This document shows, in pieces, positions 1-64,000 of a DNA stretch of 64,000 nucleotides. Each line of letters opens with the position of its first letter. Position 1 is the stretch's first letter. Both the position numbers and the translations under genes were made by a program. Source of the DNA: Perna viridis. Its lineage: Eukaryota. The notes under the pieces are model-generated. The model did no database searches, was not told the DNA's origin, and saw only the letters and a list, made by a program, of their open reading frames with translations. Where the stretch lies: the NCBI GenBank assembly GCA_037379345.1, contig CM074511.1, positions 59,464,862-59,528,861 of the forward strand, read 5' to 3'.

Positions 1-178
1 AGTGGACAATTTATTAATATAAAAACCGGTATATGTCCATTGAAATCTTTCAGTCATTTACCAATCACACTTGACATTTCCCGATGCCAAATAATTTTCT
101 TGGACAAAGAAGCGCTTGGCTTTAAGCAAGGGAAAATGAAGGATGTCAGCATAACATTGGCAATAATTTAATACTTAC

Positions 179-523
179 TTCCGTCTGTAGAGTTTGAATC
201 ATGCGTGAAGTTAGATTTGTCTGTGAAGTTGGACATGCATTCTACGGCAATATCGACCCCAGCATAACAATAGCTGTTTTCATAATGGGAACACTCGTTG
301 ATATCAACTTCGAACCCGATACAGTTGATACTGAAACCCGATGAATGGTAGTAATAATCCCGTTGACGGCTTGTAGCTATGCCTGTGTTTCCCATTCCCA
401 TATGTTTACATACAACAGTAGCTGTCACGTCGTTCCAATAGTCATCACAAATAGTCGACCAATTGCCAGAGTAAGTATTAAAGAACAAGACTCGACCTCC
501 ATCTCCAATCATAAGATCTATTT
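179..523 (-). CDS. SRCR repeat exon, leftmost copy (variant with 3 amino-acid changes)
   Basis: Same splice sites as the other copies. Encodes GNTG/DYYY/FEVD instead of GNKG/DYNY/FEAD. Confidence 0.9.
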
Positions 524-3500
524 CTGAAAGGAATTACAAATCCAATGAACATCTGGTAAAACAATGAAATGATAAGAGCGTTGCTTTCTTCAATGAGTTG
601 TAGTTATATGAATGTTTGTTATTGTATGTCGATATACATCATTGTTATTTTCAACTATTAACTAGATGTTCAATTGGATGAGTGAGCTACATTGTACTGA
701 TATTGTACTCCAAGAAACGCAATTGCATTTTCAGAAACAAAAATCAAATCATTCAAGAAAGTAGGTCATTTATAGAGATAGAGATATATTAGATCATCCG
801 ACGCACCTTCTTATAAATAAAAGCGAGTTTCTCCTAAAATGTAGAACACAATTAGCTTTGTGTTTGAGTTTTGCGCATTGGAACATTAATATGTGCGAAT
901 GTATTCTTGTCTTTCTCATATGTGGAAGAATTCTAAACAAATCTAATCGGATTGGTCTATGAGTAATGTTTAAGTAAAGGATAGCAATTGAACTGAGATT
1001 TTCCTGAAGCCGACGGAAATCCCGAAACAACGCGCCCAATAATACAATGACGATAAACATCATGTTGCAAAATGAGAAATCGACTTGGCGCCATGACTCC
1101 CAGGTATACATTTTGTCTCTGACTTTCTATGACCAAGTCGATTTCCAAATGAGTCATCTTCGTTACTCAAGTGGACAATTTATTAATATAAAAACCGGTT
1201 TATGTCCATTGAAATCTTTCAGTCATTTACCAATCACACTTGACATTTCCCGATGCCAAATAATTTTCTTGGACAAAGAAGCGCTTGGCTTTAAGCAAGG
1301 GAAAATGAAGGATGTCAGCATAACATTGGCAATAATTTAATACTTACTTCCGTCTGTAGAGTTTGAATCATGCGTGAAGTTAGATTTGTCTGTGAAGTTG
1401 GACATGCATTCTACGGCAATATCGACCCCAGCATAACAATAGCTGTTTTCATAATGGGAACACTCGTTGATATCAGCTTCGAACCCGATACAGTTGATAC
1501 TGAAACCCGATGAATGGTAGTTATAATCCCGTTGACGGCTTGTAGCTATGCCTTTGTTTCCCATTCCCATATGTTTACATACAACAGTAGCTGTCACGTC
1601 GTTCCAATAGTCATCACAAATAGTCGACCAATTGCCAGAGTAAGTATTAAAGAACAAGACTCGACCTCCATCTCCAATCATAAGATCTATTTCTGAAAGG
1701 AATTACAAATCCAATGAACATCTGGTAAAACAATGAAATGATAAGAGCGTTGCTTTCTTCAATGAGTTGTAGTTATATGAATGTTTGTTATTGTATGTCG
1801 ATATACATCATTGTTATTTTCAACTATTAACCAGATGTTCAATTGGATGAGTGAGCTACATTGTACTGATATTGTACTGCAAGAAACACAATGGCATTTT
1901 CAGAAACAAAAATCAAATCATTCAAGAAAGTAGGTCATTTATAGAGATAGAGATATATTAGATCATCCGATGCACCTTATTATAAATAAAAGCGAGTTTC
2001 TCCTAAAATGTAGAACACAATTAGCTTTGTGTTTGAGTTTTGCGCATTGGAACATTAATATGTGCGAATGTATTCTTGTCTTTCTCATATGTGGAAGAAT
2101 TCTAAACAAATCTAATCGGATTGGTCTATGAGTAATGTTTAAGTAAAGGATAGCAATTGAACTGAGATTTTCCTGAAGCCGACGGAAATCCCGAAACAAC
2201 GCGCCCAATAATACAATGACGATAAACATCATGTTGCAAAATGAGAAATCGACTTGGCGCCATGACTCCCAGGTATACATTTTGTCTCTGACTTTCTATG
2301 ACCAAGTCGATTTCCAAATGAGTCATCTTCGTTACTCAAGTGGACAATTTATTAATATAAAAACCGGTTTATGTCCATTGAAATCTTTCAGTCATTTACC
2401 AATCACACTTGACATTTCCCGATGGCAAATAATTTTCTTGGACAAAGAAGCGCTTGGCTTTAAGCAAGGGAAAATGAAGGATGTCAGCATAACATTGGCA
2501 ATAATTTAATACTTACTTCCGTCTGTAGAGTTTGAATCATGCGTGAAGTTAGATTTGTCTGTGAAGTTGGACATGCATTCTACGGCAATATCGACCCCAG
2601 CATAACAATAGCTGTTTTCATAATGGGAACACTCGTTGATATCAGCTTCGAACCCGATACAGTTGATACTGAAACCCGATGAATGGTAGTTATAATCCCG
2701 TTGACGGCTTGTAGCTATGCCTTTGTTTCCCATTCCCATATGTTTACATACAACAGTAGCTGTCACGTCGTTCCAATAGTCATCACAAATAGTCGACCAA
2801 TTGCCAGAGTAAGTATTAAAGAACAAGACTCGACCTCCATCTCCAATCATAAGATCTATTTCTGAAAGGAATTACAAATCCAATGAACATCTGGTAAAAC
2901 AATGAAATGATAAGAGCGTTGCTTTCTTCAATGAGTTGTAGTTATATGAATGTTTGTTATTGTATGTCGATATACATCATTGTTATTTTCAACTATTAAC
3001 CAGATGTTCAATTGGATGAGTGAGCTACATTGTACTGATATTGTACTGCAAGAAACACAATGGCATTTTCAGAAACAAAAATCAAATCATTCAAGAAAGT
3101 AGGTCATTTATAGAGATAGAGATATATTAGATCATCCGATGCACCTTATTATAAATAAAAGCGAGTTTCTCCTAAAATGTAGAACACAATTAGCTTTGTG
3201 TTTGAGTTTTGCGCATTGGAACATTAATATGTGCGAATGTATTCTTGTCTTTCTCATATGTGGAAGAATTCTAAACAAATCTAATCGGATTGGTCTATGA
3301 GTAATGTTTAAGTAAAGGATAGCAATTGAACTGAGATTTTCCTGAAGCCGACGGAAATCCCGAAACAACGCGCCCAATAATACAATGACGATAAACATCA
3401 TGTTGCAAAATGAGAAATCGACTTGGCGCCATGACTCCCAGGTATACATTTTGTCTCTGACTTTCTATGACCAAGTCGATTTCCAAATGAGTCATCTTCG

Positions 3501-6500
3501 TTACTCAAGTGGACAATTTATTAATATAAAAACCGGTTTATGTCCATTGAAATCTTTCAGTCATTTACCAATCACACTTGACATTTCCCGATGGCAAATA
3601 ATTTTCTTGGACAAAGAAGCGCTTGGCTTTAAGCAAGGGAAAATGAAGGATGTCAGCATAACATTGGCAATAATTTAATACTTACTTCCGTCTGTAGAGT
3701 TTGAATCATGCGTGAAGTTAGATTTGTCTGTGAAGTTGGACATGCATTCTACGGCAATATCGACCCCAGCATAACAATAGCTGTTTTCATAATGGGAACA
3801 CTCGTTGATATCAGCTTCGAACCCGATACAGTTGATACTGAAACCCGATGAATGGTAGTTATAATCCCGTTGACGGCTTGTAGCTATGCCTTTGTTTCCC
3901 ATTCCCATATGTTTACATACAACAGTAGCTGTCACGTCGTTCCAATAGTCATCACAAATAGTCGACCAATTGCCAGAGTAAGTATTAAAGAACAAGACTC
4001 GACCTCCATCTCCAATCATAAGATCTATTTCTGAAAGGAATTACAAATCCAATGAACATCTGGTAAAACAATGAAATGATAAGAGCGTTGCTTTCTTCAA
4101 TGAGTTGTAGTTATATGAATGTTTGTTATTGTATGTCGATATACATCATTGTTATTTTCAACTATTAACCAGATGTTCAATTGGATGAGTGAGCTACATT
4201 GTATTGATATTGTACTGCAAGAAACGCAATTGCATTTTCAGAAACAAACATCAAATCATTCAAGAAAGTAGGTCATTTATAGAGATAGAGATATATTAGA
4301 TCATCCGACGCACCTTCTTATAAATAAAAGCGAGTTTCTTCTAAAATGTAGAACACAATTAGCTTTGTGTTTGAGTTTTGCGCATTGGAACATTAATATG
4401 TGCGAATGTATTCTTGTCTTTCTCATATGTGGAAGAATTCTAAACAAATCTAATCGGATTGGACTATGAGTAATGCTTAAGTAAAAGATAGCAATGGAAC
4501 TGAGATTTTTCTGAAGCCGACAGAAATCCCGGAACAACGCGCCCAATAATACAATGACGATAAACATCATGTTGCAAAATGAGAAATCGACTTGGCGCCA
4601 TGACTCCCAGGTATACATTTTGTCTCTGACTTTCTATGACCAAGTCGATTTCCAAATGAGTCATCTTCGTTACTCAAGTGGACAATTTATTTATATAAAA
4701 ACCGGTATATGTCCATTGAAATCTTTCAGTCATTTACCAATCACACTTGACATTTCCCGATGGCAAATAATTTTCTTGGACAAAGAAGCGCTTGGCTTTA
4801 AGCAAGGGAAAATGAAGGATGTCAGCATAACATTGGCAATAATTTAATACTTACTTCCGTCTGTAGAGTTTGAATCATGCGTGAAGTTAGATTTGTCTGT
4901 GAAGTTGGACATGCATTCTACGGCAATATCGACCCCAGCATAACAATAGCTGTTTTCATAATGGGAACACTCGTTGATATCAGCTTCGAACCCGATACAG
5001 TTGATACTGAAACCCGATGAATGGTAGTTATAATCCCGTTGACGGCTTGTAGCTATGCCTTTGTTTCCCATTCCCATATGTTTACATACAACAGTAGCTG
5101 TCACGTCGTTCCAATAGTCATCACAAATAGTCGACCAATTGCCAGAGTAAGTATTAAAGAACAAGACTCGACCTCCATCTCCAATCATAAGATCTATTTC
5201 TGAAAGGAATTACAAATCCAATGAACATCTGGTAAAACAATGAAATGATAAGAGCGTTGCTTTCTTCAATGAGTTGTAGTTATATGAATGTTTGTTATTG
5301 TATGTCGATATACATCATTGTTATTTTCAACTATTAACCAGATGTTCAATTGGATGAGTGAGCTACATTGTACTGATATTGTACTGCAAGAAACACAATG
5401 GCATTTTCAGAAACAAAAATCAAATCATTCAAGAAAGTAGGTCATTTATAGAGATAGAGATATATTAGATCATCCGATGCACCTTATTATAAATAAAAGC
5501 GAGTTTCTCCTAAAATGTAGAACACAATTAGCTTTGTGTTTGAGTTTTGCGCATTGGAACATTAATATGTGCGAATGTATTCTTGTCTTTCTCATATGTG
5601 GAAGAATTCTAAACAAATCTAATCGGATTGGTCTATGAGTAATGTTTAAGTAAAGGATAGCAATTGAACTGAGATTTTCCTGAAGCCGACGGAAATCCCG
5701 AAACAACGCGCCCAATAATACAATGACGATAAACATCATGTTGCAAAATGAGAAATCGACTTGGCGCCATGACTCCCAGGTATACATTTTGTCTCTGACT
5801 TTCTATGACCAAGTCGATTTCCAAATGAGTCATCTTCGTTACTCAAGTGGACAATTTATTAATATAAAAACCGGTTTATGTCCATTGAAATCTTTCAGTC
5901 ATTTACCAATCACACTTGACATTTCCCGATGGCAAATAATTTTCTTGGACAAAGAAGCGCTTGGCTTTAAGCAAGGGAAAATGAAGGATGTCAGCATAAC
6001 ATTGGCAATAATTTAATACTTACTTCCGTCTGTAGAGTTTGAATCATGCGTGAAGTTAGATTTGTCTGTGAAGTTGGACATGCATTCTACGGCAATATCG
6101 ACCCCAGCATAACAATAGCTGTTTTCATAATGGGAACACTCGTTGATATCAGCTTCGAACCCGATACAGTTGATACTGAAACCCGATGAATGGTAGTTAT
6201 AATCCCGTTGACGGCTTGTAGCTATGCCTTTGTTTCCCATTCCCATATGTTTACATACAACAGTAGCTGTCACGTCGTTCCAATAGTCATCACAAATAGT
6301 CGACCAATTGCCAGAGTAAGTATTAAAGAACAAGACTCGACCTCCATCTCCAATCATAAGATCTATTTCTGAAAGGAATTACAAATCCAATGAACATCTG
6401 GTAAAACAATGAAATGATAAGAGCGTTGCTTTCTTCAATGAGTTGTAGTTATATGAATGTTTGTTATTGTATGTCGATATACATCATTGTTATTTTCAAC

Positions 6501-9500
6501 TATTAACCAGATGTTCAATTGGATGAGTGAGCTACATTGTACTGATATTGTACTGCAAGAAACACAATGGCATTTTCAGAAACAAAAATCAAATCATTCA
6601 AGAAAGTAGGTCATTTATAGAGATAGAGATATATTAGATCATCCGATGCACCTTATTATAAATAAAAGCGAGTTTCTCCTAAAATGTAGAACACAATTAG
6701 CTTTGTGTTTGAGTTTTGCGCATTGGAACATTAATATGTGCGAATGTATTCTTGTCTTTCTCATATGTGGAAGAATTCTAAACAAATCTAATCGGATTGG
6801 TCTATGAGTAATGTTTAAGTAAAGGATAGCAATTGAACTGAGATTTTCCTGAAGCCGACGGAAATCCCGAAACAACGCGCCCAATAATACAATGACGATA
6901 AACATCATGTTGCAAAATGAGAAATCGACTTGGCGCCATGACTCCCAGGTATACATTTTGTCTCTGACTTTCTATGACCAAGTCGATTTCCAAATGAGTC
7001 ATCTTCGTTACTCAAGTGGACAATTTATTAATATAAAAACCGGTTTATGTCCATTGAAATCTTTCAGTCATTTACCAATCACACTTGACATTTCCCGATG
7101 GCAAATAATTTTCTTGGACAAAGAAGCGCTTGGCTTTAAGCAAGGGAAAATGAAGGATGTCAGCATAACATTGGCAATAATTTAATACTTACTTCCGTCT
7201 GTAGAGTTTGAATCATGCGTGAAGTTAGATTTGTCTGTGAAGTTGGACATGCATTCTACGGCAATATCGACCCCAGCATAACAATAGCTGTTTTCATAAT
7301 GGGAACACTCGTTGATATCAGCTTCGAACCCGATACAGTTGATACTGAAACCCGATGAATGGTAGTTATAATCCCGTTGACGGCTTGTAGCTATGCCTTT
7401 GTTTCCCATTCCCATATGTTTACATACAACAGTAGCTGTCACGTCGTTCCAATAGTCATCACAAATAGTCGACCAATTGCCAGAGTAAGTATTAAAGAAC
7501 AAGACTCGACCTCCATCTCCAATCATAAGATCTATTTCTGAAAGGAATTACAAATCCAATGAACATCTGGTAAAACAATGAAATGATAAGAGCGTTGCTT
7601 TCTTCAATGAGTTGTAGTTATATGAATGTTTGTTATTGTATGTCGATATACATCATTGTTATTTTCAACTATTAACCAGATGTTCAATTGGATGAGTGAG
7701 CTACATTGTATTGATATTGTACTGCAAGAAACGCAATTGCATTTTCAGAAACAAACATCAAATCATTCAAGAAAGTAGGTCATTTATAGAGATAGAGATA
7801 TATTAGATCATCCGACGCACCTTCTTATAAATAAAAGCGAGTTTCTTCTAAAATGTAGAACACAATTAGCTTTGTGTTTGAGTTTTGCGCATTGGAACAT
7901 TAATATGTGCGAATGTATTCTTGTCTTTCTCATATGTGGAAGAATTCTAAACAAATCTAATCGGATTGGACTATGAGTAATGCTTAAGTAAAAGATAGCA
8001 ATGGAACTGAGATTTTTCTGAAGCCGACAGAAATCCCGGAACAACGCGCCCAATAATACAATGACGATAAACATCATGTTGCAAAATGAGAAATCGACTT
8101 GGCGCCATGACTCCCAGGTATACATTTTGTCTCTGACTTTCTATGACCAAGTCGATTTCCAAATGAGTCATCTTCGTTACTCAAGTGGACAATTTATTTA
8201 TATAAAAACCGGTATATGTCCATTGAAATCTTTCAGTCATTTACCAATCACACTTGACATTTCCCGATGGCAAATAATTTTCTTGGACAAAGAAGCGCTT
8301 GGCTTTAAGCAAGGGAAAATGAAGGATGTCAGCATAACATTGGCAATAATTTAATACTTACTTCCGTCTGTAGAGTTTGAATCATGCGTGAAGTTAGATT
8401 TGTCTGTGAAGTTGGACATGCATTCTACGGCAATATCGACCCCAGCATAACAATAGCTGTTTTCATAATGGGAACACTCGTTGATATCAGCTTCGAACCC
8501 GATACAGTTGATACTGAAACCCGATGAATGGTAGTTATAATCCCGTTGACGGCTTGTAGCTATGCCTTTGTTTCCCATTCCCATATGTTTACATACAACA
8601 GTAGCTGTCACGTCGTTCCAATAGTCATCACAAATAGTCGACCAGTTGCCAGAGTAAGTATTAAAGAACAAGACTCGACCTCCATCTCCAATCATAAGAT
8701 CTATTTCTGAAAGGAATTACAAATCCAATGAACATCTGGTAAAACAATGAAATGATAAGAGCGTTGCTTTCTTCAATGAGTTGTAGTTATATGAATGTTT
8801 GTTATTGTATGTCGATATACATCATTGTTATTTTCAACTATTAACCAGATGTTCAATTGGATGAGTGAGCTACATTGTATTGATATTGTACTGCAAGAAA
8901 CGCAATTGCATTTTCAGAAACAAACATCAAATCATTCAAGAAAGTAGGTCATTTATAGAGATAGAGATATATTAGATCATCCGACGCACCTTCTTATAAA
9001 TAAAAGCGAGTTTCTTCTAAAATGTAGAACACAATTAGCTTTGTGTTTGAGTTTTGCGCATTGGAACATTAATATGTGCGAATGTATTCTTGTCTTTCTC
9101 ATATGTGGAAGAATTCTAAACAAATCTAATCGGATTGGTCTATGAGTAATGTTTAAGTAAAAGATAGCAATTGAACTGAGATTTTCCTGAAGCCGACAGA
9201 AATCCCGAAACAACGCGCCCAATAATACAATGACGATAAACATCATGTTGCAAAATGAGAAATCGACTTGGCGCCATGACTCCCAGGTATACATTTTGTC
9301 TCTGACTTTCTATGACCAAGTCGATTTCCAAATGAGTCATCTTCGTTACTCAAGTGGACAATTTATTAATATAAAAACCGGTTTATGTCCATTGAAATCT
9401 TTCAGTCATTTACCAATCACACTTGACATTTCCCGATGCCAAATAATTTTCTTGGACAAAGAAGCGCTTGGCTTTAAGCAAGGGAAAATGAAGGATGTCA

Positions 9501-12500
9501 GCATAACATTGGCAATAATTTAATACTTACTTCCGTCTGTAGAGTTTGAATCATGCGTGAAGTTAGATTTGTCTGTGAAGTTGGACATGCATTCTACGGC
9601 AATATCGACCCCAGCATAACAATAGCTGTTTTCATAATGGGAACACTCGTTGATATCAGCTTCGAACCCGATACAGTTGATACTGAAACCCGATGAATGG
9701 TAGTTATAATCCCGTTGACGGCTTGTAGCTATGCCTTTGTTTCCCATTCCCATATGTTTACATACAACAGTAGCTGTCACGTCGTTCCAATAGTCATCAC
9801 AAATAGTCGACCAGTTGCCAGAGTAAGTATTAAAGAACAAGACTCGACCTCCATCTCCAATCATAAGATCTATTTCTGAAAGGAATTACAAATCCAATGA
9901 ACATCTGGTAAAACAATGAAATGATAAGAGCGTCGCTTTCTTCAATAAGTTGTAGTTACATGAATGTTTGTTATTGTATGTCGATATACATCATTGTTAT
10001 TTTCAACTATTAACCAGATGTTCAATTGGATGAGTGAGCTACGTTGTACTGATATTGTACTGCAAGAAACGCAATTGCATTTTCAGAAACAAACATCAAA
10101 TCATTCAAGAAAGTAGGTCATTTATAGAGATAGAGATATATTAGATCATCCGACGCACCTTCTTATAAATAAAAGCGAGTTTCTTCTAAAATGTAGAACA
10201 CAATTAGCTTTGTGTTTGAGTTTTGCGCATTGGAACATTAATATGTGCGAATGTATTCTTGTCTTTCTCATATGTGGAAGAATTCTAAACAAATCTAATC
10301 GGATTGGTCTATGAGTAATGTTTAAGTAAAAGATAGCAATTGAACTGAGATTTTCCTGAAGCCGACAGAAATCCCGAAACAACGCGCCCAATAATACAAT
10401 GACGATAAACATCATGTTGCAAAATGAGAAATCGACTTGGCGCCATGACTCCCAGGTATACATTTTGTCTCTGACTTTCTATGACCAAGTCGATTTCCAA
10501 ATGAGTCATCTTCGTTACTCAAGTGGACAATTTATTAATATAAAAACCGGTTTATGTCCATTGAAATCTTTCAGTCATTTACCAATCACACTTGACATTT
10601 CCCGATGCCAAATAATTTTCTTGGACAAAGAAGCGCTTGGCTTTAAGCAAGGGAAAATGAAGGATGTCAGCATAACATTGGCAATAATTTAATACTTACT
10701 TCCGTCTGTAGAGTTTGAATCATGCGTGAAGTTAGATTTGTCTGTGAAGTTGGACATGCATTCTACGGCAATATCGACCCCAGCATAACAATAGCTGTTT
10801 TCATAATGGGAACACTCGTTGATATCAGCTTCGAACCCGATACAGTTGATACTGAAACCCGATGAATGGTAGTTATAATCCCGTTGACGGCTTGTAGCTA
10901 TGCCTTTGTTTCCCATTCCCATATGTTTACATACAACAGTAGCTGTCACGTCGTTCCAATAGTCATCACAAATAGTCGACCAGTTGCCAGAGTAAGTATT
11001 AAAGAACAAGACTCGACCTCCATCTCCAATCATAAGATCTATTTCTGAAAGGAATTACAAATCCAATGAACATCTGGTAAAACAATGAAATGATAAGAGC
11101 GTTGTTTTCTTCAATGAATTGTAGTTATATGAGTCTTTGTTATTGTATGTCGATATACATCATTGTTATTTTCAACTATTAACCAGATGGTCAATTGGAT
11201 GAGTGAGCTACATTGTATTGATATTGTACTGCAAGAAACGCAATTGCATTTTCAGAAACAAACATCAAATCATTCAAGAAAGTAGGTCATTTATAGAGAT
11301 AGAGATATATTAGATCATCCGACGCACCTTCTTATAAATAAAAGCGAGTTTCTTCTAAAATGTAGAACACAATTAGCTTTGTGTTTGAGTTTTGCGCATT
11401 GGAACATTAATATGTGCGAATGTATTCTTGTCTTTCTCATATGTGGAAGAATTCTAAACAAATCTAATCGGATTGGTCTATGAGTAATGTTTAAGTAAAA
11501 GATAGCAATGGAACTGAGATTTTCCTGAAGCCGACAGAAATCCCGAAACAACGCGCCCAATAATACAATGACGATAAACATCATGTTGCAAAATGAGAAA
11601 TCGACTTGGCGCCATGACTCCCAGGTATACATTTTGTCTCTGACTTTCTATGACCAAGTCGATTTCCAAATGAGTCATCTTCGTTACTCAAGTGGACAAT
11701 TTATTAATATAAAAACCGGTTTATGTCCATTGAAATCTTTCAGTCATTTACCAATCACACTTGACATTTCCCGATGCCAAATAATTTTCTTGGACAAAGA
11801 AGCGCTTGGCTTTAAGCAAGGGAAAATGAAGGATGTCAGCATAACATTGGCAATAATTTAATACTTACTTCCGTCTGTAGAGTTTGAATCATGCGTGAAG
11901 TTAGATTTGTCTGTGAAGTTGGACATGCATTCTACGGCAATATCGACCCCAGCATAACAATAGCTGTTTTCATAATGGGAACACTCGTTGATATCAGCTT
12001 CGAACCCGATACAGTTGATACTGAAACCCGATGAATGGTAGTTATAATCCCGTTGACGGCTTGTAGCTATGCCTTTGTTTCCCATTCCCATATGTTTACA
12101 TACAACAGTAGCTGTCACGTCGTTCCAATAGTCATCACAAATAGTCGACCAGTTGCCAGAGTAAGTATTAAAGAACAAGACTCGACCTCCATCTCCAATC
12201 ATAAGATCTATTTCTGAAAGGAATTACAAATCCAATGAACATCTGGTAAAACAATGAAATGATAAGAGCGTTGCTTTCTTCAATGAGTTGTAGTTATATG
12301 AATGTTTGTTATTGTATGTCGATATACATCATTGTTATTTTCAACTATTAACCAGATGTTCAATTGGATGAGTGAGCTACATTGTACTGATATTGTACTG
12401 CAAGAAAAGCAATTGCATTTTCAGAAACAAAAATCAAATCATTCAAGAAAGTAGGTCATTTATAGAGATAGAGATATATTAGATCATCCGACGCACCTTC

Positions 12501-15500
12501 TTATAAATAAAAGCGAGTTTCTTCTAAAATGTAGAACACAATTAGCTTTGTGTTTGAGTTTTGCGCATTGGAACATTAATATGTGCGAATGTATTCTTGT
12601 CTTTCTCATATGTGGAAGAATTCTAAACAAATCTAATCGGATTGGTCTATGAGTAATGTTTAAGTAAAAGATAGCAATTGAACTGAGATTTTCCTGAAGC
12701 CGACAGAAATCCCGAAACAACGCGCCCAATAATACAATGACGATAAACATCATGTTGCAAAATGAGAAATCGACTTGGCGCCATGACTCCCAGGTATACA
12801 TTTTGTCTCTGACTTTCTATGACCAAGTCGATTTCCATATGAGTCATCTTCGTTACTCAAGTGGACAATTTATTAATATAAAAACCGGTTTATGTCCATT
12901 GAAATCTTTCAGTCATTTACCAATCACACTTGACATTTCCCGATGCCAAATAATTTTCTTGGACAAAAAAGCGCTTGGCTTTAAGCAAGGGAAAATGAAG
13001 GATGTCAGCATAACATTGGCAATAATTTAATACTTACTTCCGTCTGTAGAGTTTGAATCATGCGTGAAGTTAGATTTGTCTGTGAAGTTGGACATGCATT
13101 CTACGGCAATATCGACCCCAGCATAACAATAGCTGTTTTCATAATGGGAACACTCGTTGATATCAGCTTCGAACCCGATACAGTTGATACTGAAACCCGA
13201 TGAATGGTAGTTATAATCCCGTTGACGGCTTGTAGCTATGCCTTTGTTTCCCATTCCCATATGTTTACATACAACAGTAGCTGTCACGTCGTTCCAATAG
13301 TCATCACAAATAGTCGACCAGTTGCCAGAGTAAGTATTAAAGAACAAGACTCGACCTCCATCTCCAATCATAAGATCTATTTCTGAAAGGAATTACAAAT
13401 CCAATGAACATCTGGTAAAACAATGAAATGATAAGAGCGTTGTTTTCTTCAATGAATTGTAGTTATATGAGTCTTTGTTATTGTATGTCGATATACATCA
13501 TTGTTATTTTCAACTATTAACCAGATGGTCAATTGGATGAGTGAGCTACATTGTATTGATATTGTACTGCAAGAAACGCAATTGCATTTTCAGAAACAAA
13601 CATCAATTCATTCAAGAAAGTAGGTCATTTATAGAGATAGAGATATATTAGATCATCCGACGCACCTTCTTATAAATAAAAGCGAGTTTCTTCTAAAATG
13701 TAGAACACAATTAGCTTTGTGTTTGAGTTTTGCGCATTGGAACATTAATATGTGCGAATGTATTCTTGTCTTTCTCATATGTGGAAGAATTCTAAACAAA
13801 TCTAATCGGATTGGTCTATGAGTAATGTTTAAGTAAAAGATAGCAATGGAACTGAGATTTTCCTGAAGCCGACAGAAATCCCGAAACAACACGCCCAATA
13901 ATACAATGACGATAAACATCATGTTGCAAAATGAGAAATCGACTTGGCGCCATGACTCCCAGGTATACATTTTGTCTCTGACTTTCTATGACCAAGTCGA
14001 TTTCCAAATGAGTCATCTTCGTTACTCAAGTGGACAATTTATTAATATAAAAACCGGTTTATGTCCATTGAAATCTTTCAGTCATTTACCAATCACACTT
14101 GACATTTCCCGATGCCAAATAATTTTCTTGGACAAAGAAGCGCTTGGCTTTAAGCAAGGGAAAATGAAGGATGTCAGCATAACATTGGCAATAATTTAAT
14201 ACTTACTTCCGTCTGTAGAGTTTGAATCATGCGTGAAGTTAGATTTGTCTGTGAAGTTGGACATGCATTCTACGGCAATATCGACCCCAGCATAACAATA
14301 GCTGTTTTCATAATGGGAACACTCGTTGATATCAGCTTCGAACCCGATACAGTTGATACTGAAACCCGATGAATGGTAGTTATAATCCCGTTGACGGCTT
14401 GTAGCTATGCCTTTGTTTCCCATTCCCATATGTTTACATACAACAGTAGCTGTCACGTCGTTCCAATAGTCATCACAAATAGTCGACCAGTTGCCAGAGT
14501 AAGTATTGAAGAACAAGACTCGACCTCCATCTCCAATCATAAGATCTATTTCTGAAAGGAATTACAAATCCAATGAACATCTGGTAAAACAATGAAATGA
14601 TAAGAGCGTTGCTTTCTTCAATGAGTTGTAGTTATATGAATGTTTGTTATTGTATGTCGATATACATCATTGTTATTTTCAACTATTAACCAGATGTTCA
14701 ATTGGATGAGTGAGCTACATTGTACTGATATTGTACTGCAAGAAAAGCAATTGCATTTTCAGAAACAAAAATCAAATCATTCAAGAAAGTAGGTCATTTA
14801 TAGAGATAGAGATATATTAGATCATCCGACGCACCTTCTTATAAATAAAAGCGAGTTTCTTCTAGAATGTAGAACACAATTAGCTTTGTGTTTGAGTTTT
14901 GCGCATTGGAACATTAATATGTGCGAATGTATTCTTGTCTTTCTCATATGTGGAAGAATTCTAAACAAATCTAATCGGATTGGTCTATGAGTAATGTTTA
15001 AGTAAAAGATAGCAATTGAACTGAGATTTTCCTGAAGCCGACAGAAATCCCGAAACAACGCGCCCAATAATACAATGACGATAAACATCATGTTGCAAAA
15101 TGAGAAATCGACTTGGCGCCATGACTCCCAGGTATACATTTTGTCTCTGACTTTCTATGACCAAGTCGATTTCCATATGAGTCATCTTCGTTACTCAAGT
15201 GGACAATTTATTAATATAAAAACCGGTTTATGTCCATTGAAATCTTTCAGTCATTTACCAATCACACTTGACATTTCCCGATGCCAAATAATTTTCTTGG
15301 ACAAAGAAGCGCTTGGCTTTAAGCAAGGGAAAATGAAGGATGTCAGCATAACATTGGCAATAATTTAATACTTACTTCCGTCTGTAGAGTTTGAATCATG
15401 CGTGAAGTTAGATTTGTCTGTGAAGTTGGACATGCATTCTACGGCAATATCGACCCCAGCATAACAATAGCTGTTTTCATAATGGGAACACTCGTTGATA

Positions 15501-18500
15501 TCAGCTTCGAACCCGATACAGTTGATACTGAAACCCGATGAATGGTAGTTATAATCCCGTTGACGGCTTGTAGCTATGCCTTTGTTTCCCATTCCCATAT
15601 GTTTACATACAACAGTAGCTGTCACGTCGTTCCAATAGTCATCACAAATAGTCGACCAGTTGCCAGAGTAAGTATTAAAGAACAAGACTCGACCTCCATC
15701 TCCAATCATAAGATCTATTTCTGAAAGGAATTACAAATCCAATGAACATCTGGTAAAACAATGAAATGATAAGAGCGTTGTTTTCTTCAATGAATTGTAG
15801 TTATATGAGTCTTTGTTATTGTATGTCGATATACATCATTGTTATTTTCAACTATTAACCAGATGGTCAATTGGATGAGTGAGCTACATTGTATTGATAT
15901 TGTACTGCAAGAAACGCAATTGCATTTTCAGAAACAAACATCAAATCATTCAAGAAAGTAGGTCATTTATAGAGATAGAGATATATTAGATCATCCGACG
16001 CACCTTCTTATAAATAAAAGCGAGTTTCTTCTAAAATGTAGAACACAATTAGCTTTGTGTTTGAGTTTTGCGTATTGGAACATTAATATGTGCGAATGTA
16101 TTCTTGTCTTTCTCATATGTGGAAGAATTCTAAACAAATCTAATCGGATTGGTCTATGAGTAATGTTTAAGTAAAAGATAGCAATTGAACTGAGATTTTC
16201 CTGAAGCCGACAGAAATCCCGAAACAACGCGCCCAATAATACAATGACGATAAACATCATGTTGCAAAATGAGAAATCGACTTGGCGCCATGACTCCCAG
16301 GTATACATTTTGTCTCTGACTTTCTATGACCAAGTCGATTTCCAAATGAGTCATCTTCGTTACTCAAGTGGACAATTTATTAATATAAAAACCGGTTTAT
16401 GTCCATTGAAATCTTTCAGTCATTTACCAATCACACTTGACATTTCCCGATGCCAAATAATTTTCTTGGACAAAGAAGCGCTTGGCTTTAAGCAAGGGAA
16501 AATGAAGGATGTCAGCATAACATTGGCAATAATTTAATACTTACTTCCGTCTGTAGAGTTTGAATCATGCGTGAAGTTAGATTTGTCTGTGAAGTTGGAC
16601 ATGCATTCTACGGCAATATCGACCCCAGCATAACAATAGCTGTTTTCATAATGGGAACACTCGTTGATATCAGCTTCGAACCCGATACAGTTGATACTGA
16701 AACCCGATGAATGGTAGTTATAATCCCGTTGACGGCTTGTAGCTATGCCTTTGTTGCCCATTCCCATATGTTTACATACAACAGTAGCTGTCACGTCGTT
16801 CCAATAGTCATCACAAATAGTCGACCAGTTGCCAGAGTAGGTATTAAAGAACAAGACTCGACCTCCATCTCCAATCATAAGATCTATTTCTGAAAGGAAT
16901 TACAAATCCAATGAACATCTGGTAAAACAATGAAATGATAAGAGCGTTGCTTTCTTCAATGAGTTGTAGTTATATGAATGTTTGTTATTGTATGTCGATA
17001 TACATCATTGTTATTTTCAACTATTGACCAGATGTTCAATTGGATGAGTGAGCTACATTGTATTGATATTGTACTGCAAGAAAAGCAATTGCATTTTCAG
17101 AAACAAAATTCAAATCATTCAAGAAAGTAGGTCATTTATAGAGATAGAGATATATTAGATCATCCGACGCACCTTCTTATAAATAAAAGCGAGTTTCTTC
17201 TAAAATGTAGAACACAATTAGCTTTGTGTTTGAGTTTTGCGCATTGGAACATTAATATGTGCGAATGTATTCTTGTCTTTCTCATATGTGGAAGAATTCT
17301 AAACAAATCTAATCAGATTGGTCTATGAGTAATGTTTAAGTAAAAGATAGCAATTGAACTGAGATTTTCCTGAAGCCGACAGAAATCCCGAAACAACGCG
17401 CCCAATAATACAATGACGATAAACATCATGTTGCAAAATGAGAAATCGAGTTGGCGCCATGACTCCCAGGTATACATTTTGTCTCTGACTTTCTATGACC
17501 AAGTCGATTTCCAAATGAGTCATCTTCGTTACTCAAGTGGACAATTTATTAATATAAAAACCGGTTTATGTCCATTGAAATCTTTCAGTCATTTACCAAT
17601 CACACTTGACATTTCCCGATGCCAAATAATTTTCTTGGACAAAGAAGCGCTTGGCTTTAAGCAAGGGAAAATGAAGGATGTCAGCATAACATTGGCAATA
17701 ATTTAATACTTACTTCCGTCTGTAGAGTTTGAATCATGCGTGAAGTTAGATTTGTCTGTGAAGTTGGACATGCATTCTACGGCAATATCGACCCCAGCAT
17801 AACAATAGCTGTTTTCATAATGGGAACACTCGTTGATATCAGCTTCGAACCCGATACAGTTGATACTGAAACCCGATGAATGGTAGTTATAATCCCGTTG
17901 ACGGCTTGTAGCTATGCCTTTGTTTCCCATTCCCATATGTTTACATACAACAGTAGCTGTCACGTCGTTCCAATAGTCATCACAAATAGTCGACCAGTTG
18001 CCAGAGTAAGTATTAAAGAACAAGACTCGACCTCCATCTCCAATCATAAGATCTATTTCTGAAAGGAATTACAAATCCAATGAACATCTGGTAAAACAAT
18101 GAAATGATAAGAGCGTTGTTTTCGTCAATGAATTGTAGTTATATGAGTCTTTGTTATTGTATGTCGATATACATCATTGTTATTTTCAACTATTAACCAG
18201 ATGGTCAATTGGATGAGTGAGCTACATTGTATTGATATTGTACTGCAAGAAACGCAATTGCATTTTCAGAAACAAACATCAAATCATTCAAGAAAGTAGG
18301 TCATTTATAGAGATAGAGATATATTAGATCATCCGACGCACCTTCTTATAAATAAAAGCGAGTTTCTTCTAAAATGTAGAACACAATTAGCTTTGTGTTT
18401 GAGTTTTGCGTATTGGAACATTAATATGTGCGAATGTATTCTTGTCTTTCTCATATGTGGAAGAATTCTAAACAAATCTAATCGGATTGGTCTATGAGTA

Positions 18501-21500
18501 ATGTTTAAGTAAAAGATAGCAATTGAACTGAGATTTTCCTGAAGCCGACAGAAATCCCGAAACAACGCGCCCAATAATACAATGACGATAAACATCATGT
18601 TGCAAAATGAGAAATCGACTTGGCGCCATGACTCCCAGGTATACATTTTGTCTCTGACTTTCTATGACCAAGTCGATTTCCAAATGAGTCATCTTCGTTA
18701 CTCAAGTGGACAATTTATTAATATAAAAACCGGTTTATGTCCATTGAAATCTTTCAGTCATTTACCAATCACACTTGACATTTCCCGATGCCAAATAATT
18801 TTCTTGGACAAAGAAGCGCTTGGCTTTAAGCAAGGGAAAATGAAGGATGTCAGCATAACATTGGCAATAATTTAATACTTACTTCCGTCTGTAGAGTTTG
18901 AATCATGCGTGAAGTTAGATTTGTCTGTGAAGTTGGACATGCATTCTACGGCAATATCGACCCCAGCATAACAATAGCTGTTTTCATAATGGGAACACTC
19001 GTTGATATCAGCTTCGAACCCGATACAGTTGATACTGAAACCCGATGAATGGTAGTTATAATCCCGTTGACGGCTTGTAGCTATGCCTTTGTTTCCCATT
19101 CCCATATGTTTACATACAACAGTAGCTGTCACGTCGTTCCAATAGTCATCACAAATAGTCGACCAGTTGCCAGAGTAAGTATTAAAGAACAAGACTCGAC
19201 CTCCATCTCCAATCATAAGATCTATTTCTGAAAGGAATTACAAATCCAATGAACATCTGGTAAAACAATGAAATGATAAGAGCGTTGCTTTCTTCAATGA
19301 GTTGTAGTTATATGAATGTTTGTTATTGTATGTCGATATACATCATTGTTATTTTCAACTATTAACCAGATGTTCAATTGGATGAGTGAGCTACATTGTA
19401 CTGATATTGTACTGCAAGAAAAGCAATTGCATTTTCAGAAACAAACATCAAATCATTCAAGAAAGTAGGTCATTTATAGAGATAGAGATATATTAGATCA
19501 TCCGACGCACCTTCTTATAAATAAAAGCGAGTTTCTTCTAAAATGTAGAACACAATTAGCTTTGTGTTTGAGTTTTGCGCATTGGAACATTAATATGTGC
19601 GAATGTATTCTTGTCTTTCTCATATGTGGAAGAATTCTAAACAAATCTAATCGGATTGGTCTATGAGTAATGTTTAAGTAAAAGATAGCAATTGAACTGA
19701 GATTTTCCTGAAGCCGACAGAAATCCCGAAACAACGCGCCCAATAATACAATGACGATAAACATCATGTTGCAAAATGAGAAATCGACTTGGCGCCATGA
19801 CTCCCAGGTATACATTTTGTCTCTGACTTTCTATGACCAAGTCGATTTCCAAATGAGTCATCTTCGTTACTCAAGTGGACAATTTATTAATATAAAAACC
19901 GGTTTATGTCCATTGAAATCTTTCAGTCATTTACCAATCACACTTGACATTTCCCGATGCCAAATAATTTTCTTGGACAAAGAAGCGCTTGGCTTTAAGC
20001 AAGGGAAAATGAAGGATGTCAGCATAACATTGGCAATAATTTAATACTTACTTCCGTCTGTAGAGTTTGAATCATGCGTGAAGTTAGATTTGTCTGTGAA
20101 GTTGGACATGCATTCTACGGCAATATCGACCCCAGCATAACAATAGCTGTTTTCATAATGGGAACACTCGTTGATATCAGCTTCGAACCCGATACAGTTG
20201 ATACTGAAACCCGATGAATGGTAGTTATAATCCCGTTGACGGCTTGTAGCTATGCCTTTGTTTCCCATTCCCATATGTTTACATACAACAGTAGCTGTCA
20301 CGTCGTTCCAATAGTCATCACAAATAGTCGACCAGTTGCCAGAGTAAGTATTAAAGAACAAGACTCGACCTCCATCTCCAATCATAAGATCTATTTCTGA
20401 AAGGAATTACAAATCCAATGAACATCTGGTAAAACAATGAAATGATAAGAGCGTTGCTTTCTTCAATGAGTTGTAGTTATATGAATGTTTGTTATTGTAT
20501 GTCGATATACATCATTGTTATTTTCAACTATTAACCAGATGTTCAATTGGATGAGTGAGCTACATTGTACTGATATTGTACTGCAAGAAAAGCAATTGCA
20601 TTTTCAGAAACAAACATCAAATCATTCAAGAAAGTAGGTCATTTATAGAGATAGAGATATATTAGATCATCCGACGCACCTTCTTATAAATAAAAGCGAG
20701 TTTCTTCTAAAATGTAGAACACAATTAGCTTTGTGTTTGAGTTTTGCGCATTGGAACATTAATATGTGCGAATGTATTCTTGTCTTTCTCATATGTGGAA
20801 GAATTCTAAACAAATCTAATCGGATTGGTCTATGAGTAATGTTTAAGTAAAAGATAGCAATTGAACTGAGATTTTCCTGAAGCCGACAGAAATCCCGAAA
20901 CAACGCGCCCAATAATACAATGACGATAAACATCATGTTGCAAAATGAGAAATCGACTTGGCGCCATGACTCCCAGGTATACATTTTGTCTCTGACTTTC
21001 TATGACCAAGTCGATTTCCATATGAGTCATCTTCGTTACTCAAGTGGACAATTTATTAATATAAAAACCGGTTTATGTCCATTGAAATCTTTCAGTCATT
21101 TACCAATCACACTTGACATTTCCCGATGCCAAATAATTTTCTTGGACAAAGAAGCGCTTGGCTTTAAGCAAGGGAAAATGAAGGATGTCAGCATAACATT
21201 GGCAATAATTTAATACTTACTTCCGTCTGTAGAGTTTGAATCATGCGTGAAGTTAGATTTGTCTGTGAAGTTGGACATGCATTCTACGGCAATATCGACC
21301 CCAGCATAACAATAGCTGTTTTCATAATGGGAACACTCGTTGATATCAGCTTCGAACCCGATACAGTTGATACTGAAACCCGATGAATGGTAGTTATAAT
21401 CCCGTTGACGGCTTGTAGCTATGCCTTTGTTTCCCATTCCCATATGTTTACATACAACAGTAGCTGTCACGTCGTTCCAATAGTCATCACAAATAGTCGA

Positions 21501-24500
21501 CCAGTTGCCAGAGTAAGTATTAAAGAACAAGACTCGACCTCCATCTCCAATCATAAGATCTATTTCTGAAAGGAATTACAAATCCAATGAACATCTGGTA
21601 AAACAATGAAATGATAAGAGCGTTGCTTTCTTCAATGAGTTGTAGTTATATGAATGTTTGTTATTGTATGTCGATATACATCATTGTTATTTTCAACTAT
21701 TAACCAGATGTTCAATTGGATGAGTGAGCTACATTGTACTGATATTGTACTGCAAGAAAAGCAATTGCATTTTCAGAAACAAACATCAAATCATTCAAGA
21801 AAGTAGGTCATTTATAGAGATAGAGATATATTAGATCATCCGACGCACCTTCTTATAAATAAAAGCGAGTTTCTTCTAAAATGTAGAACACAATTAGCTT
21901 TGTGTTTGAGTTTTGCGCATTGGAACATTAATATGTGCGAATGTATTCTTGTCTTTCTCATATGTGGAAGAATTCTAAACAAATCTAATCGGATTGGTCT
22001 ATGAGTAATGTTTAAGTAAAAGATAGCAATTGAACTGAGATTTTCCTGAAGCCGACAGAAATCCCGAAACAACGCGCCCAATAATACAATGACGATAAAC
22101 ATCATGTTGCAAAATGAGAAATCGACTTGGCGCCATGACTCCCAGGTATACATTTTGTCTCTGACTTTCTATGACCAAGTCGATTTCCATATGAGTCATC
22201 TTCGTTACTCAAGTGGACAATTTATTAATATAAAAACCGGTTTATGTCCATTGAAATCTTTCAGTCATTTACCAATCACACTTGACATTTCCCGATGCCA
22301 AATAATTTTCTTGGACAAAGAAGCGCTTGGCTTTAAGCAAGGGAAAATGAAGGATGTCAGCATAACATTGGCAATAATTTAATACTTACTTCCGTCTGTA
22401 GAGTTTGAATCATGCGTGAAGTTAGATTTGTCTGTGAAGTTGGACATGCATTCTACGGCAATATCGACCCCAGCATAACAATAGCTGTTTTCATAATGGG
22501 AACACTCGTTGATATCAGCTTCGAACCCGATACAGTTGATACTGAAACCCGATGAATGGTAGTTATAATCCCGTTGACGGCTTGTAGCTATGCCTTTGTT
22601 TCCCATTCCCATATGTTTACATACAACAGTAGCTGTCACGTCGTTCCAATAGTCATCACAAATAGTCGACCAGTTGCCAGAGTAAGTATTAAAGAACAAG
22701 ACTCGACCTCCATCTCCAATCATAAGATCTATTTCTGAAAGGAATTACAAATCCAATGAACATCTGGTAAAACAATGAAATGATAAGAGCGTTGCTTTCT
22801 TCAATGAGTTGTAGTTATATGAATGTTTGTTATTGTATGTCGATATACATCATTGTTATTTTCAACTATTAACCAGATGTTCAATTGGATGAGTGAGCTA
22901 CATTGTACTGATATTGTACTGCAAGAAAAGCAATTGCATTTTCAGAAACAAAAATCAAATCATTCAAGAAAGTAGGTCATTTATAGAGATAGAGATATAT
23001 TAGATCATCCAACGTACCTTCTTATAAATAAAAGCGAGTTTCTTCTAAAATGTAGAACACAATTAGCTTTGTGTTTGAGTTTTGCGCATTGGAACATTAA
23101 TATGTGCGAATGTATTCTTGTCTTTCTCATATGTGGAAGAATTCTAAACAAATCTAATCGGATTGGTCTATGAGTAATGTTTAAGTAAAAGATAGCAATT
23201 GAACTGAGATTTTCCTGAAGCCGACAGAAATCCCGAAACAACGCGCCCAATAATACAATGACGATAAACATCATGTTGCAAAATGAGAAATCGACTTGGC
23301 GCCATGACTCCCAGGTATACATTTTGTCTCTGACTTTCTATGACCAAGTCGATTTCCAAATGAGTCATCTTCGTTACTCAAGTGGACAATTTATTAATAT
23401 AAAAACCGGTTTATGTCCATTGAAATCTTTCAGTCATTTACCAATCACACTTGACATTTCCCGATGCCAAATAATTTTCTTGGACAAAGAAGCGCTTGGC
23501 TTTAAGCAAAGGAAAATGAAGGATGTCAGCATAACATTGGCAATAATTTGATACTTACTTCCGTCTGTAGAGTTTGAATCATGCGTGAAGTTAGATTTGT
23601 CTGTGAAGTTGGACATGCATTCTACGGCAATATCGACCCCAGCATAACAATAGCTGTTTTCATAATGGGAACACTCGTTGATATCAGCTTCGAACCCGAT
23701 ACAGTTGATACTGAAACCCGATGAATGGTAGTTATAATCCCGTTGACGGCTTGTAGCTATGCCTTTGTTTCCCATTCCCATATGTTTACATACAACAGTA
23801 GCTGTCACGTCGTTCCAATAGTCATCACAAATAGTCGACCAGTTGCCAGAGTAAGTATTAAAGAACAAGACTCGACCTCCATCTCCAATCATAAGATCTA
23901 TTTCTGAAAGGAATTACAAATCAATTGAACATCAGATATAACAATGGAATGATAGTGGTGTAACTTTTTCCAATCTTCAGGGTTATGTTGCTACAAGATT
24001 GAAGTCATCACTACAGAAGTTTTATGGTCGTCAACATGAACTCGTGGATCGTTATGGTGTATCCATCTGCACCATGAAAACTGATTTATTCAACGGGTCA
24101 TAGTTTTCCTTTCCTCGTTTGTCTACCCGGCCTTGACTTTTTATGAGCAACTTGGCGGGTGTTTCTAGAAAAGCAGAGAACGCTTACCCTGCTGGTGCAC
24201 CTGGTTCATGCTCCCAGTTTTTACTGGAGTCCGAGTTGCTCATTTGCTTTTGTTACTTTATGTTCTTTGTTGTGTATGTCTGTTTTCCATGTCTGGTCTT
24301 TGTACCTGGATTACATTCTTTTGATTACCCTATAACCTTGGTTCCCTTGATTAATCTTTCTATCTCCAATCCTTAGTTTGATTACTTTATTTCGATTTTT
24401 AAAGTGCCTATGTTTTCAATTGTTTTTGTTTTAATTTTAGATAGGCGGTGTTCTGGCCTTTTTTTTAACAAAATTTAAGTTGTTGACATGAAACTTACTT

Positions 24501-25053
24501 GGAAATATTTTTGACTGAACATTTGAACCTAAACTTGATACATTATGATTGACATTTTGAATTAAAAAATTGATTGTATGTTTGAACATCTTTTACATGG
24601 TAGTGTGTACACATTTTGTTATGTAATTTGATTAACGAAAATCTGAAAGATACTTTCTTAGGTTCATTTTTTTAATTGGGATACGAAGAAACAGGTACTT
24701 TAGGATATTATTGTTTTAGTATTAAGTGTGCATACTTGTATTATTGCTGTCTCTACCATTGTTTTGGAAACACTCCGCAACAGCGTCTCTGATGTAAAAA
24801 CACGAAGATTCATAGTATGAACACTCGTTTATGTTGGCTTCAGTCCCATAACAACTTATTGAAACTTCTTTTGAACTGTATGTATAATCTCTGGATGCAG
24901 TACTTGCAATTCCTTTATCCCCCATTCCGGTATGTCTACACAAGACCGTCGCAGACTGGTCATTCCACCCATCATCACATATTGTTGACCAATTACCAGA
25001 AATGTCATCAACTATGAGAACTCGTCCATCTGGTGCGATGTTTGCCACTAGCC
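179..25053 (-). CDS. Multi-SRCR (DMBT1-like) scavenger receptor cysteine-rich protein, partial (3' end outside window), >=22 SRCR exons
   Basis: Repeated exons: 179-523, 1348-1692, 2517-2861, 3686-4030, 4855-5199, 6024-6368, 7193-7537, 8362-8706, 9531-9875, 10700-11044, 11869-12213, 13038-13382, 14207-14551, 15376-15720, 16545-16889, 17714-18058, 18883-19227, 20052-20396, 21221-21565, 22390-22734, 23559-23903, plus a divergent exon at 24736-25053. Acceptor tcctttcag|AAATAGAT, donor GACGGAA|gtaagt. Each exon is 345 nt (115 codons), phase 1-1. SRCR motifs: GRV...W.TICDD.W....A.VVC...G, C.G.E..I.EC, C...D.AVEC. Confidence 0.93.
23559..23903 (-). CDS. SRCR repeat exon, most 5' copy of the homogeneous array
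   Basis: Splice sites and protein are identical to the other copies. The longer 152-aa ORF arises only from an intronic TAA>CAA change after the donor. Confidence 0.9.
23978..24360 (+). mobile_element. 5'-truncated Penelope-like retroelement (RT C-terminus + 3' UTR), copy 1
   Basis: Encodes QGYVATRLKSSLQKFYGRQHELVDRYGVSICTM and is highly similar to 27245-27668 and 39866-40075, with the same 3' end (cttgatta[a/c]tctt). Possible TSD tccaatc on both flanks. Confidence 0.75.
24736..25053 (-). CDS. Divergent first SRCR exon of the same gene
   Basis: LVANIAPDGRVLIVDDISGNWSTICDDGWNDQSATVLCRHTGMGDKGIA...SCYGTEANINECSYYESSCFYIRDAVAECFQNNGRDSNNT. Donor ACAA|gtatgc is phase 1. Acceptor is taag|GG (25053) or ctag|TG (25047), both phase 1. 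Confidence 0.88.
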
Positions 25054-27244
25054 CTTAACGATATAAATACTCATCTTGAATCTTTGACTACTTTTTTTTA
25101 AGTAAGATATATAGGTATGATTCATTAAGGTTTGAATTTGTTTTAAATATAAATGAATCAAAACAAAACAAGCTGCTCAAATAACTACAGAACTAAAAAC
25201 ATTTAAGATGCTGTCTAGTAAAAAACAGCAAAATTCTATAATTTGAAAGGTACAACATAATTTTTCCCACAGTTTCTTGTTCACATTTTATATTTATGTC
25301 AATAGTATAAAGATTTTAATCGACTGTGAATGGCTCCGAAAAGTTCTCTAACAAAGCAACCAAACTTTGAACAAAATGTAGCTTTATCTCCATTTTTTTA
25401 AAATGCTTTCTTTTAATAAATGTATCTTTAATCGCTGCCGTTAATGAAAAACTAACATTTTGCTTTGGGAAATAATGTATTTGTAATATGAAATATTTTT
25501 TTTTATGAGAAACAAAATTTGTCTTGTGCTACCCACTGTTTGGTTTTTGCATGGACACTGTCTTTATGTTGTGAAAAATTACTTTAAAAAGAAATAGAAC
25601 TATGAAGCCTAATCCAACACGGTGAAATTTTATTTTCCCATGAAACTGGTTCAAATAGTGCTTACGGGAGAATACCCCTTGAAATGCATGTATACCATAC
25701 CGCAATTTGTTCTTGTATTTAGAAATGGTGTTCCAAATTATATTTCTGATTGAAGTATTTCTAACTAGTCTATGGGAGTGGAAAAAATTAATGAAAAAAC
25801 ACTTTCATATTTTTGTTCAAAAGCAAATCTTAAGACAAAAGCAATGTTGAAGTTTTATTAGACTCAACCTTTGTACTTAAATTAACTTGTATAGCTCTTT
25901 TGAATCGTCAAAGAAGTAATTAATTTTAAAAATGTCTTTGTACTTTGCTTTGATTTAGTCTTTTGTTTATTTTAATTATGTTACACTGCAAAAAAATCAA
26001 AACTTTGGTCAACACAAAATACTGTCATATGTTATTTTCTTTTACATCGGTTGTATCTTGCACGCAAATAGGGTATTTCAAGACATTTAAAAGCAATAAG
26101 TAATTTTTAAACATTGTTAACTGACCAGGTCATCCGAATCTATAAGGAATTCAAGTTTTATAATTCAAAATACTACTGAAACACAATTATCGACAAGAAG
26201 ACGTTAATTTCTTTTTTTTTGATAGTTTGAGGTTCTTTTTGTTTTGGTCACTTTTATTGAAATTATGTTTGCCTGTCCTTAAACAGTCTGAGACAGACCC
26301 GAAAATTTCCTCGCTAGTGTCGTGAAGGTAACGTTTAGAATGACATCCCGCTGTCTTGATTCTAGATGAAATAAATTGCAGAGGATAATTGCAATCACAA
26401 ATCCCATAACATAGTATATATCATTTTGAGTTATAAAATCACGAAAACTCAAATTATGGAATGCACCTTAATTAACTGTGTATAAAATGTCAGTAATAGT
26501 ATAATTTTAATGTAAAATTAGTAAAAAGATGTGTCCCATTTTTCTAAATCCTGAACAAAAATATAACCAATTTGGTGAACTTACATCTTTACAAATAAAA
26601 TATCATATTATATTTTTAAACATTACCAATAACTGACTTGGAGGTGGATTTACGTCATAAATAATTAAAACCCAGGGAAAAAAGTAGTCCGCTATTTTAA
26701 ATGTATATCAAGGTTTTTTACTCTTTTGTTCACTGACTTTGGTCAACAACATGAATAAAGTTAACAATATTGTGTTTTGAATAAGTTTTGAATATCTTCT
26801 CTTCATTTTTATAAAATTTTTAAGAAGAAAAAAAGGTACATAAACATAAAGAAACATCAAAATACATGTCCGAAACGTGAAAAAAAATTAAAAACAGGAG
26901 TGAACGGTATGCATTTCCTGCCTGCCTACAACACTCGTGACATTGCAAGTGAGTAAAATCCCATAAGAATCTAGATACAATAAAATAACTCCCCGATACA
27001 AATTGTTAATGCGGATCCACAAAGAGAAGGGAGCAACCCGTGGTGCGTTTCATCCTTTGGTAATATCAGTTAATTTAACAATATAAATGAAATGAATGAA
27101 AATTATCCCGCAAAAGTGTCCATTAAAAAGTTCATTTTTCAAAAATAATATTTAGGTCAATTGCTTATTTTAACTATCATACTGGCGCCAACTAGTACTA
27201 ATACGACCAGCGAATTGATAAGACATTTGCAACAGCAACTCTGC

Positions 27245-27668
27245 ACTAGAACTCTAACAAATGGACTTCTGGAACAGGGTTATGTTGCTACAAGATTGAA
27301 GTCATCACTACAGAGGTTCTATGGTCGTCATAATGAACTCGTGGATCGTTATGGTGTATCCATCTGCACCATGAAAACTGATTTATTCGACGGGTCATAC
27401 GTTTCCTTTCCTCGTTTGTCTACCCCGGATTTTTATGAGCAACTCGGCGGGTGTTTCTAGAAAAGCAGAGGACGCTTACCCTACCGGTGCATCTGGTCCA
27501 TGCTCCCAGTTTTTAGTGGAGTTGCTCATTTGCTTTTGTTACTTTGTATGTTTGATTTTAGTTACTGTATGTTCTTTTTTGTGTATATTTGTTTTCCATG
27601 TCTGGTCTTTGTCCCTGGATTACATTCTTTTGATTACCGCTATAACATTGGTTCTCTTGATTACTCTT
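27245..27668 (+). mobile_element. 5'-truncated Penelope-like retroelement, copy 2
   Basis: LLEQGYVATRLKSSLQRFYGRHNELVDRY followed by the same 3' UTR as 23978-24360. Confidence 0.75.
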
Positions 27669-28069
27669 AAATAAATCCTTGAACATTTCTAAATAAGAAT
27701 GACTAAACGGTTGTACTGAATTGTATCCAAATAAAACATAAAAATATTATTGTGAAATGTGAATTAACTGATGGTTTGAACTTGAAAAGAGTTTTTTTTT
27801 CCAAATGTCATAAAATACCACTATTCCAAGAATGAGGCCAATCTTTTAATATCTTAATTTGTTACTACATATACTAACTTCTAATTTTTTGCCCCTAAAA
27901 CTTATTTTGAATTCTAAGGCACGATTATGACTGTTTTATAACGATAAAACGAAAACCATTGCTGACGTATCATGGAGTTATAAAGATATATCAATAACCT
28001 ACACAATGCAATTCGAGACAATGAAACACTGGTTATCATGCTGTGTGTTAGCTGCGTCTCTGCATTATT

Positions 28070-28851
28070 CATTTAGACGGGACAAATGTAAATATAATGT
28101 ACGTTGTCCACTCATGATCGATCTGTTCCTAAACTCGTATATAGCTATTCATTTTACAAGGGCTATAACAGAAAAAGAGATGCGAGTCCTTCAATTTCAT
28201 ATTCCGTTATGTAGATGGTGTATTATCTCCGAATAATCCTAGATTCAAGGATTAATTGCATCTAATCTACTCAAACGAACTTGAAATTTAAAAGACAACT
28301 GATCTGCATCAATCGTAGGCCTTTACTTGTACATCGACAATACAGGTCGTTTGGATTCGAAATTTTATGACAAACTTGATGATTATGACTTCCCAATTGT
28401 AACATTCCCCTTTCTTACTGGCAATGTACCAACATCTCCGGACTATGGAGTATACATTTCACAGCAGTTCCGTTACTGTCGAACCTGTGATATGTACAAT
28501 ATGACTTTCTGTGTAGAGCACGATATTGTCAAATACACATTGCAATCAAGAGTGCGTTCAACCTTTCTTAATATCATCCTTACAGAAGTTTTATGGTTGT
28601 CATCACAATTTGACCGATATGAAGTTGCTTTCTCACAGATAAGACAAGATTAATCTTCAATTACTTTCCACGTCACACCGGATTGACAACCTATCGGAAA
28701 TTACACTAACTAGCTGCAATGGTGTAGGATCTAGGCCACATAGTTCACTACGATATTGGAAACTGCACAATTTTTATTAGACTATTACCGGAGTTCTCTT
28801 CTTTTTCATATATGTTTTTCTTTTTTTTTACATACTGAATTGCCCCTTTTA

Positions 28852-28900
<49 letters not shown>

Positions 28901-29300
28901 AATACATATTTTTTTAATTCACTCCTTCACACGCTATATTTTTGCATGCGCAAAAGATGTAAATCAAGTAGTAATATCCTTTTTTTTCATATTGTTTTTG
29001 TATGTGTTTATAAGCCATGTTGGTTGTGGAAATGATTTTATTAAGTTGGGATCCTTTTTGTTCCTGTTCGAACAGTAAAATGTGTTTAAACAAAATCTGA
29101 TCAAACGCATTTGCAACATGGTGGATGCCACTGGTGGCGCAGGATGTGCTTACCCTTTCTGGAGGAGCATGTTTTGTCATTACCAGTTTTTTTTTGTCGG
29201 AGTTTCGTCTCGTTCTTCTTGTCTTTAGTTTTTATATGTTATCTATTTCATTCGGTACGGTACATCAAAGACCGTTTTTGTTTCCTGTTGGCACATTCTG
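28070..29300 (+). mobile_element. Degenerate older Penelope-like retroelement (RT pseudogene + 3' region)
   Basis: Interrupted RT motifs: CPLMIDLFLNSY, FRYVDGVLSPNNPRF (decayed YIDD motif), KFYDKLDDYDFPIVTFPFLTGNVPTSPDYGVYISQ and SSLQKFYG, with stops and frameshifts. A related 3' motif gcaggatgtgcttaccct lies at ~29140. Confidence 0.8.
28851..28898. repeat. (TAT)n microsatellite
   Basis: Direct reading, ~16 units. Confidence 0.95.
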
Positions 29301-29661
29301 GTTTATTATCTCGCCAATACTCCCCAAGATGTAAATTTCAAATTTGAACGAAAGGTCTTATTGATGTATTTACAACCAAATAGATCATTTATTTCCTACA
29401 TACCTCCTTGGCCATTACAAACACAAATCCCTGCCGCCAGCAGCAGGTAAAGAAAAATCATCACTTGCTAAGTCGACTTCTGTTGCAAAACCTTTCACAA
29501 AGAACAGGTAACCGAAAAATTCTGAAAGAGCAAATGAAACAATGTAGGTATGAAAGTTCAAAATTAATGACAATTAAATGGTTTTATAGAACAGAGGGAA
29601 ATTGGTTGATACAGGTACTTAGCTGTCCTATTTCTTCCGAGAAAAAACCAACAACATTGTG

Positions 29662-29745
29662 ATTTTATATGACCGCAAAACCTTTTTGGTCATATAATGA
29701 TATCACTCGTCATCGTCGATGTTGGTACCCATTAACTTTAGTTTA
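29662..29745 (+). mobile_element. HINE/DINE-1-like (non-autonomous Helentron) terminal remnant
   Basis: T-run, then hairpin TATATGACC-gcaaaaccttttt-GGTCATATA, then a decayed (TCG)n microsatellite. This is the typical left-end layout of these elements. Confidence 0.4.
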
Positions 29746-31989
29746 TTTACGACAACTTGAGTAAAACTTAACACATCGTGTTTTTGTTTGTTTTTTGTTT
29801 ATTTGTTTTTTGTTTGTTTTTTGGTTTTGTTTTTGTTTTTTTTTCAATTTCAACACTTTGTTCCTAGGGACTATTTCGGAGTTAAAGAGTACAAAACTGG
29901 GTCAAACCCAAAAATATCATTTTCATATTTGGTTCGATATCATTTGTTTTATATTGGATTCAATATGAAAATCCCAGCTTGCGTTTTTTAATCAGAATAC
30001 AGATATCTCTTACCGTTTCCGTGTTATAAGGGATTGAAGGGGCCGCTTTTATAAATTTTTGGGCAGATTTCGTAATTTGTTTTCTTGATTAAATCTCTTA
30101 AAGATTTTTTCTACTTTTTTTTGGATATCTCTTAATTACCATTTTCGAGTTAAAAAGGGCAATGGTTCGATTTTGAAAATTTTTAGTCAAATTCAACATA
30201 TGTGCTATTTTGTTTCCAAACCAGTTATTGTGCCCATATTGAACTGTGTCCAAACTGTTCCCATTTGTTCAGGGTTCGACTACTGCGGTCGTATTATGCT
30301 GCGTTCCACGAAGCTCTTTATTTCATACTGATATGGATTAACATGGATCTATTCTATAACAATGGAAATTTAGAAATTATCGAAAAAAAATGATAACAAT
30401 TATCAGAATTACATTGGAGTAAGTTGGAGATTGTATCGTATCATAGAATCCTGGGTCCCTTGATTACTCGTATATTGTAGTTCCTTTAACTAATTTGACA
30501 AACACTTTTAATCTGGTCGATTTAAAAATGGTTGGACATTGATTTAATCGTGGTAAAATGCATGATGATGTACTCTAAATATTTACACAGTAAGGATTTT
30601 CATTTTTTGTTTGCCCTGATAACGAAGTTGGAAAAACCATGAGTGGAATAAAGGATCAGCAAACCGTAACTTGAAATGTTTGCCTTCGTAGGTGGCCACA
30701 TGCATGTTCAGTCTAGTTTGAATTTTGAAAGGCTATTTTTATTCTTATGCTTTAAAATGGTGTGTGGGTTTCAGAAATGGGCGTATGCATGAGGACTAAG
30801 AAAGATATTGTTGAGTGAATTATATTCGGCTATATGATATGTATAATGACCAGACCAGCATCAACTCATACCACATTAATTTGCGAAAATTAAATAGAAA
30901 TTAAGTTCTAATTGTGGGTACACATTTCTTATCGCTATCGAAGTTTTCTTCCACCAAGATTTCATAGTATTTGAAATATGTTTGACAGTGAAAAAAGTCA
31001 AATAATCTGCTGAAGTCTATGACAAGGATACTATATCTGTTTATCTACAAATTGAAATGACCTTCGATAGTGATCAACCAAACGGATTTTGGACTTTTGG
31101 TAATAAAGCCATGGAGCTTTGCTTGCAACTCATTACAGCACATGCTGTAATACAATGGGACAAGCTAGGAAAACATGATGTCTTTAAAAGTTTTACAAAG
31201 CAAGTGAACTAAAGATTTAGCAGCTGGGCAAATCTAATGAATGGAAAATAAAAAATGAAAATTGTGTCGGATACCAAAGAAACAGATAATGACTACTGTT
31301 GCCCTCTCCAATAATCAGTAATTGGTAACAAGCAAAATGCAACTTGGAAGAGAATATTGACTACTGTTTTACAAATTTTGTCTTGTATGAATAACAAAAA
31401 CCTGCATCAGAACTCTTATGGCCACTATGGAAGTGGTAGGTTTAGCTAGCCAAAAAAAAGAACAAAAACAAAAACAAAAACAAAACCAAAAAAAACCTGA
31501 TTTTACCTATAATTTCTCTTTGAAATTCCTATACCAAATCAAGAACATATTGGCTATACTTTCATTTTTATCGATTTATACATTACTTTGGAAGTTCGTG
31601 AATAATTTAATATATCCCTCTAATTTATGACCACGAGTTTGGTAAGTTTGTTATTACTTTCATATCCTGCAAGATATTTACCAGTTCCTTTAATTTATCA
31701 TATAAATGTGATAAACAACTTTGACCATTTTGTTTTGTGAAAGTGTTTTAACTAAGTTTTTGACAATAGAGTTTACAAACTCGAACTCCATAAACTTTTG
31801 GTAAGAAATGGTGTGATGAATTACTCAATGGAAAATTATTTGTTACAGCATAGTAATTAGATTGTACACAATTTTCTAAGCAAAATACATTTGCCAAATC
31901 GTGCAATACAATCATACGACTGATTCAAATTAAATATCACAAACTCCAATTACATGTAAATGTCTTAGTTTATTTGTTTGCTTGTTAAA

Positions 31990-32150
31990 TTTATACCCCA
32001 ACTTGAAAAGCTGGTAGGGGTATAAAGTGATCACGATGTCCGTTCGGGACATCCGTTCCCATTTTTAATCCCAAACTCCTCACAAATCTGACAAAACTCT
32101 CACACGATGCCACTGAGCACATTTTGAGCGGGCAGATTTTCTTGTTTGCT
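31990..32150 (+). mobile_element. HINE/DINE-1-like remnant
   Basis: Inverted repeat TTTATACCCC...GGGGTATAAA followed by a decayed TCCG(T) microsatellite. The right boundary is uncertain. Confidence 0.45.
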
Positions 32151-33866
32151 ATACAATAGTTCATAATCGTATTGTATGACCATTTGTGATTCTTGAAGGG
32201 ATCGAATATTTCAACATTATTCAAATATGAAGAATAATAGGATGGGAATAGTATATAGAAATCATTCACTAAATTTTGAATGTAGATTAAATATGGTATA
32301 TTCTGAAATTAACTTTGGGGAAATGAACAAAAGAAAATTGATGATGGGAAATAGATACAAGTTTGTTCACATCCTTTTACTACTAAAATTGTTGAGAAAC
32401 AATAACATCACAAACCTTTCTTACCTTCAATGTTGTCGTATCCTATGTTACAAATGTTTCAAAATATGTTAAGTGTTCAAAATTCTTTATATTATTGAAC
32501 GACTTTAATGGATAAATGTTTAATAAAGTTGAAAACTTCCATCGTTTTAGTGCGATCAAATATCATAGAAAGTTTCTAAAAATGTGCAAAAAAAGTTGTA
32601 CTACGATGCAAATCTTAAACCGAAATCCTTACATGCTTTAAAACTCATTATCTTCATATTCTCTTATCAAATAAAACAAAATATAACTTATTAAAGTCTT
32701 CTTTTCTTATTTTTACTGTGATCCTCCTTAAACCGTTCAACAATTAGCAATTTCAAAATAGAGTTTTCTGTAGTATCGTGAATGCTTAAAATTTATGGGC
32801 TTCCACCCTAAAACTTAATTGTCATTGATATACAGTAATCCAACAATAGTCATTTCTCAGTAGTGCTGTTTATGTCGAGATTTAGACAATTTGAACTTTT
32901 TGCCCACCATTAAAAGATTGCGTTTCAAAAATTTCTCACTAATCCTCTATATATGTAATTGATCTATTAAGAAAAGGTACTGAAATAACTCTTCCTTAAT
33001 CTAAGCCAAAGTTTAATAGATACTTAGTAGATAATTAATTGGACATTTCTGAATATTTATCAAAGGGCAATTATTTTGTGATTTTTTTTTCATTTTAGAA
33101 ATGCAATACTTTCCGAGAAAATGATGTATATGGAAATAGAAAAGGTACATTTATTTGATCCAGTTGAAATATTCAACACAAACTAATTTCATGAACTCAT
33201 AAAGGTTTATTACTATTCTTTTAAGCTTCATTAGTATAGTTGTAAAACATGAATAAAATAAAATGCAGAATTTTTTGTCGACAATAAAATTTTGATTATT
33301 TCTTTGACTAAATCAAAACGAGCAGATAATCAATGCAAAGTTTTTTTGCGAAAAATCACAATATTTTAACACCCCCCACCCCCTCACAAAAAATCAGTAT
33401 AGTAATTCATCAACAATTATAATTTCTTCCACAGCAGACTTGAGTTGGAATATGCATTTTATATGATACGCAAAACATACTTTGTTTAATTATTCACGAT
33501 TAAATCAAGTGAAAGCACATAAACTACAAAGCAGCAATATCATTACTGTGTTCATGTTCCCCATGGGTTTTTAGTTCATTTTTTTTTGTTTGACTTAGGA
33601 TGACTGGACAAAATTTTGAAGTTCAAGACAGCAAATGATAAAGCATTCGTGTGGTTTTGATAATTCATGATTTTGCGAAGAAAAAAAATAGTCGATATCT
33701 ATCATTTTTATCAAAATGATCAATGTAAGTTTTAAAACGTTATGAAATAAAGTTAGAGTGATAATGTGCACCAGATAAAGTAACAAAGATAAAGTACCAA
33801 AACTTTAACAAAATCGAATATTAAAGATCTTAGCATACGACTTATCATATATTTTACCCGTCTTAC

Positions 33867-33945
33867 CTGCTGCTGTGCTGAATAATAACCGAAATATTCC
33901 CACCGAAAAAAAAACTTTAAAAATGTTGAGGACTTTTTTAAATGC
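33867..33945 (-). CDS. Candidate signal-peptide exon of the SRCR gene
   Basis: AFKKVLNIFKVFFSVGIFRLLFSTAA ends in a strong phase-1 donor GCAG|gtaaga, compatible with the exon at 25053. It would join a possible start exon ATG TCT GAG|gtgagg at 37914-37906. The acceptor is only moderate. Confidence 0.3.
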
Positions 33946-36900
33946 CTTTAACCACAAAACTGTAATTATCACGACACTCCATGGTTTCAAATGTACAAAC
34001 AAATTTCATACGATTGTGAAATGATTTTTAAAGTAAGAAATTGATCATTGAAATATGTTGTCTTCAATAGTTGCACCATCTTAATATTTTAGAACAATGC
34101 ATAAAAAATTATATTATACTGAACAAAACAGTTTGTCTGTATTGGTATTTACAGTTATAAGGCACTGAACATTTTAACCTGGGGATGGCTGGGAATTGAT
34201 GTCGGATAAGATTTTTTTTCGCGCAAGCTAAAAAAATCTATCTTGTGAAGTAATGAGAAAATTTTGACTCTTTATTTTATTCTTCATAATTGGGAGCGTT
34301 TATTTCTCTGTTCGAAAAGATCCCTGCCCCCTACCCCCTTCGTCAATAAAATGGCCTAAATGTTTAGTGCTTAATATATAGACTTGAATGTTTTAATGCC
34401 TGTGCAATAATGATATTTCTCAACGGTTGTTACATTTTCCACACTTTTTCTAAACTAAAACTTAATTGTTCAATTAATGATATAAGTTGAACGTGGAATT
34501 GTATATGCAAAGAATGAATTCAAGCAAAATAAGATGGCAAAGACATGTCAACTTCATTATGTGCTACTAGTTTTGTTCCGATCATCTCCTATAAAATCTG
34601 TAAAACTGGACCTTTAAACTCAAGTTAACAATGTCGTGAAAGACAGAAAATAAAAGGAAATAATTTACAAATAAAGCAAATGACTCATAATAGCATTGTT
34701 CAGTATCAAAACGGGGTGGTTAATTGTCCAATCCTTATTTCTTTACATTCTGTATTTCAAACAAATTAACATTGTTTTCAACCAACTTCATCTCTAAAAA
34801 TAGTGTATAAGGTTTAAACATACTTTGGTTAACTGCAAAATAACTCTTACCAAGACTGTTTTTCAAAATGATTATCGCAGTCCTTTCAACAAAATAGTAA
34901 AAAAAGTGAGATGAATTAGCGAAATGTAAGGCAACGATGTTTTTATTTATTACAATTATCAAATATTAAAGCAAAAACTAAAAAAACCAAGTAAACAAGT
35001 AATAATCAATGAAAACCCGGAATTTGCAAGAAAACGCGGACGATCGACCAAATACACAAGTATCTTAAACGACCATTATTTGATAGAAACAACTATCGAT
35101 AATACCTCATACGGGAAAAAACTTGGATGAATGCATATACGTAAGACTCGGAAGTGCGATCGGGATGCCGATCTGCAATGGTCAACGCTAATGTACATTG
35201 GGTGTGTAACACACCGCGGAACTGCGTTGGTTTAAATTGAGCAAAGTCGCACAAGTGCATTGACGTTACGTACATAATGGCGGCACATTTGGTAAAGTCA
35301 GAATTCGACATTTGTCGACACTTTCCGTTTCTTGCTTGCTTATTGAAACACGGGTACAGTAAACCAAAATATACACTAACTTCTGATTGGTAGCAATTAA
35401 AACATCTTGAACATTTCTTAGACAAAAACAGATTAATTAATTTGATTATCAGTACTACCCGTAAATTAAATTTGCACATCCATGTGCACCGCAGCGTGGA
35501 ATGCAACCGCAATATATATGCACACTCTGTCTATCTAGAGTGGGAATATTGCAACTTTCTCCTGCGATAAATTAAAATGTGCATTTTGATATACATGTTT
35601 GATTTTATGTTACATGTACCAATAGCAGAATTTGGGCTTATCACAACTTAGTATTTCGATTAAAAGAGCTTTCTATTCTTCAGAAAATCGGGTTTTCATC
35701 AACATCCATTAGATAACCGCTCATTGATGAAGATTTTCATTTCATTTGCTCTTTTGCGTTTTCCGAAATAAAAACTGTTTATGACGTCCCTTTTCTACAT
35801 TCATTATATCTAATAGCATTCTGCTTTTCTATACCTTTTTATAGTTCTATCAACTTTATTTTGAGATTTCGGTCATTCCACTCCGATCGAATTTTTATAA
35901 ACTATAAGAATTTATTCTATTTTTTTTGGTTTATTCTTTCGTTTGTTAATAACACAAAATAAAGATACTTTTAGTCTTTTTGAATCCAATTGACTTCGAT
36001 TTTTTTTTGTTTCTTTCAGTTGCATGTTATATACTTGTAATTGCAGAGACGAGCATAAGTGTCAGGTTCTTGTTATCCAAAGCAAAAATTATTTCCGTTT
36101 TATTTCCCCATTTCCCGTTCGATGGAAAACGTTCCAAACGTTCAGAAATTGAAAGTTCGACAAATCACTAGACATATCTTTTGTTCGAATTTTCTCCGTT
36201 TTAAACGGTTTAAATCATAAAAAAAGAAATATGTGTATTCCTAAGTGTATGTATAATTACAAAGTATCATTATTTCATAGAAGATATTGCCAATTGATTG
36301 TAAAATTGCTGTGGAGCATGAACTTTTCTCAATGAACCCAGAAAATATTGATATGTGACATTTCGCTAGACATTTTCAAAAAGACGTAACTTTTTTTTGT
36401 ACTGAAATTTTATCAAATGCCGACGTAGAATTGCTGGAAGTATGTACATTTTTATGAAATATTAATCGGAAAAGAATATTGTGTAAATAATTTCTTACAT
36501 TGGTAATAAAATTTGATTACTGAACACTTCTAGAAATCTGACCATTTCATTTTTTCATTGAACGCAATTTTGATAATTATCTCAAAATAACATATGAAAT
36601 TATTCTTCCATGCAAAATTTGAGGAATTTCGTACTATCTGCAATAGCGCAATTCACTATTTTAGCTTTTTTGGTGTGTTACACCTGACATACGGAATTTT
36701 GACGTTTTTACGGGTTTTTGGAAAGTTTAATTGATTATAAAGAAGTAGAAGTAACATGTGCGACACATATTCAGAAATTATAATTTGTCCTGATTCCAAC
36801 AGTTATACAGCTTTCACATAATCACAGTTTTGATTGTTTTCAATAGTCATTTACAGTTTAGATATGCGTATTTTTTTTCAACACAGTCGCAATAGCGTGG

Positions 36901-39618
36901 TTAATATCACTAGTATCTAATGTGCATAAGCGCGTATCAATTTAAGATGTCCTGAAATGACTTTCCCTCTACTGTTCTACGCCATGACGATTATATACGA
37001 TTACTCTTTACCAAAAGCAACATCAGAACATGAAACAAAAATGTTAAGGGTCGATTATTGAGTTATTTGGCCAATAATTGGCCAATTGAAAATTCATTTT
37101 GGCAGAAAATTTTCATAGAACTAAAGTAAAATCGTGGATTTTTCGGTAACTATTTTAGAATTCCTCTGTGTGAACTTAAATAAAAATTTCTGGAAAAAAA
37201 ACTAACAAAGGAAAGTAAATTTTTGGCAGAAATGGTAACAAGATTCTACATGTACCTATGAACTTTATTGGCGCAGTGGTTAAATCTATTTCATTTTGAT
37301 AACTTTAAAGCTTTATACAAAAATACAAAGCATATGCAACATGAAAATATATTCACCTGTTTTTTATAGTTTATAGCTAAAACAGGCATGTAACTATTAT
37401 ACATTGTGACCAATTACGGTAGTAAGCTACAAGTACTCCATCTTAATGCAGTATCAAAATTTAAAAAGATACGGAACAGCACTCGAGTTAATCTGATACC
37501 ATAGCCCGTAGTCAACTAAATAAAGCGGATACTGAAAGTCGTGTTGCATACATCATGAAACATATATGTTTTTCAGGCTTAGATGTAACATAACTATGTT
37601 TATTAAAAAGGCACAATATCTTGACGATAGGACGATATTTTACTTTGATTAAAACTGTACTAAAACCTAAGAGTTACTTAGCAACCGTTGTGTAGATGTA
37701 TGTTATTTAATACATGTATTTAATACGCTAATACAAAAGAGGTATCCACAGCCATTCTATAGATTAACGAAATTATCTTACCTAGTCAAAAACTATGTTA
37801 AATGGTCTGCTCGCCCTTCTAATGGCGACTGAAATTCCTACTCAGTTTGCCACTGGGTATAGTAAAATTATTATTTTAGTTTTTATTAATAAATATTAAC
37901 CTCACCTCAGACATATGCCTTTCCACAGTCAGGAGATGTTAGTAATTATTGTGTGTATTTTCGTAATGACGAAAAAATATATAATAAAGCCAAAACATTT
38001 CATCGAAGTACATCATCGGATTTGTCGAATTTTTATTGTTACTTTGTTGTTCGATTGTTTCGAAAACGTAGGTCAGGAACATCAGAATGTTGTAACTTGC
38101 AATTACAACTTTTTCTGTGTAGATGCAATAGAAAAATCATACGTGACAAATGTGAAAGAGTGAACCCTATTGTCGAATGCATCAATTAAATAGCAAACTC
38201 CAGAGATCTATAAGGCGAAAGTAAACAGCTTCTTCTACACAAAAACCAAATCGAAATTATAGAACTGTATATATTTACACTTGGCTAATGTTAAAATATA
38301 ATCCGATGACGTCACCATTAACGTTCTCAATGGATACGACACCAATACATCAATAAATTCAAAAAGCTAAAAATATTTTATTGTACAGTTGTATTGGTCG
38401 TCACGTTTTTCATTTTTTCGTTCACATTATTAGTTTTAAATACCACTTCTTTTAATTTAAAGAGGTTATTGATATGTAATTTGCAATGTATACAAACCGA
38501 AACAATTCTTTTCATAACCTATATCAGCATAAATCGTAGCACCGGTCCCTATGTCGTGTATACATTTCTTTCCACACGAAGGTCGCTTGATATCATTACT
38601 TCTTCATTGCATAATATTTTTATTTGTATAGTCTAGTTTCCTCTTTCAATAAGTTCAAATCAGTTAAAATCAATACGGAACAGATAACATATCAAATTAA
38701 TTACCTTTAATGGTTTTGGTCTCGTTAATCGTGACTAATTCGGTATATTACGATTAGTACTTTTTTTAATCGACAAAAGAAGTACGTACTAAGTTCATTT
38801 TTAAGTTAATTTACCAGTACATTGTATTCTATTATTTTTAAATGTTCAACTGTTTTTGTCATTTAGTTCAATCATTTTGTATAAATTTGTAAGCTTTAGA
38901 AAAAAAAACAATCAGACGAGCTCTAAAAAGGATTTGTTACATTATATTTTCTTTTAGTGACCATAGTTGACATAAGGAGGGTCTTGGAAACACACTGATT
39001 TGCTGTCCTCACAACATAGTTACACGGGCAGAGCGTATTAAAGGGTTTTCTTTCTTCGTTGGCCATCAACTTTCATGAGAAGATGTAAAAGAAATTCAGA
39101 TGCAGTGGTTCTTCCCAGACACGAAAGTCTAGGACCATTTCATTTTCTTTGGTCGACTGTCAAATGTATTTGTTTGTGGCCTGGAAATTGCATTATATTA
39201 AGTAGCACTCCAACTAAGAATCATGCAAAATGTGATTCATGGGTAAAAAGCCTACATATTTTTATTTTTGGTATTTTGTTTGAATTGCCATAGTAAACAG
39301 AAAGTAACTTTCGTTTTTTTCATACTGCCCGTGTTCTTAGGAGATAAAAATTATATAGAATGCTCTGTAAATTTGAAAATTAAGGGAGATAGCCCTGTAA
39401 ATGACACTCAAATACAATAGAATCTATTGGCTTTTCAATGTTGATTACCTCCTAAGAGCAGGCAGATTTGAATGAATAATTACACATTTCATAATATAGA
39501 CCCATAAAACAACTTAATTACAAAAATAAAAATATGTAACTTTTTTTGGGTTGTATCACATTTTTCAGATTTTGCATTATTCTTACAAAGACAGCTACCT
39601 AATAACATTTAGATTTCC

Positions 39619-39842
39619 AACATTTGTTCCTCTAAAATATCGATATCATATAACATTCTAACATTTGTTCCTCTGAAATATAGATATCATATAACATTTT
39701 AACATGGTCTCTCTGAAATATCGATATCATATAACATTCTAACATGGTCCCTCTGAAATATCGATATCCTATAACGTCCCTCTTAAATATCGATATCATA
39801 TAACATTCTAACATGGTCCCTATGAAATATAGATATCATATA
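39619..39842. repeat. ~40-bp minisatellite, ~6 units
   Basis: Unit aacatggtccctctgaaatatcgatatcatataacattct, repeated with variants and one internal deletion. Confidence 0.9.
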
Positions 39843-39865
39843 CGGGTAACGTTTTGACGTTATTT

Positions 39866-40075
39866 CAGAGAACGCTTACCCTACCGGTGCACCTGATTCA
39901 TGCTCCCAGTTTTTAGTGGAGTCCGAGTTGCTCATTTGCTTTTGTTACTTTGTATATATGATTTTAGTTACTTTATGTTCTTTGTTGTGTATGTCTGTTT
40001 TCCATGTCTGGTCTTTGTCCCCAGATTACATTCTTTTGATTGCCCTATAACCTTGGTTCTCTTGATTACTCTTTC
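39866..40075 (+). mobile_element. Penelope-like retroelement 3' UTR fragment, copy 3
   Basis: cagagaacgcttaccctaccggtgcacc...cttgattactctttc matches the 3' halves of copies 1 and 2. Confidence 0.75.
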
Positions 40076-40364
40076 AAGTTTATTTCAAGTACTTATCTTT
40101 GGTGTAAAATAAACTACGATTGAAGGTTGACTTCTATTGCATTTGATTAATTAATATGGTGCATTTTATTAAACTTGTCTTTAAAGATGACGATATCAAC
40201 TTAAATTTGATCCTTTAATCATATAATTCACATTTTAAAAATAAGAATGGGTATGCGCTTTTCTTTTTTTTAATTTGTGTATGTGTGTGGTGTCATGTGT
40301 GCTCTGATGGGGCGTGTGTAATTCTGAACTTACCAACGCATGTTCCGACATTGAGTAAATTGCC

Positions 40365-40400
<36 letters not shown>
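40365..40400. repeat. (AAT)n microsatellite
   Basis: Direct reading, 12 units. Confidence 0.95.
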
Positions 40401-40413
40401 TGTCAGTAACTTT

Positions 40414-41004
40414 TATTGCAGGCCAAAGTGGACAAAAATGAGTGTTTTCTAATATTAAAAAAATATTTTGTAATTACAAATTCATCTTTTAATATAACAA
40501 ATTTGATATCTAATATTACAAAACCTTTTTTTAATATTGAAAAATCATTTTTTAATATAAAAAATTCAATTGAATTTCTTATATTAAAAAAAATGATTTT
40601 TTAATATAAAAAATTCAATTGAATTTCTAATATTAAAAAAAAAAACGATTTTTTAATATCAGAAATTGATTTTCCAATATTAGAAAAAGGATTTGTTATA
40701 TTATATTACAATTTTCAATATTACAAAATCATTTTGTAATATTAAAAAAATGTGACTGATTTTGCAATATTGCGAAGTGATTTTTTAATATCACAAATTC
40801 ATTTTCTAATATTGCAAATTCAATTTGTAATATTACAAAATGTGTGATATTTTATAATATTACTAAATCAGGAATTTGTGACATTAATGAATTTTAAATA
40901 TTACGAAATGAATTTCTAATATTAAAAAAAATGATTTTTTAATATTAAAAAATTATTTTCTAATATTACAAAATATTGATTTTTGTCCACTTTGGCACGC
41001 CATA
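40414..41004. mobile_element. Non-autonomous DNA transposon (MITE), IS3EU-like
   Basis: TIRs tattgcagGCCAAAGTGGACAAAAAT ... ATTTTTGTCCACTTTGGCacgccata. A 6-bp TSD AACTTT lies at 40408-40413 and 41005-41010. The interior is built of ~21-bp AT-rich quasi-palindromic subrepeats (ttttTAATATTAcaaaa). Confidence 0.85.
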
Positions 41005-42577
41005 AACTTTGTACAACTTCCTAGTGACATCCTATAGACTGTCTTCAATTAAATCTTCAACTGGCTAATGGTTATTTTGGTTTAGACATTTTTAAACAGT
41101 TCAATTGTTAATAATTTTGTATTTCACCTTTGGATTTATAATGATATGTTCATAGCTAACTTAAACACATCTCTGTAACAGAGGAATTTAAGGTTAATCG
41201 ATTCTTACTTAGCAGGTACTGGTTGAGTTTCACAGCATTGCGATTCAAAGTTCAATATAAAATCACACTAATTTCACAATAATTGACACACTACCTAAAA
41301 CGACGACGCATTGTATTACACTTCGTCATGGTATTGGGGGAATGGCATTGCTATTTATATTTTGTTAGCTGTTGATGGTGTATATATTACAGTGTAATTG
41401 ATGTAATAGGTGATACGTAAATAGATAAATATCTGTGTAGTATTCTATTTGCGTTGTAAGAAACTGCAAAGCGTGCACATAATGTTACATTACGTCAGAA
41501 CCTACATTTTTGAGTGCACAGAGAGCAGCCGTTGATACTGTTTGATAATTGTTACCTTTTTTGTTTCGGTTGCGTCTTTCGTCATAATTTAGTCAAAAGA
41601 AGATGAAGTAATGAAATATTCTGTTTTTTTTTATCTAACCATAAAAAATGATGTGATGTATATAATTGAATAACGTAGCAATATGGAATGATAGCATATG
41701 ATCAATCTTATTACTTTTTTATTACTCAATCTTCTGACACACAGATGAAACATCTGGTATAACCAGTATGTCTTTTTAGAAATAATTTCTTTTAAAAGCA
41801 ACTCAGCAGGAAAAAGATGAGAGAACCATATTGCCATTAATCAGACGTATGCTTTATGTGGGAAAATATAAAACATTTACAACCGCATAATTATACATAT
41901 ACGGATTAAATTGCGTGTGTCATAATAGAACGGGCGCAGCTATTAGACTAAGTAATAAGTGATATGTTTATGCATAATTCATTCTTGTCAGACACAAGAA
42001 ACAACATGCGTTTAGTAACCATGCATTTTCGAATTCATTTGAGCTTTTCACATCATTTGCTTAAAATGCGTTCTAAACTGTTCACAAATATATACAATAT
42101 ATCACAAATTACTGTGTACTTTTTTCATACAAAATATATAAACAGTACATAAATGTCAAATATCACTTTGAAATTACAACTGTATGGAATCCGTGTTTAG
42201 AGTACTTTGAAAGATATTTCACTTTGTATGTAGTTCAGTAGAAATGCATGTGCAAATTCTGTATTCTTTTGTATTGAATCTTTGTACCGATTTTGATATT
42301 GAAAATTATATCACAGGTGATCGAATATATCATATTTGTTGTAAATGTAATCATTTGCAAATGGATATTTAGTGATATGTCGTTTTGTTTTGTTTTGTTT
42401 TGTTAATTTTGTTTTTGTTTTTGTTTTTTTTTGTTTTTTGTTTTTTTTATTATTATCAGAAAATGTAAAAGACAACATTTCCCCCTATATATTAAAAAAA
42501 AACAAAAAAAAACATTACATAAGTATGTTTTGTGTATTGATATGTTAAAGAAATTTTAGCCAACGAAAGGATCACAG

Positions 42578-42618
<41 letters not shown>

Positions 42619-43562
42619 TTAACCAATTTACATTGGATGTATTTTAGTGTTCGGTGTATAATGTTTAACGGCGAAAATAAATGCCATTTTGAGTCACATT
42701 TGATTTGTTTCACATAGATGCAGTTTTACTGAAATTATTGGAAAATTAACACATTTGTTGTTCATGAACCTAAACGTCATCTTCACATTCAAACAATTCT
42801 AATATTGAATCTGTCTATGCTATTAGTAGCTGTTTCATTTATTTCTAAAATGTCAGAAGTTACACTAGCAATATTCCGAGTTCGTTAGATCTATTGGCGT
42901 TCCTTCATACATTTTGATTGATTTTCTTAAAATCCTCCACAGATGAAGAGTTGCTTAATATGAAAATCATGCAACAAATATATCAACATATCTACATTAC
43001 AAGGAAGATCAAACACCTGAAACAAATCGGACCGTAATAAATACCATGACGCTGTTATTCACTTGATCAACACCCAGACGTTTTTCTACGCAAACAGATA
43101 TTGCATCATTAATAGAAAAACCATGTGTGCTACTTTTTAAAAAATAGTGACTAAGGCCTTTTACTTTCAGATTTAAAATCGAACAATGGTTACGTATGTG
43201 CTGAATCAGGATATATTCCGTAGGGTAAACCCCATCGGTTAAAGTTTATCTTTGCGCCGTTCTAGGTATTTAAATCGAAATTGAATCAATGCCTATCATA
43301 TCTGTCTTTTTCTCCAATCACCCACACAAGCTTCTTCCGATATACTTAAATTGCAACCATAGTACAATGGTGGTTGTGTATGCTTGTCTAAATATATGTA
43401 CGTCTACAAATTAAACACAAAGCTTAATATGGAATTTAATAAATTATACTTGTTAATTTGCAAATTAAACTTAACCTCAGGTGATGTAATACACATATAT
43501 ATATTGTAATTAATTTCATCTTGATTAATTACTGGCTAACATGATAATTACAAAAGTTAACC

Positions 43563-43569
43563 TATAAAA
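43563..43569 (+). promoter_or_regulatory. Possible TATA box of the CAP-ShK gene
   Basis: ccTATAAAAc ~230 bp upstream of the ATG. The AT-rich background makes this weak. Confidence 0.25.
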
Positions 43570-43795
43570 CAGTCATGCACCAATTTTTCACCATGGACTT
43601 CAACGTTTTCCTTCTCTACTTCTAATAATAAAGACAGTAATTCATTCAATTTCTATGATGTAATAAGGAATCTAATAATGATCTAGGTCCAGTGAGTGAG
43701 AAAGTTTAAAACGTGACATACAATTCGTGAATAGAATACAAAATAATCAACAGCCGTCCATCACTCCGGAAGTAAACCTTTGGAACGGGTCGGAA

Positions 43796-46700
43796 ATGAA
43801 ATTAATAAATGTATGGACTAAAGTATGGACGGTGTTTGGACTATGGAACATCGCTCCGACCCTGGGCCAAGGACCCATGACAATGGGTGGTATTGGAGGG
43901 GCATCTCCATCAAGAGGAGGGAAAATGACTCAAAAGTTTATTAACACAATTTTGAAATTACATAATGACTACAGGAGAACTGAAGGTGCTTCCAACATGA
44001 AAAAATTGGTACGTTTTTTTTTATGTTTATTTACTATCAAATTTGTAATTACACTTATAATTTGTTTAGTTTCACACTTGCATTGTAAGAATCAACCGCT
44101 TAGTTTTCTTTAAAATTAAAAGAAATATTTTTCCTCAACTTAAACATCCACCAATCAGAAAAGACTATTTCCAATATGGCGACTACCGTCGATATTTTTC
44201 CCTTTTTTTTGTTTTTTTTTTTTTTTGTTAATTTTTTTTGGGGGCGGGTCTTTATATTTATTACCGTTTTTTTTTATATTTGCTTATCATTGTCATTTTA
44301 AATTGTGTCATTATCATAATTATCTGCAATCATTATCATTATTAAATGTTTGACAAAACATTACATTGATTGTATTACATGATTTATTAGAACTATGGTT
44401 GTTTGTTTCACCCATTTTTCATTCTTACCTTATTCTATGTATTAAAGTCTATCTAAAGCAATTCCAAACCTGATCATTTATTTAACCATCTCGCTTTTTA
44501 AATGAACTATGGTTTTACCAATTAATATTGTCTGTTGAATGAAATGACCACCCTTAGTCCTCATATATACTATTTTTTTAAAGAATACAGTTTTTACAAA
44601 TACAAATATTTCACCTTCATTTATCTATTATCAACTTGTTTATTCGTGGCAGAGATGGAGTCGAGCGTTACAAAGAGATGCCCAACTATGGGCCAACAAA
44701 TGTAGGTATACACATGCCTATGGAAAATGGGGAGAAAACTTGTTTAAGGCCGAATCGCCACTTCCTGATGATGTCCTCATAGAAAGAGCAGTCAACGAAT
44801 GGTATTATGAGAAAATGTCTTGGAAATTTACCCCAGACTGTAATGAAGCTTGTCACTATACACAGGTATGTCATACATGTACAAATAGAACATATTACTT
44901 TATATATCATGGTAATTATGTACCTGCATTTATAGTTAAGATATGTGGTTTCCATGTGCATGTCAAGTTAGACAATTAAATCGTGTCTCATCTGTACAAT
45001 ATAAATAAAATCACGAAGTGGTTACTGTATTGATATCCGTTATGTTTCCCTGAGAAGTACTTTACTGCTTCAAACGTTTTATTATATAATTGGTTCTTTT
45101 CCTCACCTTTTTAAAGAAAACACAAGTAAGTCATCTCAATGCGTAGTTTTGTTTGGAAAATTGAAATAATACAAACAATGAAATTAAATGACAAGCTCCT
45201 TTAGTTAAAATGTTCCTATCATGGCTAAGATGTTTACTTGATTCCGATTCTGAGGGTGCCGAGGATTAGAGTAGATCAAATCAACCATGTACATGACTAG
45301 AAATTCTAATTTCTGAGGATTCTTTAAGAAGACTGTGGTCATGAAAGTTTAATTTGCTAATAAACGGTCAGTTCATCTTCAGGGTTAATTGACAATTATT
45401 TAATTTCAGACGTAACAAGGATTCTGATGGGATCAAAAATTTCGTTTATCATCTCATAGACCAAATTTTGCAATGACTGTGATGTCATCAAACATTTTTA
45501 ATGATTTACTGGTTGAATTTTGATACTTGAATTAAGTTGCAAGTATAAGGAATGACTGTTTCGGTCTATTTGAAATAATCTCTATATCCGTGGTGCACAC
45601 TTTACAATAACGTGCTAAGCAGGTTATTCAGTGTGCCCCACGTGATTGAGGTAATTTCTTCATAGACCGAAAAAATATATGTCATTCCTTTAATGTATAA
45701 TGAGCAGTACAATTTCAATTTTAACCTTACGACTAGAACCTTCATATCCATGTAAGTGACCCCGACCTTTTAAACACATGCTTACATAATCAGGTCATAG
45801 CATGACAAGCTTGAAATAATACGAAAACATGGGAATATTTTGTTTACATTTTGCCCTTCTCGTTTACGTTCTAAATTTTATATTATATATGTTTATGGTT
45901 CGATACTTTCGGAACATACTTATGCGTTTTTCTATTAATTTTACAATAAGATATGCAAAATGTCATTGTAAATTAATATTATGCTTATTGTTATGACCAT
46001 ACTGTCTTGAAGCTTTACACTCAATTCAACGTAAAGACTCTGCACAATATTAACTTTTAACACCATATTCGTCTTCATTATAATTGTACAAAATTAATTT
46101 TAATCAACTGGGCAAAAATAAACCTTAGAATGTAGGTATGATTAAAAAAAAAGGTCATTCATCTAAGTGTTATACGACTCAAATATGATGTTTAAATAGA
46201 GTAAACTATGTCGTTATTATATTAAATTTACAAAAAAAGAATTATCAATGAAATCAAATTCTTAAATCTCATCTAATTTTGACTTGTCACCAAGCAGTAT
46301 CAGATTAATTATGTCAAGATATGAAATTAGATATAGAAATTACCGGACTCGGGAGTATTGAACTGATCCAAAATAAATTAAATTAAATGTACATTTTGAC
46401 ATTAAGCACCACAGCAATTTAACTTTTCAAACTTTGGTAATTGTATTGTTACCATAGAAATTTCTTTTTTGGGGGGTTTTATGACTTTGGTTAGCTTTAA
46501 AGCTATTTGAGAGTGTTGGAAATTATATCATCAGCACAAGAACATAACGTAGTCAAAACAGTTATAAATAACTCATTATCAATTCAATAAATGCTCAGTC
46601 AAGATACATGGTAAATTAACTCAAACTCGGTATTCCTAATTCTTTTGAAAAAACTTTTTAAAGTAATTGTGAATAGTATCTTTAAAATAACATAATTGTT

Positions 46701-49700
46701 AGTCATTCGTTTTTTTTCTACAAATCATTCTGTATACCTGAAAGCTTTCCGTTCCATTTTTTAAGTAGCATTTTTTCACTTTTATTTAACTTAATCACAT
46801 GAATCAGGTTGTCTGGGCAGAGTCAGAAGAAATAGGATGTGCTTATAAGCGCTGCACAACTCTGATGTTAATGGAGGAATTTGTAATGAATGGTTGGATG
46901 CTAGTTTGTTACTATAACACCCAGTAAGTTCTTCACAATATATATGTATTATAATATTTGTATCAATCATTAACAGGTCTAAGACTCTTGTAAAAATGCC
47001 TTTTGTAGCCGCAAGTTTCATCAAAAAGATGATACTTATAGTTCCTTAAAGGTAATGAAGGGCTTGCACAATCAAATAATTACCTTTCATACCCCCCTCG
47101 TAGTACCGATTAAAGAAAATATATGGTAGAGCGAATACGTATTAAATTTTCTTGAAGTTCAAGCATCGAGATTACGTCTTACTTTTCTTATAAGTTACTA
47201 CAATCAGAGTCAATGAATAATGTTTTGACATAGAGTTCAATGCTTACAAAATATACTCGCAACACATTATAATCGAATATAGTAAAACCAACTATATTGT
47301 ATTTTTATATTTCCAGAGGAAATATCATAGGCAAGATGCCATACTCTGTAGGGAAGGCTTGTTCAGCTTGTAAACCCGGCTACAAATGTGACCGTGGACT
47401 TTGTGATAGTAAGTATCCGTAAAAAAAAACACTTTCATGCAATCATAAAGTAGGTCTTTTTAGAATGATGTAAATGGAATGAAATTGAAAAAAAAAAAAC
47501 CAAAATTGTTGTCTTTTCATTTCAATTACATGCCGTAACAACATTTATGTTTTTAAACTTTCACAATGAAATGCTACAATGAAAATTGAAAAGTTGTGAC
47601 AACAATGGCTGCATGTTCACTTATACTCATTCTTCCATCTGATTAATTCAATCAATGACGAGACACAAATTAATATGGTATGTCCCTACCTTACAGAACA
47701 ACGTACTGTTCACAAGTACCTACCACAACATAACCAACAGAAACCAAAACCCGTGTTCCGTAAGTACCTGCTCACCATTTATTTCTATAATTGACCTTAA
47801 TGTTTGAAATCGTTGTGTTTTAATGCTCACATTCAATAATTATTGGCGATTTTAAACTAAATGCTTCTCTATAGTTGTATGTATACATAAACCGACAATG
47901 ATATTTCAAATTCTGTTCTATTCTTTAAGCAATAAAATAATTCGTTTAAATCAGATCAAAATCAAACAATATTTCAAAAGCACTACCCCAAAGCACTACC
48001 CCAAAGTTGTTCATTCTTAAATAAATACTTTGTTAATACATTGAAAGTGCTTCAAAATATACTAACAGTATCTGAACCATTAGAAGGCAAGCAGTAATGA
48101 ATAACTGAAATATCTTTCAGAAAATCGTCAATTTGTGACCATATCTAGTATTTGTTTAACCAAGGAATAAGCACGTGACTTATAATCATGTTTTAAGCAA
48201 TCATTCACAACAAAGCGTTTTAGCGATTAATGACTTCAAATGAGGTCCATATATTATTTGTAATTATATTATATATGTATTCTTCAGAGATATAGCAAAG
48301 AATATTTCTAGTTTCAAAGACTAAAATTGCGAAAAAAAAAATATGTTCGTGAAATTAAATCGGAAAGTAATACGGGTTGTCTCTTTCCTTGTGTAGAAAG
48401 TAGTACCGACCTAAAACGGATCTATTGCTGTTATATATAGCTCATGCTTACATATTAGTGCATTGTTAATAAAATAAAACTGCTTTATATGTTGTCGAAT
48501 AATAATGATTGTCAAGTTCTCCACCTCCAATTATATTACTACTCAAAAGTATGTTTATGAAAGACCCCACAAATAACAATTTAAATTTAAAAAAAAATAT
48601 GAAAGAATAACAAAAACAAAAGCAAAAGAGAAGAGTATGTTTACGTTCCTAAACTTCTACATATTTTGCAAGTAAAGTAGATTTTTTGGTTTCACCAGAT
48701 CTCAAATGACATACCAAAATTTTTTCAGTCTATTTTTGAGATATCTTTAGCACATACTAATGTAATATGCTACATTATTTGATACTCTCCAATGAAAAAA
48801 ATCAGTTTCCCTATGACGCATTTACAAACTAAAACAATCTATGAGAGCAGGGTTATTTTTGTTTAGACATGACATTCGTGTTATGTTTATCTTTTCTGTT
48901 ACATTATATTTGTGTAACAATGTGTGTTGTAGGTGCACCACCAGCGTTTCAGCAACCTCCGCCTCGCCATGCTCCACCGCCACGTCATGCCCCGCCGCCT
49001 CGCCATGGCCCGCCTTCAAGACATCCACCGCCTCCACACCAACCAAACCAACCACCCCCACCACGTCAACAACACCCACAACCACTTCCTCCCCAGCAGC
49101 CTCCACGGTTCAGGGCCTCGGCACCACAACCACCACCCCGACCTAATTCATCACTTCGTCCTCAATATCCTCCACAACACGGACAACCGGCACCATACCG
49201 TCCTCAACAACTAGCTAATCAACCTGCCAGACCACCATCTGGTAAGTTAAACGCAGAATTGTCTAACCTCTTTCAATGGTCAACTATTTTTTGACATTAC
49301 TAGTCTTTTAACATTTCCACTGTTGACATATATCTTCGTTCATACATTTAACACCTCTGATAAAAAGCAGATAACAGAGAATATTCTTGTTACTTGTTTT
49401 TTTTATGTCTCCTGATTTCCCCTGGTCTGTGTCCCTTGTCCATCGAATTTCCCAGTCTGGCTTTTTTCCGTTATTGTCCTTTGTTTTACTTTCAATTTAC
49501 CCTTTACTGTGATGTTAGGTTTAATATAAAACATTGTCTATGCAGTCTTGTTACACAAGCTTCTGTTATTCTAACCAACGCGTATATAGTTAATACGAGT
49601 TAGGTACAACCTACAACCGAGCATCGCATTTATATATTTTTCTTCGGTTTGTTACGTTATTGAAAACGGGGCGAGATAGGCTAGGAATACGGTTGTCCAT

Positions 49701-52700
49701 TTAAAAAAAAATCAGCGTACCGGATCAAGATACTGTAAATAATTCTTTCTTTATTTATATAATTATCTATTAATTGCATATTTTAATTTTTAAACCAATG
49801 TAAAGACTACTATCACTTTGAATGCACTGTCTAAAACCTAGTCCGGTTTGACTGAATGTCTATCATTAGCCTCGCATGCGTTGCTCGGTATAAGAGCATG
49901 TGATATAATGTGTTTATGCATGATTAGTGTTGTTTAGTAAGTAGTATAGTTAATTTTGCTTTAAGCGTGACTTTGCAAATATTGCTTCTTTTAACAATTT
50001 CGATACTTAACATTGACTTCTATCTTATGAAGTTCTCTTTCTAATCTAAGTTTGATTTACTTTACTAACATTTGACTACTGATCCTCTAAGTGGTATTTC
50101 GGTCCTTAATACTTATCTATATTTTACCACCCTTTGAAGGAAGTCCTCCAACAAATAGACCTAAACCTGAACCGAAACCTCAACCAAAACCCCAAGAGCC
50201 ACAAATGCAGTATATTTCCGGCAAGGTTTTGTCAGGTATGGATAAGTTTAAAGATTAACTTTTCATAATAAAACCTATAAGTTATAGAAGTTAACTATTA
50301 AATGCATGTCTTAGTATTTAGTTACAGCTTCCTAGTTTCATGTAGACTTTATATGCTTGATACATAGATGGTTTATATGTGTCACAGTTCATACTGAACA
50401 AATTTAGAGAAGTACAGAAACTGCATTCTTTCTTCGCTGTAACACTTATACTAGTTACATTGTTGGTAGTTTTAAGAGAGTTGATATATACTTTTTTTTT
50501 ATTATTTGAAGGTTGGATTCCAGCACAAACATCAAAAGCTACACCTGCTCCAACGAACGCCACCTTTCAGCAGCCACAAGGTTATCTTTCTAGAACTACT
50601 TAATATCTTACAAAAATAGCCATAATTAAACTGTATGTCATTCTGATACTGCTGTATTATGAATGTTTTTTGAAAAAGTAACAATATGTCTTATAATGTG
50701 TGTATCGTAAAGTGGTCTTTATCCCCGTGATATCTGTAAGTTCGAGTTCAAGTTATAACAATTTCATTTGCAAAATATTTATTTACGCTGCAACACTCAT
50801 TTAGCAAAACAGTGTAAAAATCTTCTACACGTAAAATGTCGATCGAGTTTTTTTGGGTAATCTCCCCTTAGCCACTTATATAAAGTTGTAAAATGTGTAT
50901 ATATACAGAATCACATCAGAAAGTTTGAGATTCTCATACATGTAAATGCCTTAATATTACTATTTTCATTCATCTTTTAAATAGCATAAGGCCAAAGTAG
51001 ATTTGTGAAGCAGGCAAAAGTCAGTATTATAATTTTTTATTGAGAACAAAATACCATTCAAACAAAAATTCGGTCTAAAGATTCGAAGTACTGAAACGGC
51101 TCCTATCAATTAAACTAATTACGGGGACTATAATATAGTGTTGTACTAAATAGTTAAATCCACAAAACCGATTTGTATCAAGATCTATGTTCATCTCATG
51201 TTTTAGTTCAATATCAACATCAAGTTCCTCTGAAACAACAACCATATCAGCATTCTAACCAAGCCCAACCACAAAGACAACAGTATCAGTCATCGCAACA
51301 ACCATACCAAGGTCAAAGACAACAACAACCCCAATATCCACAGCAGCAACCAGCATACCGACAACCGGCACCCCAACAACATCGTCAACCTCAGTATCAA
51401 CAACCACAACAACCACCTGTAGCACGACAACAACCTAATCAACCACAACACCAACAACATGCACGTCCGCAATCTACCAGGCATTCCCCATATCAACAAC
51501 CATATCAGCAGCCACATCCTCAATACAATGCCCAACCAGCACCCGCCCAACAACCACAATACCCACCTGGTAATATATTTTTCTGTTTTTCAAATGATGA
51601 ATAGTTTGTCTTGCTGTACTAGAGTAACTTAAAGAACGTAATTAATAATATACAGTTAAGATTTCAAAAAAGTGTCTTTGATAAACAGGAAATTGACATT
51701 TTGGAATAAAAAAAAGTTTTGTCAGTGAGTAAATATACTTTTAATTGTATATGTTATTCTACAGCCCAACCACATAACCCTTATCCAGACCAACCATCGC
51801 ATCAACCAGCTCCATATGTTGGTAAGTGCAAATGCATAATTATTTCTTTCCATTTCAAGAAAATTAAATTATGTATTTCGTATTGAATACAAATTTAACT
51901 ACATATCAGTGTAAGAACCAGGTGACGAAACCCTAAATTTCTCTGCATTTAACACACATAAAAAACGCTTTTGATATAAAAAAAATAGTGTTGAGATCGC
52001 GCGGTGAAGAGAAATATGTACACGAAAAACTAATAACAGACTCAATTTTTCATTTAATTTCAACCAATTTTTAAAGGATTGAATATTTCTTTGCCATAAC
52101 TGATCTGTACCATAAAGTGTATCGACATTAATACATTGAAAATAAAATAAATATTTATTTGAACATTAATTAAACTTTCGTATTTTAAATCATCCGCTCC
52201 TATATTTCTTGCTGAAAGTAATAATACTTTCTTTGCAGAAGCGACTCTACATAGATTGTGAATATGACTTCAAAGAGAGTTTACACTGCTTGTGCATCAA
52301 ACCATTCTTCCACTTATATATTTTTTGTTTTTTTTTTTGTTTTTTGTTTTGTTCTTTTGTTTGCCTTTTAATTAAATTATGGTATTTGGGTTTCGATTTG
52401 ACCGTGGTTACCTTTGATTTTGCTGCCAGATTTAGGAAATTAACAAAACTTGTTTTATTTCAGATCCCCGTCCGATCTATGTACCCCCAGCACCGGCTGC
52501 TCCTTCATCTCCCACAACAACTATCCCACCGCCGCCACCACCAACATGCTTGGATGGAGATAAACATTGTAAACATTGGGGTGTTCATTGTAAAACTAAC
52601 CCTTATGTACACACAAACTGTCGATTAACATGCAATACTTGTGACATACCAACACCACCAGGTTAGAAGTTCAAATAACATATAAAAATTAATTCAATTC

Positions 52701-53387
52701 TAATTTTTTTTCAGTTCGGTTAATGATTCGTTGCACAGTACGAATGTCAAGTTACCTTTTCGTTTGGTTAGAATGAAATGTATTTTTATATTAACAATGT
52801 CAATGAAATATACTTAATATGTAGATACATTGTATGTTAACGTAAAAAAGCAACTTCTTTTAGTGTAACTTCAAGTACAATTCCTCGACTTTTTAAGAAA
52901 GGATTACATATTTTTTTTTTATTTTAGAAACATATTTATTAAAACGTATGAAATCTCCCTTGTAGTGCATGCAAAACCCATTCAAACTACTCAAAAGTCG
53001 AAAGCAGAACCAACGATTATACCATCAAGACCCCCTTCACCATCACCCGGCAGAGATCACTTCCATCAACCAAAACCGCAACATAGACCACAGCCAAAAC
53101 CCCGACGTCCACCACCTCAGCCACAATATAATCATTACGCGACGACAACAGCAGCATACTACCCAACTACGACAGGCTATAATAATCAAGCCCCGACAAC
53201 TCAAACCCCGTACAATGCTCCGGGACAGGGTACCAGTGCCGCAGCGAGTTCAGTAGCAAGTGTTGGTCCTCATGTAGGATTCTGTAGAGACTTCGACAAT
53301 CGTTGTAAAGAATGGGCTAAATATTGTGGAATGGACGAATATGTCGACGATATGTGTCGATTAACATGTATGAGATGCAAAAAATAG
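43796..53387 (+). CDS. Probably secreted CAP/SCP (CRISP/PI16-like) protein with Pro/Gln-rich region and two ShK domains, ~736 aa, 12 exons
   Basis: Exons 43796-44008, 44653-44865, 46808-46923, 47317-47408, 47697-47759, 48933-49241, 50140-50235, 50512-50580, 51207-51569, 51765-51821, 52464-52661 and 52966-53387 are all GT-AG and frame-consistent (2211 nt). CAP motifs: LHNDYRR, ASNMKKLRW, WANKC, GENL, EWYYE, HYTQVVWA, IGCA, LVCYY, GNI..KMPY..G.ACS.C....C..GLC. Confidence 0.9.
45547..45690. mobile_element. Small palindromic MITE-like element in CAP intron 2
   Basis: Nested inverted arms AAGGAATGAC/GTCATTCCTT, TTTCGGTCTAT/ATAGACCGAAA, cgtggtgcacact/agtgtgccccacg and aataac/gttatt. Confidence 0.7.
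52547..52642 (+). other. ShK toxin-like domain 1 (not visible in the ORF track frame)
   Basis: CLDGDKHCKHWGVHCKTNPYVHTNCRLTCNTC follows the C.D...C..W...C........C..TC..C pattern. Confidence 0.9.
53283..53378 (+). other. ShK toxin-like domain 2 (C-terminal)
   Basis: CRDFDNRCKEWAKYCGMDEYVDDMCRLTCMRC, then KK and stop. ATTAAA at ~53412. Confidence 0.9.
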
Positions 53388-55769
53388 GTCCCTACAAAAA
53401 GTATTTATTTTATTAAACATATTTTGTTTGGACAGTGTGTGTTTTTGTAACATTTTGTATTATTAACAAAGTTTCTTTTCTCCGGTAATATGATTAGCGT
53501 TTCCTCAGGAATATATTAAAAATTGTTTGAGGTAAAAGTCTATCTTGATTTTGACCCAGAAATATACGTGCATTTTGAGATGAATTTAATGCTCGGTGGA
53601 CATTATCAGGATCCAGTCAATTTTGCTGAGGTACACATGTTGAACAGTTAGTTATTACAGGTATAAAATCATAATTCAAGAAGAAAAGTGTGATAAACGA
53701 TTATAATAACTCAATATTAGACTATAATAATAATTACAAAAAAAATTATTATCCTTGAACTTTATACATACTGATTTGAAGCAAATTCTATTAAATTTCT
53801 GAAAATGCTATAACTGTATGGTGTCTGAACCAAATGGAAGTGTTCGTAAGCTCATTGCAAAAAGAGATATTTACAAATGTACTTCTTAAGTTGCCAGGAA
53901 CCGGTTTAATAAAACATCTCGAATTGAGACTTTTTTCAAAACCTTCCTCGACTAAAATTCAGACCAATCAAAACACTTGAAATTAACGATGCAAGTATTT
54001 CCCAATATTACACTTAAATAGGGGCATAAAATAATAAATGACCTTACCAAGTTCCGTGAACACATTTATTTTTATCTTTTTTCAGCATCATCTCAAATTA
54101 TTGTCCTAGAAAATTGATAAATCACAATACAAACTGTATTGTGCTAATAAAATAACTTACATTGAGTTTATGGATATAATCATAACGGTCAAATAAAATT
54201 TGTAGAATCGTTTCCGATTTTATATTATAATTGTTTGACCTTTCTCTTTCGTTTTTAAAAGTCTCCCCAAAAGAAGAAGATCCTTTAAAATCACCAATTC
54301 CTTCGTGACGGTTCATTTACAATGAGGAATATCGTTCATAGTGTTCAGTGATGTGTATTCTCCTATAATGAATGGTCGAAATATATGTTGACGCCAGCAA
54401 GATTTCTGGAAATCGGAAACTGAACGGAAACGTACATCGTAGTGTGTATTGAAGAAACAAACAGACCCAATAACTAATAATTGAAGCAATTAAGTATTAC
54501 ATGTGTGAAACGACTAGAGGCAGTTTTATAAACATGAATATTTATATTTTTTTCGCCAGGGCGAGTTTTTCAAGTAAAATTCTTGACTGAAGAAATAAAA
54601 TTGTCAACTTCTTGCTCAGTCGATATTTATGTGTATTTCGATATGATTTCAAATACACGAATGTGCATGTAAATGGATGGATTCATATATGGACTTCAGG
54701 GGCGGATTTCAGGTTAAAGGAGTAAATAGAATTAAAGGCCGATCGAAGAGAACAGAGAGTTTAGTTTAAGAAATAAAAATTGTGAAAAATCAAGATATTT
54801 TATTGAAAAAAAATGTTTTCCCATTTTTAAAGAGGTGTACACCAGATCCAATCCTTATGATACCGCGTATTACAAATTTTTGTCATTAAAAGCGAGCGTT
54901 ACGTCGTACATATGTACATAATTTTGTAGCACTTCCACGATATATTGGTAAAAAGATTACTTTAACCATGTCTATTAAAATGCTTATTTGGAGAAAATAT
55001 ATATAAGAACATACTTTCCCCAGGAAAAGTAAAGGTTTGAAAGTTAAACATTACTTAAAACCGACTTGAATAAAGTTAAAAAAAGATAAATGTACGGATG
55101 CTATCGTTTTAAAACTTGCAGTATGAACTCAAACAGAAGCTTGAAATAGTTTTTATTCATACAATGTTAAAAGTTCCTCATATTAACCTGTTTTTATAGC
55201 GCTTTAAAGGGATAATTAAGGTTGAAACCCTTTCCATTGTCAATGACAATAGATTCGATTTTGTCGTGGCCCTGTTAAATAATAAAGATTCAATAAACAG
55301 ATCGTTATTCTTCAGAAGCTATCGTTTGTACAATTTAAAGCTAAAATGTTTACTTATTTACCTACCAATACACACATCAAAATTGGTGAGAAGAGAAGTT
55401 TAAAACCTAGTCAATGGACTAGAAAGTAGTTAGTCCATTTAGATTTTAAATCAACATTAGGAAGAGTATGGCAAAGGTTGTGGGACTGTTACCATAATAA
55501 ATAAAGATTTATGTCTTTTTGAACCATCCTACTAACCTGTTAGTCATACATCGCTTAAAGAAAGATCGGAAAATTTTTTCCTAGGAACTAATATTCAAAT
55601 TTCGCGTCCAATTATTAAAAATGTAACATATATAACAAAAACAGTATGCATGTTCAAAAGTAATGTCTGTCAGACGTTTACAGGTCTGTACAGAAAAAAA
55701 GGTGTACATGAGAAGACAAATCAGGCAAAATTGAAGCATACCAATATGCATGAACATAAGGCGCTATTT

Positions 55770-55926
55770 ACAATAAATGTAGTTGAGCATCGAAATGGCC
55801 GGACGCTGGAAAATGTTTGTCCAGGAAATACTAGTTTTACCAATGGTCACAATAAATGTAGTTGAGCATCGACATAGCCGGATGCTGGAAAATGTTTGTC
55901 CAGGAAATACTAGTTTTACCAAGGGT
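55770..55926. repeat. 79-bp direct tandem duplication upstream of the CABIT gene
   Basis: acaataaatgtagttgagcatcga...ctagttttaccaa at 55770 and 55849, with few mismatches. Confidence 0.9.
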
Positions 55927-56428
55927 ACATTAGGTTCAGATGAGCTCATGACGTATAGTTGCGTAAAATATTCGTTTTGTGGGATATCGTGTTTAGTCGT
56001 AACATGCTGATTTAGTGGAAAGTTTAATAAGAAAAAAAACGAAACCCAACTTTCCGTAGAATTATATAGAATTAAGCTGTGAAAGTGATTTATTCTACAC
56101 AATAAAGATTAATAACGGCTGGAAATTCATTTATCAATATTGTAGACTGTTACATTGGATTTAAATACTCCGGATCAATAATATGGGTATTTTGTACCGG
56201 GATTATTTATATCCTGCTCACACAGGTAGAAAACCAGGTGAGCAATGTACAATTTTGCTAAACATGTCGTAAAATGTTTACTTGTCATGTTTGAGTCCTC
56301 CATATCGAACAAGAACAACGGGGGGAATATGAGGACCAGAACTGATTACTTGTAATGGATTTATCTGTTCAATCAATGGAGGAAAGATAAACTTTTCAGT
56401 AAGGCGTCCCTGTAACTAAGGTTAGAAA

Positions 56429-59400
56429 ATGGCGGACCGGTTGAGGAACGTAGAGGAGATGTATGCAACTGTGCGTAAGTCTCCTCCTCAAATTTCGGAC
56501 ATCACTTGGGACGACAAACCCCGGACCCTGAAAGATTTGATAGTTCTTTGTCGGGACCGCATGCCTTTTGTGGCCAAAATACAGAAAGGTGCCATAACTA
56601 ATTACGTTCCGGGATGGAGAAGTGACAGTTCCGATTCTCGTTCAGACTCAGACGATGAACTGGAAAACATTTTACACGTTTTGGAGGTTAAGTGTAGAAA
56701 GATTATATCTATTCGGCGGATGCAATGGAACCGTCAGCAGGCGGAATATCTTCCATCCGACAAGGAAATTCAGCTTCCTTTAACATATAAAGGTAAAAAT
56801 AATAGGGCAAGGGTGGCATCCCTCGTCATTTCAATTTAGTTCTTGTCGTAGCATACATATAGGTTTTTAATGGGTTCAAAATTTACACATTTCAGTCTGT
56901 GTGCATAGTATCTAGTATCACCAATTAAAAAAACAGGTTTTGATATGATGAAAATGTAAGCTTATGCATGATAGAAATATGACACTACTAAAACAAGGAG
57001 AGATACAATACCTGTTTCTACAGTCCATATTTATATATGAGAATACATCTGATAGTAAGAGAAAATATCTGTGAATAGGCCGTTTCGATTCCTGAACAAG
57101 AAAAATAAAAACTTTGATGAAATTTTCATATGACATATTTGACGCAGATGTGTATTCGAGTTACACAGAGAATCCATTTGACTACATAAAATGATGCAAG
57201 ATTTATTTATTTTAATCATTTTTTTTCTTACTTAAAAATTTAAATTCCAATTAAATTTAATTCACTGTTTTTCTTATTCTTATTAACCCACAATGCTTCC
57301 CATAGAATAAAATAAAATGCGGCCTTATCTATTGACGTCTTTATATACTCCTAATTCAGTATCTTGATAAGCCTTGTTACCTATAATAGAACTATTCACG
57401 ATTCTCTCTTCACCAAGAACAATACAAAGCATCTATAATTCTACTACATCCATTTCATGGGCTACAACTTTAAATAATGCATCAACAAGTCAACGTATTT
57501 TCACTGAGAACGAAAGTTTGTATATATATGTGTGTGTGTGTGTGTGTAATACCCATCCGAAAGTTGAGGATTTAGTTGATGAAATACTATAAACAAAGGA
57601 AACAATTAATATTAATAATATAAAACTTGTTCCTTATATAATGTATAATATTACGTAGAAAATTATCTTGTTTATTGTTTGTGTCATTATATTTTTTGTT
57701 TTGTAATTATCGTTTTGGCAAATGTTCATTTGTGATTTATAAATTAACTTTTTCGTCTGAATATAGCTGAAATATTGCTGCTCGGACGTTAAACCCCAAC
57801 AAACAGACAAACAGACAAACATAAATTAACTTTTTATAATACGGCGGATTTTTTATTTTTTAGTACATGAATATACTTGTAGCATAATTATGACAATTAG
57901 CAATTAGCCACAGCTAACCTTTAAATAGAAAAAAAGGTTCAATACCCATTCTAATTCAGCTTTGAAATATTTCTATAGCATAGGTATCATTTAGATTCCA
58001 GCGTAATGGTTTTCCTAATGTTATTCATAAGATGATTCTTAAATATTTGAACCGTATGATATGCTAATGAGTCTTAGTCAATGTCTTTAATATTTTGTTG
58101 GCTAAGGTTCACATTTTGTGTTTGATCATACTAACAATGTTTAAGTATTAGGAACAGTGATACACTTAATTCATAAATTGATCCTTGCTGTTCTAATTAG
58201 GTATACCTTTAAAACTAAATCAAATATGACCTATATCTTGTACTAAAAATTTTAGAACAGTTATTGTTAGTGCGTGTACATGTAAATGGAATAAATAGGT
58301 AAATAAAAGTTGTTTGCCATATGAAGAACCTCCCTGACTTCATTTAATAAATTTTAGAAAAAATTTGATCTTGTCACTCAGCTTTCAAAGTATCACACTA
58401 AATTGTTAACAATCTATTCCCTCATGATTATGGTAATTTATGGATAGTTGTTAATTACATTAGAGTGTTCATTCTATGCTTGTACATGCATGACATATAT
58501 TGATAAAAAGCATCACGCTTGTACACATTAGTGGAGTGTGAAGTACAACTAGAGTTGTCAAACATGTTTTTGTCAAGTGCATATTTGTCTTCCCTCGGTT
58601 AACCATACCAACATTACTTGTACATGTACCTGGAAGAAAGAAAACATTATAGTAAATACGATTGATTACCTGTAGCTAAAGCGAATCGAATGATTTTTTG
58701 TTTTTGTTTTTTTTTAAGAACATTGCAAACTATGTCCTGTCTTTCAATATCTAAGTGACATAACAAACGTGCATATTAATTAGATATTTCTAACTGTAGA
58801 TCTCATGTTAATTCTAGGATCAAACCGATTTAGACTTAATTTTCAGTAACACTCGATAGAAAAATGTGCCCTCAAAGCGATTTGTATAGTTTCATGGTTT
58901 AGGAGTTTACAACAAACTGTTTTCTATATAGAATGAACCTTTATCAGACATAGCCTAAATTACAATTTTAAAGTATAAATGTACTGTTCATGCATTAAAT
59001 CAATACTACAATATACTCTTTTATAATTCCCAAAGTAATCCTTTGTAATTTTTTTTAAATTAAACCCCAAGGTCGTATACAGAATGCCTTACATTTCATT
59101 TTAAATCCTTAAAACAGTCAAACTAAATATAGATTTAAAAATAACGATAACTTCTAATTTAATCCTATTTACATTTCTATTACAATATTTTTTCAGGTGT
59201 GTAAAAAACGGCATGTATACAGATTTTGTAATTGTAATCCCTGCATAACTATACATGTAATTACAAAGACTCTTGGGTTATACACAGTTGCCATTCAAAG
59301 ACTCTACACTACCACAACACACTTCGCTCCCGTCGACTTGGTCTTGTAATAAGTGTCATCATCAACATGTAAAATTGTTTCCACTAGGATAGAATCTATT

Positions 59401-62400
59401 GACCTTTAAAAATGACTTTCAAAAAATCTCGTGAAAAATGTTTATTTCATAATTATCAATATCGTCAGCGACAATAGTTAAAAATACTGATATAATATTA
59501 AGACTATTTTTCCCGTATCAAACAAATGTAATGTTTAGGTATGTCTATTTTGTATCCTTTTTAATATCAAGTTAATCTTGATGTGGATTGTTCTTTCCGG
59601 TGATAACGAAGCTAAATATGTGAAAAAATTCTCTAGCATTGAAATATTCTCTCTTGTACAATTTATCGCTATCTTTAAGTTTTCATTTATCTTGAATTTG
59701 ACAATCTAATATTATTCATAAACTCAAAAAGTAAACTCTTTTACAAGATAAACATATACGTTTGTTTAATACTATAGTTTTGTATAAAAGCTATAACTAG
59801 TTAACTTAGAGTACAATGAAGTGAACAAAACGTAATACTATTGTCTTCTTTCTTTGCTGTGAAATTTATTTGAAATGAAAACTCGTGTATTGTGTCTGAC
59901 AAAAGAATACAATGTAGTAGTTTTAAAGGCTTTACATAAAAATGTAAAAGACAAATCGAGATTGTTATAAACAAGTCTAGTTTTAAGTCTGTTACGTGCT
60001 ATATGTACATTGTAAGCACACGAAGCTAAATATTTTAGTATACAAAAGATGGGGTTTGATGGAGGCGGTTAAGACATAGCAAAATGAATTATTGATTCAA
60101 GATTTTAGTATTAAGGGTAGAAGCATTGCAAAAGAAGAGAAAAATCTTAAAGAAAAATAACTACATGCAAGGTACATATGACATAGGCAGGCCATGATAA
60201 AAACATTATAAATGCAACTAACGGACATCTTACTACATACTTGAATCCATTACTTCTCTGACTAGCCCTGCTCTTCTTTTAAATCTCAATATTATTAGTT
60301 GCTTTTTTCTTGGGTGAGGGGGTTAAATATTTGAACTTAAGTAAGCATTATGAAAACCGTAAATTGAAGTCAGCAGCTCGCCCCAAGCAACACCTAAAAT
60401 GGAATACATTTTGTTCTTGTATATACGGGTACTGTTACTTTCCGGTTTTGGTGTTCTCTAGTCTTATCTTTTTTTCTACATTTTATGCATGCATATTTAA
60501 AAAGGTTTTGTTAATTTACAGGTTGGTTTGAAGTTCTTCCAGATGACGGTCGCGCTGTTGAGTATTTCGATTCGATACAAGCCATTGCAAATGTTAAACC
60601 GAAAAAGTTTCTCGTCCGTACCTCAATAGTGGGATATCATTTATGCACGGAAAATGGATCAAGTAGCTGGCAGCCATTAGAGATAAAATCGGGAGATGTG
60701 CTGACGACGGGTATTGTTTATATGGACCAAAAGAAGGGCAAATCAACCATGAAAACCTTCTTTAAACGCATGTTAAAATCAAATAAAAGTGTCAAAAAGG
60801 ACCAAGATTTGAAATATTTACAATGTTTTGACGATGAAGAAAGAGAAATTATGGTACCTCTTATAATGACTGGTTTATTTAGTCCCGTTGGCGATGCATT
60901 GTGTTGTAATTATGATGCTGTTTATGAGCTTTACGATCTAGTCATGGCATTCAAGTTACCAGTGAAAGCACAATTAATCCAAGACATTGAACAGGAAAAT
61001 CAAAGTATCCTACCACATGGAATGATTATTCTCGAAAAAGTTTCCGACGAGGAGATTGCCACTGTAGCAAAATTTGCAAGTAATGGAGAAAGGGTACAGA
61101 CGTATGAAATTCCGATCAACGCTGATATCCGATTGGTTAAAGGTATGACGAAGAACAAAAAGAGTCACAGGCAAAGACAGGATCTAGCAGATCTTGATAT
61201 TTCATCGCCTAACGGAGAACTCTACCAGGATCCAATGTATATGAATTTCACACGTGATCCGATGTTGCCAACCCGAGTGAAGGAAAATAAAAAGTCAAAA
61301 GGAGGTGGTATTTTAGATAAGTTGAGTGTAAAATCCAGGAGTAAAAAAGAGCGAGCAAGTTTAAAAGCTCTTCAAGCTGAAGGGGTATTTTCGTCAAGGC
61401 TAAGTAAAAGTGATATGAACTTGGAAGATTTTTTTCAAATGAAAAATGACGAGAATGAAGATGAGGATAAAGTGCAATCAAATCAAAAATCAAGTGCAAT
61501 CAAAGACAATTTTGTGTCTCACTTTGATTCAATAGACAAACCAGGGCCGAATCAAAGCGAGTACGGTGTAATGAGACAATACCCTGTTCAGAACAGAGAT
61601 CTTCCTCCTGTCCCTAACTGTACGTCGTCCCCTAAAGTATCTCGGCATCATGATGCCGTTTATGAAGAATTACCTCCGGCCCCTCGCCCGCCATCTCCTA
61701 CATATAGACATGGCCAGTGTGGATCAACTGCTGATGAAGAGGATGGTTATATGTGTCCCGCGCAAGTAAAACGAAATCGAATACGTGATGAAAATCCATA
61801 TGGAACTACAAATATGATAAGAACTAAACCCCCTGTAGCACCAAAGGAAAATGCAAAAATGATTCGTGCGCGGAAAACCCGAAGCGAAATGCCTGGAAAT
61901 GTGTTAGAATATGACCCTTATACCAATAGTAGCGGGTTGAGTAATATTAATGATCAAAATGGAAACCAAGCATATTCCTCTCCTTATCGTGCTATAGCTC
62001 TTGCTCAAAACAAACGGAAAGGATCATTAGATGACAGAATTTTTAATGACGATCAAGGATTAGAAACACGATCTGCCTCTGATTGGAACCGAGTGAAATC
62101 ACGATCTCATAAAAATTTGAATTTTCCCGCCAATGCAACCGTGCGAAGTCACAACTCGCGTCGAATAAGAAACGTAATGGACGTGTTCAGTATGAATGAC
62201 TCTATAAATGATCTCAGACAAAGTAAGGAGACGCTTACACAATTGCCTGTAAATGTAGTAGATGACTACAATGAAAACGTGGGTCTGAAAGAGTCTAGGT
62301 CATTTCCGGTTGAGTACGCACGATCATCGTCATACTCTGTACCTGACCAAGAGTTAAGACGATATCCTCGTGCTATGTCTAATTCTGGATTCAGTGACAT

Positions 62401-62731
62401 TTATAGAGGAAACGATTCAGCGATTTCCGGTGATTACGGATTTCATGGGGACAGTGAGTTCAGTTACAGTGAGTACTCTGAATATATTGACGATGGATGG
62501 TTACCGCCGAATAATCTTGGAGGTTTAAGCGTGGCAGAAGTATCTAAATGTATGAGGTATATTGGAATGAAGGACCGAGTTGTAATAAGATTAGCTAATG
62601 AACAAATAGATGGCGAACTTTTATGTTCCCTCGATAAGAAGCTTTTGAAAGAGGGTTTTCCTGAGTTAAATTCTTTAGAAATCAAGAAAATTGTAGATTT
62701 TATTCATGGTTGGCGACCAAAGAAAAAGTAA
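56429..62731 (+). CDS. CABIT-domain + C-terminal SAM adaptor protein (GAREM/Themis-family-like), ~857 aa, 2 exons
   Basis: Exons 56429-56792 and 60522-62731 (AAAG|gtaaaa ... tttacag|GTTGG) splice to give the CABIT-type motif LPLTYKGWFEVL. Also present: SGDVL, LQCFD, VPLIMTGLFS and KLPVKAQL. C-terminal SAM: LSVAEVSKCMRYIGM...EQIDGELLCSLD...LEIKKIVDFIHGWRP. Confidence 0.88.
57761..57821 (+). mobile_element. SINE/LINE 3' tail remnant
   Basis: atagctgaaatattgctgctcggacgttaaacccc followed by a (CAAA/CAGA)n tail, resembling 3' ends of mollusc SINEs (recognised from memory). Confidence 0.5.
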
Positions 62732-62838
62732 GAAGGTTGCATCTTTTAATATAGTGCTTATATTTTTCACCAATTCAAGTAGATATATAGGGATACATGT
62801 GTTTTAAAGAAATCTATTTGATAATTGTATTCCGATAC

Positions 62839-63027
62839 AGAGGCGTAGCATCCAAATCAGGATAGGAACGACAAGAATGACATCTTGCCAGCGAATTCTA
62901 GGGGCAGCTGTAAAATATATATCTATATATTTTTAATTTGATAAGAATTTTAGGTACGGCTTGCCATTCCAACGAAAATCATAGATACCGCTATAGTCGT
63001 ACCTGCCGTACCAGGCGATACGTCCCT
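62839..63027. mobile_element. Degenerate MITE downstream of the CABIT stop (possible 3' UTR)
   Basis: Imperfect TIR agaggcgtagc ... gatacgtccct flanked by the direct repeat cgatac. Confidence 0.4.
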
Positions 63028-64000
63028 TCGATACATGTTGTTATGTCAGTCAAGGATAGAGTACATGATAAACGCAATTCCTAATGCTATTTTACATACA
63101 AGTACATACTTTGGACATGTTCACCAAGATTTACATCGTGAAGACATCATGTGTAGGCACATGTTAATGATTATCGTCTTTAGTAGAGGGTGAAAATGAA
63201 ATTTTACGTAAAAGCAAGTTGATCACTTATTATATCTGTTTTCTAGTTATTCGTTTTATAAGATTAAAACATTTTCTTATCAATTGCATTAATACATGTA
63301 CGGGACTGAACTAGATACATGTACATGTAGATGCACGTGAGAATTTGTTTTATTTCCTGTTTCTAGTCGTTATTTTGTTCTTGTTTATTAACCATTTTCT
63401 TATAAATGATTTATAGATATTATGTTTTTTTATAAAGGAGTATCTCTTTCTTTAGAATGATCGACAATATTTATTTCCATTCAGTTTTTATGTTGTGGGG
63501 CATTAGTTGACTTCTCCACTATACTGTGAAACGACCCATGTATATTTGCATCTCAGTTCAAATAGTTCATGCGCTTTATACCAGCAATAGATTAATCTCA
63601 GGGTAGTGCGTCTTATGTGTTTTATAAGAATTCCGAATCATATGTTCATTACATGATGATATGATAATTGTATATACATGTTAGCATGTTCATCGTTTAA
63701 AACGGAAGTAGTTTAATTTATTCAAGTCACATTTTAAGCATGCACATAAAAACTATGCAAGTAAGTTTCTACACTTGTACAGTTGAATAAACTCTTTTGT
63801 ACGAACATATATATTTTGAATAGCTTTTTATAGAATCACGAAAAATATATCCTATTGAAATTCACTCCATAGATTGTGGATCATTTACTTTAATAGAAAA
63901 ATTGGTTGTGTAAAATAGATTTTAAAGGATTTATCATTAAAAAAATCACTTGTCGAATTGAGCGTGCAGGTACATGTACCACGATATAGTTCTGTTGCTA

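Follow-up and report, generated by a model that had tools for sequence, protein, structure and literature searches.

Human DMBT1 contains internal repeats that are near-identical and variable in copy number (PMC4851238, PMC9038570), and multivalent binding of repetitive ligands has been proposed for this protein (PMC7043408). DMBT1 (also SALSA or gp340) is secreted and shares with the gene described here many tandem SRCR domains from repeated exons and Ser/Thr-rich glycosylated segments; its SRCR domains are of the eight-cysteine group B, its SID exons are separate, and it carries CUB and ZP domains. A comparable gene layout is found in human LPA, where kringle IV-2 forms a kilobase-scale in-frame tandem of near-identical exon-plus-intron units, whose copy number sets the length of the protein and leaves the module unchanged. 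The LPA unit comprises two exons and encodes a kringle domain, and the product is a secreted plasma protein with documented copy-number polymorphism. Strings of SRCR domains on the cell surface are also presented by CD163 and WC1, although in these the eight-cysteine domains differ from one another, a true transmembrane helix leads into a signalling tail, and a mucin stalk is lacking. In sea urchins, multi-SRCR genes have one SRCR domain per exon and domain-level tandem duplication (PMC10855680); they are diverged paralogous genes and domains, whereas the array of the bivalve Perna viridis analyzed here is intragenic and 99% identical.

A 22-unit array of SRCR exons

The window is a stretch of 64,000 nucleotides of contig CM074511.1 (positions 59,464,862 to 59,528,861). 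Autocorrelation in 500-bp bins detected a lag of 1169 bp, longer than 500, the longest period of Tandem Repeats Finder, with a self-identity of 0.97-1.00 from window position 1 to about 22790, against 0.25-0.31 elsewhere. An anchor 30-mer occurs 21 times in the window at a spacing of exactly 1169 bp, and no indel separates the copies of the unit. Periodicity and boundary scans gave a total of 22 units, 21 in the window and one to its left, over an assembled length of 25.7 kb, a copy number that is based on the assembly alone. The original prediction had recognized the 21 units of the window and their intact splice sites, but it left the array open-ended (at least 21 units) and extended it to position 25053. 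Only one further unit lies to the left, where the periodicity stops at about window position -1313 (about 8690 of L004); on the right, autocorrelation and boundary scans place the end near 23956, and at 25053 sits the acceptor of a diverged SRCR exon outside the periodic array. With the unit as protein query, the only match in the P. viridis genome was the array locus itself.

The 21 exons of the window, 345 bp each on the minus strand, start with 23903-23559 and follow every 1169 bp down to 523-179; all are preceded by AG, followed by GTAAGT and, as predicted, symmetric in phase (1-1 in 21/21). All 22 repeated exons are open, with intact splice sites. Translation confirmed that 20 of the 21 domains are identical, the odd one (523-179) carrying three substitutions, and the expected coding capacity of about 2500 residues was computed as 21 x 115 + 106 = 2521 residues in the window. 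Because all exons are in phase 1-1, any copy number remains in frame, so that the count of identical domains, their reach and their valency could change while specificity would not, and the originally suggested tuning of avidity may be conceived in these terms. The features of the window are as follows; SRCR exons of the array come from the exon scan.

1-23956, minus strand: portion of the 1169-bp array that falls in the window, 20.5 of about 21.6 units (autocorrelation, boundary scans; an independent DNA contig "goes back 1169")
23559-23903, minus strand: SRCR exon, unit 0 (first in gene order), 345 bp, AG/GTAAGT, phase 1-1
22390-22734, minus strand: SRCR exon, unit 1
21221-21565, minus strand: SRCR exon, unit 2
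20052-20396, minus strand: SRCR exon, unit 3
18883-19227, minus strand: SRCR exon, unit 4
17714-18058, minus strand: SRCR exon, unit 5 (query sequence for searches)
16545-16889, minus strand: SRCR exon, unit 6 (two synonymous variants, unit comparison)
15376-15720, minus strand: SRCR exon, unit 7
14207-14551, minus strand: SRCR exon, unit 8 (one synonymous variant, unit comparison)
13038-13382, minus strand: SRCR exon, unit 9
11869-12213, minus strand: SRCR exon, unit 10
10700-11044, minus strand: SRCR exon, unit 11
9531-9875, minus strand: SRCR exon, unit 12
8362-8706, minus strand: SRCR exon, unit 13
7193-7537, minus strand: SRCR exon, unit 14 (whole unit equal to units 15, 17 and 18, unit comparison)
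6024-6368, minus strand: SRCR exon, unit 15 (unit comparison)
4855-5199, minus strand: SRCR exon, unit 16 (whole unit one site apart from unit 13, unit comparison)
3686-4030, minus strand: SRCR exon, unit 17 (unit comparison)
2517-2861, minus strand: SRCR exon, unit 18 (unit comparison)
1348-1692, minus strand: SRCR exon, unit 19
179-523, minus strand: SRCR exon, unit 20, variant domain (K>T, N>Y, A>V), with RNA contigs of runs X15 and X16 on top
24736-25053, minus strand: diverged first SRCR exon, 318 bp, phase 1-1 (AG acceptor 25055-25054, GTATGC donor; PF00530 50.5 bits)
29404-29461, minus strand: candidate first coding exon, predicted signal peptide of 19 residues, MIFLYLLLAAGICVCNGQG (donor GAG|GTATGT, phase 1)

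The SRCR domain and the DMBT1 cation site

The 345-bp exon encodes an SRCR domain and an 18-residue linker with three N-glycosylation sequons. In the Pfam check that had been suggested, the unit matched the SRCR profile PF00530 with 51.2 bits (E=1.7e-13) and the diverged exon with 50.5 bits, both above the cut-off of 26.1. Sequence matches in the PDB were to chains of CD163, CD5L, CD6, M2BP, DMBT1 and MARCO; CD163 was the best solved-structure match (E=2.6e-27 summed over domains), and the DMBT1 SRCR chain matched with E=3e-7 at low identity. Together, the Pfam and PDB sequence matches settle the predicted SRCR fold of the unit.

The cysteines of the unit, at positions 25, 38, 67, 77, 85 and 95, align with the six core cysteines of canonical SRCR domains. 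Group A domains have six cysteines and are split over two exons, whereas the array domain has its six cysteines in a single exon. One exon per domain is the layout of group B, but the eight-cysteine pattern of that group is incomplete here, as no cysteine is present at "C.GRVE" or "LGCG" (the C1-C4 pair, present in the canonical matches P0004, P0006 and P0007). Judged from its sequence, the domain fits neither classical group cleanly and is classed here as a bivalve six-cysteine SRCR subtype.

The dual cation site of DMBT1 is formed by D1019, D1020 and E1086 and by D1020, D1058, D1059 and N1081 (PMC7043408). We mapped these positions via the canonical match P0007, in which the spacing (+38, +39, +61, +66) agrees with the numbering of PMC7043408. 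Two of the six residues are kept in the unit (the DD pair), while D1058, D1059, N1081 and E1086 are replaced by F, S, Y and V. DMBT1-style binding of polyanionic microbial ligands is therefore not simply transferable to the array domain and, with most of the cation site missing, its binding chemistry is probably unlike the calcium-bridged mode of DMBT1.

The array is transcribed and spliced

RNA and DNA runs were examined as Logan contigs, the depth of which is a poor measure and not a copy number. In the RNA-like runs X11, X15 and X16, which come from three studies, contigs lie on exons only, with none on introns or on the relic copy. Runs guessed as RNA contain 0.67-0.70 of the words of the stretch, of which the exonic share is 0.685. 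Two joints connect the array to downstream exons on L014 (GT..AG, minus strand): 3595->5619 runs from the end of an SRCR exon to a mucin exon, and 1010->2080 from the mucin exon to the last exon. All three RNA-like runs have the two joints, and the DNA run has neither.

SRCR-to-SRCR junctions are indicated indirectly. The RNA contig of the SRCR exon has 351 letters (345 + 2 + 4), as follows from a k=31 graph in which two predecessors (SRCR exon and diverged exon) share "AA" and two successors (SRCR exon and mucin exon) share "AAAT". A directly spanning SRCR-to-SRCR joint was not among the best 15 joints listed, beyond which there are 93 more. An exact scan of metagenome contigs did not find the exon-to-exon junction, a negative that carries no information because these collections are not mollusc RNA. 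Relative to the single-copy exons in this transcript, the SRCR-exon RNA contig is 6-18 times as deep, with the reservation on contig depth given above. The exon-only contigs and the SRCR-mucin-tail joints in three studies support the conclusion, in line with the original prediction, that the array is transcribed, spliced exon-precisely and encodes one very large SRCR protein.

Gene model beyond the array

Upstream of the array, the diverged SRCR exon is 56% identical to the array unit. The candidate signal-peptide exon has an in-frame stop three codons upstream, and no rival at or above its rounded scores was found elsewhere in the window, including the plus strand. A signal-peptide scan of 2 x 164 kb gave one candidate, stronger and about 80 kb away, at a cut-off that rounded out the 29461-29404 exon itself. 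As a search with the diverged exon for a spliced RNA-derived open reading frame with a 5' exon returned only the unspliced frame of the window, P0149, the 5' exon is given as a prediction only.

Downstream, the mucin exon encodes 505 residues, 45% of them Ser and Thr (52% with Pro) and none Cys, with a 93-bp repeat (31 residues) in about seven copies. It is thus a long Ser/Thr/Pro-rich tandem-repeat region without cysteines, as in mucin-like (PTS) domains, and has no Pfam match. The last exon encodes a C-terminus of 26 residues with a hydrophobic stretch of 13-18 residues before the stop codon; the order at the end is SWSGGADVRQ, FYSSYVMIFMVIINVLV, HMRP and stop, which by eye has the layout of a GPI signal and fits a tail-anchoring helix equally. 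We read this tail as a putative GPI-attachment signal, or else as a membrane anchor with a tail of 3-4 residues. Of the C-terminal domains that had been proposed for inspection (TM, CUB, ZP, GPCR), CUB and ZP are absent; the mucin stalk is followed by the hydrophobic tail.

The modelled protein has about 3187 residues (the sum of exon lengths, the exons having been searched singly), with 23 SRCR domains, one diverged and 22 from the array, on a mucin stalk; it has 88 N-glycosylation sequons and is essentially without a cytoplasmic tail. The predicted mRNA is roughly 10.6 kb or longer.

A predicted multivalent cell-surface glycoprotein

Taken as a whole, the locus is most probably an expressed minus-strand gene for a cell-surface glycoprotein of about 3187 residues, a multivalent string of SRCR domains. 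Its parts would follow in the order of a signal peptide, the diverged SRCR domain, 22 near-identical SRCR domains with their linkers, the 505-residue stalk and the 26-residue C-terminus. Above the cell surface, such a protein would display its identical binding modules as a long and heavily glycosylated string, and it may bind repetitive ligands, of microbial surfaces or of other cells, in a multivalent manner.

The same gene model could also serve a different role, in which the protein, released from a lipid anchor or by cleavage, is not a receptor but a shed or secreted component of mucus, adhesive or matrix that lubricates, traps particles or is structural. The long O-glycosylated mucin part, the 88 sequons, the near lack of a cytoplasmic tail and the mostly missing canonical ligand site all speak for this role, as does the example of DMBT1, a secreted mucosal agglutinin (PMC3100851, PMC7043408). 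Against it speak the hydrophobic segment at the C-terminus, a sign of at least initial attachment to the membrane, and the strong purifying selection on the SRCR module (see below). We give this role perhaps a quarter of the weight. The observations fit both the receptor and the shed or secreted role, which are not mutually exclusive.

Independent DNA and the number of units

In the independent DNA run X3, from a different sample, the unit is present as a circular contig of 1199 letters, which shows the tandem junction. All 14 of its 14 differences coincide with variant sites of the assembled units (4.8% per site by chance). The unit contig has a depth of 543 and the flanks one of about 59, which gives a ratio of 9.2 with 22 copies assembled, where contig depth is not a copy number.

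This ratio of 9.2 instead of 22 could mean that, although the repeat is real, the length of 22 units and 25.7 kb is inflated or mis-tiled by the assembly and the true gene has far fewer SRCR exons. We regard such an artefact as improbable. The units form an ordered pattern of 56 variant sites and 17 haplotypes that allows tiling by long reads, and the same sites vary in X3; where units differ, the depth of a consensus k-mer contig falls short of the true number of copies, and depth ratios in RNA reach 15-18. Two other bivalve genomes, and a second locus in this one, likewise contain comparable assembled arrays. As X3 is a different sample, 9 against 22 may as well be true polymorphism, and copy-number variation between individuals is in this way only hinted at.

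Selection and probable unequal exchange

Divergence between the 22 units is about 1%. The introns had been described as nearly as homogeneous as the exons, which holds roughly, but exons are about four times less variable (pi of 0.0030 against 0.0127 in introns), with segregating sites at 7/345 exon positions against 49/824 intron positions (Fisher p=0.004). The exon variants comprise four synonymous and three nonsynonymous changes, where 1.4 and 5.6 are expected (p=0.033); piN/piS is about 0.09 in the repeated exons, and piS about equals intron pi. The repeated domain is under purifying selection.

Very young repeats may look conserved for want of time to diverge, and the locus could then be a young transcribed array that decays or is not translated into a functional protein. 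This is highly improbable, given a piN/piS of 0.09 with piS at the level of the introns, 22/22 open exons with intact splice sites and no indel, and correct splicing into downstream exons with a proper stop codon in three studies. Some small-RNA host genes are typically built of tandem exon-plus-intron units, but a repeat that carries an intronic snoRNA or miRNA with incidental exons is scarcely credible here, as the exons are coding and constrained, two units gave no Rfam match at E<=1, the introns fold no better than shuffled sequences (z=-0.63) and no RNA contig lies on them.

A three-unit block is repeated, units 14, 15, 17 and 18 being identical and units 13 and 16 differing at one site; units 4, 6, 8 and 10 alternate with units 7 and 9 in a two-unit pattern; and the most diverged units are those at the edges of the array. 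The recurring blocks of two and three units fit unequal crossing-over, as proposed originally, and the low divergence and absence of indels bear out a recent expansion or homogenization. Both the growth of the array and its continued uniformity would be due to recent unequal crossing-over, with the units shifted by registers of one, two and three.

Relatives in bivalves and analogy with DMBT1

The proteins nearest to the unit are mytilid, and the unit is at most 49% identical to any other protein. Among the best matches in a library from 15 billion proteins none was at least 50% identical, except for a 56% open reading frame fragment that is the diverged exon of the window itself. A second, similar array lies at another locus of the P. 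viridis genome. The bivalve "DMBT1-like" predictions of Mytilus coruscus (CAC5399526), Mytilus californianus (XP_052106030), Saccostrea echinata (XP_061182410) and Ylistrum balloti (XP_060078165), none of which is characterized, belong like the array unit to a six-cysteine subtype with a PRDYxY motif, a three-residue gap at the LDD loop and neither C1 nor C4. In oyster and scallop the gene is likewise an exon-plus-intron array, whose units, of 1485 bp and 1637 bp, are about 100% identical to one another, and in the M. coruscus protein a signal peptide is directly followed by SRCR, as predicted for the P. viridis gene. They differ from the array in that they are only 33-49% identical to its unit; the oyster and scallop units have two SRCR domains each instead of one, the repeats of M. 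coruscus, the nearest relative, are diverged (self-identity 0.46), and none of the inspected predictions, the models of which may be partial, has a mucin stalk and tail. With identities of at most 49% to others and oyster and scallop arrays that are each internally about 100% identical, the originally proposed evolution of the array independently of vertebrate DMBT1 is upheld, and the array is independent of those in other bivalves as well. In a limited literature search, no bivalve array of near-identical SRCR exons was found to have been described.

The proposed likeness to DMBT1 stands as far as an independent tandem array of SRCR exons is concerned, and is weakened by the rest of the protein and by the SRCR subtype. 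Compared with DMBT1, the array gene has six cysteines per domain, a linker within the SRCR exon and no SID exons between SRCR exons, no CUB or ZP after the SRCR domains, two of six cation residues instead of a dual cation site, a 505-residue mucin stalk and a hydrophobic C-terminus. From sequence comparison, it is an analogue of DMBT1 and not an orthologue or family member. As in coding macrosatellites (intragenic VNTRs), its units are of kilobase scale, head to tail, with in-frame transcribed exons; with respect to LPA, the domain is unrelated (SRCR), each unit has one exon and copy-number variation is only hinted at.

In conclusion, the array gene is a striking real example of an already known way of building long receptors. 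The receptor design of DMBT1 and LPA, an amplified in-frame unit with a protein length changeable by recombination, arose again in molluscs, here with a different SRCR subtype and a mucin-stalk, probably membrane-anchored architecture. With no protein at least 50% identical among the best matches, short-read assemblies and annotations would collapse or miss this gene. As similar arrays recur in the P. viridis genome and in further bivalves, they may strongly affect how many SRCR "genes" or "domains" are counted in surveys of invertebrate immune genes. It is possible, as a tentative idea that we hold below even chances, that bivalves carry a class of hyper-homogenized SRCR exon macrosatellites as a receptor system, with a domain number that varies between individuals. 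If so, at least two unrelated arrays here, together with those of oyster and scallop, would each have expanded separately from a six-cysteine subtype without canonical cation site, and receptors would diversify in copy number instead of sequence, for use in immunity, symbiont handling or self/non-self recognition. Differences in array length between individuals would be a source of immune or adhesive diversity that can be tested.

A closed tandem array of SRCR exons

In the assembly (G000; 723 Mb, 46 contigs), where the window is C1:59464862-59528861, a 1169-bp periodicity spans window positions 1 to ~23956, with a one-period self-identity of 0.97-1.00 in 500-bp bins, compared to 0.25-0.31 elsewhere. 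A 30-mer anchor occurs 21 times at a spacing of exactly 1169 bp, indicating that the array contains no indels; it escaped TRF, which handles periods of at most 500. Only one additional unit is present in the 100 kb on the left side (loci L004-L013), and the periodicity ends at ~-1313 (negative coordinates lie left of the window), which gives ~21.6 periods, 22 complete exons and a closed array. The 21 units of the original prediction are therefore in the window, while their open-ended count ("at least") is replaced by 22.

The reading frame lies on the minus strand. Each unit carries one 345-bp phase 1-1 exon between TTTCAG on its 5' side and GTAAGT on its 3' side, so that the 21 in-window copies with intact splice sites were found as described. 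The translation is identical in 20 of these 21 exons, the same count as proposed, and in the 22nd exon left of the window; exon 523-179 differs by three residues. A Pfam search, suggested as a check, scored the unit at 51.2 bits against SRCR (PF00530, cut-off 26.1), and the solved SRCR proteins matching it are CD163, CD5L, CD6, M2BP, DMBT1 and MARCO. The 115-residue unit joins a six-cysteine SRCR domain to a linker of 18 residues and has four N-glycosylation sequons, three of them within the linker.

We used an independent DNA run, X3, to evaluate the assembled repeat. A 1199-letter contig goes back 1169 letters; its length (1169 + 30) is that of a unit closed into a circle by the tandem junction. 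Each of the 14 differences of this contig from the reference falls at a site variable among the assembled units (chance 4.8% per site), and four of them represent the minority haplotype of units 4, 6, 8 and 10 (numbered 0 to 20 in gene order). The junction and the shared variant sites show that the repeat and its variants are real. An own-genome search returned no strong match to the unit elsewhere, and hence no haplotig duplicate. The unit-to-flank contig depth ratio in X3 was 9.2 (L014:4258-5426, L014 being the stretch across the array's left edge) versus 22 assembled units, a comparison in which contig depth is not copy number, the ratio is a low estimate when units differ and X3 is another sample than the assembly's; the difference may reflect polymorphism of array length or content between individuals. 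The variant exon 523-179 has no X3 contig, and contigs cannot show absence.

The array is transcribed and spliced

Runs were searched with a query whose exonic share is 68.5%. DNA-like runs contain 0.75-0.97 of its words, and the share is 0.67-0.70 in ten further runs (five studies), of which eight were guessed to be RNA. Three RNA-like runs from three studies (X11, X15, X16) and X3 were compared on L014 (window position = L014 - 5440).

Exons with contigs in X11, X15 and X16 (L014 coordinates)
4450-4794, minus strand, SRCR exon
2080-3595, minus strand, mucin exon
1010 down to 1 and beyond, minus strand, further (last) exon

Introns have no contig in X11, X15 or X16. Two joints with GT..AG borders on the minus strand, 3595 to 5619 (SRCR exon end to mucin exon start) and 1010 to 2080 (removal of the 1069-bp intron after the mucin exon), are present in all three RNA-like runs and absent from X3. 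The RNA contig of the SRCR exon has 351 letters, 345 from the exon itself with 2 more at its 5' end and 4 more at its 3' end. This is the length expected from a k=31 graph if two alternative exons sharing AA can come before the SRCR exon (that of the preceding unit or the diverged one) and two sharing AAAT can come after it (that of the following unit or the mucin exon). This contig geometry provides indirect evidence that SRCR exon is spliced to SRCR exon. The depth of the SRCR contig relative to single-copy exons (15-18x in X11, 11-13x in X15, 6-11x in X16) fits many copies per mRNA, contig depth being a poor measure. Exon 523-179 has contigs in X15 and X16 at about single-copy depth.

The gene on both sides of the array

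The intron of the last unit is broken off at unit position ~667 and joined directly, at a TTGTT microhomology, to a relic containing the final ~110 bp of an SRCR exon, a GTTAGA donor and the intron start.

L004:8605-8712 (window -1395 to -1288), minus strand, relic, 81% identical to the unit

The relic has zero RNA contigs in X11, X15 and X16. Beyond it, a 505-codon ORF follows the acceptor TTTTAG/AAATG in phase 1. This mucin exon (1515 bp, phase 1-1) encodes 45% Ser+Thr, without Cys or N-sequons, contains ~7 copies of a 93-bp (31-residue) repeat and has no match in Pfam. The last coding exon contributes G-ADVRQFYSSYVMIFMVIINVLVHMRP and the stop codon, after which RNA contigs continue for at least 0.9 kb, presumably the 3' UTR. 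The C-terminus runs from small residues (SGGAD) through a short polar spacer to a terminal hydrophobic stretch; it looks like a GPI-attachment signal, or alternatively may form a membrane helix with a 3-4-residue tail. CUB and ZP domains, named beforehand among the C-terminal domains to look for, are both absent, and the mucin exon and hydrophobic tail are found instead. The protein may instead serve as a secreted or shed component of mucus or matrix, a less probable reading.

Two further exons were located upstream of the array.

25053-24736, minus strand, diverged SRCR exon, 56% identical to the unit, phase 1-1
29461-29404, minus strand, candidate first coding exon with predicted signal peptide MIFLYLLLAAGICVCNGQG and donor GAG/GTATGT

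The former explains why the array had been predicted to reach 25053: the coordinate is indeed the acceptor-side edge of an SRCR exon, which is separate, diverged and beyond the array limit at ~23956. The latter was the single outstanding candidate when we scanned the upstream minus strand for an ATG with a hydrophobic core and a phase-1 donor, and an in-frame stop lies three codons 5' of it. A control scan of 2 x 164 kb at the candidate's rounded scores, a cut-off that excluded exon 29461-29404 itself, gave one match, stronger, ~80 kb off on the minus strand. Among the nearest relatives, those whose N-termini are complete have a signal peptide followed directly by the first SRCR domain. We infer from these features that the gene probably starts at 29461-29404. 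The exon lengths sum to 9561 nt, or 3187 codons. At L012 ~9902 (minus strand, window ~-80098), a second, very strong candidate first exon resembling a signal peptide, MDLLKNFCCILLVLFLDYPFSLGQ, followed by a consensus phase-1 donor, is presumably the start of another same-strand gene.

Neighboring sequences

An interspersed repeat lies in the gene's introns.

24143-24376, 27161-27674 and 39900-40112, plus strand, copies in the window
L004:5654-6151, plus strand, and L014:1001-1600, further copies

Hundreds of copies, 68-77% identical, occur genome-wide, and in every run its contigs reach depths of 10^4-10^6. Its recurring ORF (MSNLAGVSRKAE.AYP...; ...LEQGYVATRLKSSLQ.F.GRH..L.DR.GVSICTMKTDLF) has no match in Pfam. 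A 700-residue open frame at 60629-62731 (plus strand), together with 56429-56839 (plus strand), weakly matches CABIT (PF12736; 22.8 bits, just below the cut-off of 24), and is probably a large exon of a neighboring signaling-adaptor gene on the opposite strand. At 48841-53387 (plus strand), a series of open frames rich in Pro/Gln, where GC skew is strongly negative, finish in a small cysteine-rich C-terminus, CRDFDNRCKEW...CRLTCMRCKK, which by eye appears ShK-like; they have no match in Pfam and likely belong to another gene for a secreted low-complexity protein.

Young units under purifying selection

Among the 21 complete units, 56 sites are variable, 7 of 345 exon bases versus 49 of 824 intron bases (Fisher p=0.004).

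Diversity among units
pi, exon: 0.0030
pi, intron: 0.0127
piS: 0.0106
piN: 0.0010
piN/piS: 0.09

Synonymous changes account for four of the seven exon variants, with 1.4 expected (p=0.033). The ~1% divergence and the lack of indels indicate that the units are young, and the low piN/piS and synonymous excess that the protein sequence of the SRCR unit is under purifying selection. A pseudogene is contradicted by this selection, the intact frames and the correct splicing; a small-RNA host gene has no support, as Rfam gave no match, the intron folds with a z-score of -0.63 and the introns are devoid of RNA contigs.

Units 14, 15, 17 and 18 are identical and unit 13 differs from unit 16 at one site, so that 13-14-15 and 16-17-18 are two occurrences of one three-unit block. 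One haplotype is common to units 4, 6, 8 and 10, and units 7 and 9, similar to units 1-3, alternate with them. Divergence is higher in the first unit than in the units next to it and peaks in the last complete unit, with the relic at the 3' edge. This pattern is what would be expected if repeated unequal exchange in one-, two- and three-unit registers had shaped the array, whose edges would escape homogenization.

Relation to DMBT1 and to other bivalve arrays

Alignment with canonical eight-cysteine SRCR domains and CD163 revealed a distinct subtype common to the bivalve relatives, in which cysteines C1 and C4 are absent, the LDD loop has a three-residue gap and a PRDYxY motif is conserved. 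The ligand site of DMBT1 comprises D1019/D1020/E1086 and D1020/D1058/D1059/N1081, and mutating D1019/D1020 abolishes binding (PMC7043408). We transferred these positions via a canonical match (P0007), whose spacing agrees with that paper's numbering (PMC7043408). Only the DD pair is kept in the unit, while the four other positions are F, S, Y and V, suggesting that its binding chemistry may differ. As the product also lacks the CUB and ZP domains of DMBT1, it is an analogue in design rather than a family member; the proposed DMBT1 counterpart is thus right about the design and, given also the distinct subtype, overstated about kinship. Copy-number variation is known in DMBT1 (PMC4851238, PMC9038570).

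A protein search of 1.84 billion cluster representatives returned 2800 matches, none above 45% identity to the unit apart from one ORF of 108 residues, which is identical to that of the window's own diverged exon. The top matches are uncharacterized or "DMBT1-like" predictions from bivalves (Saccostrea echinata, Mytilus californianus, M. coruscus, Ylistrum balloti), several of them made of near-identical repeats: the oyster protein (S. echinata; 4054 residues, 40 SRCR stretches) has a self-identity of 1.00 at 204 residues and the scallop protein (Y. balloti) of 0.99 at 218 residues.

Other SRCR exon arrays
L016 (GCA_033153115.1), S. echinata, exon-plus-intron unit of 1485 bp, two SRCR domains, ~100% identity
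L015 (GCA_031769215.1), Y. balloti, exon-plus-intron unit of 1637 bp, two SRCR domains, ~100% identity
C1:44159355-44185320 (L017-L019), plus strand, same chromosome as the window, at least 38 near-identical SRCR exons

Next to the L015 array, the gene model on the upstream side likewise encodes an SRCR protein, and the repeat extends past the locus. In the second P. viridis array, the exons follow one another every ~604-607 bp within higher-order repeats of 4001 and 5213 bp and encode the bivalve six-cysteine subtype as well; the identity of their unit is 33% to the window's and 65% to M. coruscus CAC5399086/CAC5399084, and on this sequence comparison the two arrays are unrelated. The nearest relative of the window's gene, M. 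coruscus CAC5399526, is 49% identical, and its own repeats are diverged (self-identity 0.46), indicating that the homogeneity of the window's array is lineage-specific. In the sea urchin, single-exon SRCR domains are duplicated (PMC10855680); our limited literature search turned up no account of bivalve SRCR exon arrays with near-identical units.

The prediction of a coding, recent and independently expanded array was right in outline, considering the splicing, the ~1% divergence and relatives at most 49% identical; the tuning of the receptor through copy number that it also proposed would be a further, hypothetical step. The architecture is of a known kind, of which this gene is a well-supported example. 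What would give the finding more weight, if true, is recurrence of such arrays across bivalves together with polymorphism in their length.
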